Assembly (NCBI GenBank): GCA_051362555.1
Contig: CM120641.1
Span: 49,172,401-49,236,400 of the forward strand
DNA length: 64,000 nucleotides
Direction of reading: 5' to 3'
Origin: Lingula anatina
Lineage: Eukaryota; Animalia; Brachiopoda
Part shown: positions 1-64,000 of the stretch, piece by piece
Position numbering within the stretch: the first letter of the stretch is position 1
Layout: each line of letters begins with the position of its first letter
The notes under the pieces: generated by a model
The model's database searches: none
The model's input: the letters and a program-made list of their open reading frames with translations, nothing else
Told to the model about the DNA's origin: nothing
Translations under genes and position numbers: made by a program

Positions 1-3000
1 AACATTGCTAAGAAACATCTCCAGCCAGTGCCATGGTTTATTGATAAGATTATCCAGGTTTGTCACTTGTAGCATTGTCATGAAAACAGCTTTCCAAAAA
101 TGTAACTGAGGATAGATGTATACTTCTATTCCAAATTTTATCAGTGGTTTGCCATTCAGATGCATTTACCCATTTTAAAAATTGGACTAAATTCTGTTAA
201 CTGTGGCAGAGATTTTTAAAGAATGGCAGTATTTTATACTTGTATGTCTTTCTAAAAAAATTCTTTGTTAATCCTTAGGTCTATGAAATGATCCTTGTGC
301 GTCATGGTCTGATGATAGTTGGTGAGCCTCTTGGAGGGAAGACGTGTTCCTACCAGGTGCTGGCAGATGCCCTCTCTGACCTCCATGCTGCTGGGATGAT
401 GGAAGAGAACAAAGTGATGTACCGCATCATCAACCCTAAAGCTATCACCATGGGACAGCTGTATGGATGCTTTGACCCTGTGTCACATGAGTGGTCTGAT
501 GGTAAGATGATGACTTCAACTTTCTTTATTACCACACTTCTACTTAACTAAAAAAACTTAAAGTGTCTAGTTCCTGTTAAATTGATTTAAGGTATGAACA
601 TGTTTAATATCAGTGGGACTGAAAACAATGAGAGCTGTATGTGTCTTTTCTCAGGTGTTCTTGCCAACACATTCAGAGAGTTTGCAGTGAACCCTAGTGA
701 TGACAGGAAGTGGATTCTGTTTGACGGTCCTGTAGACGCTGTCTGGATTGAGAACATGAATACAGTACTGGATGACAATAAAAAGGTGGGTAACTGACAT
801 ATATTGACATATGTATACTGACACAACACAAGAAGACATGAGCACAAGTAACACAATATGATTGAGAACATGAACACAGCACTGGATGAGAATAAGAAGG
901 TGGGTAACTAACATATACTGACAAAACACAAGAGCAAATGCATCCAAATGATTACAATATCACATCAAACACATTTTCTTACTTCCTTTCAGTTATGTCT
1001 AATGAGTGGTGAGATCATTCAGATAATTACAATATCACATCAAACACATTTTCTTACTTCCTTTCAGTTATGTCTAATGAGTGGTGAGATCATTCAGATA
1101 ATTACAATATCACATCTAACACATTGTCTTCCTTCCTTTCAGTTATGTCTAATGAGTGGTGAGATCATTCAGATAATTACAATATCACATCTAACACATT
1201 GTCTTCCTTCCTTTCAGTTATGTCTAATGAGTGGTGAGATCATACAGATGAGTAACACCATGAACCTGATATTTGAGCCAGCAGACCTGGAGCAGGCGTC
1301 TCCAGCCACAGTCAGCAGGTGTGGAATGATCTACCTGGAACCTCATCAGCTGGGATGGAAGCCCTCTAAGCAGTCTTATATGGAGCATGATCTCCCTAAG
1401 AACCTGACAGCTGATGAGTCTGGGATGGTGAATGATTTGTTTGAGTGGCTGCTGGACCCCTGTCTGGAGTTCCTGAGACATGAGTGCAAGTTCTACATCA
1501 ATACATCCCAGATCCACCTGGCCCGCTCCATGATGAGGCTGTACACCTGTCTTCTGGATGAGATAGCTCTGTCTGGTACTGAGGGACAGGAACAGTTAAC
1601 TAGCCAACAGGTAAAAGGATATTTTCACGCCAAAACTGTGACATCAGTTTTGATTTCTGAAAAAAAAAAAGGAATTATGTTTGGATTGCAAGGGTTTAAC
1701 TGATGTTTTAAAAACATTGACCAAGAATAAAACTTCCACATAATCTATGATTTTATGTTAATCAAATAATTAATGAGAAATCTCTGATAATCTGTGTGTT
1801 TCAGATCACCCTGTGGCTCCAGGGGTTGTTTTTGTTTGCCCTGGTCTGTAAGATAATTAACAATCTCTGATAATCTGTGTGTTTCAGATCACCCTGTGGC
1901 TCCAGGGATTGTTTTTGTTTGCCCTGGTCTGTAAGATAATTAACAATCTCTGATAATCTGTGTGTTTCAGATCACCCTGTGGCTCCAGGGGTTGTTTTTG
2001 TTTGCCCTGGTCTGGACTATTGGAGGGACTTTGACTGGAGACAGCAGGAAGAAGTTTGATGTCTACTTTAGAAACCTGATCAGTGGCAGTGATGAAGCTC
2101 ACCCTAAACCAAAGAGTGTCAAGATCACTAAGGTATGGAAATACACATTGTTTATATTGCCAAGATTTGCTTAGACATAAAGTTAAGGTCCACAAGGTAT
2201 TGGCCTCAGTACTGTTAAGAGCACCATTTAGTCTAATACTGTAAAGACCATCAAACAAAATAAAATAGTCATGTCATGAAGTACCCAAATAAACAGATAG
2301 TTAAGTTATTATAACCAACCAAACTAAGTGAATGAAATGACTTTTGAATAAATTGGAACAGAATGGTTGCAATTCTCTCTTTTAAAAATGATGCCCCAAT
2401 TTGTTTTGTAGAACAACTCTTTCCCAGAGCGTGGCACCATCTTTGACTTTTTCTTTGAGAAACGTGCCAGTGGTATGTGGATAGACTGGCTGGACACACT
2501 AGATAAAGGACTGCTCACTGTGCCTCCTGATGCTAATGTAAGTATCTACACACTGTCACAGGCTCACAGCTAACACACTGTCACACTTAACACACTGTCA
2601 TTGCTAAAACACTGTCACACTCAACATACTGTCAGTGCTAAAACACTGTCACAGCTTACACACTGTCATAGCTAACACAATGTCACACTCAACACACTGT
2701 CACACCTAACACACTGTCACAACTAACACACAATTAACACACTGTCTCAGCTAACACATTAAACTGACTGTATGTTTTACAGTGTCTTATCTGTTCTCTG
2801 TAGACCTGTATGTCATTTGAAATGCTGTGAAAAAATACACAATTCAAGTCACATCATCTAGTTGTATATATATAATACACATGACTTAGGCCATATCTGG
2901 CTACTGAAATGATCTATATTCCAGGTCAGTGAGCTTATCATCCACACTGCTGACACAGCTCGCCAGAAGTTTTTCCTGAACACTTACCTTCACCATCAGA

Positions 3001-6000
3001 TCCCAATGTTGTTTGTGGGTCCTACAGGAACAGGGAAGTCTGCCATTACACAGAGCCACCTGGTCAGCATGCCTAAGGAAAAGTAAGTCAACCACTGGGG
3101 ATATTATGCTGTTTATCACAGTCAAGTAAAATCCAAGTCATGGTCCTTGTAAATAGTGTCTTTGTAGTCATGAGACACAATATTAATTGATTCTCTTCAT
3201 CTTAATGTATTGGAAAAGTGCACAGATGCATGATAACTCCTTATGTGTATATTTATTTATGTAGCATGTATGATACAGTATAAGTCTGTGTGTGTTGGTA
3301 TTATATACAATGTATCATATGACATCCTGTGTGTATGATACAGTATATGTCTGTGTGTGTTGGTGTGTATGATATACAATGTATCAAATGACATCCTGTG
3401 TGTATGATACAGTATATGTCTGTGTGTGTTGGTGTGTATGATATACAGTGTATCAAATGACATCCTGTGTGTATGATACAGTATATGTCTGTGTGTGTTG
3501 GTGTGTATGATATACAATGTATCATATGACATCCTGTGTGTATGATACAGTATATGTCTGTGTGTGTTGATGTGTATGATATACAATGTATCATATGACA
3601 GCCTGTGTATTATATTATTTACTTGATGTTTTTCAGGTACATTCCCAACTGTATGAACTTCTCAGCCCGCACCTCTGCCAATCAGACCCAGGACATCATT
3701 ATGTCCAAACTAGACAGGTATGGAAGCAAGTGCTACTAAACGTTGTCCTTAATGTAACATCACCATTGACATCATCATATCAACAGGTGTAACGTTATAT
3801 CAAAATAATAGTACAAACAGCTAATGATGCTGTATTTCACTCTAGGCGAAGGAAGGGTGTATTTGGTCCTCCCATGAACAAGAAGTGTATAGTGTTTGTG
3901 GATGATCTGAACATGCCAGCCAAGGAGAAGTATGGAGCTCAGCCACCTATAGAACTGCTGCGGCAGTGGATAGATCATGGTCACTGGTATGATGTCAAGG
4001 ATACAACTAAACTCTTCCTCACTGATGTGGTAAGTGGTGTGGTAGGAAAAACACCTGACACACTGTCACACCTGACACATTGTCACACCTGACACACTGC
4101 CACACCTGACATACTGTCACACCTGTCGCAATTTCACACCTGACACACTGTCACACCTGACACATTGTCACACCTGACACATTGTCACACCTGACACATT
4201 GTCACACATAACACATTGAGACACCTGCCACATGCTACAAATCATCAATTCACTTAGACATCACTGATAAACTACCAAGAGAAGAACTTGAATTTTTCCT
4301 TACTGATGTAAAAATTTGTTTGGTAGTATTGATATATTTCTATTAAACATTATATGCACCTTCCTTTCCTTTTATGTTGTTCTGGTGGAGACAAAACATC
4401 TGAATAACTCATATATTTCTGTATATTTCTTCAGCTGCTTGTGTCTCATATTCTACATTACGTTTTTGTGAAGACAAAACCTCTGAATAACTCGTATATC
4501 TGTATCTATTTATTTTCAGCTGTTTGTGTCTGCTATGGGTCCCCCAGGTGGAGGAAGAAATGACATCAGCAGTCGGTTCACACGCCACCTGAACATCATC
4601 TCCATCGACGAGTTTGATGACACCACCATGACCAGGATCTTCACCTCCATTGTGGACTGGCACTTTGCCAAGGGGTTTGAGGCCAGTTTCACCAGAGTTG
4701 GCAAGGTAACCCATCTTTAGAGGATTATAGATTGAATCTTTTATTTACAGATATTGTGATCGTTATTTCACATTCCAGAAAAAGTTTCACACACTATATA
4801 TTTTAAAATTACATATTTATTTATCCTTTTAGTTCAGTGAGCAATAGAGAATATGGTATATGGAATAATTTTATTATAATCTATGGCAGACAGGTGGATA
4901 AATAAGCTGGTAAGTGAGAGATATCTGTGTTAGTTAACTAACCTGTATGCTTGGCGTGTTCCAGATGATGGTAGCAGCCACTATGGGGGTGTACAAGGAG
5001 GCCATCACACACTTCTTACCAACTCCTTCCAAGAGTCACTACGTGTTCAACCTGCGTGATTTCTCACGTGTCATACGTGGTGTGCTGCTCATACCATCAA
5101 CGCACATGCAGGATACAGACAAGCTCATGCGCCTGTGGGTGCACGAGGTCTATCGTGTGTTTTATGACCGTCTCATTGACAGCGAAGACAGGTGAGTCAC
5201 GGAAATGTTAACAGTTGGCAAATCATCTTACTGGCAATTTTTTCTTATTTTGAACAATTATTATGAAAATAATATTTAATATGTTTTATGCGGAAGGCAG
5301 ATTAATGAGAATTTTAACACTTCTATATACAGAGTGCTGCAGTGAAGAAGATATATATGCTAATAATTTGATAAAAAGGGGAATTTCTCTTCTGATAATT
5401 TTACTGTTGACATTTGCTCTGTCATCAGAAGCAGTTTATGTCTCCATTTTCTTCAGGCTGACTTTCTTCAACATTGTGAAGACCACCTGTCAGGACTACC
5501 TGAAAGTCAGTGTGGACAAAATCTTAAGCCACCTGTCACCCTCTGGCAAGGTGATAGATGACCACATCCGTAGCTTGTTCTTTGGAGACTACATGGATGA
5601 GCAGAATAAGGTGTATGATGAGGTGACTGACCTCAAGGAGCTCACAAGTACTATAGAGGGGTAAGAGAACAATGTGCGATGTGGTGACTGACTTCAAAGA
5701 GCTGACATGTACTTTACGAGGGTATATGGAACAGGCAATCAGTTATTAGTGACATTTGTTAGGTCAGCTCATGGTGTATCTGATGAGCAAGCTGTTGTCT
5801 GTTATTGATGTTGTCATTTGGTTGTTTTCAGTTCATTATTGTTTTAACACTACTGTCCACATGTATACTGCTGTTTCTCAGTTTTCTCAGCATGGGACAT
5901 TTCCCAGGTTATACTCCAAACACATCTTGTGTAAATGTTATGATATCTCACAATATTTTTCATATGTTGTATCAGCAATTGTGTTTGTTAAAGTGTCTAC

Positions 6001-9000
6001 AGTGTCACTGTCCACAGTGTTAATGTGAAAACAGTGTCACTGTCCACAGTGTTAATGTGAAAACAGTGTCACTGTCCATGGTGTCTGTATCCAGTGAACA
6101 CCTGGTGACACACCTGTCCAGCACTGTCCTCTCTCCCTCACCTGCACCTCCCATTTCAGCTACCTGGATGACTACAACTCCATCAGTAAGGCTCCCATGC
6201 ACCTGGTCATGTTTAAGTTTGCCATTGAACACATATCCCGTGTCGCACGTGTACTCAAGCAGGATAACGGGCATGCACTTCTTGTTGGTAAGTTACACAT
6301 AGTAGAAATGTTTTATATGCTGTCTTTTTATTTTGGATTATATGAACTATCCTTGAAACAATTGTCATTCATGTAAATTATTTTAAGGGATAACTTTGTT
6401 ACAACCTTCAAACGTTGCCATGGTTTTCAGAGTTCAGTTGGCCTAGTAATGTGGTTAATGGTGTGTTAGATGTGTGACAAGTGTGATATTGTACTAGATG
6501 TGACAAATGTGACAGATATGAATGAGTCAGTTGTGCCAGTTAGGACAGTATATTGATATAACTCTCTCTGTACACTAGGTATTGGAGGCAGTGGTCGCCA
6601 GAGTGCAGCTAAGCTGGCCACAGCCATGGCAGAGTATGACATGTTCATGATTGAAATCACCAAGAACTACAGCAGAAATGACTGGAGAGATGACTTGAAA
6701 AAGGTACCTGGCTGATAACATCTTTTTAATTGTCTATTGTATTTCCTGCGTACATTAAAGCTTCATTAGTAATTATATAACAACATACAGTTATCAATTA
6801 GCCAGGGACAGGGTCCTTAATTAGATGCCATTCTGGCAGTGATCAGTGTGTGTTGTCTTTCAGCTCCTCCTGAAGGCAGGCGGGGACGGCAAACCCACAG
6901 TGTTCCTGTTTGCTGATACTCAGATCAAAGATGAATCCTTCATGGAGGACATTAGTATGATCCTGAACACAGGGGATGTACCCAACCTGTACCCCTCTGA
7001 TGAGAAAGCTGAGATCATAGAGAAAATGCAGACAGTGGCCAGAAATGAGGGCAAGAAGATGGATGCTACTCCTCTGGCCATGTACAACTACTTCATAGAC
7101 AGAGTGAAACAGAACCTTCACATTGTGCTGGCCATGAGCCCCATAGGAGACGCCTTTAGAAACAGACTGAGGATGTTTCCTTCTCTCATTAATTGCTGCA
7201 CCATTGATTGGTTCCAGGTAGGTAGAACTGTGTGTTAGCTGTGACAGTGTGTTAAATATGACAGTATGTTAGCTGTGACATTGTGTTAAATACGACAGTG
7301 TGTTAGATGTGACATTGTGTTAAATATGACAGTGTGTTAGCTGTGACAGTGTGTTAAATATGACAGTATGTTAGCTGTGACAGTGTGTTAAATATGACAG
7401 TATTTTAGGTGTGACTGTCCTTTATGTGTGACAGTGTGTTGCATGTAACAGTATCTTAAATGTGACAGTGTGTTAGACAGACAGTGTGTTAGATGCGACA
7501 GTAGTCTAAAAAATATAACAATTGTTGTATATTCCAGGCTTGGCCAGAAGATGCTCTAGAGATGGTGTGGTGCTATGTTATATAAGAGAATGTGTTATAT
7601 GTGACAGTGCACTAGAAAATATAACAATTGTTGTATATTCCAGGCCTGGCCAGAAGATGCTCTAGAGATGGTGTGGTGCTATGTTATATAAGAGAATGTG
7701 TTATATGTGACAGTGCACTAGAAAATATAACAATTGTTGTATATTCCAGGCCTGGCCAGAAGATGCCCTAGAGATGGTGTGGTGCTATGTTATATAAGAG
7801 AATGTGTTATATGTTACAGTGATCTAGAAAATATAACAATTGTTGTATATTCCAGGCTTGGCCAGAAGATGCCCTAGAGATGGTGGCTAACAAGTTCCTG
7901 GAGGAGGTAGATCTAGAGGACAGTGTGAGGACCAGTGTGGTCTTCATGTGTAAATATTTCCATGAAAGTGTCCGAAAACTCTCAGAAAGGTAACCACTGC
8001 TTTTTTCTGCTTCATGGAAGGCAGCATTGTTTTATATTTGCTTCTTAGTAGAGATGTGTGAAATCATCTGCATTTTTCATTTCATGTTTTCTTGCATGCT
8101 GAACTGTATATAAATCAATGTAACAGTTGAATATATAACAATTTTCCTGTTATTTTCCTCAGATTTATGGACGTTCTCCGCAGACACAACTATGTAACAC
8201 CCACCTCTTACCTAGAGCTGATATTGACCTTTAAGAAACTGCTGGGGGTAAAACAGGAAGAGATCTTAACACTGAAGAACAGATACATTGTGGGTCTTGA
8301 AAAGTTGGAGTTTGCTGCCTCGCAGGTAGGGTATTTAGAATGCATATCTTTATTGTTTGCACATCTGTGGAAATATTGAGAGTTTACAGTTTTATATATA
8401 GGTAGCAATAGTAAATCTAACATATTCTAGAACAGTTCCAGTGCCCATCTTCAGCCTTTATAATGGCATATTTTGATATGATGAGCTTTTGGTGTTATTC
8501 TTGTCCATATGTTTCCTAGGTCTCAGTGATGCAGGTAGAACTATAATGATATGTCAAGTTTTTTGGTGATATTCTTGTCCATATGTTTCCTAGGTCTCAG
8601 TGATGCAGGTAGAACTACGTGAGCTGCAGCCAGAGCTTGTCAAAACATCAGAGGAAACTGACAAACTGATGACAAAGATTGAACAGGAGACAGTGGATGT
8701 GGAGGCCAAGAAAGAGGTGAGTGACAGAAGAAAGAAGAGGGTTGATAAGAATAAGAATTTGTATTTAAGCTAATGACTTCAGTTTCTCAACAGATTTTGG
8801 ATGCTACAACATATAAATATTTGACCTTTTATGACTTAAAGTAATTGATTTAAAATAATGTACTTTTTTTTAGTTCTTTTTAATTCAACATTTTCTCCTA
8901 ACCTTATTGTTGTTGATTTAGAATGAATTGATAACCACACTGTACACATTGCACTTTTTGTAGAATGTTGCTGTTGACTTGGAGAGTATTGATAACCATA

Positions 9001-12000
9001 ATGTAAACATTTCACTATTTCTAGATTGTTGCAGCTGATGAGGCTGTTGACTTGGAGAGTATTGATAACCATAATGTAAACATTTCACTATTTCTAGATT
9101 GTTGCAGCTGATGAGGCTGTTGCTAACAAAGCAGCTGCAGCAGCTCAAGCCATCAAAGATGATTGTGAGAGTGACCTTGCTGAGGCCATCCCTGCCCTGG
9201 AGGCCTCCATCCAGGCCCTGAACACACTGAAACCTGCAGATATCAGCATGGTCAAAGCCATGAAGGTGAGGCTGGAGATAGAAAAATGGGGAGTAGGAAT
9301 AGGGAATAGAATATGGAGCCAAGGTCTACAGTGGGGCTGTAGTTTGAAACAAGTTCACAAATTCCTTAATATCTTTCGAGGTCCACACAGTCTTCATCAA
9401 TTTTTATGACTGTAGTCAATTTTGGGATGGAGTCAGTGCCTAAGGCTTTCCCATGTGTATCTAAAGATCCCCTTTGTGTATATACAAACCTGTCTCCCAG
9501 AATTCTAGATCATATGATATATTTCCAGAACCCTCCCGCTGCAGTCAAACTGGTCATGGAGTCGGTGTGTGTGATGCTGGGAGTGAAGGCTGAGAGAAAG
9601 CCAGACCCTGGAGGCTCAGGAAAGATGATCCAAGATTTCTGGGGACCCTCTCAGAAACTGCTGGGTGACATGAAGTTCCTGGATAGACTGAAGACCTATG
9701 ATAAGGACAACATTCCACCAGCCATCATGAAGAATATCAGAGAAACGTAAGCTTTAGAAGAATATTAGTGTAACAAGATATAAATAAAAGATCAATTGAA
9801 AGTGAGTTTAACTTAATGAATTCAAAAACAGTGAAAAAAATGTAGGTATTGTATATGTGTATTGTGTTGTATTACAGCTATATCAGCAACAAGGAGTTTG
9901 ACCCCAAGTTAATCAAGCAGGCATCCACAGCCTGTGAGGGTCTGTGTCGCTGGGTGAAAGCCATGGATGTCTATGACAGGGTGGCCAAAGTGGTGGCACC
10001 AAAGAAGGCCAAACTGGCTGAAGCCGAGGGCGAGCTGGCAGTTCAGATGGAAAAACTCAACACCAAGAGAGCACAGCTTAAAGAGGTAGGGTCAGAGGGC
10101 ATTAGATTGAACAGTATTTCTTACCCTGTACAACCAATACAATCTGTATTGCTGTGGGATGAACTGTATGTCTCACCAACACAATCCACTGTCACACCCA
10201 ACACAATACACTGTCACACCCCACACAATCTAAATGATTGTGGGTTTAACAAAACTGTAAATAATAAATGTAAAACATGTTAACCCTTAATAGTATCAGC
10301 ATAAATATTGTATACAGTGTCATTTTAGTTTTAAGTATTCCCAGGAGTGTTAAGTTGTAATATGTAAAGCACTAATCGAGGAATACTTTCCTTCCAGGTG
10401 GTAGACAAGCTTCAGGCTCTGAATGATGAACTGGAGGCAATGACACAGAAGAAGAAGGAGCTGGAAGACAATATAGATCTCTGTGAGAAGAAACTGGACA
10501 GAGCAGAGAAGCTGATTGGTGGTCTTGGTGGTGAAAAGACTCGGTGGACAGAAAATGCCCGTGTTCTTGGCGCCACCTATATTAATATCACAGGTGATGT
10601 ACTGCTGAGTAGTGCGGTGGTGGCATATCTGGGGGCATTCACTGTGGACTTCAGACAGGTAACACTGCAACCAGTTCTGCATATACTTACTTTTTTTAAG
10701 TGAGATGAGTATTGTATTAACCAAGACAAGTAATATTGTGTGAGATCAGACAAGTTGTACTTGGCATTGTGTTAGATGAGACTTGTTGTACTTGACATTG
10801 TGTTAGATGAGACAAAGCACTGCACTGAATGTGTCTGTTGCAGGATGTGACCAAGGATTGGCATGACCACTGTGTGGAGAAGGAAATCCCATGTTCTCCA
10901 AACTTTTCTCTTAATGTCACTCTTGGGGAGCCGGTCAAGATCAGGGCCTGGAACATTGCTGGCCTTCCAGTGGACAGCTTTAGTGTGGACAATGGTATCA
11001 TTGTGGCCAACTCCCGCCGCTGGCCACTCATGATAGATCCACAAGGTACTGCTCTGTTCTTACTTTTTGCAATGTGGACCAAGGTTTTAAATAGCTAACA
11101 CACATACAGATGTCTGTGACAGGATTATCTGCAGTTTTCTATGGCTTATTGTAACACATTCATCTCTATCAGTTCATGGAAACAATCCCAATCACTGTGT
11201 ATGGTTCTGATATGGTTGTTACTGTATGTTTTCTTCAGGGCAAGCCAACAAGTGGGTGAAGAATATGGAGAGGGAAAACAATATGAAAATCATCAAATTG
11301 TCAGATCCTGGCTATGTGAGAACCTTGGAGAATTCCATCCAGTTTGGACACCCAGTTCTACTGGAGAATATAGGTGTGTTCTGGATAACTAATGCAGTAG
11401 AATACAATAGGCTTGATAACTAATATAGAAGAATACAATAGGCTGGATAACTGATATAGTAGAATACAATAGGCTGGATAACTGATGTAGTAGAATACAA
11501 TAGGCTGGATAACTGATGTAGTAGAATACAATAGGCTGGATAACTGATGTAGTAGAATACAATAGGCTGGATAACTGATGTAGTAGAATACAATAGGCTG
11601 GATAACTAATATAGTAGAATAAAATAGGCTGGATAACTAATATAGTAGAATACAATAGGCTGGATAACTGATGTAGTAGAATACAATAGGCTGGATAACT
11701 GATGTAGTAGAATACAATAGGCTGGATAACTGATGTAGTAGAATACAATAGGCAGTACAGCTGGTGATCAGATGACAATGCTATTAAATATTAGTGTTCT
11801 ATGCTGCAAACCTGAATATCTCCAACATATAGGTAATGTATTATTACCATGGGTCACTTTGTTAGTATCCTTGTTCTCAGTGCACCCTAGCAGTAGTTTA
11901 ACCGTTTCTAAGTGCTGCCATCTATTGTGTATTTCCAGGAGAGGAGCTGGATCCCATCCTTGAGCCAGTCTTGCAGAAGCTGACCTTTAAAGTTGGTGGT

Positions 12001-15000
12001 GTAGAGATGATGAGACTGGGAGAGAACATGGTGGAGTACTCTCAGGGCTTCAAGTTCTACATGACCACCAGGCTGAGGAACCCACACTATATGCCTGAAG
12101 TCTCAGTCAAGGTACAGCTCAGTGTGAACACTGTTTGTTTTCATTGAAATGATGCTACATATGAGGGGAATTTTATAAGCATTTTATTTTATCTACAAGG
12201 TAGATATTCATGTGATTGTCTGTGTTTTACAGGTGTGCTTACTGAACTTCATGATCACTCCTAAGGGTCTGGAGGACCAGCTGCTGGGTATTGTGGCTGC
12301 TAAGGAGAAGCCTGAGCTGGAAGAGAAGAAAAATCAGCTTGTCTTGGAGAGTGCTGCCAACAAAAAGCAGCTCAAGGAAATTGAGGACAAAATTTTGGAA
12401 GTGCTTTCTAGTTCAGAGGTATGTAGGTCAAGCAGTAGAAAAAGAGCACTTGTTTTATAAGTTGAGATTTTTCATGACACGTTTTTTTTACCTTAACTCA
12501 AATGGCAGACCCAATCTTTGCTAAAAACAGTGAAGTGAACACAGTGAATATGTTCACATTTGTACTGATTTCAGGGCAACATTCTGGAAGATGAGACAGC
12601 CATCAAGATCCTGTCCTCCTCCAAGACTCTCTCTGAGGAGATCTCAGCCAAGCAGGAGATAGCTAATGTCACAGAGAAAGAGATAGATGAGACAAGGAGC
12701 GGGTATCTCCCAGTGGCTGTTCACTCCTCCATACTGTTCTTCTGCATATCAGAGCTGGCCAACATAGAACCTATGTACCAGTACTCACTGACCTGGTTCA
12801 TCAACTTATACCTACAGGTAAGAGCTGGTTCTACTGGTACAATACAACATAGAACCTATGTACCAGTACTCACTGACCTTATTTGAGTAGCTATAAATGC
12901 ATACTGTCGTTATTCTAAAAATGACAATGTTTATTCTTTCAGTCTATCATCAATAGTGAACCAGCGTCTGAGTTGGAGGAAAGAATTCATAACCTCAATG
13001 ACCACTTCACCAACAGTATATATCGTAATGTCTGCCGTTCACTGTTTGAGAAGGACAAGCTACTCTTTTCCTTTGTGCTCAGCATTGGCATTCTGAATGG
13101 AAGGTACAGTGAACATACCTACTTGGTTTGTGTAATGGTGCTGCTGTGCAATAAAACAAACATATACATGGTTTATAACTCCTGGCTACAATGGCAAGAA
13201 ATAATGTCTTTGTGACTGGTAATCAATTGTATATATTATACTGCAACCTGACTTGATGTCTCATTTAAATTTTCAGTGGTAAAATAGATGACCAAGTATG
13301 GCGTTTCCTGCTGACTGGTGGTGTTGGCATGGATAACCCTCACCCCAATCCTGCCCCAGAGTGGCTCACAGAGAAATCATGGTCAGAGATTGTCAGGGCA
13401 TCAAATCTACCCAATCTACAGGGCCTCTTTGAACGTAAGTAGTAGATATGTGACATGATGAAATTACGTATTCTGCAGAAGAATGTGATGTATTATATAT
13501 GATTCATGAGAGTTGTAACTGATTGTCTTGATGGTTAATTTCACAATAGTAATTAGATCTTGCATCATTTCAGATGTGCGTGACAACATTGGTGAGTGGA
13601 AGAAGATGTATGACTCCCCCAACCCCCATGAGTTCAAGTATCCATCCCCCTATGACACCCTAGGGGGTCTGGACAAGATGGTGGTCCTCAGGGTGTTACG
13701 TCCAGATAAGATTGTCCCTGCTGTTCAGGAGTTCATTGTGGACAATCTGGGCCAGTCTTATATAGAGCCTCCGACCTTTGACCTGGCCGGGTCATTTGCT
13801 GACTCCCATTGCTGTGCCCCCCTGATCTTTGTGCTGTCCCCAGGGGCGGACCCCATGGCTGCTCTGCTGAAGTATGGGGAGGACAGAGGCTACTCCACGG
13901 GGAACAATAAGATTCAGACCATTTCTTTGGGACAAGGACAGGTAAGACAGAGGAAACTTCAGAGTATGCTGTGAGACTTCTGATACTATATTCCTTGGTC
14001 ATAGTGAATGTATATTTAAAAAAGCAACAACTGTCCTTCAACAACTACCTCTTCTGTGGTCTATTTAACTTTGTTAAGTCTCTGTGGTTTAAAATATTTT
14101 ATTACTTCCGTAGGGTCCCATTGCTGCCAACATGATAGACAATGCCATCAAGGATGGGAGCTGGGTTGTCTTGCAGAACTGCCATCTAGCAACTAGTTGG
14201 ATGCCCAAACTGGAGAAGATTTGTGAAGAGGTACTAATGCAACTTAAATTCAAAACAAAGCACTTGATTAAACAGTGGTGCACAATTGTAATGTTTCTTG
14301 GTAATTTTCAGAAAGTCATCTCTTTAAGTTATTATACATTTTGTGGTTACTACATGTATGAATTAAATTATCATTCTTCCAGACCATAATTCCTGAGAGC
14401 ACTAACCCAGATTTCCGTCTTTGGTTGACCAGTTACCCCTCCAATGACTTCCCTGTGGCCATATTACAAAATGGTGAGTAGAAGTCTATCAGTAAGTTAT
14501 TGTGCTGGCATTATAGCATGGTGGAAATATAAATGAAAAAATCCCTTGTTATTTGACTCTTTCTGTTGTGTTTTTAGGTGTAAGGACACATTAATGTCTT
14601 GATATTTATGCTGTCTGTGTTGTGGTTTCTAGGTGTAAAGACACATTAATGTTTTGATATTTATACTGTCTGTGTTGTGGTTTCTGGGTGTAAAGACACA
14701 TTAATGTTTTGATATTTATGCTGTCTGTGTTGTGGTTTCTAGGTGTAAAGACACATTAATGTTTTGATATTTAAGCTGTCTGTGTTGTGGTTTCTGGGTG
14801 TAAAGACACATTAATGTTTTGATATTTATGCTGTCTGTGTTGTGGTTTCCAGGTGTAAAGACACATTAATGTTTTGATATTTATACTGTCTGTGTTGTGG
14901 TTTCCAGGTGTAAAGATGACCAATGAGCCTCCTAAAGGATTGAGAGCTAACCTTCTGAGGTCATACCTCAATGACCCAATCTCTGACCCTGCCTTCTTCA

Positions 15001-17933
15001 ACAGCTGTAACAAGGTAAAGATACTGAATACAGCTCTGGGCTCATTAAGAACTTTCTTAAGCTTTAAGCTACATGCTCCAAACTGAATAATTTGATTCGG
15101 GCACCTGTTATTTTATCTATCCTCTCCACCTTTCACCTTGATATTCCTTCCCACCTTTCACCTTGATATGGTGTTTGTTTCAGCCTGAGAAGTGGCACAA
15201 GATGCTGTTTGGGCTGTGTTTCTTCCATGCATTGGTCCAGGAGAGGAGGAAGTTTGGTCCCTTGGGCTGGAACATTCCCTATGAATTCAACGAGTCTGAC
15301 CTCAGGATCAGTATGAGGCAAATGCTGGTAAGTGGACAGTTAAGGAATTATTGTCAGTAGTTTTACCTAAAGGTTTTAGACATAGACATAAAAATGGGGG
15401 TTGTGGTTGTATATGACGTAAACTGATTTCTATCTGACTGCGGATTGTGGCCTGATGATAACAGCTCCCTCTCTCTCTGTTTGTAGATGTTCCTGAATGA
15501 CTATGAGGAGCTCCAGCTACAGGCCCTCACCTACCTGACTGGAGAGTGTAACTATGGAGGAAGAGTCACTGATGACAAAGACAGGCGTCTGCTGGCTAAT
15601 CTGCTCTCCATATTTTACAATGAGGACATCATCTTTGATGACAATTACAAGTAAGAAAACTATTTCAGCAAACACAGTGAGTAAATCTACACAGCACGCC
15701 TAACACATTGTCACAACAGATGTTAATATACAGAGCACCTTACTATTTCTTTATTCTTCGTTACTCTGTTGTCCAGGTTCTCTCCCAGTGGTATCTACAG
15801 TGCTCCACAGGAAGGCCAGTATCAGAGTTACATAGACTACATCCGCAGTCTGCCACTGAATGTAAACCCTGAGGTGTATGGCCTCCATGAAAATGCTGAC
15901 ATCACTAAAGATAACCAAGAGACCAACCAGGTATTATGTCTTTGATATCTATTACCTGGTCAGCTTCTTCTGCTGCCAGTTTTTATATTAGTTTTGTGAC
16001 CAAGCTAGCACAGTGATCACTGGTCCTTAGAAATGATATCTCAACACTCACAGTTGTCTGTTGTCTTTCCAGCTGTTTGACAATATTCTGCTGACCTTAC
16101 CCAGACAGAGTGGTGGAGGAGGCAAGTCCTCTGAGGAGATGATTGAAGATCTAGCTGCTGATGTTCTGGGAAAACTACCACAAGTCTACAACTTAGAGAA
16201 GGTGAGCATGGCAGAAATGAGATCAGTGAGGATCAGTGCCCTGGAGCACACCTTTGTCTCTGAGATCTGGGGGCTGATATTCAAATGATGCCAGTTAATA
16301 TTTTGGTTAACATTTCAGACAGGAAAATCCCTGGTATACAATCTCATTAAGAGAACAGGTGTTGCTGATGTAACCATAAATTCACCAGAAATATACCTAT
16401 CCATACATATATATTTTGTAACTTCAAGTTTCATCATGCAGAAATGAAAAGGCTCATGAAGACTATGTTTATATTGTGACTTATATATATATCTATATAT
16501 TCCAGGTAATGGAGCAGTACCCAGTATTGTACACAGAGTCTATGAATACTGTATTGATATTGTGACTTACATATATATCTATATATTCCAGGTAATGGAG
16601 CAGTATCCAGTATTGTACACAGAGTCTATGAATACTGTACTCAGACAGGAACTTATTCGCTTCAACAGACTTATTGTGGTTGTGCGAGAATCATTACAGA
16701 ATCTACGCAAAGCTATCAAGGGTGAGTTCAGTATATAGAAGTAGCAGTGGTTAGACATGTAGGAGAGAGTATGATAAGTGGCAGTGATTTAGTAGAATAG
16801 ATGTCTGTGACTGGAAAAAGTTTATTTAAAAAGAGATGTTTATGTTTAAAGAGTTCTTTTTGTTGAGTTAATATTTTAATATTCATACACTGGTTTAGTT
16901 TTTTAAAAAATCTGCCAGGTGGTTCTTCATACTGTAAGTTTATGCTCTGTCCTGTTTAGGTTTGGTGGTGATGTCCTCAGAGTTGGAGGAAGTATTTGAC
17001 AGTATGTTAATAGGCAAGGTGCCCTCTGTGTGGGCAGCCAAGTCCTATCCTTCCCTCAAACCACTGGGCAGCTATGTAGCAGACTTACTGCAGAGGTAAG
17101 GAACTCAAATATCCACATCACACACTGTGTAAAACATGGTACCTTAATACAATAACTCAAATCTATAATTAAAAGAAGTGGAAACATTTATTAATTAACT
17201 TTTCACAAAACATTGATTTCTTGCAAATAAGGCACTTGTAACATTTTAAAGCAAGATTTTTGATTTGTTTTAGACTCAAGTTTCTTCAAGACTGGATAGA
17301 CATGGGAATTCCAAAAGTATTCTGGATCTCTGGCTTCTATTTCACACAGTCGTTCTTGACAGGTAACAACACATTGGTTGAGTGAACATTGTTTAATCAA
17401 AATATTCATTTTTCTTTTGGCCATCTACAGCAATAAAGAATAAAACTTATTCTAATTGGAGTTATTTTTCAACTTCAAAGTTATTTCCACTTTCATGCGG
17501 AAAAAGAAATTATCAGTTTTAAACCAAGTACATTTTGAGGTATAAATCATTGCTGACACTTGTATATATTTTGCAGGTGTGAGTCAGAACTATGCCAGGA
17601 AGTATAAGATCCCTATTGATATGTTAAACTTTGAGTTTGAGGTGACCCGAGAAGAGAAAGAGATGGAGGAAAAGCCAGAAGATGGTGCATATGTCAATGT
17701 AAGAACCCGGCACAACTGACACACTGAACCCGGCACAACTGACACACTGAACCCGGCACAACTGACACACTCAACCTGGCACAACTGACACACTCAACCT
17801 GGACATAGCATAACTGACACACTGAATGCTGAATATGTCACCATTGACACACAATACAGGGAACAAGAAATGAAGGGCTAAAACTGTCACCCCCTCTCAC
17901 AATGTTTTTTTTTCTGTTTCTGTTGGTTTTACT

Positions 17934-17997
<64 letters not shown>

Positions 17998-18439
17998 ACT
18001 CCCCCTTGATTTTACCTGAGTGTTGTGTGGTTAATGTTAATAACAAGGTCTGTTGTATAAAGAGACAGAAAGAAAGGGCAGTGTTATTCGTTCCAATCTT
18101 GATTTTAGCTATGTCAGAGTTGTATAATTTATGTTTTGACAGGGTCTGTTCCTGGAGGGAGCACGCTGGGACAGAGAGAAGATGTTGCTGGCCGAGTCAC
18201 ACCCTAAGATTCTGTTTGACACTCTGCCAGTCATCTGGCTGAAGCCCGCCAAGATGGACAGCATTGTGGTAGAGAACAGCTATACCTGTCCAGTGTACAA
18301 GACCAGTGCTCGCAGAGGGACACTGTCCACCACAGGTCACTCCACTAACTTTGTCCGCTATATTGAGCTGCCCTCTGACAGGCCACAGAAACACTGGATC
18401 AATAGGGGCGTGGCCTCCCTCTGCCAGCTGGATGACTAA
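1..18439 (+). CDS. DNAH3: Axonemal inner-arm dynein heavy chain, DNAH3-like; 5'-truncated by the window, about 42 GT-AG exons from AAA2 to the C-terminus
   Basis: Spliced exons give dynein motifs: [31 protein letters not shown]|[43 protein letters not shown], stalk/[43 protein letters not shown], and C-terminal [19 protein letters not shown]. The YLNDPISD and [10 protein letters not shown] wording favours DNAH3 over DNAH7/12 (from recall). AATAAA near 18997 and 19188. Confidence 0.92.
951..1250 (+). repeat. 75-bp x4 tandem repeat spanning a dynein acceptor
   Basis: Unit = intron 3' end + TTCAG + first 33 nt of exon. AGs end at 992, 1067, 1142 and 1217 (functional). Confidence 0.95.
1779..2013 (+). 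repeat. 83-bp x3 tandem repeat spanning a dynein acceptor
   Basis: tctctgataatctgtgtgtttcag|atcaccctgtggctccagg... AGs end at 1804, 1887 and 1970 (functional). Confidence 0.95.
3270..3610. repeat. 69-bp intronic minisatellite, about 5 copies
   Basis: Unit tatgatacagtatatgtctgtgtgtgttggtgtgtatgatatacaatgtatcatatgacatcctgtgtg; ends about 25 nt before the acceptor at 3636. Confidence 0.9.
7510..7885 (+). repeat. 106-bp x4 tandem repeat spanning a dynein acceptor
   Basis: aatataacaattgttgtatattccag|gcytggccagaagatgcyctagagatggtg; AGs end at 7537, 7643, 7749 and 7855 (functional). Confidence 0.95.
11380..11753. repeat. 31-bp minisatellite, about 12 copies, starting just after a dynein donor
   Basis: Unit tagaatacaataggctggataactgatgtag follows exon end gagaatatag|gtgtgttctggataact. 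Confidence 0.9.
14571..14916 (+). repeat. 55-bp x6 tandem repeat spanning a dynein acceptor
   Basis: Acceptor positions 14577 (TAG), 14632 (TAG), 14687 (TGG), 14742 (TAG), 14797 (TGG), 14852 (CAG) and 14907 (CAG, functional), each followed by gtgtaaRga. Confidence 0.95.
17936..17996. repeat. (GA)n microsatellite in the last dynein intron
   Basis: Direct reading. Confidence 0.95.
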
Positions 18440-20262
18440 ATCTTCTCTATCACAATATCACTGAGTACAACTACAGCAATTGCTTTACCCAACACAATAT
18501 CAGAGACTACTAATAATGAAGATACACTGAAAATCTTGATTTTGATAAATAATTGCTCATTCCAATTAAATATTACAAAGAACAAATTTTAAAATGGTCA
18601 CAATACATTAAATTGTGTAAATTTTTTTTGTATAAATATTTGTCTGCCTGATTTCACACTGAATTATTTTTGTATGTATTTACACAAGATCTTGGGTGAT
18701 GTTTTTTTTGCCCATTCATTCAATGAGGATTTCCGTCCAATTTACCTTGTTTTGTATATATACTTATGTAAGCTGCCATGTTTTGAAAGAGCGTTGTGAT
18801 AATATTATTAAGTGGGTTGCCAAATTTTGTACCAGACCAAAAACCTTGAAATGATAAGCTTCTGTAATATAAAGTGCCCAGTTGTGATTTTCTTGATGTG
18901 ATAGCACATAGATTTATGGTCTGTACTGTGCATAATATTTGATGACAAATTACCAGAAGTAAACATTTTTTACTGATACTAAAACGATATTAATAGAATA
19001 AAAGCTTGGACATTACAGTATATTACACAGTGAAAGTGTGGATATTACATGTCATATAAACTCTAGAGTCCTAACAATGTGACGTGAAGATCATTTCAGT
19101 ATATCCAATTCCTCATTACTTAGTACTGTATAACTTATTGATGTGTGACGTGCCCCTTCTGTACATAATATAATCCATGTGTCCAGAAATAAAAGTATAT
19201 CCTTGTAAGCTGTGGTATTTATTTATTTATTCAAGATGTCTGTATGTTGGTGGAGCTCTACATCAGCAAAGTGTAGCCAGACCAATACTGCTTCAAATTA
19301 CTGTTAGACTCCCTGTTGTTTGTTAGCCTCCACTGACCTGGTTTTCTGACAGGATTTTTTTTTATCAAAAATACTGTAATTTCATCATCACAATAAGTCG
19401 GTACTATACTGATCCCTTCAGAAATGGCCAAATTGATGCTGAAAATCATACTTGCAATAAAATATTGCCTTCAATTCTTGGTAGCTGAAAATTCTGGGTA
19501 CTGTCTCCAGGAATATAAATGTAATTGTTGCATTGTCTGAAGAATACGTGACACAGAAATACATTATCCATTTATACATTATCAAAAGGTTCTATGTAGA
19601 CAGGATATTGGTGGCAAATGGAGATATCTTGAATCAGAGAACAATTTCCACAATAAATTCTATGAGTTATCAGGCAAGAGGTGCAGGAAGAGGGGCACGA
19701 GTGGCCGAAGCATTATGAGGGTGGGAGGAAGGGACTCGGGAGTGGGGTGTATGTGTAAGGGGAGCGGTGGGGTGGATGAAGAACGCAAATTGCTATGGGA
19801 ATAAGGCCCGGCGAGGGTAAGAAAGGGTACGTAGGGTGCAGGAGGGGACACGGGTCCGGGGGGGGGGGGGGGTTGAAAGTACCCGGGGGGGGGGGGGGAA
19901 GGTAATAAATATCTAAGCAAAATTGTGGCTGCCATTGTGATGACACGAGAAAATACTGCTAGATCACTGCTTATGGTGCATTTAATCTATCAGAAGAAGA
20001 ACCAAACAGATAAGCCTAGTAAAATCTTTTCTTAATGCTGCACTTATCGCATTGCCTGTGATAAAAGGTCATCTGATTGCACAGCGTACAAGGGGAGGAA
20101 CCATGTCAGCTGAGACAGTTCCTGTGTACACAGCTATGGACGACCGGTACTGAACGTCAACACAGCACAGTTAGTTTACCAGTTCTCTACCATCACCACA
20201 CTGTGGGTACCCGGCAAGGGAGTTCAGCGGGTCAGAGCAGAATTCCTTCCCATTAGTTGACG

Positions 20263-23118
20263 ATGACGCTCCGGGATTGGTGGAGAGAGCACAAGCATGA
20301 CCTGCGAACGGTCATCACCGTGGAACCGCTTACGTTCTTATTCACGATATCTTTGTTTCTCACTTTTCCAGCTTCACAGGCGCTGTACATCCAGAAAATA
20401 TGCCTGGCTAAGTATAAAGATGACGTTGTATGTAGTAACCTGAGCGCTTACCATGTACAGCAAGACTATGTCCAGACGGAAACCTCGAGGTTCTTTCTGT
20501 ACAGCATCAGTGTAGATACCTTGTTGGCCATGGGGTCGGCTTTGTTCATGGGCTCCTGGGGAGACAAGATAAATCGCAAGATCCCCATGATCCTGCCTAT
20601 CACTGGACAAATCTTGGCCAATGTGAACTATTTTATCAACTCGTTCAACCCTGACTGGCCCGTCCCCGTGCTTCTGATCAGCCCGGTGTTCGCGGGCACC
20701 ATGGGGGGATTTGCCACCTACCTTCTCTCCGTGTTCAGTTACGTCTCTGTAGTGTCACAGGGAGCCAAAGAACGCATTATCCGCCTCAGCATAACTGAGG
20801 GTATCCTCCAACTAGGCGCTGCTGTGGCCCTGGTCATATCAGGCCCGCTAGTAGAGCGCCTTGGGTTCTCTGTCACCTTCGGGGTATCCGTCGCAAGCGC
20901 CACGCTATCTTTGCTCTATACTGTCTTCTGGATCAGGGACCCAGCGGTAAAAACAAAGAATACAGGCGATGAGGGCGAAGAGAAGAAACGCTCCTTGTGT
21001 TCAAAGTTGTTTGATTGCAGCCACATCATAGAATCCGTGAAATGTTACTTCAAAGTGCGGAAGGGATATCGCAGATTTGTGCTGTGGTCATGTTTGGTGA
21101 TATTCATGGTGATTATGGTGACTCTCGGAGGTAAGGAGGGGATAAGATGTGCCATAGACTTTTTTGTGATGTCACGGTGTTTGGTGTGATGCCAGGATGT
21201 TTAATGTGATGTCACGGTATTTGGTGTGATGCCAGGATGTTTAATGTGATGTCACGGTGTTTGGTGTGATGCCAGGATGTTTAATGTGATGTCACGGTGT
21301 TTGGTGTGATGCCAGGATGTTTAATGTGATGTCACGGTATTTGGTGTGATGCCAGGATGTTTAATGTGATGTCACGGTGTTTGGTGTGATGCCAGGATGT
21401 TTAATGTGATGTCACGGTATTTGGTGTGATGCCAGGATGTTTAATGTGATGTCACGGTGTTTGGTGTGATGCCAGGGTATTTAATTTGATGTCACGGTGT
21501 TTGGTGTGATGCCAGGGTATTTAATTTGATGTCACGGTGGTTGGTATGATGCCAGGGTATTTAATTTGATGTCACGGTGTTTGGTGTGATATGCCAGGAT
21601 GTTTAATGTGATGTCACGGTGTTTGGTGCGTTGTCAAATTGTTTGGTGTGATATTCAGGGTGTCAATGATGGCTGTAGGAGTTTTAACTTAAAAGTTGTC
21701 GGTATGATGTCAGTTTTTGGTGTGACGTCACTGTTCGAGTTGTGATGTCACAGTTTTTGGTGTGATATATCCTGTGTGTGTGCCGATATTCAAGGTGCCA
21801 GGGGTAGCTATCAGAGGTATTTAAGTAAGGTGAGGGTATGATATCACAATGGAATGATAGTATCCAAGTATCATGTAACGGGAGCATCAAATATTATACA
21901 GCATGCCCTTCCTATTGTTTTAAGAAAGCAACCCTATTCGATAAAATACATTTTATTTGAGCTATTTGTAAAACGTAAAGGCATGTTGTCAGTGTCTTAA
22001 ACCGCCTTCAGTTTCATTCTGTAGAAAACATGTTTCCCAAATCCAAACATTGTTGGCAAATGAATAATTCACATATATAGTATCTGTCAGGGTCTTTTGA
22101 CATCTCTCTGTTGTTCCTGCGTTACTCTATTCCTAACTGGACCCTGACTCTGTACGGCATATACACTGGCCTGAAGAACGCTCTGCAGATGCTAGGGTTG
22201 CTGGTTATCCTTCCTCTGTTCAAGAGGTTCCTGGCTCTAGAAGACACCAGTCTGGTCATCATTGGTCAGGTGAGCTCTGTCTTAGGACAGGTGCTCCTCG
22301 CTTTCAGCAACACAGTGTGGATGGTGATGTTAGGTAAGGACAGGGTCATGTTCTTTTGTCCAACATATCTACGTACCTAGATTTGCATCATTACAATGAT
22401 TTCTGCGTCAAGTTGCATGAAGCTATTCCAAATTTAATTTCTTGATGCGTCATTTGTACTTTTTTAAATGTGCATTTCTGTAATGGAAGGAAACCGTCAT
22501 TTTTCATTATTCTTCTGATTTGCAATTTTCATTGTTAATTTTGGATTTTTAATGACATCCTTCAGTGCCCTTTGCTGGTATGTTGTCTGGCCTCAGCAGT
22601 GCTGCCCTCAGGAGTATTGTGGCCAAGATGGTGGGTCCCGATGAGCAGGGGAAAGCGTTTGCGTTCCTTGGCTGTGCACAGGCTCTTAGCATTCTCATGG
22701 CTAGCCTGATCTTTAACAACCTGTACCCGGCCACCCTCCACTTCCTCCCCGGTTTGTCCTATCTCGTCTGTGCACTCCTTACGGTGGCTGTCATGGCGCT
22801 CACTATGTAAGTTACTTACTGAACATTTATGTCTAGCGTACAGATACTTGAAATATAACTAAAAATAATTAAAATTATTCATTAAGACTCTATTTAAAAT
22901 AAAATAAGGACAAACACAGCTGGTAATATTCTTGCTCTGTTTCTGTTCCACAGTGTTATGCGGTGTTACATGCCAGTAGAAGAGACCACAAACACCCAAG
23001 ACGATCAAACACTGGATAAGTCAGGTACCTGCTCTACTTTTAATTAAATCTATTAAAGTTAAAATAACAGTTTTAAAATGTGAATGTGTTACCATAAAAT
23101 GGCATTTTACAAACTTAA

Positions 23119-23189
<71 letters not shown>

Positions 23190-23303
23190 GGGGGGGGGGG
23201 GGGATCACCGTATGCAGTCACTATACTTGGCAACTATTAACACTCGTTTTTGATTCCAGCGCTGGTGATGAGCATCGAAGAAACGGAGCAATACATGGCG
23301 TAG
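20263..23303 (+). CDS. SLC46-family (PCFT/SLC46A3-like) MFS transporter, paralog 1; coding exons 20263-21130, 22091-22333, 22566-22806, 22954-23024, 23260-23303
   Basis: ITVEP, QKIC...C, GSWGDKINRK, R.IRLSI.EG, LRSIVAKMVGPDEQGKAF and IFNNLYPATLHFLPG are SLC46-type motifs; multiple hydrophobic helices; phases join through GT-AG introns. Confidence 0.88.
21165..21660. repeat. 40-bp minisatellite, about 12 copies, in intron 1 of SLC46 paralog 1
   Basis: Unit gtgatgtcacggtgtttggtgtgatgccaggatgtttaat starts about 35 nt after the donor at 21131. Confidence 0.92.
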
Positions 23304-24754
23304 TTTGTTACAGGGAGATGGCGGACGGACAGGTGGGAGGCACACAGACAGGAAGACTAGAAGAGAGGCAGACGGACAAAAAGACCTTCTTATAAATTCT
23401 TCAGAAAATATACTAAGCCAAGTTCACACATATATCATATAGAAAAGGACAAAAACATTTATTTATATTCAAAATAAAAAAGGCCAATTGTATAGGACCC
23501 GGGTATGGTGTAATAAATTTATTTCTGTGACCGGGTAGATCAATATAACGCAGTTGGTTGGTTCAAAGTTTATTCAACCATAAATTCCAATCCAATAAAA
23601 CAGTAGAATAAAAACAAAACCCCTAAAAGAGATATACAAAGATATTTTTATAATACAGTCGTAATATGATTTCTATGATATAATAAATGATGCTACCAAT
23701 TTAACATGTTCATCTTAAATTAAACTACCAGTCTTACTACAAATCAATGCACAATGTCCGAGAGGGCGTTGTTTAATGACTGAAACGACGAATTACAAGA
23801 CAAGAGGATGTCTGTAATGTGAGTCTGAAAGAGGAATGAAAAATAGTAGTGGAAACACTTCTATTGTAAATACGGAAATACGATAGGAAATTCAAAAAGA
23901 TAGAAACTGAAATACTACATTAACCAACTCACCAACACCAGGCACTGTTAGCCTTTCCGCCGTCTCAGTGCTTGAAATTGGCGCGCTTAGGCTTTATATC
24001 TATTGAATGGTCACGAGATGTATGACCAGATGTCAAGATGACCATGTATCACGTGATGTAAGACCAGATGTCAAGATGACCATGTATCAAGAAATGGGGA
24101 GTACACGAAAAGTACTTAGAACAGTCACGCCAGTCAACACAGAACTATTCAGAAAATATGTCCAATCACACCACACTGGCACATGTTAATCACCAGATAC
24201 TCATCAACTTATGTTAATTTTACGTATTTTATTATAAATTTAGCTGATAAGTTTTGGAATGTTTGACAAGACATTAAAAATGTATAATGGTGACCAAGGT
24301 AATGACTGTACTGACAGTGTTTGTCTTTGTCCCCCAAATTCAAGACATCACATGATATTTGCAGGTGTTATCTGTAACAACCCACTAGTAGATATATCTT
24401 GTTACTGACACCAAGCCTTAATTATACACAGAGATCACGTGTTACATAAAATATAGCCTGTGTCTGCTCATTGTAAAATAAGGAAATATATAACGAATAT
24501 TTTTTCTAGCACAACTTAAACTGTCCTTCAATTCACCCCGGTTTAACAGAGAGTCCCCCATGATAGAGAGTCCGGTTCCCATTCATTTGCACAGGTAAAT
24601 ATCGCCCTAGATTTTGACCCACTTAGGTCAGGCTAACCCTAACCTGTAATTAAATGGAGGGTGGACTCACTGTTACCCTGCAGTTTCGTCACACCGTAGA
24701 GAGGAGACGGTTGGTGAAGTGCACTAATATACTTGAGATTGTTATCTCATCTCA

Positions 24755-25092
24755 AACTAGGAAAGCACTCCGAGAGCGCAGACCTCCGCCAAGGCAGCAA
24801 TTATTATTATTATTATTGATTGATTATTGATCCGGATCACCACCAAAAACTAATCACTTCTAAGTTAACCCTTTTCTGACCTACCCTAAAAATTTCATCA
24901 AAATCGGTCTATAACTTTTAGAGTTATGTTGATGATTGATTTTTGATTATTGATTCTTGATCCGGATCACCACCAAAAACTAATCATCTCTTCCTTGGCC
25001 CACTTCTAACCTACCCTGAAAATTTCATCAAAATCGGTCTTTTTGAGTTATGTTGATGACAGACAAACAAACAGACAGACAAACAGGGGTAA
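24755..25092 (-). mobile_element. Non-autonomous Helitron/Helentron-like short element
   Basis: On the minus strand it ends ccttggcggaggtctgcgctctcggagtgctttcCTAGtt (hairpin + CTAG); has an (ACAG/ACAA)n tract and aaatttcatcaaaatcgg core. Related copies at 43488-43724 and 61845-62046, degraded near 39020-39440. Confidence 0.7.
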
Positions 25093-25439
25093 TAAACGAT
25101 AAACGCTCCGAGGTACTCATGTTTATGCTTTGCAACGAGAAGTATAAAAACCGATATTGTATATGTCTGGGGGGGGGGGGGGAGTTTTTAATCACTAAAA
25201 ATGAATATGCATAAAATGCACGAAAAACCTCATTTTCAGAATCTTGATGATCATAATCCCTGCCAGTCTCCTTAACCTAGCTCTCGTTATCTCAGTTCCA
25301 CATTTTGACCCCGTAGATTTTTTGCACTGCACAGTGACTTGGGTTAATCTCACCTCATTTACAACACGGGACTAAGTTAGTCCTAAGAAATAGTATCATG
25401 TGCTCTGTATGTAGTTCTTACACAACAGAATGCGGCTCA

Positions 25440-25693
25440 GGGTGACGACGTGAAAATATCATCATAGTCAATTCTACTGGTAACAGCGTCCAGCCATCGC
25501 CTCTACTTCCGGTCAGACGACAGCGTTTATCTTCCGGGTATCACATGGTCAGTTGACAGGAGAGGTGTTCTGATGGCATATTACTTCTTTTATTGAGGAT
25601 ATCTTATTTACTAGCAATTGCTCGATCCTTGATCCTTGATTAGCTGCAACTTGCAATAGTTCCGCTCTACCAGTTTGGCAAAGGGATATACAG
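25440..25693 (+). promoter_or_regulatory. Putative promoter and non-coding first exon of SLC46 paralog 2
   Basis: CpG-containing patch with ETS-type ACTTCCGG/CTTCCGG and a GACGTGA motif, then a strong donor CAG|GTAAGA at 25694. An acceptor TTTTCAG ends at 29474, 10 nt before the ATG. Confidence 0.4.
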
Positions 25694-26850
25694 GTAAGAT
25701 ATTCTTCTGAGCTAATAAATAATAAATAATAATAAATAAATAAACAAAAAATTAATTAATTAATAAAGTAAGTAATCAAAAATACCAGAATTTTAAAACA
25801 AAATGGTCAAAATGAATCTTGGTGGTATCTTGATTTAAGTATCGCGTTAGTGACGGTCTTGTGACCGCATTGTTATCAGTGGTGGCTACTGGCCTGTTAC
25901 GTGGAGTAAATATCGTAGATAGGATCCATCATGTAGCACAAACTTTCTGTCTCACCATAGCTTCATGACAGTCCTTATGTATTGGTGGTAGCTGTCATAT
26001 CTGACTAGTTAAAGTACTGCTCTGCTCACTGCGGTACGTCACATTCTATACAAAATGTCACATACTCCATTGAAACAGTACTAGTAAGAGGAAATTAAAA
26101 ACATGGAATACACTTTACACTTTTGTGTAGCAAAAAGTTAACTTTCCTGCATAAAAAGTTTATTTCTTTAATTGCCAAGAGTTTAACTTCTAAGAAAAAA
26201 TACTGTTCGTCACTATAAGGGTAAACCATCCTCCTCCCTTTTCTGAATTACATCAGCGATAAGCGTCGGAAGCAGGCGGCTGAGTTGAACCCTTCCCCCT
26301 CAAAAATTTTAATTAATAAATAAAACTTGCATACTATTCTGAATAAAGACATAGTTGACATTACAATAAATATATAAATTAAGCACTTAAAATTACTACT
26401 TGTCAAGTAACCCAGTGGCCGGTTATCCTAGAAACCATATCCACTATACATACTATTCAACCGACTTTCCACCATATATATATTTTATCCGTAAACTGTG
26501 GTTAAAAATGCTGATTTATTTGCCAAAAGTTTTCTCCTTTTCAGAAATAGTGCCGACGCTATTGCACTGAACGAAAACGGCCCGAGCTTTTACCCCTATA
26601 CCATAAAAGTTGTTACATTTACGATTTACGGCTTTTATTTCGAAAAATAACATTTTCTAACTTAAGAATAACTGAACGGGTTTTGTTTCTAGTATTGTTA
26701 AGTTTGCACCATTACAGAAGTATTTGAAGTTATTTGCATCAAACCTCGACCAAATGCCACCATATAGATATGATTTTTTTAGAGAAATACCAAAGGACAT
26801 ATTTTCCGAAAAATGATATTTGAACGGACATTTTCTGCTTTCTTTCTGTG

Positions 26851-26902
<52 letters not shown>

Positions 26903-27963
26903 CAACTCTTTGTCGTTTGAGGCAACTCATTTGAATAAGTATATTATTGCGCAGGCAGCTACATCCATACATAGACTGCTGATTATATTGCACGCAATAC
27001 TATGTCATTAAGCGTACTTTTACGAGGTAGAAGGATTGATAAATAGACAATACACTTTTAAAGCTATGTTTTGGTTTAACAAAAGATTCATTTGGTTTAT
27101 GAATTGGCATGTGGACTTTATTTTAGTCGTATGAGAAACTAGTAGAAGTGGCATCCTGAGAATATGCGTTACTGAGAATCTACACTCGCTTCAGTTGGAA
27201 CTTAAACACCATACTTTCATACCCGTTCACTGGCCACGGTTTGATACACCATGTGACATGGTAGTAGAGTGATTCATCAGGAAGTGTTCTGGTCTTTTCA
27301 GTAGGGTAGGGTTAATAATAGATTTCTTTGGAAAATTCTAGAGGAACAAGTGTTTTTTAGACAAAATGGGTCAAACAGTCCATTTCTGGTGAGAAATCTG
27401 AGCTATAAATATTATTTAGGTCAGTAAATCCAGTTTTGGAAAGACAAAATATGTGTAACTATATACAGTACATGTATATGATGGTACCTAAGTTGAATAG
27501 GGTGAATCTCAAATGTTTGATTAACAGGTGGTTTCTATGGCAGAAATTGATGCTTAACACACATCAGACAACTTTTTTCACAACAATCATTTAGGTTAGA
27601 AAAATGACAATTTTCATAATGGCAGACAAAACGACCAAACAAGTCTCATCGCCAACAATTGAAGGCACCATAGATAGGAATATGCCTTTTCTCGTGGATG
27701 TAGGATTATAAAATCCATTTCTCTTAGGTTAGCAATTCCATTTCAAATAGTTTGTTTAACTTGTATGCTGATACTTAACTGCCAAGCTTGACGGAAGAGC
27801 ATCTCAGTCAGTCAAAACCAGGAGTGACAAGACCTCTCACGTTCTGCTGGATGTAATATTTTCCCTCTTTTTGTCGTATAAGAAACTAGTAGAAGTGGTT
27901 TACATGTGTTACTGGGAATCCACGCTCCACCAATGCTCGGGTTTTTATGTACCTTTAGTTGTA

Positions 27964-29350
27964 CACACACTGGACAAAAGAAGTGTCACCCCCTAACTCA
28001 GAGTAATAAAAGTAGGCAGATCTTGGGTACTTATAATGCCTGGTCTACTTATAATGTGACTAATGAGTATAAAACCGCTATACCATGGAATTGTATTGTT
28101 GGTCTTGTACATGTACAGCAAATGTTATTCCTGTCTTCCTCCAATATGGCAAGATACAGTCAATTATCTAACGGTTATAGGTGCAAGTTATTAACCTGAA
28201 GAGGCGGAATATAAGCAATGTCAGAATATCGATACAATTGAATTGTTCAGTCAGAACCGTGCAGAGGGTCTGATCTCGGTATAGAAACGCTGGATCAAGA
28301 GACAAATTGCCTCTGATGGGTCGTCCAAGAAAAAATACTGGCCGTGAAGACCGACGACTGATTTTGATGTCCAGGTTGTCAAAGTTCGACACTGCTTGTC
28401 AGTTGACAACACAGTGGAACAATTTCACACATAAGAATGTGTCTGTGAAAATTGCTAGGCGTCGGTTACATGCTCAGAGAGTGTACAACAGGGTAACAAG
28501 ACTGAAACCTCTTATATCGTTACAAAACAGGCAACGTAGAGTAAACTAGGGTCAACAGGATCTGGAACTGGACAGTTCATGACAATTGGTCCTATATATT
28601 TTTTTCTGATGAGTGTCGCTTTGTTCTGACCTCTGATGACAGACGGGTACTATGCTGGCAAACTGCTGGTAAAGCATTTGAACCACATGCACTTAATTTT
28701 CGAACCCGGAGCAGCATATTCGTCATGGTGTGGGGCTGCATCAGCATCCATGGCTTGGGCGAATTGATAGTGGTTGATGGAAACATGAATCACTAGAAAT
28801 ATATCGATGTTTTGGAGTCAGGCTTGCTACCATCTATTACTAACATGTTTGGTGACAGGAATTATCCATTTGTTCACCAGGATGACAATGCTCCTTGTCA
28901 CAGGCCCAGAGCAGTTGATGATTGGTTTGACCAACAAGACATTCGCAGGGTGATGTGGCCTGCCCAGAGTCCGGATGCAAACATAATAGAAAATGTGTGG
29001 AATGATATGTCAAAACTTTTTACAAATGCCCGTCTAACCAGCAGAGAAACTCTGTTATATTCAGTGTTTCATGCTTGGGACAGCATTAGCCCTGAACGCA
29101 TCAGACAATTATATGAAACCTTGCTTCGTAGACTGGCACCTATTATTAGGTCACGTGGCTATGCCACTAAGTGCTAATTTTGGACTTGAAACTGCATATT
29201 TTGGTAGAATGTATATTTTGTTCTCATTTTGTGATTTTTTGTGAAATTTGATGTTAATAAAATGATACCAGGAGCATATCATTCCGCAGTCATTTATCTC
29301 CCCCATAGTATTGGCTCAGTAGGGGTGACACTTCTTTTGTCCAGTGTGTG
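27964..29350 (+). mobile_element. Tc1-family DNA transposon (DD34E), full length but inactivated
   Basis: TIRs CACACACTGGACAAAAGAAGTGTCACCCC / GGGGTGACACTTCTTTTGTCCAGTGTGTG flanked by TA on both sides. Confidence 0.95.
28146..29177 (+). pseudogene. Tc1 transposase pseudogene
   Basis: GRPRK, FSDE, VMVWGCI, QDDNAPCH and WPAQSPDANIIENVW (34 residues between D and E); broken by frameshifts and stops (e.g. TAG 28547-28549). Confidence 0.92.
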
Positions 29351-29484
29351 TAGATACATTTTAACTAATTTGTCTGAATTTATATGCTAATCACATTCAA
29401 ACTAAAACTACAATCAATGGTTCACTACAACCTGTTATAAAACATTTTTGAGATTCCCCCTACCCTATTTTCAGTGAAGCAGCG

Positions 29485-32400
29485 ATGTCTTTACGACAAT
29501 GGTGGGATGAGCACAAACACGAGCCTCGTCTGATCGTCTCCGTGGAACCTGCCATCTTCTTCTTCATGCTGTCGTTGTTCATCACCCTGCCCAGTGTCCA
29601 GGCACTCTTCATACAGAAGGTGTGTCTCAGAGAGTTTCACTCCGAGATGGTCTGTCATAACCTGACCAACAACCCAGAGAAGATGGACTACGTCCAGAGC
29701 AAGGTGTCCAGGTGGGTATTGCTGAACACCTGTTCTGAGACGTTCCCATCTATGATTACAGCTGTCTTCATGGGGTCTTGGGGGGACAACGTCAACCGGA
29801 AGATACCGATCGTCGTACCAGCCGTGGGGGGTCTGCTGATGATGGGAAACCTGGTCTTGAACTCGTTCTACATGAACTGGCACCCGGCCTTTATTCTGAT
29901 CAGTAACTTCGTGTACGGCGTTCTAGGGGGTTTCGCCTCGTTCTTAATGGCGGTGTTCAGCTATGTGTCTGTGATCTCAGGTGGTGAAAAGGAACGCTTA
30001 ATACGCATCAGTATTTGTGAGGGGTTGATGCAGCTGAGCGGCGCTGTGGGGTTTGCTCTCTCTGGACTCCTTGTCAAATACACGGGGTTTACCTACACCT
30101 TTGTCTTCACAATGGCCTCGATGGGCGTGGCGCTTTTGTATTCTTTTCTATGGATAAAGAACCCACCGCCAGTAGGTGGCAGAGGTGTAGGTACAGAAGA
30201 ACCCAGATCTCTGTGTGCTAGGCTGTTTGACTGCAAACATTTTGTCGCCGCCGTGAAGTGTTACTTCGTGAGGCGGGAAGGGTACAAACGACTGGTCCTC
30301 TGGCTGTCCCTGGTCGCCTTCATGATAGGAATGATCACCATAGGCGGTAAGACAACATACAATTCATGGATTTAGACTTATGAAATAATAAAAAGAGATT
30401 TCAACAAAATATAAATTAATTTTTTATTCACATTATGCTGATAACCAGCATACAGGGCTCAGTTTTTCATTATATCTCAGATTTGAATGAAATTAAAATA
30501 TTTAGATAAAAATGAATGAAACGCACATTTTAATATCAAATTATTTGCGTCTGTTCAGGTGGAGCGGACGTCTGTCTTCTGTACCTAAACTACACAATCC
30601 CTGGCTGGAACCTGGTCCTGTACGGTGTCTACAATGCTCTCAGGATGATTCTGATGACGATCTTCTTACTCTTCATCCTGCCAGTGATTAAAAGGTTCTT
30701 CCCCATTCAAGACACAACAGTGGGTATAATAGGACTTGTCAGTAACACAGCTGGGCAACTGTTACTGGCTTTCTGCAAAACAATATGGATGGTTATGTTG
30801 GGTGAGTGTTGACTGAATGCACAGCCATTTACTACAAACATCAATACCGGGGTTTGCTGAATGCGATCTCCTCTCTCCCTCTGTTTCTGGTGGATGACAT
30901 CTTTTAAATCACTTTGTCACACCTGTCGCAATATACCACCCGACAAAATTCGTTAACAGACTTTTGTTACACTTAACACAATGCCCTTAACAGTCTATAT
31001 TGTCACATCTGACACAATATCTAAAGCAGTCATTTGTCTCACCTATTCATATCACAATATTCTCAGCAGCATTTTGTCTCACCAGACCCAATCTTCTCTG
31101 GAATCTTATGTCTCACCTAACACAATATTCTCAGCAGCATTTTGTCTCACCAGACCCAATCTTCTCAGGAATCTTTTGTCACACCTAACACAATCTTCTC
31201 AGCAATCTTTTTTAAACAAAAACATTCAACTAAAACTGTTACTACACCACAGATTTAACGACATCTTTATTTCCTTACTTCCAGTCCCTGTTGTTAACAT
31301 GCTGGCAGGCGCGGGGTCTACTGCTTTGAGGGCCATCATTGCTAAAATGGTCAGCGTGAACGAACAAGGTACCTAATTAATTATAAGTAACATTTAAACA
31401 GGCATAAGTGTTAGTCTCTGTTTAAATTTTGTTTTTGTTTAACCAGGATACGTACAACTAAATTATGTTTCATGGAGTTTATCACTTTTGGCCAGTTTTG
31501 GGTAAAGAATTGAATAAAAAACACATAGTCAGGCGGTTAAGTCCAAATTATATCCAGAATTGTGCAAAAGTTGATAAAAGCATGAAACTTTCCACGATGA
31601 ATGACCCTTAGGTGTTTGTCAATTTTGGATCGGGGGGCAACTCCAAAATTAACAAGTACCCGGATGAGACGCTTTCTTAAATATGCTGACTCAGCATTTT
31701 ATGTACATACAGATTTCATCAAAACGAGCACTAACAGTACTAATTATGATATCATAAATAGATTTAAAAGGCGTACGCTCGCTGTGCACATCTATGAGGG
31801 CAATGATGACGTCACGATGACGTCACTGGGTGATATTGCACAATTTAGAATGACAAATATCCACTTTCTCCTACAGGAACAATAGTCGAACTCTGTAATG
31901 TTTTTTCCGTAATTTTTTATTACGGAAGTGCATCCTTTAGGGTTAGAAAGGTAAAATTAGCTTGATTGCAACTTCCGAGACATTGAGCATTTTCAATATG
32001 GCCGTCAATTTTTGAGAAAAAACAGAAAAACAACCAGAAGTCGACGGATGTACTTTATTTGTGGCTGTTGTAGGGCACAAGAGTACATCCTAGCACGTCG
32101 TTGTTACTGATAAAAAACAAAATGGCCGCCAAAACATAGGGTAGAGGCAGAGGGTAAAGTAAATCAGCAAAATCAGCATATTTCTAGTATCATCAGTCTA
32201 ATTAACGGCATCTTCTTCTTTGATTTTTCCGTTCATCGTGATTTTTCGTTAGCTTTTATCCTACACTACCATTATCTGCTTGTTTAATATTCAACTTATG
32301 TGTGGTGAGGGCGTAAGCCCTCCAAGTAGTCAGGTTACCAATCTAATTGGTCCCATAGTTGAACAACACTATGTTGTTTTCTGTAATTGTTTGAAAACGA

Positions 32401-35400
32401 AATGCCCCTTTTTTGGTCAGAAAAGTCAACTTAGCTTGGCTTTACTAACTTCTGGGACATTGGCACTTTTCATAACCCAAAATGGCTGCCAATTTTTACG
32501 CAAAATTAGATAAGTATTCATAGCAATTTACATCAAACTATATACAGTGCGTAAAGATTCTTCATTTTAAAGTCTATTTGCATGTTAACAAATACAGAGA
32601 TGGTGTTTATAAGGATTTTCTTTCACATAATCTGCAAGTCATTTTAATAGAAATAGCAAAATAGCCACCAAAACGGCACGGAAAAGGCAGGTAAAAAGAT
32701 GGTAAATTATGTTTTTCAGCTGAAAAAGATTTTAAACGAATGAAATCTGCATAAACATTGTATGTCAGTAAAATAATACGCCTGTGGTCAATGCAGGCAA
32801 CATAATAAAACAGATTGGTTAACTAGATGTTACAAAGAGGAAAGGAAATATGTTCGTCAAATTTCTTCTTCCGTTAACCAGCCAGTCATCTCTGATATGT
32901 CAGCAGCAGCCCCTTAATGTTTGAAAAATACTGACCAATGCTAGGCATTTTCAACTTAAATTAGATTTTTTAGCAAGCTTGCCATTAAATTATGAAAGCT
33001 AAAACCTATCAGACCTTCAAGCAGCACCTGACAGCGCTGACAGAGGAGAAGGTAATTTTCATATTCAATCAAGTACGGATTTCGTTTGCGGGAGATCGTC
33101 GGCGGTAGGTGATTCGCCATCGGAGCAAGATGCGAAGCCAATTTACGAATCTTCAGAGGGAGATCGTTTGCAATCCAAGCGAGGCGAGACGGCAATTTTC
33201 ATATTGGTTCAAGGGATTTTGTTCGCGGAAGATTGGCAGCGGTCGGACCCAGACGCCAAGGCAATTTTCATACCTTTAGCAGGAGGTTGTTTTCGATCCG
33301 AGGGAGACGAGAAAGCAATTTTCATATCCGTGCAAAGGACTTCGTCAGCGGCAGATCGTCAGCGGGCGATGGCTTCGTTTCCTTCTACCTTTGGTGGGTT
33401 AAGGGGGCATAACAATAGCAAAGGTGTTTAAAACTATTGTAATTCACAAATTTGAAGTTGTGCTTCTTTATTCTGACCACATGGGTGCTAAAAATCCTAG
33501 GAATATGTCCCGACATCGTGTCTATCTCCAAGAAAAGCCACACGGAAGGCGTGCTGCAATTGCACTGAGACTGAACGGACTCGGTATGATCACTTTCACC
33601 CGACAAAACGAATTTTCCCTACATATCCTTTAGTCTGGGTCCCAATCCAACATACGGGCTTCTACCTCTGGTCTACGGCCAAAAAATTGATGTCAAGTTG
33701 TAAAAATGCCTAAAAAGACAGCAAAGAGCAAGAGGGAAGAGGGGGATCGGGGACAAGCAAAGTATGATTGGGCTCACCATCTTTGAACACTGCTGCGGAT
33801 ATAATAACCTTCTCAAACATGCTCCTGTTTTTATACCTCCCCCAAAACATCTCAACACGTAAGATTCCCTTCCAAAGGACGAGCAACAACCAAGGCTGCC
33901 CTACGTCTACTTGCGTTGCCCTTGCGTTGCCTGTACTCCTTGTACGCATAACGTACGTAGTGCACGATGCGGGACACGTGCTAAAGCCCGTCGGGCGCAG
34001 AGATACTTCTGACGTGCGGAGGCTGAGCTTCTCAGGTACTGTCCCCGCACTTTCTTCTTGCGCACTAATTACAATCACCAGTTACTTGATTTCTTCCCTG
34101 CGATCTAGCTACGGCCCAGCCAAAAAACCGTACGTCCTGAAAATCGTGCGTGGAGTTGGGACCCAGGCTTAAGCTCATATAAAGCCTAGGTCCCAACCGA
34201 AAGTACGGGCTGCTACGTGTGGTCTACGGCCAAAAAATGGGCAAAACATGGGAGTTCGTGCGTGAGGAGCACGTCCATCTTGCGACTTTTGGAGGACGCA
34301 AACAGCACGTAGAAACTTTTCGACATAATCAACAGCCGCTACGTGCGATCTAGCTACGTCCTAGCAGGACGCAAGGAACCTAAATACCGTGCGTCCAAAT
34401 CGTAGTTGGGACCTAGTCTTTAGCGACAAGACACGGCACAAGCATGTACTGTAGAGGTAATTGCCGTTGCCCGTAGCCAATTACGATGTCATAAAAATCC
34501 CACGGAAAACGTGTACGAGTTCATTGTACGGCGTCCGTAGCAAATGTCATTTAGACTTTGGCGATCCAAACGAGATGAAGAGGCAATTTTCATATCGTCA
34601 GCGGAATATCGGTAGCGATCCGAGCGAGACGAGAAGGTAATTTTCATATTTGTTTTAGGGACTTCGTCAGCAGAAGATCGTCAGCGGGAGATAGTTATTG
34701 ATCCGAGCAAAAAGAGAAGGCAATTTGAATATTTGTTCAAGGGCCTCATTAGTGGAAGATCGTCAGCGGGAGACCCGGTGGTTAGGATGCGTTCATTCGC
34801 AACTGAGTGAAATATGCTAATGTCTAGCCCTGCAAGAGCAAAATTTATTCACATGGTTGAGATGGTAACAACTGACTACTGAATGCTTATTTTGCATTAA
34901 AACGTGCTCTAGCAGTTCAGACTCCCACCAAAAAGAAATTGCCAAAATAACTCCGTAATTGATTTTTAAAATATTTTTTATACTATTTTTTAAATATTTT
35001 TATTTATACCCCCTCCTTTGAAAATTATTCTTTCTTTTTTTTTCATTTCATTCCTTTTATTTTTGAGTGTCAAACAAGCTGATAATGATAGGTAAGGATC
35101 ATGGCTAATTAAAAATCCAAATGAACAGAAAAATCGAAGGCATAAAAAGTTTTAATTAGACTAATTATACAAGTTATAGACTGATTATACTGCTATACTT
35201 CATCCTCTGCTGTATGCGTTGGTGGCCATTTTTTTTTTCAATAACAGAAACATGCTACCCAGACAGCCTCAGTAATCTGGCCCACGTCTGGCCCAGATCT
35301 GGCAACGTCTGGCAATATCTGGGCCAGATTTTGCCAGACACTTGCCAGATCTGGGCCAAGTCTGGCAAAGTCTGGCATTTATGCCACATTTTGCCAGACA

Positions 35401-38400
35401 CTTGCCAGATCTGGGCCAAGTCTGGCAAAGTCTGGCATTTATGCCACATTTTGCCAGATGCTGCCCAGACTTGGGCCAGATATGGTACTTTCATTTTCAA
35501 TTTTTATTTTCTATTTATTTATTTTTTATTCGACCAGTGAGCTGAATGCATTGAACTGACGTCATTTGATAAATTTTGATTTAATTTATCTCTCTCTCTT
35601 TTCTTCAAAGTCCCCTCATAAGTGTGCTATTTGTTTAATTTGACTTGACATTTGAATGAATTCACTGTTCTAAAACTTTTTTGAACTACTCGTTCCGCTG
35701 TTGTAAGATTCCGCTTTTTATGCTAAGCCGATCAAAGACCCGGATGTAGCGTTTCTTAGAGTTATGGATATGAAAAAAGCACAAGCGTGTCAAACTGATA
35801 CAATTCGTTGAGTGATTTGATTCGTGATGCGATTTATTTCGAAGGCATCAACACTGGCGACGAGGATTAACACTAGTGCAAAACTGTGAGCCAACTTTCT
35901 TTGAAAAAATGGAGGAAAAATGTGAAATTACGGAATTCGAACCGTACAGAAGTCCGGAGACATTAGGCCTTTAGGGTCACGCTCGACGCGATGGCTAAAA
36001 AAGTTTTAACCTCTTCGCTGACGGAAAAGATTGATCTTTTCAAAACCAACGGACGGCATGAATAATGAACAAAGATAGAAAATTAAAAATACATGACAGA
36101 GGAGACGCGCGCTTATGTTGTATTCAGCAGGGACAGGTGTACAAGATATTTTCAGGACTCTCCCAAACACAGGTTAGAAACATGAATATACATAAGACAG
36201 TTAACGCTTTGAATGAAATTGGAACACCAGAAACTGTGAGTATGATGGAACCGAAGTCATTTGACAAACCAAGCCAGTCTAAACATTATGAGTTTAGACA
36301 TGAAAAACGAAGTAGAAACTCCCTGACTGAGAAAACATGGAACGTTGGATCACTTTGCAAAAGTCTGCAAAACTGAAACTATTATTCATGTAAATGACAG
36401 CTTTGAACATGATAATCCAGGAGTGCATATACATTTGGTGTGGGGACCAATGCAATATACACAGAAGACATGGAGGAAATAGAGGCGGTGTTAATCTCAG
36501 TGTATTACCAGATTCAGGTGCATATTGTAATATCATTGATGAAAATACATGGAGAATGCTGAAATCCAAGAAAAATAAATGTGGCTCTTGTGGAGGACTA
36601 GAAAACAAACAGTATTATTCATACACGTCTGAGAAACCTTTAAAAGTGAAGGGAACATTTGAATGTGACGTAAAGGAAGAGACCAGTAGTAGTGAAAGGA
36701 CATGGGATTTGATATGAGTTGATAAGTTTTGAGAATTTTCAGTGTGGTTTAAGGAATAAAAGTTGGAGTTCATATGCTATTCTGCAAATGTTTGAAAGGA
36801 CATTTTAAAGACTGAACTGTCAATAAACATGTTTTGAAAGGAACGTTTCTGTCCAAGAAAGGAAGGGATGTTGTGTTTTGACTTGACATTTGAATGAACT
36901 GTTGTTAACTTGGTAGAGTTACTTGTTCCATATTGTTGATTCCATTAATAATTATAAGCTTGTCAAGGAGCCGGATGTATCATTTCTTAGTGTTATGGAT
37001 TTGAAAAAAAGCGCAAACATTGCAAACTGGTTCAATTCATTGAGTGATTTGATTCATGATGTGATTTAATTCAAAAGCATTGATACTGGGGTTTGTTTTT
37101 GTGCACATGTAATTCTCTTTTAATTGTACATCTATATCTGTGCTGGAGTATACATATTTTTTTTTTCAGAATTTACATGTATGTACAGTACTGTAGCCAG
37201 CATGCAAATTGAATTGAAACAGTTACTGCATGGTTATTTATAATTTTGTTATAACTCACCATCATCTAAAAAAACAATGTTTTTTCATTCATTATTCAAG
37301 ATTTATTCATTACAAAACTATATTCATTAGTGATTATTATTATTAATGATATGTTTGAATTAGTTTAAAAATGACAATGTGTGCAAAAATATTTCCCCCT
37401 CAAACCCCTCCCCCATGTACATGCATAATTAATTACAATTTTTTGTAATTTGTGTTAATTCAGATTCGATGAGCAGCTTTGTGTTGAAAAAAAATTATTG
37501 TTATAACTGTTTTCTTTACATGTATGTAAGTGACATTTCCTCCTGTTAAGTGTCTGTATATTTACCTTTTTGCAGTGTAGTTTTTTTTTTTTTCAAATAT
37601 ACATTGTTTTGTACAAAAAGACAAGGAGTGACCCTTAATTTGTTACATGTTAGTTGCCAGCAAGGTTATATAATGTGTAATAATTTTGTTTAGGGTTTTA
37701 GCACAGAATAAATTCTTGAATCTTGTATGTCTTTTTTATAGTAATCTTATTGAATAATTAAAAATAATTAAAAAAAAGAAAAAAAAAACATTCTGGGCCA
37801 TATGTGGTCCATGTCTGGCCCTAATCTGGCCCATTTGAATATGATCTGGCCCACATCTGGCCCACATCTGGCATGCCATACATTTGCCAGATATTGCCAG
37901 ATCTGGGCCGACATCTGGCCATATGAGCAAATGTGGACTGGGCCAGATGTGGCAATGTCTGGGCCAGATCTGGCCCAAACATTGCCACATCTGGCCCACA
38001 TGTGGCAAGCCATACGTGGGCCATACCTTTTGCCAGACATTGCCAGACGTTGCCAGATCTGGGCCAGACGTGGGCCAGATCACTGAGGCTGTCTGGGTAG
38101 TATGCAGTCATTTATCCTACTGTGTTCTTATGATGGGAAATGTGTTCATAATAGCCACAAATAAATTATATCTGTCAACTCTTGGTTGTTTTTCTATTTT
38201 CTCTAAAAATTGACGGCCATATTGAAAATGCTCAAAGTCTCGGAAGTAGAAACCAAGTCAACTCAACCTTTCTAGCCCTCAAGGATGCATTTCTGTAATG
38301 AATGTTTACAGGAAATATCATTGCAGGGTTCGACTATTTGGCATATGCGAGTGAGTCGATATTTGTCATTTTGTATTGTGCAATATCACCCAGTGACGTC

Positions 38401-39898
38401 ATCATGACGTCATCATTGCTGTAATAGATGTTAGCAGTTAGTGTACGTTTCTCAAATTTATTCATGTTCATAATTAACGCCGGTAGTGCTCGTTTACGTG
38501 AATTCTGGATGTACATAAAATGCTGAGTCAGCATATTTTAAGAAAGCTGCTCATCCGGGTACTTGTGAATTTTGGAGTTGCCCCCCGATCCAAAATTGAC
38601 AAACACCCAATGGTCATTCATCGTGGAAAGTTTCATGCTTTTATCAACTTTTGCACAATTTTTTGGCTTAGCCGCCTAACTAACACATTGTTTGAGATTC
38701 TTTCAGTAGGAAATTATTGTTTTCACACAGGTAAGGTGTTTGCATTTGTGGGTGTTGCGCAGTCTTTGAGTATGTTAATAGCCAGCCTCATATTCAACAA
38801 CTTGTACCCAGCGACGTTACACTTCTTCCCTGGTCTAACATTCCTGGTCTGTGCCTTTCTACTGATGGTTGCCGTAGGACTTACCATGTGAGCTGTCTAT
38901 GATACTTTGAATTGTTGGATTAATATGTGTTCTTGTAAAAGAACTCTGTAATATTTAAAATCACTGTTTACGACCAGGAAAAAGTTTCTTGCACAGTAAA
39001 TACATTGTCTAATATGTAACTAAAAAGCCCCAAAAAAGCACATACCTGTGCCAAAGCAGCTTTAATTTCATTGTTATCAATGATTTATTGAGTAGATAAC
39101 AAATTATCTTCTTCAACCAATCAGTTAATAAGTAGTCAATTGGAACTAGAACAGCACTCAGACAATCAAACATTAATCAATTATTGTTATCAATGATTTA
39201 TTCAGTAGATAATATGCTAAATTATCTTTTTCAACCAGTCAGTTAATAAATAATCAATTGGAACTAGAACAGCACTCAGACAATCAACCATTAATCAATT
39301 AATGGATTATCACAAAAAATTCTTATCATTTCTTTTTTTGTTCCCCTACCAATAGATTTTGAAATTTCATCAAAATCCGTCCAGTTTTCTCCACAGTTTT
39401 GCTTAAAATGGAACCAAAAGCAAAATGTTATTGGCAGAAGTAATAATAGTAAGTAGAAACATGATGTCCCTTAAAATTAGTCCAGGCTACATACTAACCC
39501 TCCAACATCAGTGTTTCAAGTGTCAGTTTTACCTCCAACTTTCAGTATAATCCGTGTTTACCTCCCAAAGGAAGGAATACAGATGTCCCAATATGCTTCA
39601 CAGGAAAAATCCCGTAAGTGTCACATTTAAAGAAAGAATTTCAATTTTAGTAGGGTTTTCCACTGCTGTAGTTGATATTTTTATTTTGCTGAGAGAAACT
39701 GCATTTTCTCAAATACAGTGCATTCAATTTCAAAATGTAAATATACAAGTTATGAAATACACAATTTCAAACAGTGGATGTGAAACTAGCCATTTGCCAC
39801 AATGATTACACTAATCCGTATTTTAATGTATATTAAAATACACTAAAAGGGGCAATTATTTTATTTCAGCACTCCTAGTGAATGAAGACATGAGTTAG
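29485..39898 (+). CDS. SLC46-family MFS transporter, paralog 2; coding exons 29485-30346, 30559-30801, 31285-31368, 38731-38887, 39546-39613, 39870-39898
   Basis: Aligns along its length with paralog 1 (MSLRQWWDEHKHE, VSVEP, GSWGDNVNRK, LRAIIAKMVSVNEQG|KVFAF, IFNNLYPATLHFFPG); ends ...QEKSPLLVNEDMS-TAG. Confidence 0.86.
33632..34419. mobile_element. Two adjacent related PIF/Harbinger-type MITEs (33632-34169 and 34183-34419)
   Basis: TIRs AGTCTGGGTCCCAA..TTGGGACCCAGGCT and AGCCTAGGTCCCAA..TTGGGACCTAGTCT, mostly TAA/TTA flanks; shared 5' segment ...ggtctacggccaaaaaa. Confidence 0.65.
35258..38097. mobile_element. EnSpm/CACTA (CMC)-type non-autonomous element nested in the Academ-like element
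   Basis: TIRs CCCAGACAGCCTCAGTRATCTGGCCCACGTCTGGCCCAGATCTGGCAACG at both ends, TA on both flanks, dense subterminal 11-bp TCTGGCCCA/TGCCAGA repeats. Confidence 0.75.
35632..37085 (+). mobile_element. Internally deleted Gypsy-type LTR retrotransposon
   Basis: Diverged direct repeats 35632-35853 and 36869-37085; PBS TGGCGACGAGGAT (35855-35867, complementary to the tRNA-Ser(GCU) 3' end); PPT AAGAAAGGAAGGGA (36855-36868); retropepsin remnant VLPDSGAYCNII in ORF 36394-36717. Confidence 0.85.
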
Positions 39899-40629
39899 TC
39901 CAAGCTGAGTATACAAATAACATCACATTTCTGCATGTTGCACATTTGTTACACTTAAATCAAAGTATCCAGATCCATTTTATAAAGCACAGGGTAAAAC
40001 TATGTTCCTTGTGTCAGAACTAGATCACGGACACTACTTTGGCATGTTGGAGACTGGGAGTTCCTACATTATATTATTATGAAGACCAGCGTAAGGACTT
40101 CCCAAGTTGGACGTTTTATATTTAATATCAAAGATATTGAAATTAAAGCAGTCTTAGAAGGCTACAGCAGAATAAATTTTACCTCCACATTCAAGAACTG
40201 CCATTGTTTTTGTGAAATGAAAACCAACATTCAAATTGTTGTCCAACATTTTTTTTATTAATTTGCAAATCTTCAATTAACCTCCCATTATATTTTGCAA
40301 ATCAATAATTTTGCAGCATGGAATATTTCATTTTCATATCCCATGGAGCTTTCTGTTACTTCAGGCCAACACCTTTTGCAAATCAACTTCATGGCATCTT
40401 GTGCTTTCCACCAAATGGGATACAGACTTCACGAACCCAAGAGCACAGGAGGGAATTCGCTGGCACAAGATCTACAATACAGTGCATTTAGATGTGTTAA
40501 AACAATTCGTTCATATAAAAAACTCCATACCAACAATTTTCAGATCATTCTTCCCCCCCCCCCCTTGTCAGAATAAAAGATCGCCACCTCCGTCTCAATC
40601 ACTAGCAACACCTTCCATGTTTTAAAAAC

Positions 40630-43392
40630 CTTTTTTATGTACAGACACAGATGTGTCTGTACATATAGCCATCATCTGCGTCTGTCGTCGCCGTCGCTGT
40701 CGTCGCCGTCGTCGCCGTCGTCGCCGTTGCCGTCGCCGTGCACTTTTACCGATAACACGATAAGTGGAAAACCATTTCGCCTTTTGATTTGAAACTTGCA
40801 GAACTGATGAATATTCATAATACGCAGGTCAAGTTCGAAAATCAGCATGATCGGGTCACTCTTAGGGAATTTATGCTGTTTTTTCACTTTTTTCAGCATA
40901 TTTACAGCACCGATAACACAGTAAGTGGAAAACCATTTTACCTTTTGGCTTGAAACTTACAGAACTGATGAAAATTCTTAATACGCAGGTCAAGTTCGAA
41001 AATCAGCATGATTGGGCCATTTTTAGTGAATTTAGGCTATTTTTTCACTATTTTCAATATCAATGCAACACTGATAACACAATATAAGAAAAACCGATTG
41101 GCCAATTGTAATTATACTCACAGGAGTGGTCAATCTTACTAAAACGCAGGATGGGTTCGAAAATCAGCATAATCGGGCCATTATTTTAGAAGTTATACTG
41201 TTTTTTCATATGTCTTCAGATTCAATTATTAGGCATGTTAACAGTCTCATTATTTAACTAATAAGATGCCTAAAAGTGTTTGTTTGATATTTCCTGCATC
41301 TTTACAACATTGTTAGTTGATTATGTAAAAAACATGGTAAACTTGTTATCATGTATTGTGTAATAAAGTGTCAAAAATGGAAATAAACTCATATCATTGC
41401 AGTTTGTCAGATGCATTCATCCACTATGTTCAGAATCTCAGAATGGAGGAAGTTGGGCATTTAACACTGTTCTATTGCTAGTTTTCCCATCTCATCAATT
41501 TTCTTAGTTGGTCATATAAAAATGACAGTAAAATATTTATTTTGTTTTATGTTAAAAAAGTGTTAAAAATGGAAATAAACCCATTTCAGAACAGTGCTGT
41601 CTTGTTTACATTTTGGCATTTTCAATATGTGACTTTGAAGTTCCATGGGCCTGAAGACTTTTGCTAGTTATATTTTCTGAATAACCATGATACTAATATT
41701 TTATAATTAAAAATTGATGGTCATTATGCTGTAAAACATTATGTAATATTGCATCAAAATTTGAAGAAACCCCTATTTTGGGCACTGCTTCCATGATGCC
41801 CATTTAAGGAAAATCATGTCACTTACTGTTCTCAAACTTACAGGAAAGAAACCTGGGACTAAAATACAGCTTCAGTAGGCAATGCAGTCTGTTTGGTATT
41901 TTTTTTTTCTTTTTTTTTTTTTTTTGGCAGTTAAACAGTTTTTTGTGAAAATTTAATTTTTCACTTATTGGCATTTTCAAGGTGTGACTTTAAATTTCCA
42001 TGATCCTGACGACCTTTGCTTGTCACATTTCCTGAATATCCGTGATACTAATATTTTATAATTAAAAATTGATGGTCATTATGCTGTTAAACATTATGTA
42101 ATGTTGCATCAAAATTTGAAGAAACCCCTATTTTGGGCACTGCTCCCATGATGACCATTTAACAAAAATCATGTCACTTACTGTTCTCAAACTTACATGA
42201 AAGAAACATGGGTCTAAAATACAGCTTCAGTAGGCAATGCAGTCTGTTTGGTAAATTTTTCTGGCAATTAAACAGTTTTTTGTGAAAATTTAATTTTTCA
42301 CATATTGACATTTCCAAGGTGCGACTTAGAACCTCCACGGGCTTGAAGACCCGTGCTAGTCACATTTTGTGAAAATCCATGACACTTATATTTTATTATT
42401 AAAAATCGATGGTCATTATGCTGTTAAGCATTATGTAATGTTGCATCAAAATAGAAGAAAACACAATTTTTGGTGCTGCTGCCTTGATGACCATTATGGA
42501 AAAACCGTGTTACTTATGATTGTCAAACTTTCAAAAAAGAAACACAGGACTAAAATGCAGCCTGAGTTAGAAAAGCAGTCTAATTGGCTTCTTTTTCTGG
42601 AAGTTATACATTTTAGTGTTATATTCATTATCTTTTTTGGCATATTCATTGTGGGACTCTGAGCTCCCATGGACATGAAGCCAAATGGTAATCATATTTT
42701 CTACATGTCCATCCTATTTATAGTCAATAAACAAAAATTGGTGATAATTATTCTCTAATTTATTATGTAATGTTACATCAAAATTGACAACAATCTTTTC
42801 GCACTGCTACTGCAAACATTATGAAAAGAAAACTGTGCTACTTATTATAATTTTAAACTTACAAGTATGATTTTTAGGATTGGCCTTCAGCTCATGAGAA
42901 AACCAGCTCTATTGGATTATCATGTTTATTGTATTTATGCATTTTTTGTGAAATTTTCATTTTTCTCAATCTGGCACTTTCTAAGTATAAACTTGAACTC
43001 TGATGGGCCTGAAGCCTTATGCTTTTACTTTCGTCTGTGTTACCTGTTGTGCATAAGTTGATGTTGACTGTGCAGTTAAACATAATGTATTATTGCATCA
43101 GGATTGGTATTCTCCTATTTTGGGCATTATGGTTTTGTGCTTTTCTTAAGGTGTGACTTATGGGCCTGAAGACCTTTGAGTGGGTCAGTCTGTAAATTAC
43201 CCATGGGTATCACTAGATTAATTTCAGAGTTATAAAGTCATTTGCTTTATAGGCCATTAAATGAGATTACGTAAAGCACACTTGTTGATATTTCCCTGTA
43301 AACTCCCAAAGGTAAAGCTCTTTGCTAGATTAATAACAAGGAAGCAGTGATAATTATGCAGGTAAATTTTGTTTAATATTGCAAATAAGTTT

Positions 43393-43441
<49 letters not shown>

Positions 43442-44250
43442 AACTGGAAGATTAAAAGTTTGAATAGCAGCTTCATTGGAATTATATTTACCTCAAGCTC
43501 TGCCAAGGAGGTTATATTTTCACCCCTGTTTGTCTGTCATCCACATAACACAAAAAAGTTATGGACCGATTTTGCAGAAATTTTCAGGAACTGTCGGAAG
43601 TGGGCCAAAGAGGACAATGATTAATTTTTGGTGGTGGTCCGGATCAATAATCAATCAATTATCAATAATAATCAACAATTGCTGCCTTGGCAGAGGTCTG
43701 CACTCTCAAAGTGCTTTTCTAGTTTTGTTGTTTTTCTTTATAATTTTTTCTCAAACACTTGCATTTGTGACTTTTAGCCCCAGGCAGGCTCTCATCTGCC
43801 TGGGGCTCTGCACATTTTCTGTATTTCTACATAAGCAGTTGTATTGTTTTTTATGTCTTTAAACATTATGTAATATTATTTTATGCACTGTCATCATTTT
43901 TCAAATATTGAGACTTTCATAATGTGAATTTGAACTCTCATGGTCCTGAAACTGTAATCTTATTGAAGGGGTGGATTGAGACCATCTTCTGGGTCTTCCG
44001 GAAGACAGTCAGGTTATTAAGTTTATATTGACTGGTATCTATTTTTTTCTGTTGGAAGACCATCAAAATGGAGGATGGATCAACATAGATTCTTTGTAAT
44101 ACTGTCAGAAAATATCTCTGGGTCCGCTCCTGTTATTGACCATGTCACCTGTTGTGCAAGATTAAAATTCAGTGTTGACTGACAGTGCTATTATAAGCAT
44201 TATTTATTATTGCATCAAAATTGACAAAATGACCTTTTTTGCATCTTTAT
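40630..44250 (+). mobile_element. Helentron/Helitron-associated non-autonomous element with internal tandem arrays; right boundary uncertain
   Basis: T-run, hairpin GTACAGACAC-AGAT-GTGTCTGTAC, (GTCGCC)n tract, three ~160-bp repeats with gtcaagttcgaaaatcagcat, then about five diverged ~340-bp units containing cctgaagac..gCTAGt. Confidence 0.6.
43488..43724 (+). mobile_element. Non-autonomous Helitron-like short element (same family as 24755-25092)
   Basis: Subterminal inverted CTCTGCCAAGG...CCTTGGCAGAG, 3' hairpin GCACT..AGTGC, CTAG end. Confidence 0.72.
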
Positions 44251-44716
44251 TTTCTGTTTTTTGTCTGTACATTTGACAGCTTTGCTGCCTTGTTTTTACT
44301 AGAGTACAGCCTTTATTCATAACATGCCAGGATACTAACGTACAGGCTTCAACTTCATTCTCAATCATAGGGAATAAATTAGTATTAAGGATGATACTTT
44401 GAAAAATGAAAGTCAACTGTTATCAAGGATATGGTTATCCATAGTAGCTACAGCATGCAAGCACAAGCCATGTTAGGGGCATGACATCCAGAAATTTTGA
44501 CTCCTCACCGTGTCCAAACTCCAAACTGTATGTACACCAACATTTGTCATATAGTTCTTTGATCTGGTTGTGAGACAATTCTTGTGCCAGTTGTGTTGCA
44601 AACAAACTATGACAAAAAGTCCTTTTTACTGTGATTTCTCTACATTTTAATCATTACATCTCTGATCATATTTACAATGCCATTGTTAGAAGAAAGTCCA
44701 GCATCAGTAGGGATGT

Positions 44717-52566
<7,850 letters not shown>

Positions 52567-52908
52567 CGCTGCAATGTTTTTGTTGAGTGGTGTCAATTTG
52601 GCGCGAAAATTTCGCGCTGCATTGGAGAAAAACTAGGTCACGAGAACTGATTTCTTTTTTAGTTTTTTATAACCCAATCATTGATATTGCTCTATTTCTG
52701 TGTTCTCATTTCTATTTTACTCATTCTACAATTACATCATTTAGGTTAATCATTTTTAAGTAGCAAAAAATTAATGGAAAATACACATTAATGTGATTGG
52801 CTAATGTTGGACACACCTCCAGAGAGGTCAAACAGTGTCAAGGACATTTATGTTTAGAAAGCGGTTGTGGCTGGTGACTGCTGAATTGAGAGCACAGAAG
52901 TGGCGAAT
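52567..52908. promoter_or_regulatory. Bidirectional MCM5/arginase promoter with E2F and CCAAT motifs
   Basis: ATGs are 343 bp apart. TTTGGCGCGAAA (52597-52608) and TTTCGCGC (52610-52617); ATTGG/CCAAT at about 52621, 52674 and 52796. Confidence 0.8.
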
Positions 52909-55900
52909 ATGTTCATTTCTTCGCTCTTCAGCGGAATTACAAAGTACTTTGTCAGCCAGACAAGAAGTCTGGTAAGACTGTCAAAGGATAAAGTCGGTGT
53001 AATAGGTGTCCCTTCCTGCAAAGGACAGGTAAGCAACGATTGCGAGGACTTTTTGTAGGAACGCAGTTTCTTGTATTTGAAGTCGAGTAAGGCGTGAAAA
53101 AAAAGGGAAACGTACAGTGTTAGAAAGAAAGAGCAAATAAGTTTTATAGCACTTGATTTGAGCGTCGTCTGATTATCTTTGTGAGTGTATTTACACTGGT
53201 TATTTGGTTTCTGTTTCATGTTTTTTATGGTTATTTGGTTTCTGATTCATCATGTGTTTTATGGTTATTTCCGCGGGTTTCTGAATCATCATGTTTTTTA
53301 TCTTAGTTCAAGGTTCACAGGATGTATATACAGTACAGGGCTTAGTGTGTTAAGTTTACTGCAATTTATCTTTGACACAGATTATATTTACTTAGATGCT
53401 ATTGATAAATGGTTTCACTGCAGGACAGCTATATGGCATTGTATCATTTTTATAATTTACATGGATCAGAAGATTCATTAAAGTATTTAATATATGTAAC
53501 AATTGCCCAAAGTGTGTCCAGTGAACCCATTGATAAACATTATTTTTAATACATTATATTAAATGCATTATATTATATTATATTATATTATATTATATTA
53601 TATTATATTATATTATATTATATTATATTATATTATATTATATTAAATACATCATATAAAATGCATTATGTATAATTTTATTTTATTTGGTTTTTAATTC
53701 CAGAGTGCAGGCGGAGTACAACATGGACCCAAGGCACTAAGACAGGCGGGCATTATTGACAAACTGACTCAGTTAGGTATGAAATAAGTCAATATGTCTT
53801 CAAATGATCCCATATCAAATTTATTGTGTAGATTGAGAACCATGTCATGATGTGTTATTAAAATATCAGAGAGACTATAATTAAAAAGAAGAATATTTGT
53901 TTGTGCTTTGTTGACCATCAGTGATTGTAGAGAATTTTAATTCTTTAAAAAGAAAAAGTTATTGAATAGGGTTTAATATATTTTACATTAACTGGCTAGA
54001 ATTAACAGTTCATTGGGAAAACCAACAAAGAATCATTTAGATAATTATTTAAAGGTTGTATGTTTTGAGCCTGATAATATTGAAAAAATTTTAAGAGTTT
54101 GCTGCTATTGCCCGAAGCTAAGTTTGTAAACTTACCCAGAGAGATAACAATCTTCTCGGGTGCAAAATGGGTGACAAAAGGAAAAAAAACAACAACAACA
54201 ACAAGGAAGATGTAAACCAACGTCTCTGGAACCTACATGTATGTGTTAACTTCATCTTTGTTTTACTTAATCTAGGTGTAGAGGTTTATGATTATGGTGA
54301 CTTGGTATTTGAACAGTTTGATGATGACACACCTATTCTGGGTCTGAAGAACCCTAAGAACATTGGACTGGCAGCTAAAAAGGTAAAACTATGTGTACCT
54401 GTATTTTGTGATTAATTCTTTGTAATTTACATTGACTGAGCTTATGTATTATATGAATGCAGTTATCAGTGAGACAGGGAGATTACTGTGCTATAACATA
54501 TGTTGATTTCTTTCTTGATGTAAACAATTAATAATTCTAGTTTACTTTGATTGAACTGAAGGACATGATATATTGTTTTGCATGGTATGAGTTTGAATAA
54601 TGTTATTCATATCTCTAAGACGGTTGTGATAACATATATTACAATTGTTATATGTGTATGTGTGGAGATCAGCATATATAACAATATGTGTGTTTTTGTG
54701 TGCGTATGTGTAGAGAACAGGGCACTAACATATTACAATCTATCAGATATCAGATCAGGTGTCCAGAGTGATCAAGGATGACCAGATAGCGCTGACCCTG
54801 GGGGGTGACCACAGTCTCTCCATTGGGACCATCCACGGTCATGCTGCTGCAGAGAAGAACATATGTCTTGTGTGGGTGGACGCACACGCTGACATCAATA
54901 CCCCACTCACCTCACCATCAGGCAATGTCCACGGGATGGCACTGTCCTTCCTGGTCAAAGAACTGAAGGAGTACATACCACAAATCCCTCACTTTGAATG
55001 GATTAAACCTTGGTAAGTTAGACACACAGTAACCCACATGTTATGAAAGCAGAGTATGATTTGGATAATTTGGATAATTCTCATATACACAGAAATTTTA
55101 GTGAAGTTGAAAGGAGTACACGTACCCCCCCCCCCCCCCCCCAAGTAGTCCTGTTCAAACTTACCACCCTTTTGTTTGACCCCTCCTGACTTTTTTTGTG
55201 AGGAAAAGGTCCACTCAGGGTAAAATTTGATCTAGGAACATGAAGATTTTGTGATTAAAGTTCCATTTTTTCCAATAAAGAACCCCCTCTTTAAAATTAC
55301 TGACCTGATACAAGATGTTATCAGGGGCCACAGTAATGAAAAAAAAAATGTAATTTATATTTTTTAATGTTTGTTACATGAGGTGGTATTTATTCAATCA
55401 GTGGAAGTATTTGGATGATAACATTCACATGTGGGAGGCTAAGATGTATAAGTAGCTGTAAATAATATTTCACATCTAGCAGTTCAAATTTTAATTTCCT
55501 TTGTTTCAAGCTATTAATCCATTAGAGCTTGATGACATGGAGTTACTGGAAGTGCCCGCTACAGTGTCTCTTATTATATATTATATATAAGATATTCTGA
55601 TTGAAAGATACCCAGTATTAGATTTTCTCACAAAAATGAACAAAATTGGGTCTAAACAGAACGGATATCACATGTAGTGGAAGAAAACTAATTGGAAATT
55701 AGAAATGATTCATGTGCTCTGTACAGGAAGAATGTTAGTTGGATCTTTACAGAAATGATACTTATGCTGTGAGCAGGAAGAATGTTAATTGGATCACTAC
55801 AGAAATCATATGTACTCTGTGAATGATTATGAATAGGATCAATATAAAATATATACATGTATTTACATAAAACTGACCTTGTTCACCATCTTCATGTACT

Positions 55901-58900
55901 GTTACAGAACTTGGGTCAAACCAAGATGAAGAAAAGCATCTGAACAAATTGATTGATAATAAATAAATGAAATCACTATGTTGTATATATTGGGTGGCTC
56001 AGAAGAAAAAAAAAATATTGCTAATTTCAAATTTAAATAACTTCAACAATTTAAATAACTTCAACAATTTGAAGTTATTGCATTGAAATTTGAGGTATTT
56101 AAGGAAAATTGCATTTTTAATAATTGCTGTTAATTTCATGACACTTCCTTTCTTAGTTTTTGCACTGAAAAAATTAAAATGTTGAGTCAAAAAATGCTGT
56201 GCCCGTCTATGTGATTTTTGATAGATGTCAGCTAGGTCAGAGATTATTCTTATTTTACAGGGCACTATAGCTGTCATATTAATTTACTGCAGTAATTTCA
56301 GTGCTTATTTCTTTATTTCAGTATTAGTGCCAAGGACATAGCTTACATTGGACTGAGGGATTTAGATCCAGGAGAACTGTAAGTGAAACAGGTTGTGCTG
56401 AACTTGTAAATAGTAAAATCGTGTCCTGAACTTGTCCAGATTTAGTGAAGCTGAATTGCCTTTTTAACTTACTCTACGCAAAACTCAATCCAAAGATTCC
56501 TCAGTTCACACCCACGGGGTAAACATAGGGTTGTACATAGAAAAGATAAGTACACATAATGGCCAGTGATATGGTTTATTAGTCAAACATTGGGTGTAAA
56601 TACATGATGTGAGGTTTTTAGCCAAAAACACTCCATATCTTTTGGAACCTGTATCTGTCTTCTTAATTCTCCCCCCCCCCCCCCCCCAATAACTTGGTCA
56701 AGAACCTGATCCCTGTTGCATATTCAGCTTAATACACTAATAGTAAGTCACACACTTGTTATATTTGGGGGTTTAAACAAAAATTTTAATTACAACATGG
56801 TAATTTACTTTCATTCACCATTACACAAGAAGTCCCATAGTTATACTTTCAAGAACCCTGCAGCTACATTGAGTCACTTCATGTTATTTAAGGACTGTAC
56901 TGATAAAATCTTAATGTCAACCATGGGGATAAAAAATTCTAAATTATTTAAAATTACATAGTTAATTACTTAAACTCAGCATTGCACAAGAAGTCACAAA
57001 ACTACGTACACATTGAAGAACTTTTCAGTGACATTTAGTCCCTCTATGTTACATAATTACTGAAATTGTATAATCTGCCCATGACAAGGTGTGGTTGCTT
57101 TTCTTTTAAAGAAATATTAATTGTTTATCCTGAGAATAAGGTGATGCAGGCTTGAGTAATTGTGTAGAAATATTTTCTCCTAATATGATTTTGAAAAATG
57201 TGTATGTGGCAATTTTGAAAGAAGAGTCAAAATCCTCCATTTTTCTGTCAGCAACTATATAACACCATATTCATTTATAATATTTTGTATTTTTAGGTGG
57301 ATTGTGCGTAACATGGGTATAAGCTGCTTCACGATGCATGAAGTAGACAGATATGGTATTGACATGGTGCTGAGGATGTCCATGCAAGCCATCAATCCAC
57401 AGTAAGTAGACAGATATGGTATTGACATGGTGCTGAGGATGTCCAAGTTAGCCATCAATCCACAGTAAGTATATAGATATGGTATTGACATGGTGCTGAG
57501 GATGTCCAAGTTAGCCATCAATCCACAGTAAGTAGACAGATATGGTATTGACATGGTACTGAGGATGTCCAAGTTAGCCATCAATCCACAGTAAGTTGAC
57601 AGATATGGTATTGACATGGTGCTGAGGATGTCCATGCAAGCCATCAATCCACAGTAAGTAGACAGATATGGTATTGACATGGTGCTGAGGATGTCCAAGT
57701 TAGCCATCAATCCACAATAAGTAGACAGATATGGTATTGACATGGTGCTGAGGATGTCCATGCAAGCCATCAATCCACAGTAAGTAGACAGATATGGTAT
57801 TGACATGGTGCTGAGGATATCCATGCAAGCCACCAAGTTAGCCATCAATCCACAGTAAGTAGACAGATATGGTATTGACATGGTGCTGAGGATGTCCAAG
57901 TTAGCCATCAATCCACAGTAAGTAGACAGATATGGTATTGACATGGTGCTGAGGATGTCCAAGTTAGCCATCAATCCACAGTAAGTAGACAGATATGGTA
58001 TTGACATGGTGCTGAGGATGTCCAAGTTAGCCATCAATCCACAGTAAGTAGACAGATATGGTATTGACATGGTGCTGAGGATGTCCAAGTTAGCCATCAA
58101 TCCACAGTAAGTAGACAGATATGGTATTGGCATGGTGCTGAGGATGTCCAAGTTAGCCATCAATCCACAGTAAGTAGACAGATATGGTATTGACATGGTG
58201 CTGAGGATGTCCATGCAAGCCATCAATCCACAGTAAGTAGACAGATATGGTATTGACATGGTGCTGAGGATGTCCAAGTTAGCCATCAATCCACAGTAAG
58301 TAGACAGATATGGTATTGACATGGTGCTGAGGATGTCCAAGTTAGCCATCAATCCACAGTTAGTAGACAGATATGGTATTGACATGGTGCTGAGGATGTC
58401 CAAGTTAGCCATCAATCCACAGTAAGTAGACAGATATGGTATTGACATGGTACTGAGGATGTCCAAGTTAGCCATCAATCCACAGTAAGTAGACAGATAT
58501 GGTATTGACATGGTGCTGAGGATGTCCATGCAAGCCATCAATCCACAGTAAGTAGACAGATATGGTATTGACATGGTGCTGAGGATGTCCATGCAAGCCA
58601 TCAATCCACAGTAAGTAGACAGATATGGTATTGACATGGTTCTGAGGATGTCCATGGTAGCCATCAATCCATAGTAAGTAGACAGATATGGTATTGACAT
58701 GGTGCTGAGGATGTCCATGTTAGCCATCAATCCATAGTAAGTAGACAGATATGGTATTGACATGGTGCTGAGGATGTCCAAGTTAGCCATCAATCCACAG
58801 TAAGTAGACAGATATGGTATTGACATGGTGCTGAGGATGTCCAAGTTAGCCATCAATCCACAGTAAGTAGACAGATATGGTATTGACATGGTGCTGAGGA

Positions 58901-61900
58901 TGTCCAAGTTAGCCATCAATCCACAGTAAGTAGACAGATATGGTATTGACATGGTGCTGAGGATGTCCAAGTTAGCCATCAATCCACAGTAAGTAGACAG
59001 ATATGGTATTGACATGGTGCTGAGGATGTCCATGCAAGCCATCAATCCACAGTAAGTAGACAGATATGGTATTGACATGGTGCTGAGGATGTCCATGGTA
59101 GCCATCAATCCATAGTAAGTAGACAGATATTTCTGTCAGCAGCTATATATCACCATATGGATCAGCCCTTGGAGAACATACCTGCAAACATCCAGGTCAC
59201 CACATTGATTTTGACAGCCTGAAAGTAATAGACAGGGAAAACTGGACATTCCAAAGAAAAACAGCAGAAGCTGTACACATCAGGACCAAACAACCAGGCC
59301 TGAACAGACAGGGGGGGTATGATTTACCAGCTATCTACCTCACGGTGCTTCAGAGGGATGCAGAGGAGCCCCGGGGGGAAGGTGTAACAGTTACAACACA
59401 AGGCCAGTGATTAGGGGCAATTGACCTGGATTTTCATTCCAGGTGAAATGACCCTAGTCATTTACTCCCTGATGATGGTGACTGACAGTCACAGAAATAT
59501 TGGAGGTAAAACCTACATATTTTATAAGCTCTTGATAAAAAGAAAAACAATAATTTAAATTGATACATACAGAGCTAATGAAACTCTTCTCTCATAGACA
59601 GATATGGTATTGACATGGTACTGAGGATGTCTAAGTTAGCCATCAATCCACAGTAAGTAGACAGATATGGTATTGACGTGGTACTGAGGATGTCTAAGTT
59701 AGCCATCAATCCACAGTAAGTAGACAGATATGGTATTGACATGGTGCTGAGGATGTCCATGGTAGCCATCAATCCACAGTAAGTAGACAGATATGGTATT
59801 GACATGGTACTGAGGATGTCCATGGTAGCCATCAATCCTCAGTAAGTAGACAGATATGGTATTGACATGGTTCTGAGGATGTCCATGGTAGCCATCAATC
59901 CACAGTAAGTATAGACAGATATGGTATTGACATGGTGCTGAGGATGTCCATGGTAGCCATCAATCCTCAGTAAGTAGACAGATATGGTATTGACATGGTT
60001 CTGAGGATATCCATGCAAGCCATCAATCCACAGTAAGTAGACAGATATGGTATTGACATGGTTCTGAGGATATCCATGCAAGCCATCAATCCATAGTAAG
60101 TAGACAGATATGGTATTGACATGGTACTGAGGATGTCCATGCAAGCCATCAATCCACAGTAAGTCACCATGCACATTGTATAAGAACAGTTGTCAGTATT
60201 GCAGTAGGTGTACTGACCAAGCACATCCACTGCACCTCATTTACATAATGACCTCAATTTGCATAACTGAACACTTTTTGGAAGTCACAGTCTTCAGTGA
60301 GCGCAGTGTGTCAGTCCTTAGTGAGTCTCACAGAGATAAGTGACAGAATCTGAATTTAGTGGAAAGAAGCATATTATGGTGGGTGAAATATTTATGTATA
60401 TTATTTATTAAATGTATTTGTTTACAATGTTCTAATGATGTAAATGCTAGTTTGGCCATGTAGTGACTAAAATTCATTAAGTGAACTGGTGGCAATGCAC
60501 TTCAGTTCAGTTTGGAAGGAAATATATTTCATAGCTCTGAATAATATCTATAGATAGTAAAAAAGGTGTTTGAAATATGAGTTAATTTGTATGCTAAACA
60601 ATTAGTTTTAATTTGTGGTTTTTTGTTTTTAATTCATGGCAGTGTCTGACATTTAGGAAAAATAAAGGATTATGCCCATTGAACTTTGGCTTCTTTATTT
60701 TGTGGCCCTGATGTCAGTGATGAGCTACACGTTGAATTTCAGTATATTTTAGGTAGGCTACCCCCACAACACATTCATATTCACACACACACACACGCAC
60801 ACACACCATGTACACTTAAGTATATTCATGCACATACATATATTCATGCACATGCTTTCATACATTGATTCCGTGAAGTCCCCCACCTCACACATGAGTG
60901 TACATATTCCACATGACATGTATCTGTTCTATTTCCAGTGGAGACAGACCTATCCACCTGAGTTTTGATGTGGACTCTCTAGATCCCAGAATATCTGCTG
61001 CCACAGGGACCCCAGGTGATAATAACACTAATATACAGAAGACTAATTGTTCTCTTTACTAACATCCTGCAAGGCCACTGTAAAGCAAGCACAGCTCTCT
61101 GCCATATAACAATGTGCTGTTAAGATTTTTCCTTTCTCATCTTTAAAAAATTAACTTCAAAAGTTTGGTCTGTATTGTCTTGGACTGCGGACACATTGGT
61201 CTCTATAACTGGGCTCATGTATAGCTACTTGCTGGAAGAATTGGGGACATTCCATACATACTTACATAAACTCTATACTGCTATATCTAACAAAATGCAA
61301 TAAATTTATATCCTTCAAAATGAAGTGTTTTCCAGTATGTAAATAAAGTATAACAGATGTAGATGATAGAAATAGTTTTTTTTTAATTTTCAATTTTACA
61401 GTTTGTTTCAATTTGCAATTTTGATGCAAAATTGATTTGATCTCCTTTAATTTCTTGGTTTTTTTCCTTTTCAGTTCCTGGTGGGTTGTCAGTTAGAGAA
61501 GGCATCTATATTGCTGAGGAGCTGGCAGCTACAGGTAAGACACTGAACTTTTGTTGCTACTTCTTTATTATTCCACACTACAAACTATACGTTGTACATT
61601 GCTGAGGAGCTGGCAGCTACAGGTAATACACTTAACTTTTGCTGCTACTTATTTATTATTCCACACTACAAACTGTACCTTGTACCAACTTTCCTACTCA
61701 AGTTAATGTCACATGTCACATGGTAATTATAAGTTGCTGCAGGCAGTACATTCAGTACAGTTGTTTTATTTCAAATTTTTTGAACATGCAAGTGCCAAAG
61801 ATCAAATGTTCATTTCTGTCCCCCAGGCTGTACAGCTCCACGTTTTTACCTCCATTTGTTTGTTTGTTCTTCATCAGCCTAACTCAAAAAGTTATGGATG

Positions 61901-62561
61901 GATTTTGATAAAATCCCCAGGATATGTCAACAATGGGCTAACTCAAAATTGATACAATTTTAGTGGTGATCCATTAATTTATTTATGGTTAATTATTTGT
62001 TATTTGTCCTGGTGGAAGTCTGCACTCTCTGCTTGGTTTTTTAGTTTTGTACATAATTTAAAATACTTTAGAAAACCGGTAAACTGACAGCATTTGACCT
62101 TGTTGAAGTGAGCCCTTTGCTAGGAACCAAAGAGGAGAGAGATCTTACAGTGTATGCTGTATATATGTTTATATTCTCAGGTTTATCACTTTGTGTGTTA
62201 TTTAATAAACTAGGTAAACTGACGGCAGTGGACCTTGTTGAAGTGAACCCTTTGCTAGGAACCAAAGAGGAGAGAGATCTTACAGTGTGTGCTGTATATA
62301 TGTTTATAATCTCAGGTTTATCACTTTGTGTTATTTAATATACCAGGTAAACTGACGGCAGTGGACCTTGTAGAGGTGAACCCTTTGCTAGGAACCAAAG
62401 AGGAGAGAGATCTTACAGTGTATGCTGCCACAGAGATTGCTAGGGCATGCTTTGGAAAGAAACGAGAGGGCAACATTCCCCCTGGCTACGTGCTGCCTAG
62501 ACCGGACACTACCACAGTGGCGTCCTCAGCTAAATACGGGGAGGAAGTGGAAAGACCATAG
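52909..62561 (+). CDS. ARG: Arginase with probable mitochondrial transit peptide; exons 52909-53028, 53704-53776, 54276-54382, 54747-55012, 56322-56378, 57297-57401, 60939-61015, 61475-61534, 62347-62561
   Basis: GVIGVPSCKGQ, GGDHSLSIG, DAHADINTPLTSPSGNVHGM, YIGLRDLDPGE, IHLSFDVDSLDP..ATGTPVPGG, DLVEVNP; the N-terminus lacks acidic residues and is S/R-rich. Confidence 0.95.
59159..59595 (+). mobile_element. Penelope-like retroelement 3' fragment
   Basis: Translates as SALGEHTCKHPGHHIDFDSLKVIDRENWTFQRKTAEAVHIRTKQPGLNRQGGYDLPAIY, resembling the C-terminal half of the PLE GIY-YIG endonuclease; followed by a hammerhead-like motif and an A-rich tail. Confidence 0.82.
59461..59510 (+). ncRNA. Minimal type I hammerhead ribozyme motif (PLE type), probably with one core-adjacent mutation
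   Basis: Stem I TTTACTCC..GGAGgTAAA, core CTGATGA (59469-59475), stem II GTGACT-GAC-AGTCAC, GAAA (59494-59497), palindromic AATATT; the base before GAAA is A rather than C. Confidence 0.7.
62072..62428 (+). repeat. About 134-bp x3 tandem repeat spanning the last arginase acceptor
   Basis: Copies of GTAAACTGAC..GAGAGATCTTACAGTGT follow CCG (62078), TAG (62213) and CAG (62346, functional). Confidence 0.93.
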
Positions 62562-63863
62562 GAACAGCAAGTCTCATCTGTGGCCTGTTCAGCTGCAAAA
62601 ACCAAGCCAAACTGCTACTTTGTCTTATAATCTCCGATAGTATTCACATTATTTTTATCTTTGCACAGAACAAGCTTTACCTGGAAGTTTGGCAATTTTT
62701 TCATTAATGCCAAGGGATAAACTGGCATGAATTAGCTTACAAATAAAGATCAAATGTTAGGTTTTGAAAATCAAACCCAGAAAAATGTCATTCAGAGCTT
62801 AATGGAATTCTAGGCTACGCTAGTTTTCATGTTTTTTTTTTTACTGTGTAAGCCAATGGAGGTGTAGGTCATTTTTGGCTGAAAATTTTGAACTGAGTAC
62901 ATCACATTTTCAACATTTATTTTGGCTCATTTCACCAAGACCCCTTTGAAACAAGGTGTCACATTTCATTTTTATTATGATGCAGAATTTATATTTGCAG
63001 CATTGCATAAACATTCCTCGATTAGTTAAAAATTAGTAAGAGATTTCACTAGTATGCTTGTTTTTCAGCATTTATTTTTGTTTCTGATGTTATGTGGAAC
63101 TTTAAGCAATGAAATTGCTCTCTTTGTCAGGTAGTTTTCTACATGAACTACTCCAGTATTGTGTAAGTTGCCTCTTCTAAATACATGACTATAATGCCAT
63201 CTGTTATTAGTTGCCACTGTCAAGTTATGGCTGTGTACTAGATATTCCACATTTAGATGTAGTGGCTTTAGCATTATAAGATTATATACATTTATACATA
63301 AACTTTATTGACCTGATTTTTTATGGATGTGGCTAGTCAACATATTTGGGTATGAATGCATGAAGTATTTTATTTTATTTACACTTTCTTGAAAAGAACT
63401 AATAAATCCATTTTTGCTTGTTTAGGTCTTGTGGAAAATGTTTCACTTGTGTCAATTTCTTCTTAGACAGTCTTTCAAGTACCGTTCCAGAGCATATTTC
63501 ATGAAATGAAATTTTTAATTTCCTTCTGGCCCTATAAAATTTTCTGCTGTTATGAGTCTGTAGAGGAGGTCAAAGGTCAAGTCTCTCCTTCCACAATTAC
63601 TGTTAAGAAATTGTTGCACCAAATTGATATTTGGTATCAAAGTGCTCCCCCATCATGCCTGGTTGTATAGAAACTGATGCTTCTCTGCAAATACAAGAGA
63701 AAATGTCAGTTTTCTCAGTAATGTTTTCTGCTGAATCCCCAACTACTGTTCCTTCATCTGGTGCTGTCAAGTCTGCTATAACATGATGCCCAACAAAATC
63801 CTTTCCTGCTGAGACAAATATCAGACCATCTTGAGAATCTTCAAATGAATACTGGGGGGCCCC

Positions 63864-64000
63864 TCACGTCATTGCAGTTTGCATGTGCTCATAGCCTGCA
63901 CGCACCAAATACTGGAAGTTGTTGTTATTCCTCAGGTCAGACAGTTCATCTGCTGTCAGTAAACTTTCCACATCTGGTAGGTAGTCCATTACATCTGAAC
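63864..64000 (-). CDS. NUP133: Last coding exon of nucleoporin NUP133 (partial), convergent with arginase
   Basis: Minus frame SDVMDYLPDVESLLTADELSDLRNNNNFQYLVRAGYEHMQTAMT-TGA resembles the recalled vertebrate NUP133 C-terminus ([32 protein letters not shown]). Confidence 0.75.
   Translation of the reverse strand, partial: SDVMDYLPDVESLLTADELSDLRNNNNFQYLVRAGYEHMQTAMT

Follow-up and report, generated by a model that had tools for sequence, protein, structure and literature searches.

Tandem copies of exon–intron junctions in three neighbouring genes of the brachiopod Lingula anatina resemble amphioxus mirage minisatellites

Results

The DNA analysed here (the window) is a stretch of 64,000 nucleotides from Lingula anatina (assembly GCA_051362555.1, contig CM120641.1, positions 49,172,401 to 49,236,400 of the forward strand). 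In three of its genes, exon edges are copied into the adjacent introns, in arrays that we call mirages after similar minisatellites of amphioxus. The genes are as follows:

279..18439, plus strand: dynein heavy chain gene, 3' portion, starting upstream of the window; the 41 exons inside the window encode 2420 aa; open frame; Pfam AAA_8 and Dynein_C
20263..39900, plus strand: two SLC46-like MFS genes, taken as internal control; 18 junction ends without a clear mirage; CpG content higher
44717..52566, minus strand: MCM-family helicase gene, 16 exons; open frame; Pfam MCM
52909..62533, plus strand: arginase gene, 9 exons; open frame; Pfam match

The MCM-family gene at 44717..52566 is probably MCM5, judged by sequence likeness. 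On translation, hand-built models of the dynein, MCM5 and arginase genes have zero internal stops, and single exons of the dynein, SLC46-like, MCM and arginase genes match the expected Pfam families; RNA reads are present on dynein exons at low depth. The first SLC46-like exon shares 99% identity with a Lingula anatina protein. A sequence-only reading of the window had held that the intact protein is given by the copy contiguous with the full exon, which the open frames of the models bear out. The same open frames suggest correct splicing at the real sites.

That reading had counted about 20 junctions with copies of exon edge, splice site and adjacent intron. TRF recovers 11 of these arrays, with the units and at the places given, and a diagonal self-scan, in which 10 shuffles never rose above score 15, adds those at 785, 4519, 5660, 8593, 12817, 47216, 49477 and 50004. 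In a uniform test of the 144 intron-flanking junction ends in the five genes, exon edge and splice site were aligned to the adjacent intron and to 71 others. Twenty of the 144 ends score above the best non-adjacent intron, and 19 of these 20 had been listed. The remaining one, the exon 1 donor of an SLC46-like gene at 21130 (score 37 vs 27), is a TG-rich low-complexity match and doubtful as a mirage. The earlier count holds for 19 of its 20 junctions, which have an exon-edge copy in the adjacent intron, 18 of them with the splice site included. It fails at 11372, proposed as a donor array, where a 31-bp x12 array is wholly intronic and begins 7 nt inside the intron. At 12817, likewise proposed as a donor array, a 35-nt exon-edge copy is present, but it is exon-only and has no decoy donor. 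The dynein features, all on the plus strand, are:

746..923, plus: donor mirage at 785; offset 114; decoy GT at 900 intact
951..1249, plus: acceptor mirage at 1217; 75 bp x4 (TRF); three decoys in frame and stop-free
1779..2014, plus: acceptor mirage at 1970; 83 bp x3, each a 70-nt copy and a 13-nt spacer (TRF 83x2.8)
4385..4531, plus: decayed acceptor mirage at 4519; 85 bp x2 (diagonal self-scan)
5617..5723, plus: decayed donor mirage at 5660; 61 bp x2 (diagonal self-scan)
7485..7885, plus: acceptor mirage at 7855; 106 bp x4 (TRF 106x3.8)
8487..8617, plus: acceptor mirage at 8593; 74 bp x2 (diagonal self-scan)
8907..9122, plus: acceptor mirage at 9097; 73 bp x2, identical, with a 7-nt overlap; older third copy at 8963 (TRF 73x2.1)
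11381..11753, plus: intron-internal minisatellite, 31 bp x12, 7 nt past donor 11373; no junction copy
12760..12879, plus: exon-only echo of the exon ending at 12817; 35 nt, copy at 12845-12879, without decoy donor
14564..14916, plus: acceptor mirage at 14907; 55 bp x6.4 (TRF); AG kept in 4 of 6 decoys
16456..16639, plus: acceptor mirage at 16591; 86 bp x2 (TRF 86x2.1)

The MCM5 and arginase genes carry the following:

45399..45552, minus: acceptor mirage at 45443, MCM5; 77 bp x2 (TRF)
45890..46089, minus: donor mirage at 46049, MCM5; 81 bp x2 and a decayed third copy (TRF 81x2.1)
47177..47236, minus: decayed donor mirage at 47216, MCM5; 39 bp; nearest decoy without GT (self-scan)
49449..49536, minus: acceptor mirage at 49477, MCM5; 49 bp; nearest decoy without AG (self-scan)
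49982..50074, minus: decayed acceptor mirage at 50004, MCM5; 59 bp (self-scan)
57341..60164, plus: donor mirage at 57401, arginase; 63 bp x ~37, 36 decoys, 35 with GT (TRF 63x28.2 and 9.0)
61510..61685, plus: donor mirage at 61534, arginase; 88 bp x2 (TRF)
62073..62427, plus: acceptor mirage at 62346, last exon of arginase; 133-135 bp x3 (TRF 135x2.7)

We find no TE or dispersed satellite family identity for the junction units. No exon edge scores above 29 in the non-adjacent introns of the window, in line with the earlier view that the units are locus-specific, and in the 600-12950 region junction-unit DNA has a depth of ~1-2.5x single copy, while a separate 17-bp dispersed family exceeds 300x. 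In the arginase gene, a stop codon directly follows the donor in the 57401 array, and the 63-bp array is interrupted by a 464-nt insert at 59131-59594, for which a Pfam search gave zero matches.

The same five genes also carry 15 intron-internal duplications (units of at least 30 bp) and 9 short-period arrays, all outside the earlier list.

The copies range from identical to heavily decayed, and many decoys keep their splice signal, both as proposed from the sequence. AG or GT is retained in 58 of 64 decoys, namely 35 of 36 in the arginase 57401 array and 23 of 28 elsewhere; the 64 are 65 rows minus one spurious 15/22 match, and the 5660 decoy and the third copy at 46049 lie below the cut-off. 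Many decoys score the same as the real splice site; AG or GT is lost in older ones. The outermost decoy is more diverged at two loci, 14907 (15/22, inner decoys 19-21) and 62346 (17/22, inner decoys 20). Acceptor and donor-side events number 12 and 7, with no significant bias (P 0.36). At 1217 three decoys are in frame without stops, and their use would insert 25-aa repeats into dynein; most other decoys would bring a stop, and an intact arginase decoy at 62213 precedes the last exon. In two same-species RNA runs, 898 and 218 reads fell on 600-12950, many of them on the dispersed 17-bp repeat, and at this depth of ~1-5x no splice joint is found among the 15 RNA joints listed. Extra copies, whose lengths are hand-curated, account for 7-31% of intron length across the three genes. 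This fits the suggested route to intron growth; the exon extension and intron gain suggested alongside it are not shown by the arrays.

Two public DNA runs from two studies (X3 and X4) were compared with 600-12950 only, and what follows rests on the contig pieces listed. Among these, an X4 contig spans 1214-1808 and an X3 contig begins at 9093. The ends 1214, 1808 and 9093 fall exactly on the 30-mer with which repetition stops or starts in the 75-, 83- and 73-bp arrays, and since an assembly graph must break there if the repeat is present, the coincidence argues that the tested arrays are genuine. That the arrays are assembly artefacts is the least probable reading we considered. The copy numbers of near-identical arrays do rest on the assembly, and the other runs cover this one region; however, contig ends fall exactly at these three positions, long contigs pass through the decayed 5660 decoy and the 12817 echo, and the copies have their own substitutions, many pairs being 60-95% alike.

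The runs also differ from one another. An X3 contig joins 1778 to 1945 directly, omitting two 83-bp units, which indicates a single-copy allele at 1970 in X3; the 83-bp array is thus absent from X3, and the X4 contig break fits its presence there. Within the introns, X3 and X4 both omit 341 nt (11 x 31) of the 31x12 array, and X4 omits 64 nt over a 32-bp array. At least one junction array therefore varies between samples, as intronic neighbours do, with one junction locus seen varying. Haplotype divergence reaches ~8% on some contigs.

We then compared junction copies with random placement. Event lists and unit sizes were hand-curated from TRF and self-scan output; the counts exclude intergenic arrays as well as dispersed repeats with long offsets (245, 377-551 nt). 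Among 34 duplications with units of at least 30 bp in the five genes, 19 touch a junction vs 10.4 expected (odds 3.6, 1.7-7.8; P 0.0007), so the raw counts show an excess over random placement in the window, to which the test was confined. In dynein, 11 of 12 units of at least 50 bp span a junction vs 6.4 expected, and in MCM5 and arginase alone the count is 8 of 12 vs 2.6. Units below 39 bp gave 0 junction cases in 13, with 1.6 expected. Six non-junction arrays begin within 35 nt of a donor. Introns collapsed by removal of extra copies have medians of 175-550 bp across genes (dynein, 175 bp), and about half of the tolerable placements of a 75-bp unit in dynein would span a junction.

The identity of decoy to original is 94% (521/553) in exon parts and 79% (620/786) in intron parts, a contrast partly built in, as the exon-side boundary was placed where identity ends. 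Because intron parts are less identical, wholly intronic copies drop from view sooner, which weakens the raw excess. With a twofold persistence weight, the 19 of 34 compare with 14.9 expected (P 0.08). When only duplications with well-kept intron parts are counted, the five genes give 13 of 28 vs 8.1 (P 0.024; odds 2.2-2.7 and P 0.024-0.065 over subsets), and the three named genes 13 of 21 vs 7.3 (P 0.007; odds 3.1-4.2 and P 0.007-0.025 over subsets). The excess is weakened further by the choice of this window, for this very pattern, from a very large scan. Dynein relatives from metagenome contigs (the first 31 of 80 loci) show 1 echo in 118 approximate junction ends vs 9 in 80 here (P 0.001). 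This control is weak, since arrays collapse in short-read assemblies and many of the loci are protists or transcripts. Taken together, a moderate junction excess inside this selected window is likely.

Exonic CpG observed/expected is 0.19-0.40 in dynein, MCM5 and arginase vs ~0.6 in the SLC46-like pair. Clear mirages occur at 19 of 126 junction ends in the three CpG-depleted genes vs 0 of 18 in the pair (P 0.13), so that CpG depletion accompanies mirages here as a hint only.

Discussion

The Lingula arrays agree point by point with the published description of amphioxus mirages, as far as the available text of PMC3087553 and PMC3902484 goes, and we identify them with mirages on these grounds. 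Our preferred reading, to which we give somewhat better than an even chance, is that they are mirage minisatellites: short DNA duplications, tolerated because the spliceosome keeps using the full-exon site. Short duplications would arise in DNA via end-joining of staggered breaks or slippage, and arrays would then expand or contract by unequal exchange. Duplications wholly in exons would be purged, leaving as exon-touching survivors those that straddle junctions; given such purging and introns as short as these (median 175-550 bp), chance alone places ~30% of survivors at junctions. Junction copies may also stay recognisable longer than intronic ones, since one copy is fixed by selection. Dedicated splice-site targeting is not required, and a modest exon-side bias is compatible with these data. 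Of the two origins put forward from the sequence, a splice-junction-targeted duplication process keeps moderate support inside the selected window only. The other, a high duplication rate tolerated through splice-site choice and NMD, fits best, except that NMD would miss the decoys at 1217 and 62213.

Exon sequence makes up between 0.14 and 0.94 of the unit, a spread indistinguishable from uniform (KS P 0.09, 18 events), which implies no fixed offset from the splice site. At the 10 array edges examined, overlaps of 7, 4 and 3 nt occur, three edges are near-blunt and four have spacers or decayed flanks. A search for a single breakpoint signature found overlaps of at least 4 nt in 2 of 10 arrays (3% chance each) and none common to all. 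Nor is there an excess of CpG at exonic breakpoints (2, 3 and 5 of 19 vs 1.4, 3.1 and 4.8 expected). In mammalian cells, breaks with 3' overhangs give rise to small tandem duplications (CST, Pol alpha-primase, NHEJ; PMC8355091, in the part available). These duplications are alike in being near or below 100 bp and head-to-tail; they differ in their host, and for Lingula such breaks are a candidate origin only.

The exon edges might instead be returned to the gene by RNA-templated insertion, from cDNA or a spliced transcript. Two observations would suit this: the 12817 echo holds exon sequence alone, and the copies have preserved their exon parts better than their intron parts. Yet in 18 of 19 copies the splice-site position or intron sequence is present. 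None of six donor decoys continues into the next exon's sequence, and after the 46049 decoy the start of the intron is repeated letter for letter. RNA-templated repair from spliced mRNA, as raised in the sequence-only reading, is thereby already largely refuted, and we consider RNA templating as a whole highly improbable; by sequence, a pre-mRNA template cannot be told from a DNA template.

A real mutational bias added to tolerated mirages is a more serious alternative, though we hold it to be less probable than not. Breakpoints would be 2-4x commoner in exons or exon edges, and junction copies would be their surviving shadow. Germline transcription, gene-body methylation with repair nicks, or nucleosome placement may cause such a bias, as may inter-homolog repair if it begins within a conserved exon and slips on meeting a divergent intron. 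The odds are 2.2-4.2 in all six age-controlled subsets, and the excess in MCM5 and arginase (8 of 12 vs 2.6) points the same way, as do the six non-junction arrays that start no more than 35 nt from a donor. Mirages are confined to the genes with exonic CpG observed/expected of 0.19-0.40 (vs ~0.6 in the SLC46-like pair), and haplotype differences of up to ~8% are found in a species with a published heterozygosity of 1.6% (PMC4595640, in the text available). On the other hand, this is a single stretch of genome selected for the pattern, 3 of the 6 age-controlled confidence intervals extend to 0.9, CpG is not favoured at exonic breakpoints, and units below 39 bp gave 0 junction cases of 13 (1.6 expected). 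We regard as slightly more doubtful still the general form of this bias, in which duplication breakpoints in polymorphic, gene-body-methylated marine invertebrates would be 2-4x commoner in germline-active exons and mirages would be the survivors.

On our preferred reading of tolerated duplications, splicing must pass over many intact decoys. In 12 of 19 cases the junction is an acceptor, and a transcript presents the decoy before the real site. Upstream-first scanning does not account for these cases; exon definition would have to favour the downstream 3' splice site, and NMD would be no more than a partial back-up. The in-frame, stop-free decoys at 1217 and the decoy at 62213 before the last exon show that NMD is not the whole safeguard. 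In donor arrays oriented scanning would let the upstream donor win, as it does in human F7, whose identical pseudo-donors further downstream can function yet stay silent (PMC1557585, in the part available). The arrays could also be functional, their decoys tuning splicing, supplying NMD transcripts or, at 1217, adding 25-aa repeats to the dynein motor. The 58 of 64 decoys with AG or GT, many scoring like the real site, and the three in-frame, stop-free decoys at 1217 would suit such a role. However, at least one array is absent from another sample, older decoys decay, intact sites are expected anyway in copies that are 93-100% identical, and amphioxus mirages produced no aberrant mRNA (PMC3087553, PMC3902484, in the parts available). 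We therefore consider function very unlikely.

If the general exon-biased process held, Lingula would carry segregating alleles, some with perfect decoy acceptors and others lacking them. One such decoy, in dynein, would be in frame and invisible to NMD, and these alleles would be a natural test of downstream 3' splice site choice in a wild population. The arrays extend mirages to brachiopods; they are dense, at 7-31% of intron length in a gene, vary between samples, and can mislead gene prediction and read mapping. Should an exon-side bias hold genome-wide, it would answer the amphioxus question of mirage origin and tie mutation spectrum to gene architecture.

The amphioxus Adh3 mirage was reportedly first described by Canestro in 2002. 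In amphioxus, mirage minisatellites are described for the globins BflGb6 and BflGb9, Adh3, troponin C and PGBD5, as locus-specific units of 10-160 bp that span an exon-intron boundary at donors and acceptors. Many, though not all, copies have AG or GT, copy number differs by haplotype and edge copies are more diverged (PMC3087553, PMC3902484, in the text available). An intron-gain model was previously proposed for them, and their origin was left open (available part of PMC3087553). Our literature search, which covered few subscription papers, found no brachiopod mirages and no genome-wide junction-enrichment test, and the available text of the Lingula genome paper holds no mirage-like statement (PMC4595640).

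Other systems are more distant. The 37-bp VNTR in intron 7 of human F7 (PMC1557585, available part), whose first unit spans the exon end, comes closest to the arginase 63-bp array, but it is a single donor locus, whereas 12 of the 19 Lingula arrays are at acceptors. Variable internal tandem repeats at exon-intron boundaries of human duplicated genes (PMC2812944) are alike in being tandem duplication near splice signals, and intron birth by tandem duplication (PMC3265369) likewise reshapes gene structure around splice signals; in the available text of both, these cases yield new introns or alternative transcripts, and the Lingula cases show neither. With amphioxus mirages the Lingula arrays share the position across the junction (18 arrays), locus-specific units of 39-135 bp, occurrence at 12 acceptors and on 7 donor sides, AG or GT in 58 of 64 decoys, length variation (one locus) and edge-copy divergence (two loci). 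They differ in their brachiopod host and in their number, 19 cases in 126 junction ends of three neighbouring genes, and they add presence and absence across samples, an in-frame, stop-free acceptor array and a measured local excess over random placement.

Repeated duplication at dynein exon junctions

The 75-bp acceptor array of the dynein heavy-chain gene lies inside an open frame (912-1703) that runs unbroken into the dynein exon. If its decoys, the copied splice sites, were used, the product would gain one to three extra 25-aa repeats without a stop. At the 9097 acceptor, an older, decayed copy (8907-8969) lies 5' of the young identical pair; therefore, this same junction has been duplicated at least twice. 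In the comparison set, a dynein relative on a metagenome contig (L001:1057-1551) showed a single weak exon-edge echo (score 32).

Divergence between haplotypes is very uneven. Compared with the window at 7940-8530, one contig from X3, a public DNA run, carried 26 substitutions plus 21 gap letters over 572 nt, including small, clustered intronic deletions, whereas another contig showed one difference in 427 nt.

Arrays outside junctions

By raw count, 6 of the 24 non-junction arrays begin within 35 nt 3' of a 5' splice site (at 2564, 4051, 7230, 11381, 17703 and 21165), and another three finish within 30 nt of an acceptor. A 17-bp minisatellite family, found in both orientations, forms four arrays in the window:

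2564-2731, 17-bp family array
4051-4233, 17-bp family array
7230-7502, 17-bp family array
10169-10230, 17-bp family array

Three of these four begin 12-26 nt downstream of a donor. Because DNA depth over the family in X3 reaches 28,742, compared with about 80, the family is dispersed genome-wide. Intergenic tandem arrays at 40748-43100, with units of 161 bp and about 355 bp, bear no relation to junctions.

Transposon-like elements and the SLC46-like pair

The two SLC46-like paralogues, in tandem at 20263-39900, have a CpG observed/expected ratio of about 0.6, compared with 0.1-0.4 in the flanking genes, a compositional contrast that suggests a methylation boundary. Between them lies a broken Tc1/mariner-like element:

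27963-29350, broken Tc1/mariner-like element
28797-29174, its match to DDE_3 (Pfam)

By eye, its termini resemble inverted repeats. The second paralogue has a 7.4-kb intron (31369-38730), full of apparent nested elements with long inverted ends.

The arginase donor array is itself interrupted by a 464-nt insert (59131-59594). The insert's 95-aa frame gave no Pfam match; it may resemble the terminal part of a Penelope-type (GIY-YIG) element.

Follow-up and report, generated by a model that had tools for sequence, protein, structure and literature searches.

Genes and decoy copies in the window

The window, i.e., the whole stretch of 64,000 nucleotides of Lingula anatina DNA analysed here, holds three genes whose introns carry partial copies of their own exons (hereafter decoys). 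These are an axonemal dynein heavy chain gene that we take to be DNAH7-like, represented by its 3′ 41 exons (279..18439, forward strand; an open frame of 2420 amino acids with Pfam domains AAA_8 and Dynein_C, whose lone stop in the open-frame check is the terminal one); MCM5, with 16 exons (44720..52566, reverse strand; an open frame of 731 amino acids, no internal stops, Pfam domain MCM); and arginase, with 9 exons (52909..62561, forward strand). The arginase gene model agrees with Pfam, its product finds its best match (98%) in a Lingula anatina protein, and it differs from L. anatina XP_013421374.1 by one amino acid over the 350 compared, so that the window would be a further haplotype of this brachiopod or come from a very close relative. 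Two MFS-type genes are also present. The dynein gene hosts 11 decoy loci and MCM5 six.

In an ungapped scan, which omits the first SLC46-like gene, 17 of 66 introns scored at least 11 against a flanking exon, as opposed to 0-4 matches per shuffle when the introns were shuffled; a few matches of score 11 are at chance level and were excluded (4296, 16315, 54553, 32057 and 36899). Alignment of whole units shows that the tandem units consist of an intron part and an exon part, with donor decoys downstream of the live site and acceptor decoys upstream of it. An alignable intron part is present at 17 of the 21 tallied loci, there being none at 12845 and little at 5678, 47178 and 62079. AG or GT is kept at 20 of the 21 decoy sites tested, and the splice site is lost in the copies at 49498 and 47178 and in two 55-bp copies. 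The decoy copies are real and not chance matches. Nor are the arrays assembly errors, because contigs of other animals break (at 1011, 1214 and 9093) where the repeats of the window predict that they should.

All dynein decoys lie on the forward strand. The exon end 746-785 has a donor-type decoy at 860..933, which differs from it by two silent and two non-silent changes. A 75-bp acceptor array follows at 951..1249 (decoys at 993, 1068 and 1143, live exon from 1218), in which ATA>ATT (1244) is a single event common to the three copies; this is the only array whose splice use keeps the frame open. The 83-bp acceptor array at 1779..2014 (decoys at 1805 and 1888, live exon from 1971) has GGG>GGA (1991) in the second of its two decoys only. 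Further on are an old acceptor decoy at 4379..4446, with one non-silent difference (TTT>CTT, 4435), and an old donor-side decoy at 5678..5722, with two silent and four non-silent differences and one indel. In the 106-bp acceptor array at 7485..7885 (decoys at 7538, 7644 and 7750, live exon from 7856), GCT>GCC (7858) and GCC>GCT (7873) are both silent and appear in all four combinations, a pattern that implies exchange. The exon part of the acceptor decoy at 8487..8543 (24 nt) is identical to the live exon; at 8911..9049 are two acceptor decoys, the old one (8964) with one non-silent change (ATT>AAT) and the young one (9025) identical over 25 nt. An exact 35-nt copy of a mid-exon segment, with no splice site, lies in the next intron at 12845..12879. 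Last in the gene are a 55-bp acceptor array with a 9-nt exon part at 14546..14916, the oldest copy of which has AAG>AGG (14578), and an 86-bp acceptor decoy at 16456..16553, with TAT>TAC (16606).

In MCM5, all on the reverse strand, the acceptor decoy at 45476..45552 has a single silent change (GCA>GCT) in 45 nt, yet its intron part has 8 differences in 32 positions. Of the donor decoys at 45878..46008, the young one (45968-46004) has two silent changes, GGA>GGG and AGC>AGT, and the old one (45878-45932) has indels and is mostly non-silent by eye; the 45968 copy also shows GAG>AAG at its edge, which is a unit junction and was rejected as a codon change. A donor-side decoy at 47178..47197 has ACT>ACC (47231) and has lost its donor, an acceptor decoy at 49498..49538 has lost its acceptor and carries two non-silent changes at the junction, and another at 50038..50080 carries the non-silent CAG>GAG (50041 copy).

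Arginase, with its decoys on the forward strand, has a 63-bp donor satellite in two blocks at 57340..60164, where the live copy comes first and is followed by 36 decoys, with an in-frame stop at the first junction. Its distinct variants are six silent and nine non-silent, the commonest being non-silent (p=0.11 against an omega of 1). The exon part (25 nt) of the 88-bp donor decoy at 61598..61685 is identical to the exon. Two 135-bp acceptor decoys occupy 62056..62294, i.e., an old one (62079), with its acceptor lost, and a young one (62214), with two silent changes and one non-silent (TAT>TGT, Tyr>Cys). Both have GTT/GAA where the live exon has GTA/GAG (62372, 62375), and because they share it, parsimony puts this silent pair on the exon side.

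An earlier, sequence-only reading of the window had pointed to silent differences of this sort, and those listed for the dynein arrays (ATT/ATA Ile at 1244, GGG/GGA Gly at 1991, GCT/GCC Ala at 7858 and 7873), the 16505 copy (TAC/TAT Tyr, 16606), MCM5 47178-47197 (ACC/ACT Thr, 47231), the 62214 copy (GTT/GTA Val, GAA/GAG Glu) and the satellite (GTG>GTA/GTT, TCC>TCT, CCA>CCT) are all present, as are the non-silent changes claimed for the older copies at 860, 5678 and 62079. The exception is a TAC/TAT difference at 61598, where TAC (61595-61597) belongs to the intron, at the tail of the 88-bp unit, and pairs with 61683-61685. Satellite apart, eight of nine silent examples are thus borne out. Seven non-silent changes had been missed, i.e., TAT>TGT in the 62214 copy (cited as silent-only), CAG>GAG in the 50041 copy, the two in 49498, AAG>AGG, TTT>CTT and ATT>AAT, along with three silent ones, all in MCM5 (GCA>GCT at 45476, GGA>GGG and AGC>AGT at 45968).

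Silent and non-silent differences

Each combination of site and base was counted once per locus, shared changes once, with a kappa of 2.86 taken from read data (210 transitions, 147 transversions); the old indel-bearing MCM5 copy (45878-45932) and that end of the 5678 copy which bears the indel were left out. The 21 loci (694 nt) give 17 silent changes over 193 silent sites and 15 non-silent changes over 501 non-silent sites, i.e., a pairwise omega of 0.34 (95% CI 0.16-0.72), a figure flattered by the omission of that mostly non-silent MCM5 copy. It had been argued from the sequence that neutral DNA inside introns should show no regard for codon position, which would make an omega of 1 the null. 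This is the wrong expectation and was rejected, as it ignores the filtered lineage of the exon: changes that separate the two sequences may have arisen either in the dead copy or in the live exon, and since selection filters those of the exon, about 0.5 is expected. The tabulation of dN/dS proposed at the same time, run here on the 21 loci of the window, rejects an omega of 1 (p=0.002) and does not reject 0.5 (p=0.18, or p=0.25 with the satellite included).

The loci were classed by age from the divergence of their intron parts, a measure that does not depend on the counts of codon changes, with differences counted by eye from the alignments and copies diverged by no more than 10% taken as young. 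The 11 young loci have 11 silent and three non-silent changes, for an omega of 0.10 (CI 0.02-0.38; p=0.007 against 0.5; n=14 events), and the other 10 have eight silent and 12 non-silent changes, for an omega of 0.61. With two shared changes removed, the contrast of young (11 silent, three non-silent) with the rest (six silent, 12 non-silent) gives a Fisher p of 0.016. The young excess is stable over cuts of 5-15% intron divergence (p 0.007-0.017) and fades at 20% (p=0.15). The silent excess is thus limited to young copies, on 14 events in one window; the claim that decoys differ from their exons mostly at synonymous positions holds for these copies and fails for the rest and for the satellite.

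Silent sites of the young copies have diverged by 10.3%, more than the paired intron parts (4.3%, 22/514), with 11 silent changes observed against 4.4 expected from the latter (p=0.006); the value is also above the lower bound for allelic silent divergence given below. Both the age cut and constraint on splice sites make the intron figure too low, without fully explaining the gap. Over all loci with an intron part, 12 silent changes are found against 11.7 expected, and nine non-silent against 14.7 (p=0.08). At five of the 21 loci the exon part is identical to the live exon.

Variants and haplotypes in other animals

Two sets of DNA contigs (runs X3 and X4) and two RNA runs from other animals cover the stretch 279-10085. 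All 12 exonic variants among those listed for these animals are third-position and silent, and X3 differs from the window at no fewer than 12 of 575 silent sites, i.e., by at least 2.1%; the genome heterozygosity of the species is 1.6% (PMC4595640). One X3 contig joins 1778 to 1945, skipping 166 bases and lacking both decoys of the 83-bp array, the copy number of which is therefore polymorphic. This is the one array for which variation between haplotypes is demonstrated.

The places where contigs start and end carry further information. An X4 contig starts at 7859, where the window alone predicts 7843 and the presence of two bases at 7858, ahead of the continuation into the live exon, predicts 7859, which suggests, from the contig start and not from a base read, that this silent site of decoy and exon segregates in the live exon of X4. 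Heterozygosity at 7889 was considered as the cause of this start and rejected, as a further break should then be seen at 7890, and the contig has none there. An extra, longer decoy could mimic the same start. In X3, contig ends fall at 775 and contig starts at 752 (the latter being obtained from contig-end distances given for 804 and 813), which is the exact prediction for a decoy 860 that is identical to the exon at 746-781 but not at the silent 782. Judging from these ends, the two non-silent changes and one of the silent ones in the 860 copy of the window would be absent in X3, most simply by conversion of the decoy by the exon. At 1244, the live exon of X3 and X4 has the A of the window, because contigs of both start at 1214, and the T of the decoy was not seen in the live exon of either. 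A match between decoy variants and segregating alleles of the exon, suggested earlier as a check, is accordingly indicated at 7858 and not at 1244.

Polarity was taken from parsimony among copies and from other haplotypes. All three polarisable non-silent changes of young copies fall on the decoy side; they appear to be private to some decoy haplotypes, as expected of neutral DNA. The arginase decoy in a RefSeq isoform, for instance, has Tyr where the 62214 copy of the window has Cys. The GGA of the 83-bp array also looks to be on the decoy side.

A two-locus model

A two-locus pair-coalescent model was written for this analysis. Copying within one chromosome without exchange gives an omega of 0.5. 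Same-chromosome conversion alone was rejected as an explanation, its omega being about 1, and conversion lowers omega only jointly with recombination between alleles; the two together give 0.13-0.43. When alleles are mixed, either by copying from the homologue or by later recombination, young omega is 0.12-0.15 and rises towards 0.4-0.5 with age. With conversion and recombination combined, divergence also reaches about twice the allelic silent diversity in the absence of selection.

Discussion

Three other accounts have to be weighed against the one we prefer. The decoys could be spliced in and translated often enough to be under purifying selection themselves, and occasional translation was among the causes proposed from the sequence. 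AG or GT is kept at almost all decoy sites tested, the 75-bp array keeps its frame open, and RefSeq arginase isoform X2 (XP_013421375.1, 329 aa) ends in a decoy of the 62214 type, although this model may come from mis-placed short reads. Against this, use of the decoy splice site leads to a premature stop in 18 of the 21 cases tested, and the three exceptions, all in the 75-bp array, would insert 25-75 amino acids directly into a conserved stretch of the dynein motor. In the two RNA runs, which are shallow (depth about 1-10) and in which rare use of decoys could escape, mRNA-sense depth is 0.07 and 0 in the decoy-only bin 7473-7799, compared to 2.9 and 0.52 in the next bin, which holds the live exon, and is 0-0.21 in the bins 1587-1913 and 8781-9107. 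The Tyr>Cys of the 62214 decoy in the window haplotype, and the many non-silent changes of old decoys and satellite, also speak against constraint on the copies. Translation as the cause of the bias is thus unsupported, and we regard it as very improbable.

A more serious contender is that nothing beyond duplication on one chromosome is at work, the exon taking up silent changes alone and the decoy changes of every kind, with an omega of 0.5 at every age and a young excess owed to the luck of a small sample. The omega of all loci (0.34, its interval including 0.5) is compatible with this, as is the tally of loci with an intron part; 0.5 is, moreover, the standard expectation (PMC5470649). However, the upper bound of young omega (0.38) lies below 0.5 in a class defined by intron and not by exon divergence, and the contig ends at 7858 and 746-781, together with the four combinations in the 106-bp array, require exchange between alleles or copies, so that we think this account possible but rather unlikely. 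Alternatively, silent changes might be favoured in the live exon once it has a decoy, and spread faster than neutral ones, either as an aid to splice choice or as a block to harmful conversion of the exon by the decoy. The gap between silent and intron divergence in young copies (10.3% and 4.3%), the A at 1244 common to the window, X3 and X4, and the two arginase silent changes that map to the exon side are what such selection would leave. Yet identical exon parts at five of 21 loci mean that a distinguishing base is not needed, amphioxus repeats of this type are spliced normally (PMC3087553), and the neutral model already attains about twice the allelic silent diversity, which makes selection of this kind improbable. 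If true, it would amount to character displacement inside a single gene, at the exon ends that decoys cover, and the many pairs of repeat and exon in Lingula would make such displacement directly measurable.

The account we prefer, and hold to be moderately probable, is that neutral decoys lie beside a purified, polymorphic exon and that the two trace back to different alleles, whether through recombination, unequal exchange or conversion. The decoys, which are tandem copies of exon-intron junctions, are likely to be unused and neutral, and the silent bias likely originates on the side of the live exon. Unequal exchange or slippage would duplicate a short stretch that includes a splice site. 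If the exchange is between homologues, the decoy would from the outset lie beside an allele other than its template; or else, later on, recombination or conversion among alleles, acting within about 100 bp in a population of large size, could swap the adjoining exon allele. Either way, the pair would start with, or soon gain, the standing silent variation of the population, as purifying selection would leave only silent changes to persist in the exon. The decoy would then gain mutations of all kinds, so that dN/dS would climb from about 0.1 towards 0.5 with age, and occasional conversion of decoy by exon would reset parts of it. Of the mechanisms offered by the sequence-only reading, templating from other alleles gives the best fit, with some support from the reads (contig ends at 7858 and 860); gene conversion is probable at the 860 copy, but within one chromosome and acting alone it raises omega in the model towards 1.

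Tandem repeats of a similar kind are known from amphioxus as ‘mirage’ minisatellites, one of which, in Adh3, is reportedly unstable in length in somatic cells. They occur in Adh3, the globins BflGb6 and BflGb9, troponin C and PGBD5 (PMC3087553, PMC3902484). They are like the Lingula arrays in having tandem units of similar sizes across a 5′ or 3′ exon-intron boundary, in that many copies keep AG/GT, and in that copy number varies between haplotypes. The present arrays differ in that their host is a brachiopod. A literature search that covered few subscription papers found no paper on mirages in Lingula and no report of codon-position bias in mirage copies, and the accessible parts of PMC3087553 and PMC3902484 give no tally of silent and non-silent changes. 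The 37-bp VNTR in intron 7 of human F7 (PMC1557585) has its live donor first and silent pseudo-donors downstream, an order matched by the arginase satellite and by the 860, 45968 and 61598 copies; most Lingula decoys, unlike those of F7, are acceptors upstream of the live site, and the F7 abstract concerns the choice of donor and not codon-position bias. The Lingula arrays match mirages of the amphioxus type, and what acts on this familiar class of repeat is probably no more than ordinary population genetics.

The pseudogene-parent rule (PMC5470649) expects a pairwise dN/dS of about 0.5 and takes lower values as constraint on the copy. It holds for the old decoys (0.61) and for the full set, whose 0.34 does not differ from 0.5. 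The young decoys, at about 0.1 and with no sign of function, depart from it; the rule leaves standing polymorphism out of account, and the departure likely comes from added allelic silent variation. Between tandem paralogues, polymorphism shared by the copies is the expected sign of exchange (PMC3924832), and one such site appears to be present in Lingula (7858), here, however, in exon fragments of 10-80 nt inside one gene and not in whole paralogues.

If the preferred reading is true, it points to no new function; instead, the dead copy of a polymorphic species can show a pairwise dN/dS near 0.1, and the rule that values below 0.5 mean function can misclassify young duplicates. With 21 loci in three genes, such decoys are plentiful; they adjoin their own exon in the same sequence context, and a genome-wide set of them would make a built-in neutral control for the mutation spectrum, rates of short-range conversion and selection on silent sites.

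Exon-derived and intron-derived parts of decoys

Two of the decoys, that is, intronic copies of an exon end carried across its splice junction, do not diverge uniformly along their length. The MCM5 acceptor decoy at 45476-45552 (minus strand) differs from the live copy at only 1 of 45 positions in its exon part as opposed to 8 of 32 in its intron part, and the 88-bp arginase donor decoy at 61598-61685 is identical to its live copy over the 25 exon-derived positions whilst differing at 6 of the 63 intronic ones. Near-identity of the exon parts alongside diverged intron parts, seen in both decoys, hints at conversion concentrated on the exon parts. In the comparison with contigs of another animal (run X3, stretch 279-10085), five silent variants are clustered at 9944-10025 within a single 208-nt dynein exon, four of them listed inside 16 bases; such clustering in one exon suggests an old divergent haplotype.

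Decoys and reading frames

The annotated RefSeq arginase isoform X2 of L. anatina (XP_013421375.1, 329 aa) splices into a decoy acceptor (62214-62346); its terminal residues are intron-derived and the usual C-terminus is lost. This reflects either genuine low-level use of the decoy or a gene-model error induced by it. In the dynein gene, the 75-bp acceptor array forms an open frame of 263 codons (912-1703) running on into the live exon, and use of an upstream acceptor would insert 25, 50 or 75 stop-free amino acids. In the arginase satellite, the antisense (minus) strand carries an uninterrupted reading frame of 626 codons (57255-59135), probably an incidental effect of the 63-bp repeat period, whereas the sense frame is interrupted by stops.

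Other repeats and neighbouring genes

An exact 35-nt copy of mid-exon dynein sequence, without splice site, lies in the following intron (12845-12879); it is a templated insertion, not a junction duplication. A 17-bp TGTCAC-type minisatellite (2564-2760, 4051-4233, 5994-6078 and 7230-7502) repeatedly lies directly 3′ of donor sites, in both orientations; its genomic copy number is very high (contig depth in thousands), and it is abundant in RNA reads too. By eye, the degenerate element at 27962-29352, presumably Tc1/mariner-like, shows terminal inverted repeats and transposase-like fragments interrupted by stops. Two tandem MFS genes (20257-23302 and 29485-38887) are probably SLC46-like; in the second, one intron reaches 7.4 kb and harbours nested inverted-repeat elements (e.g., 35280-38097). 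MCM5 and arginase stand head-to-head, and their start codons (52566 and 52909, respectively), 343 bases apart, suggest a common bidirectional promoter.
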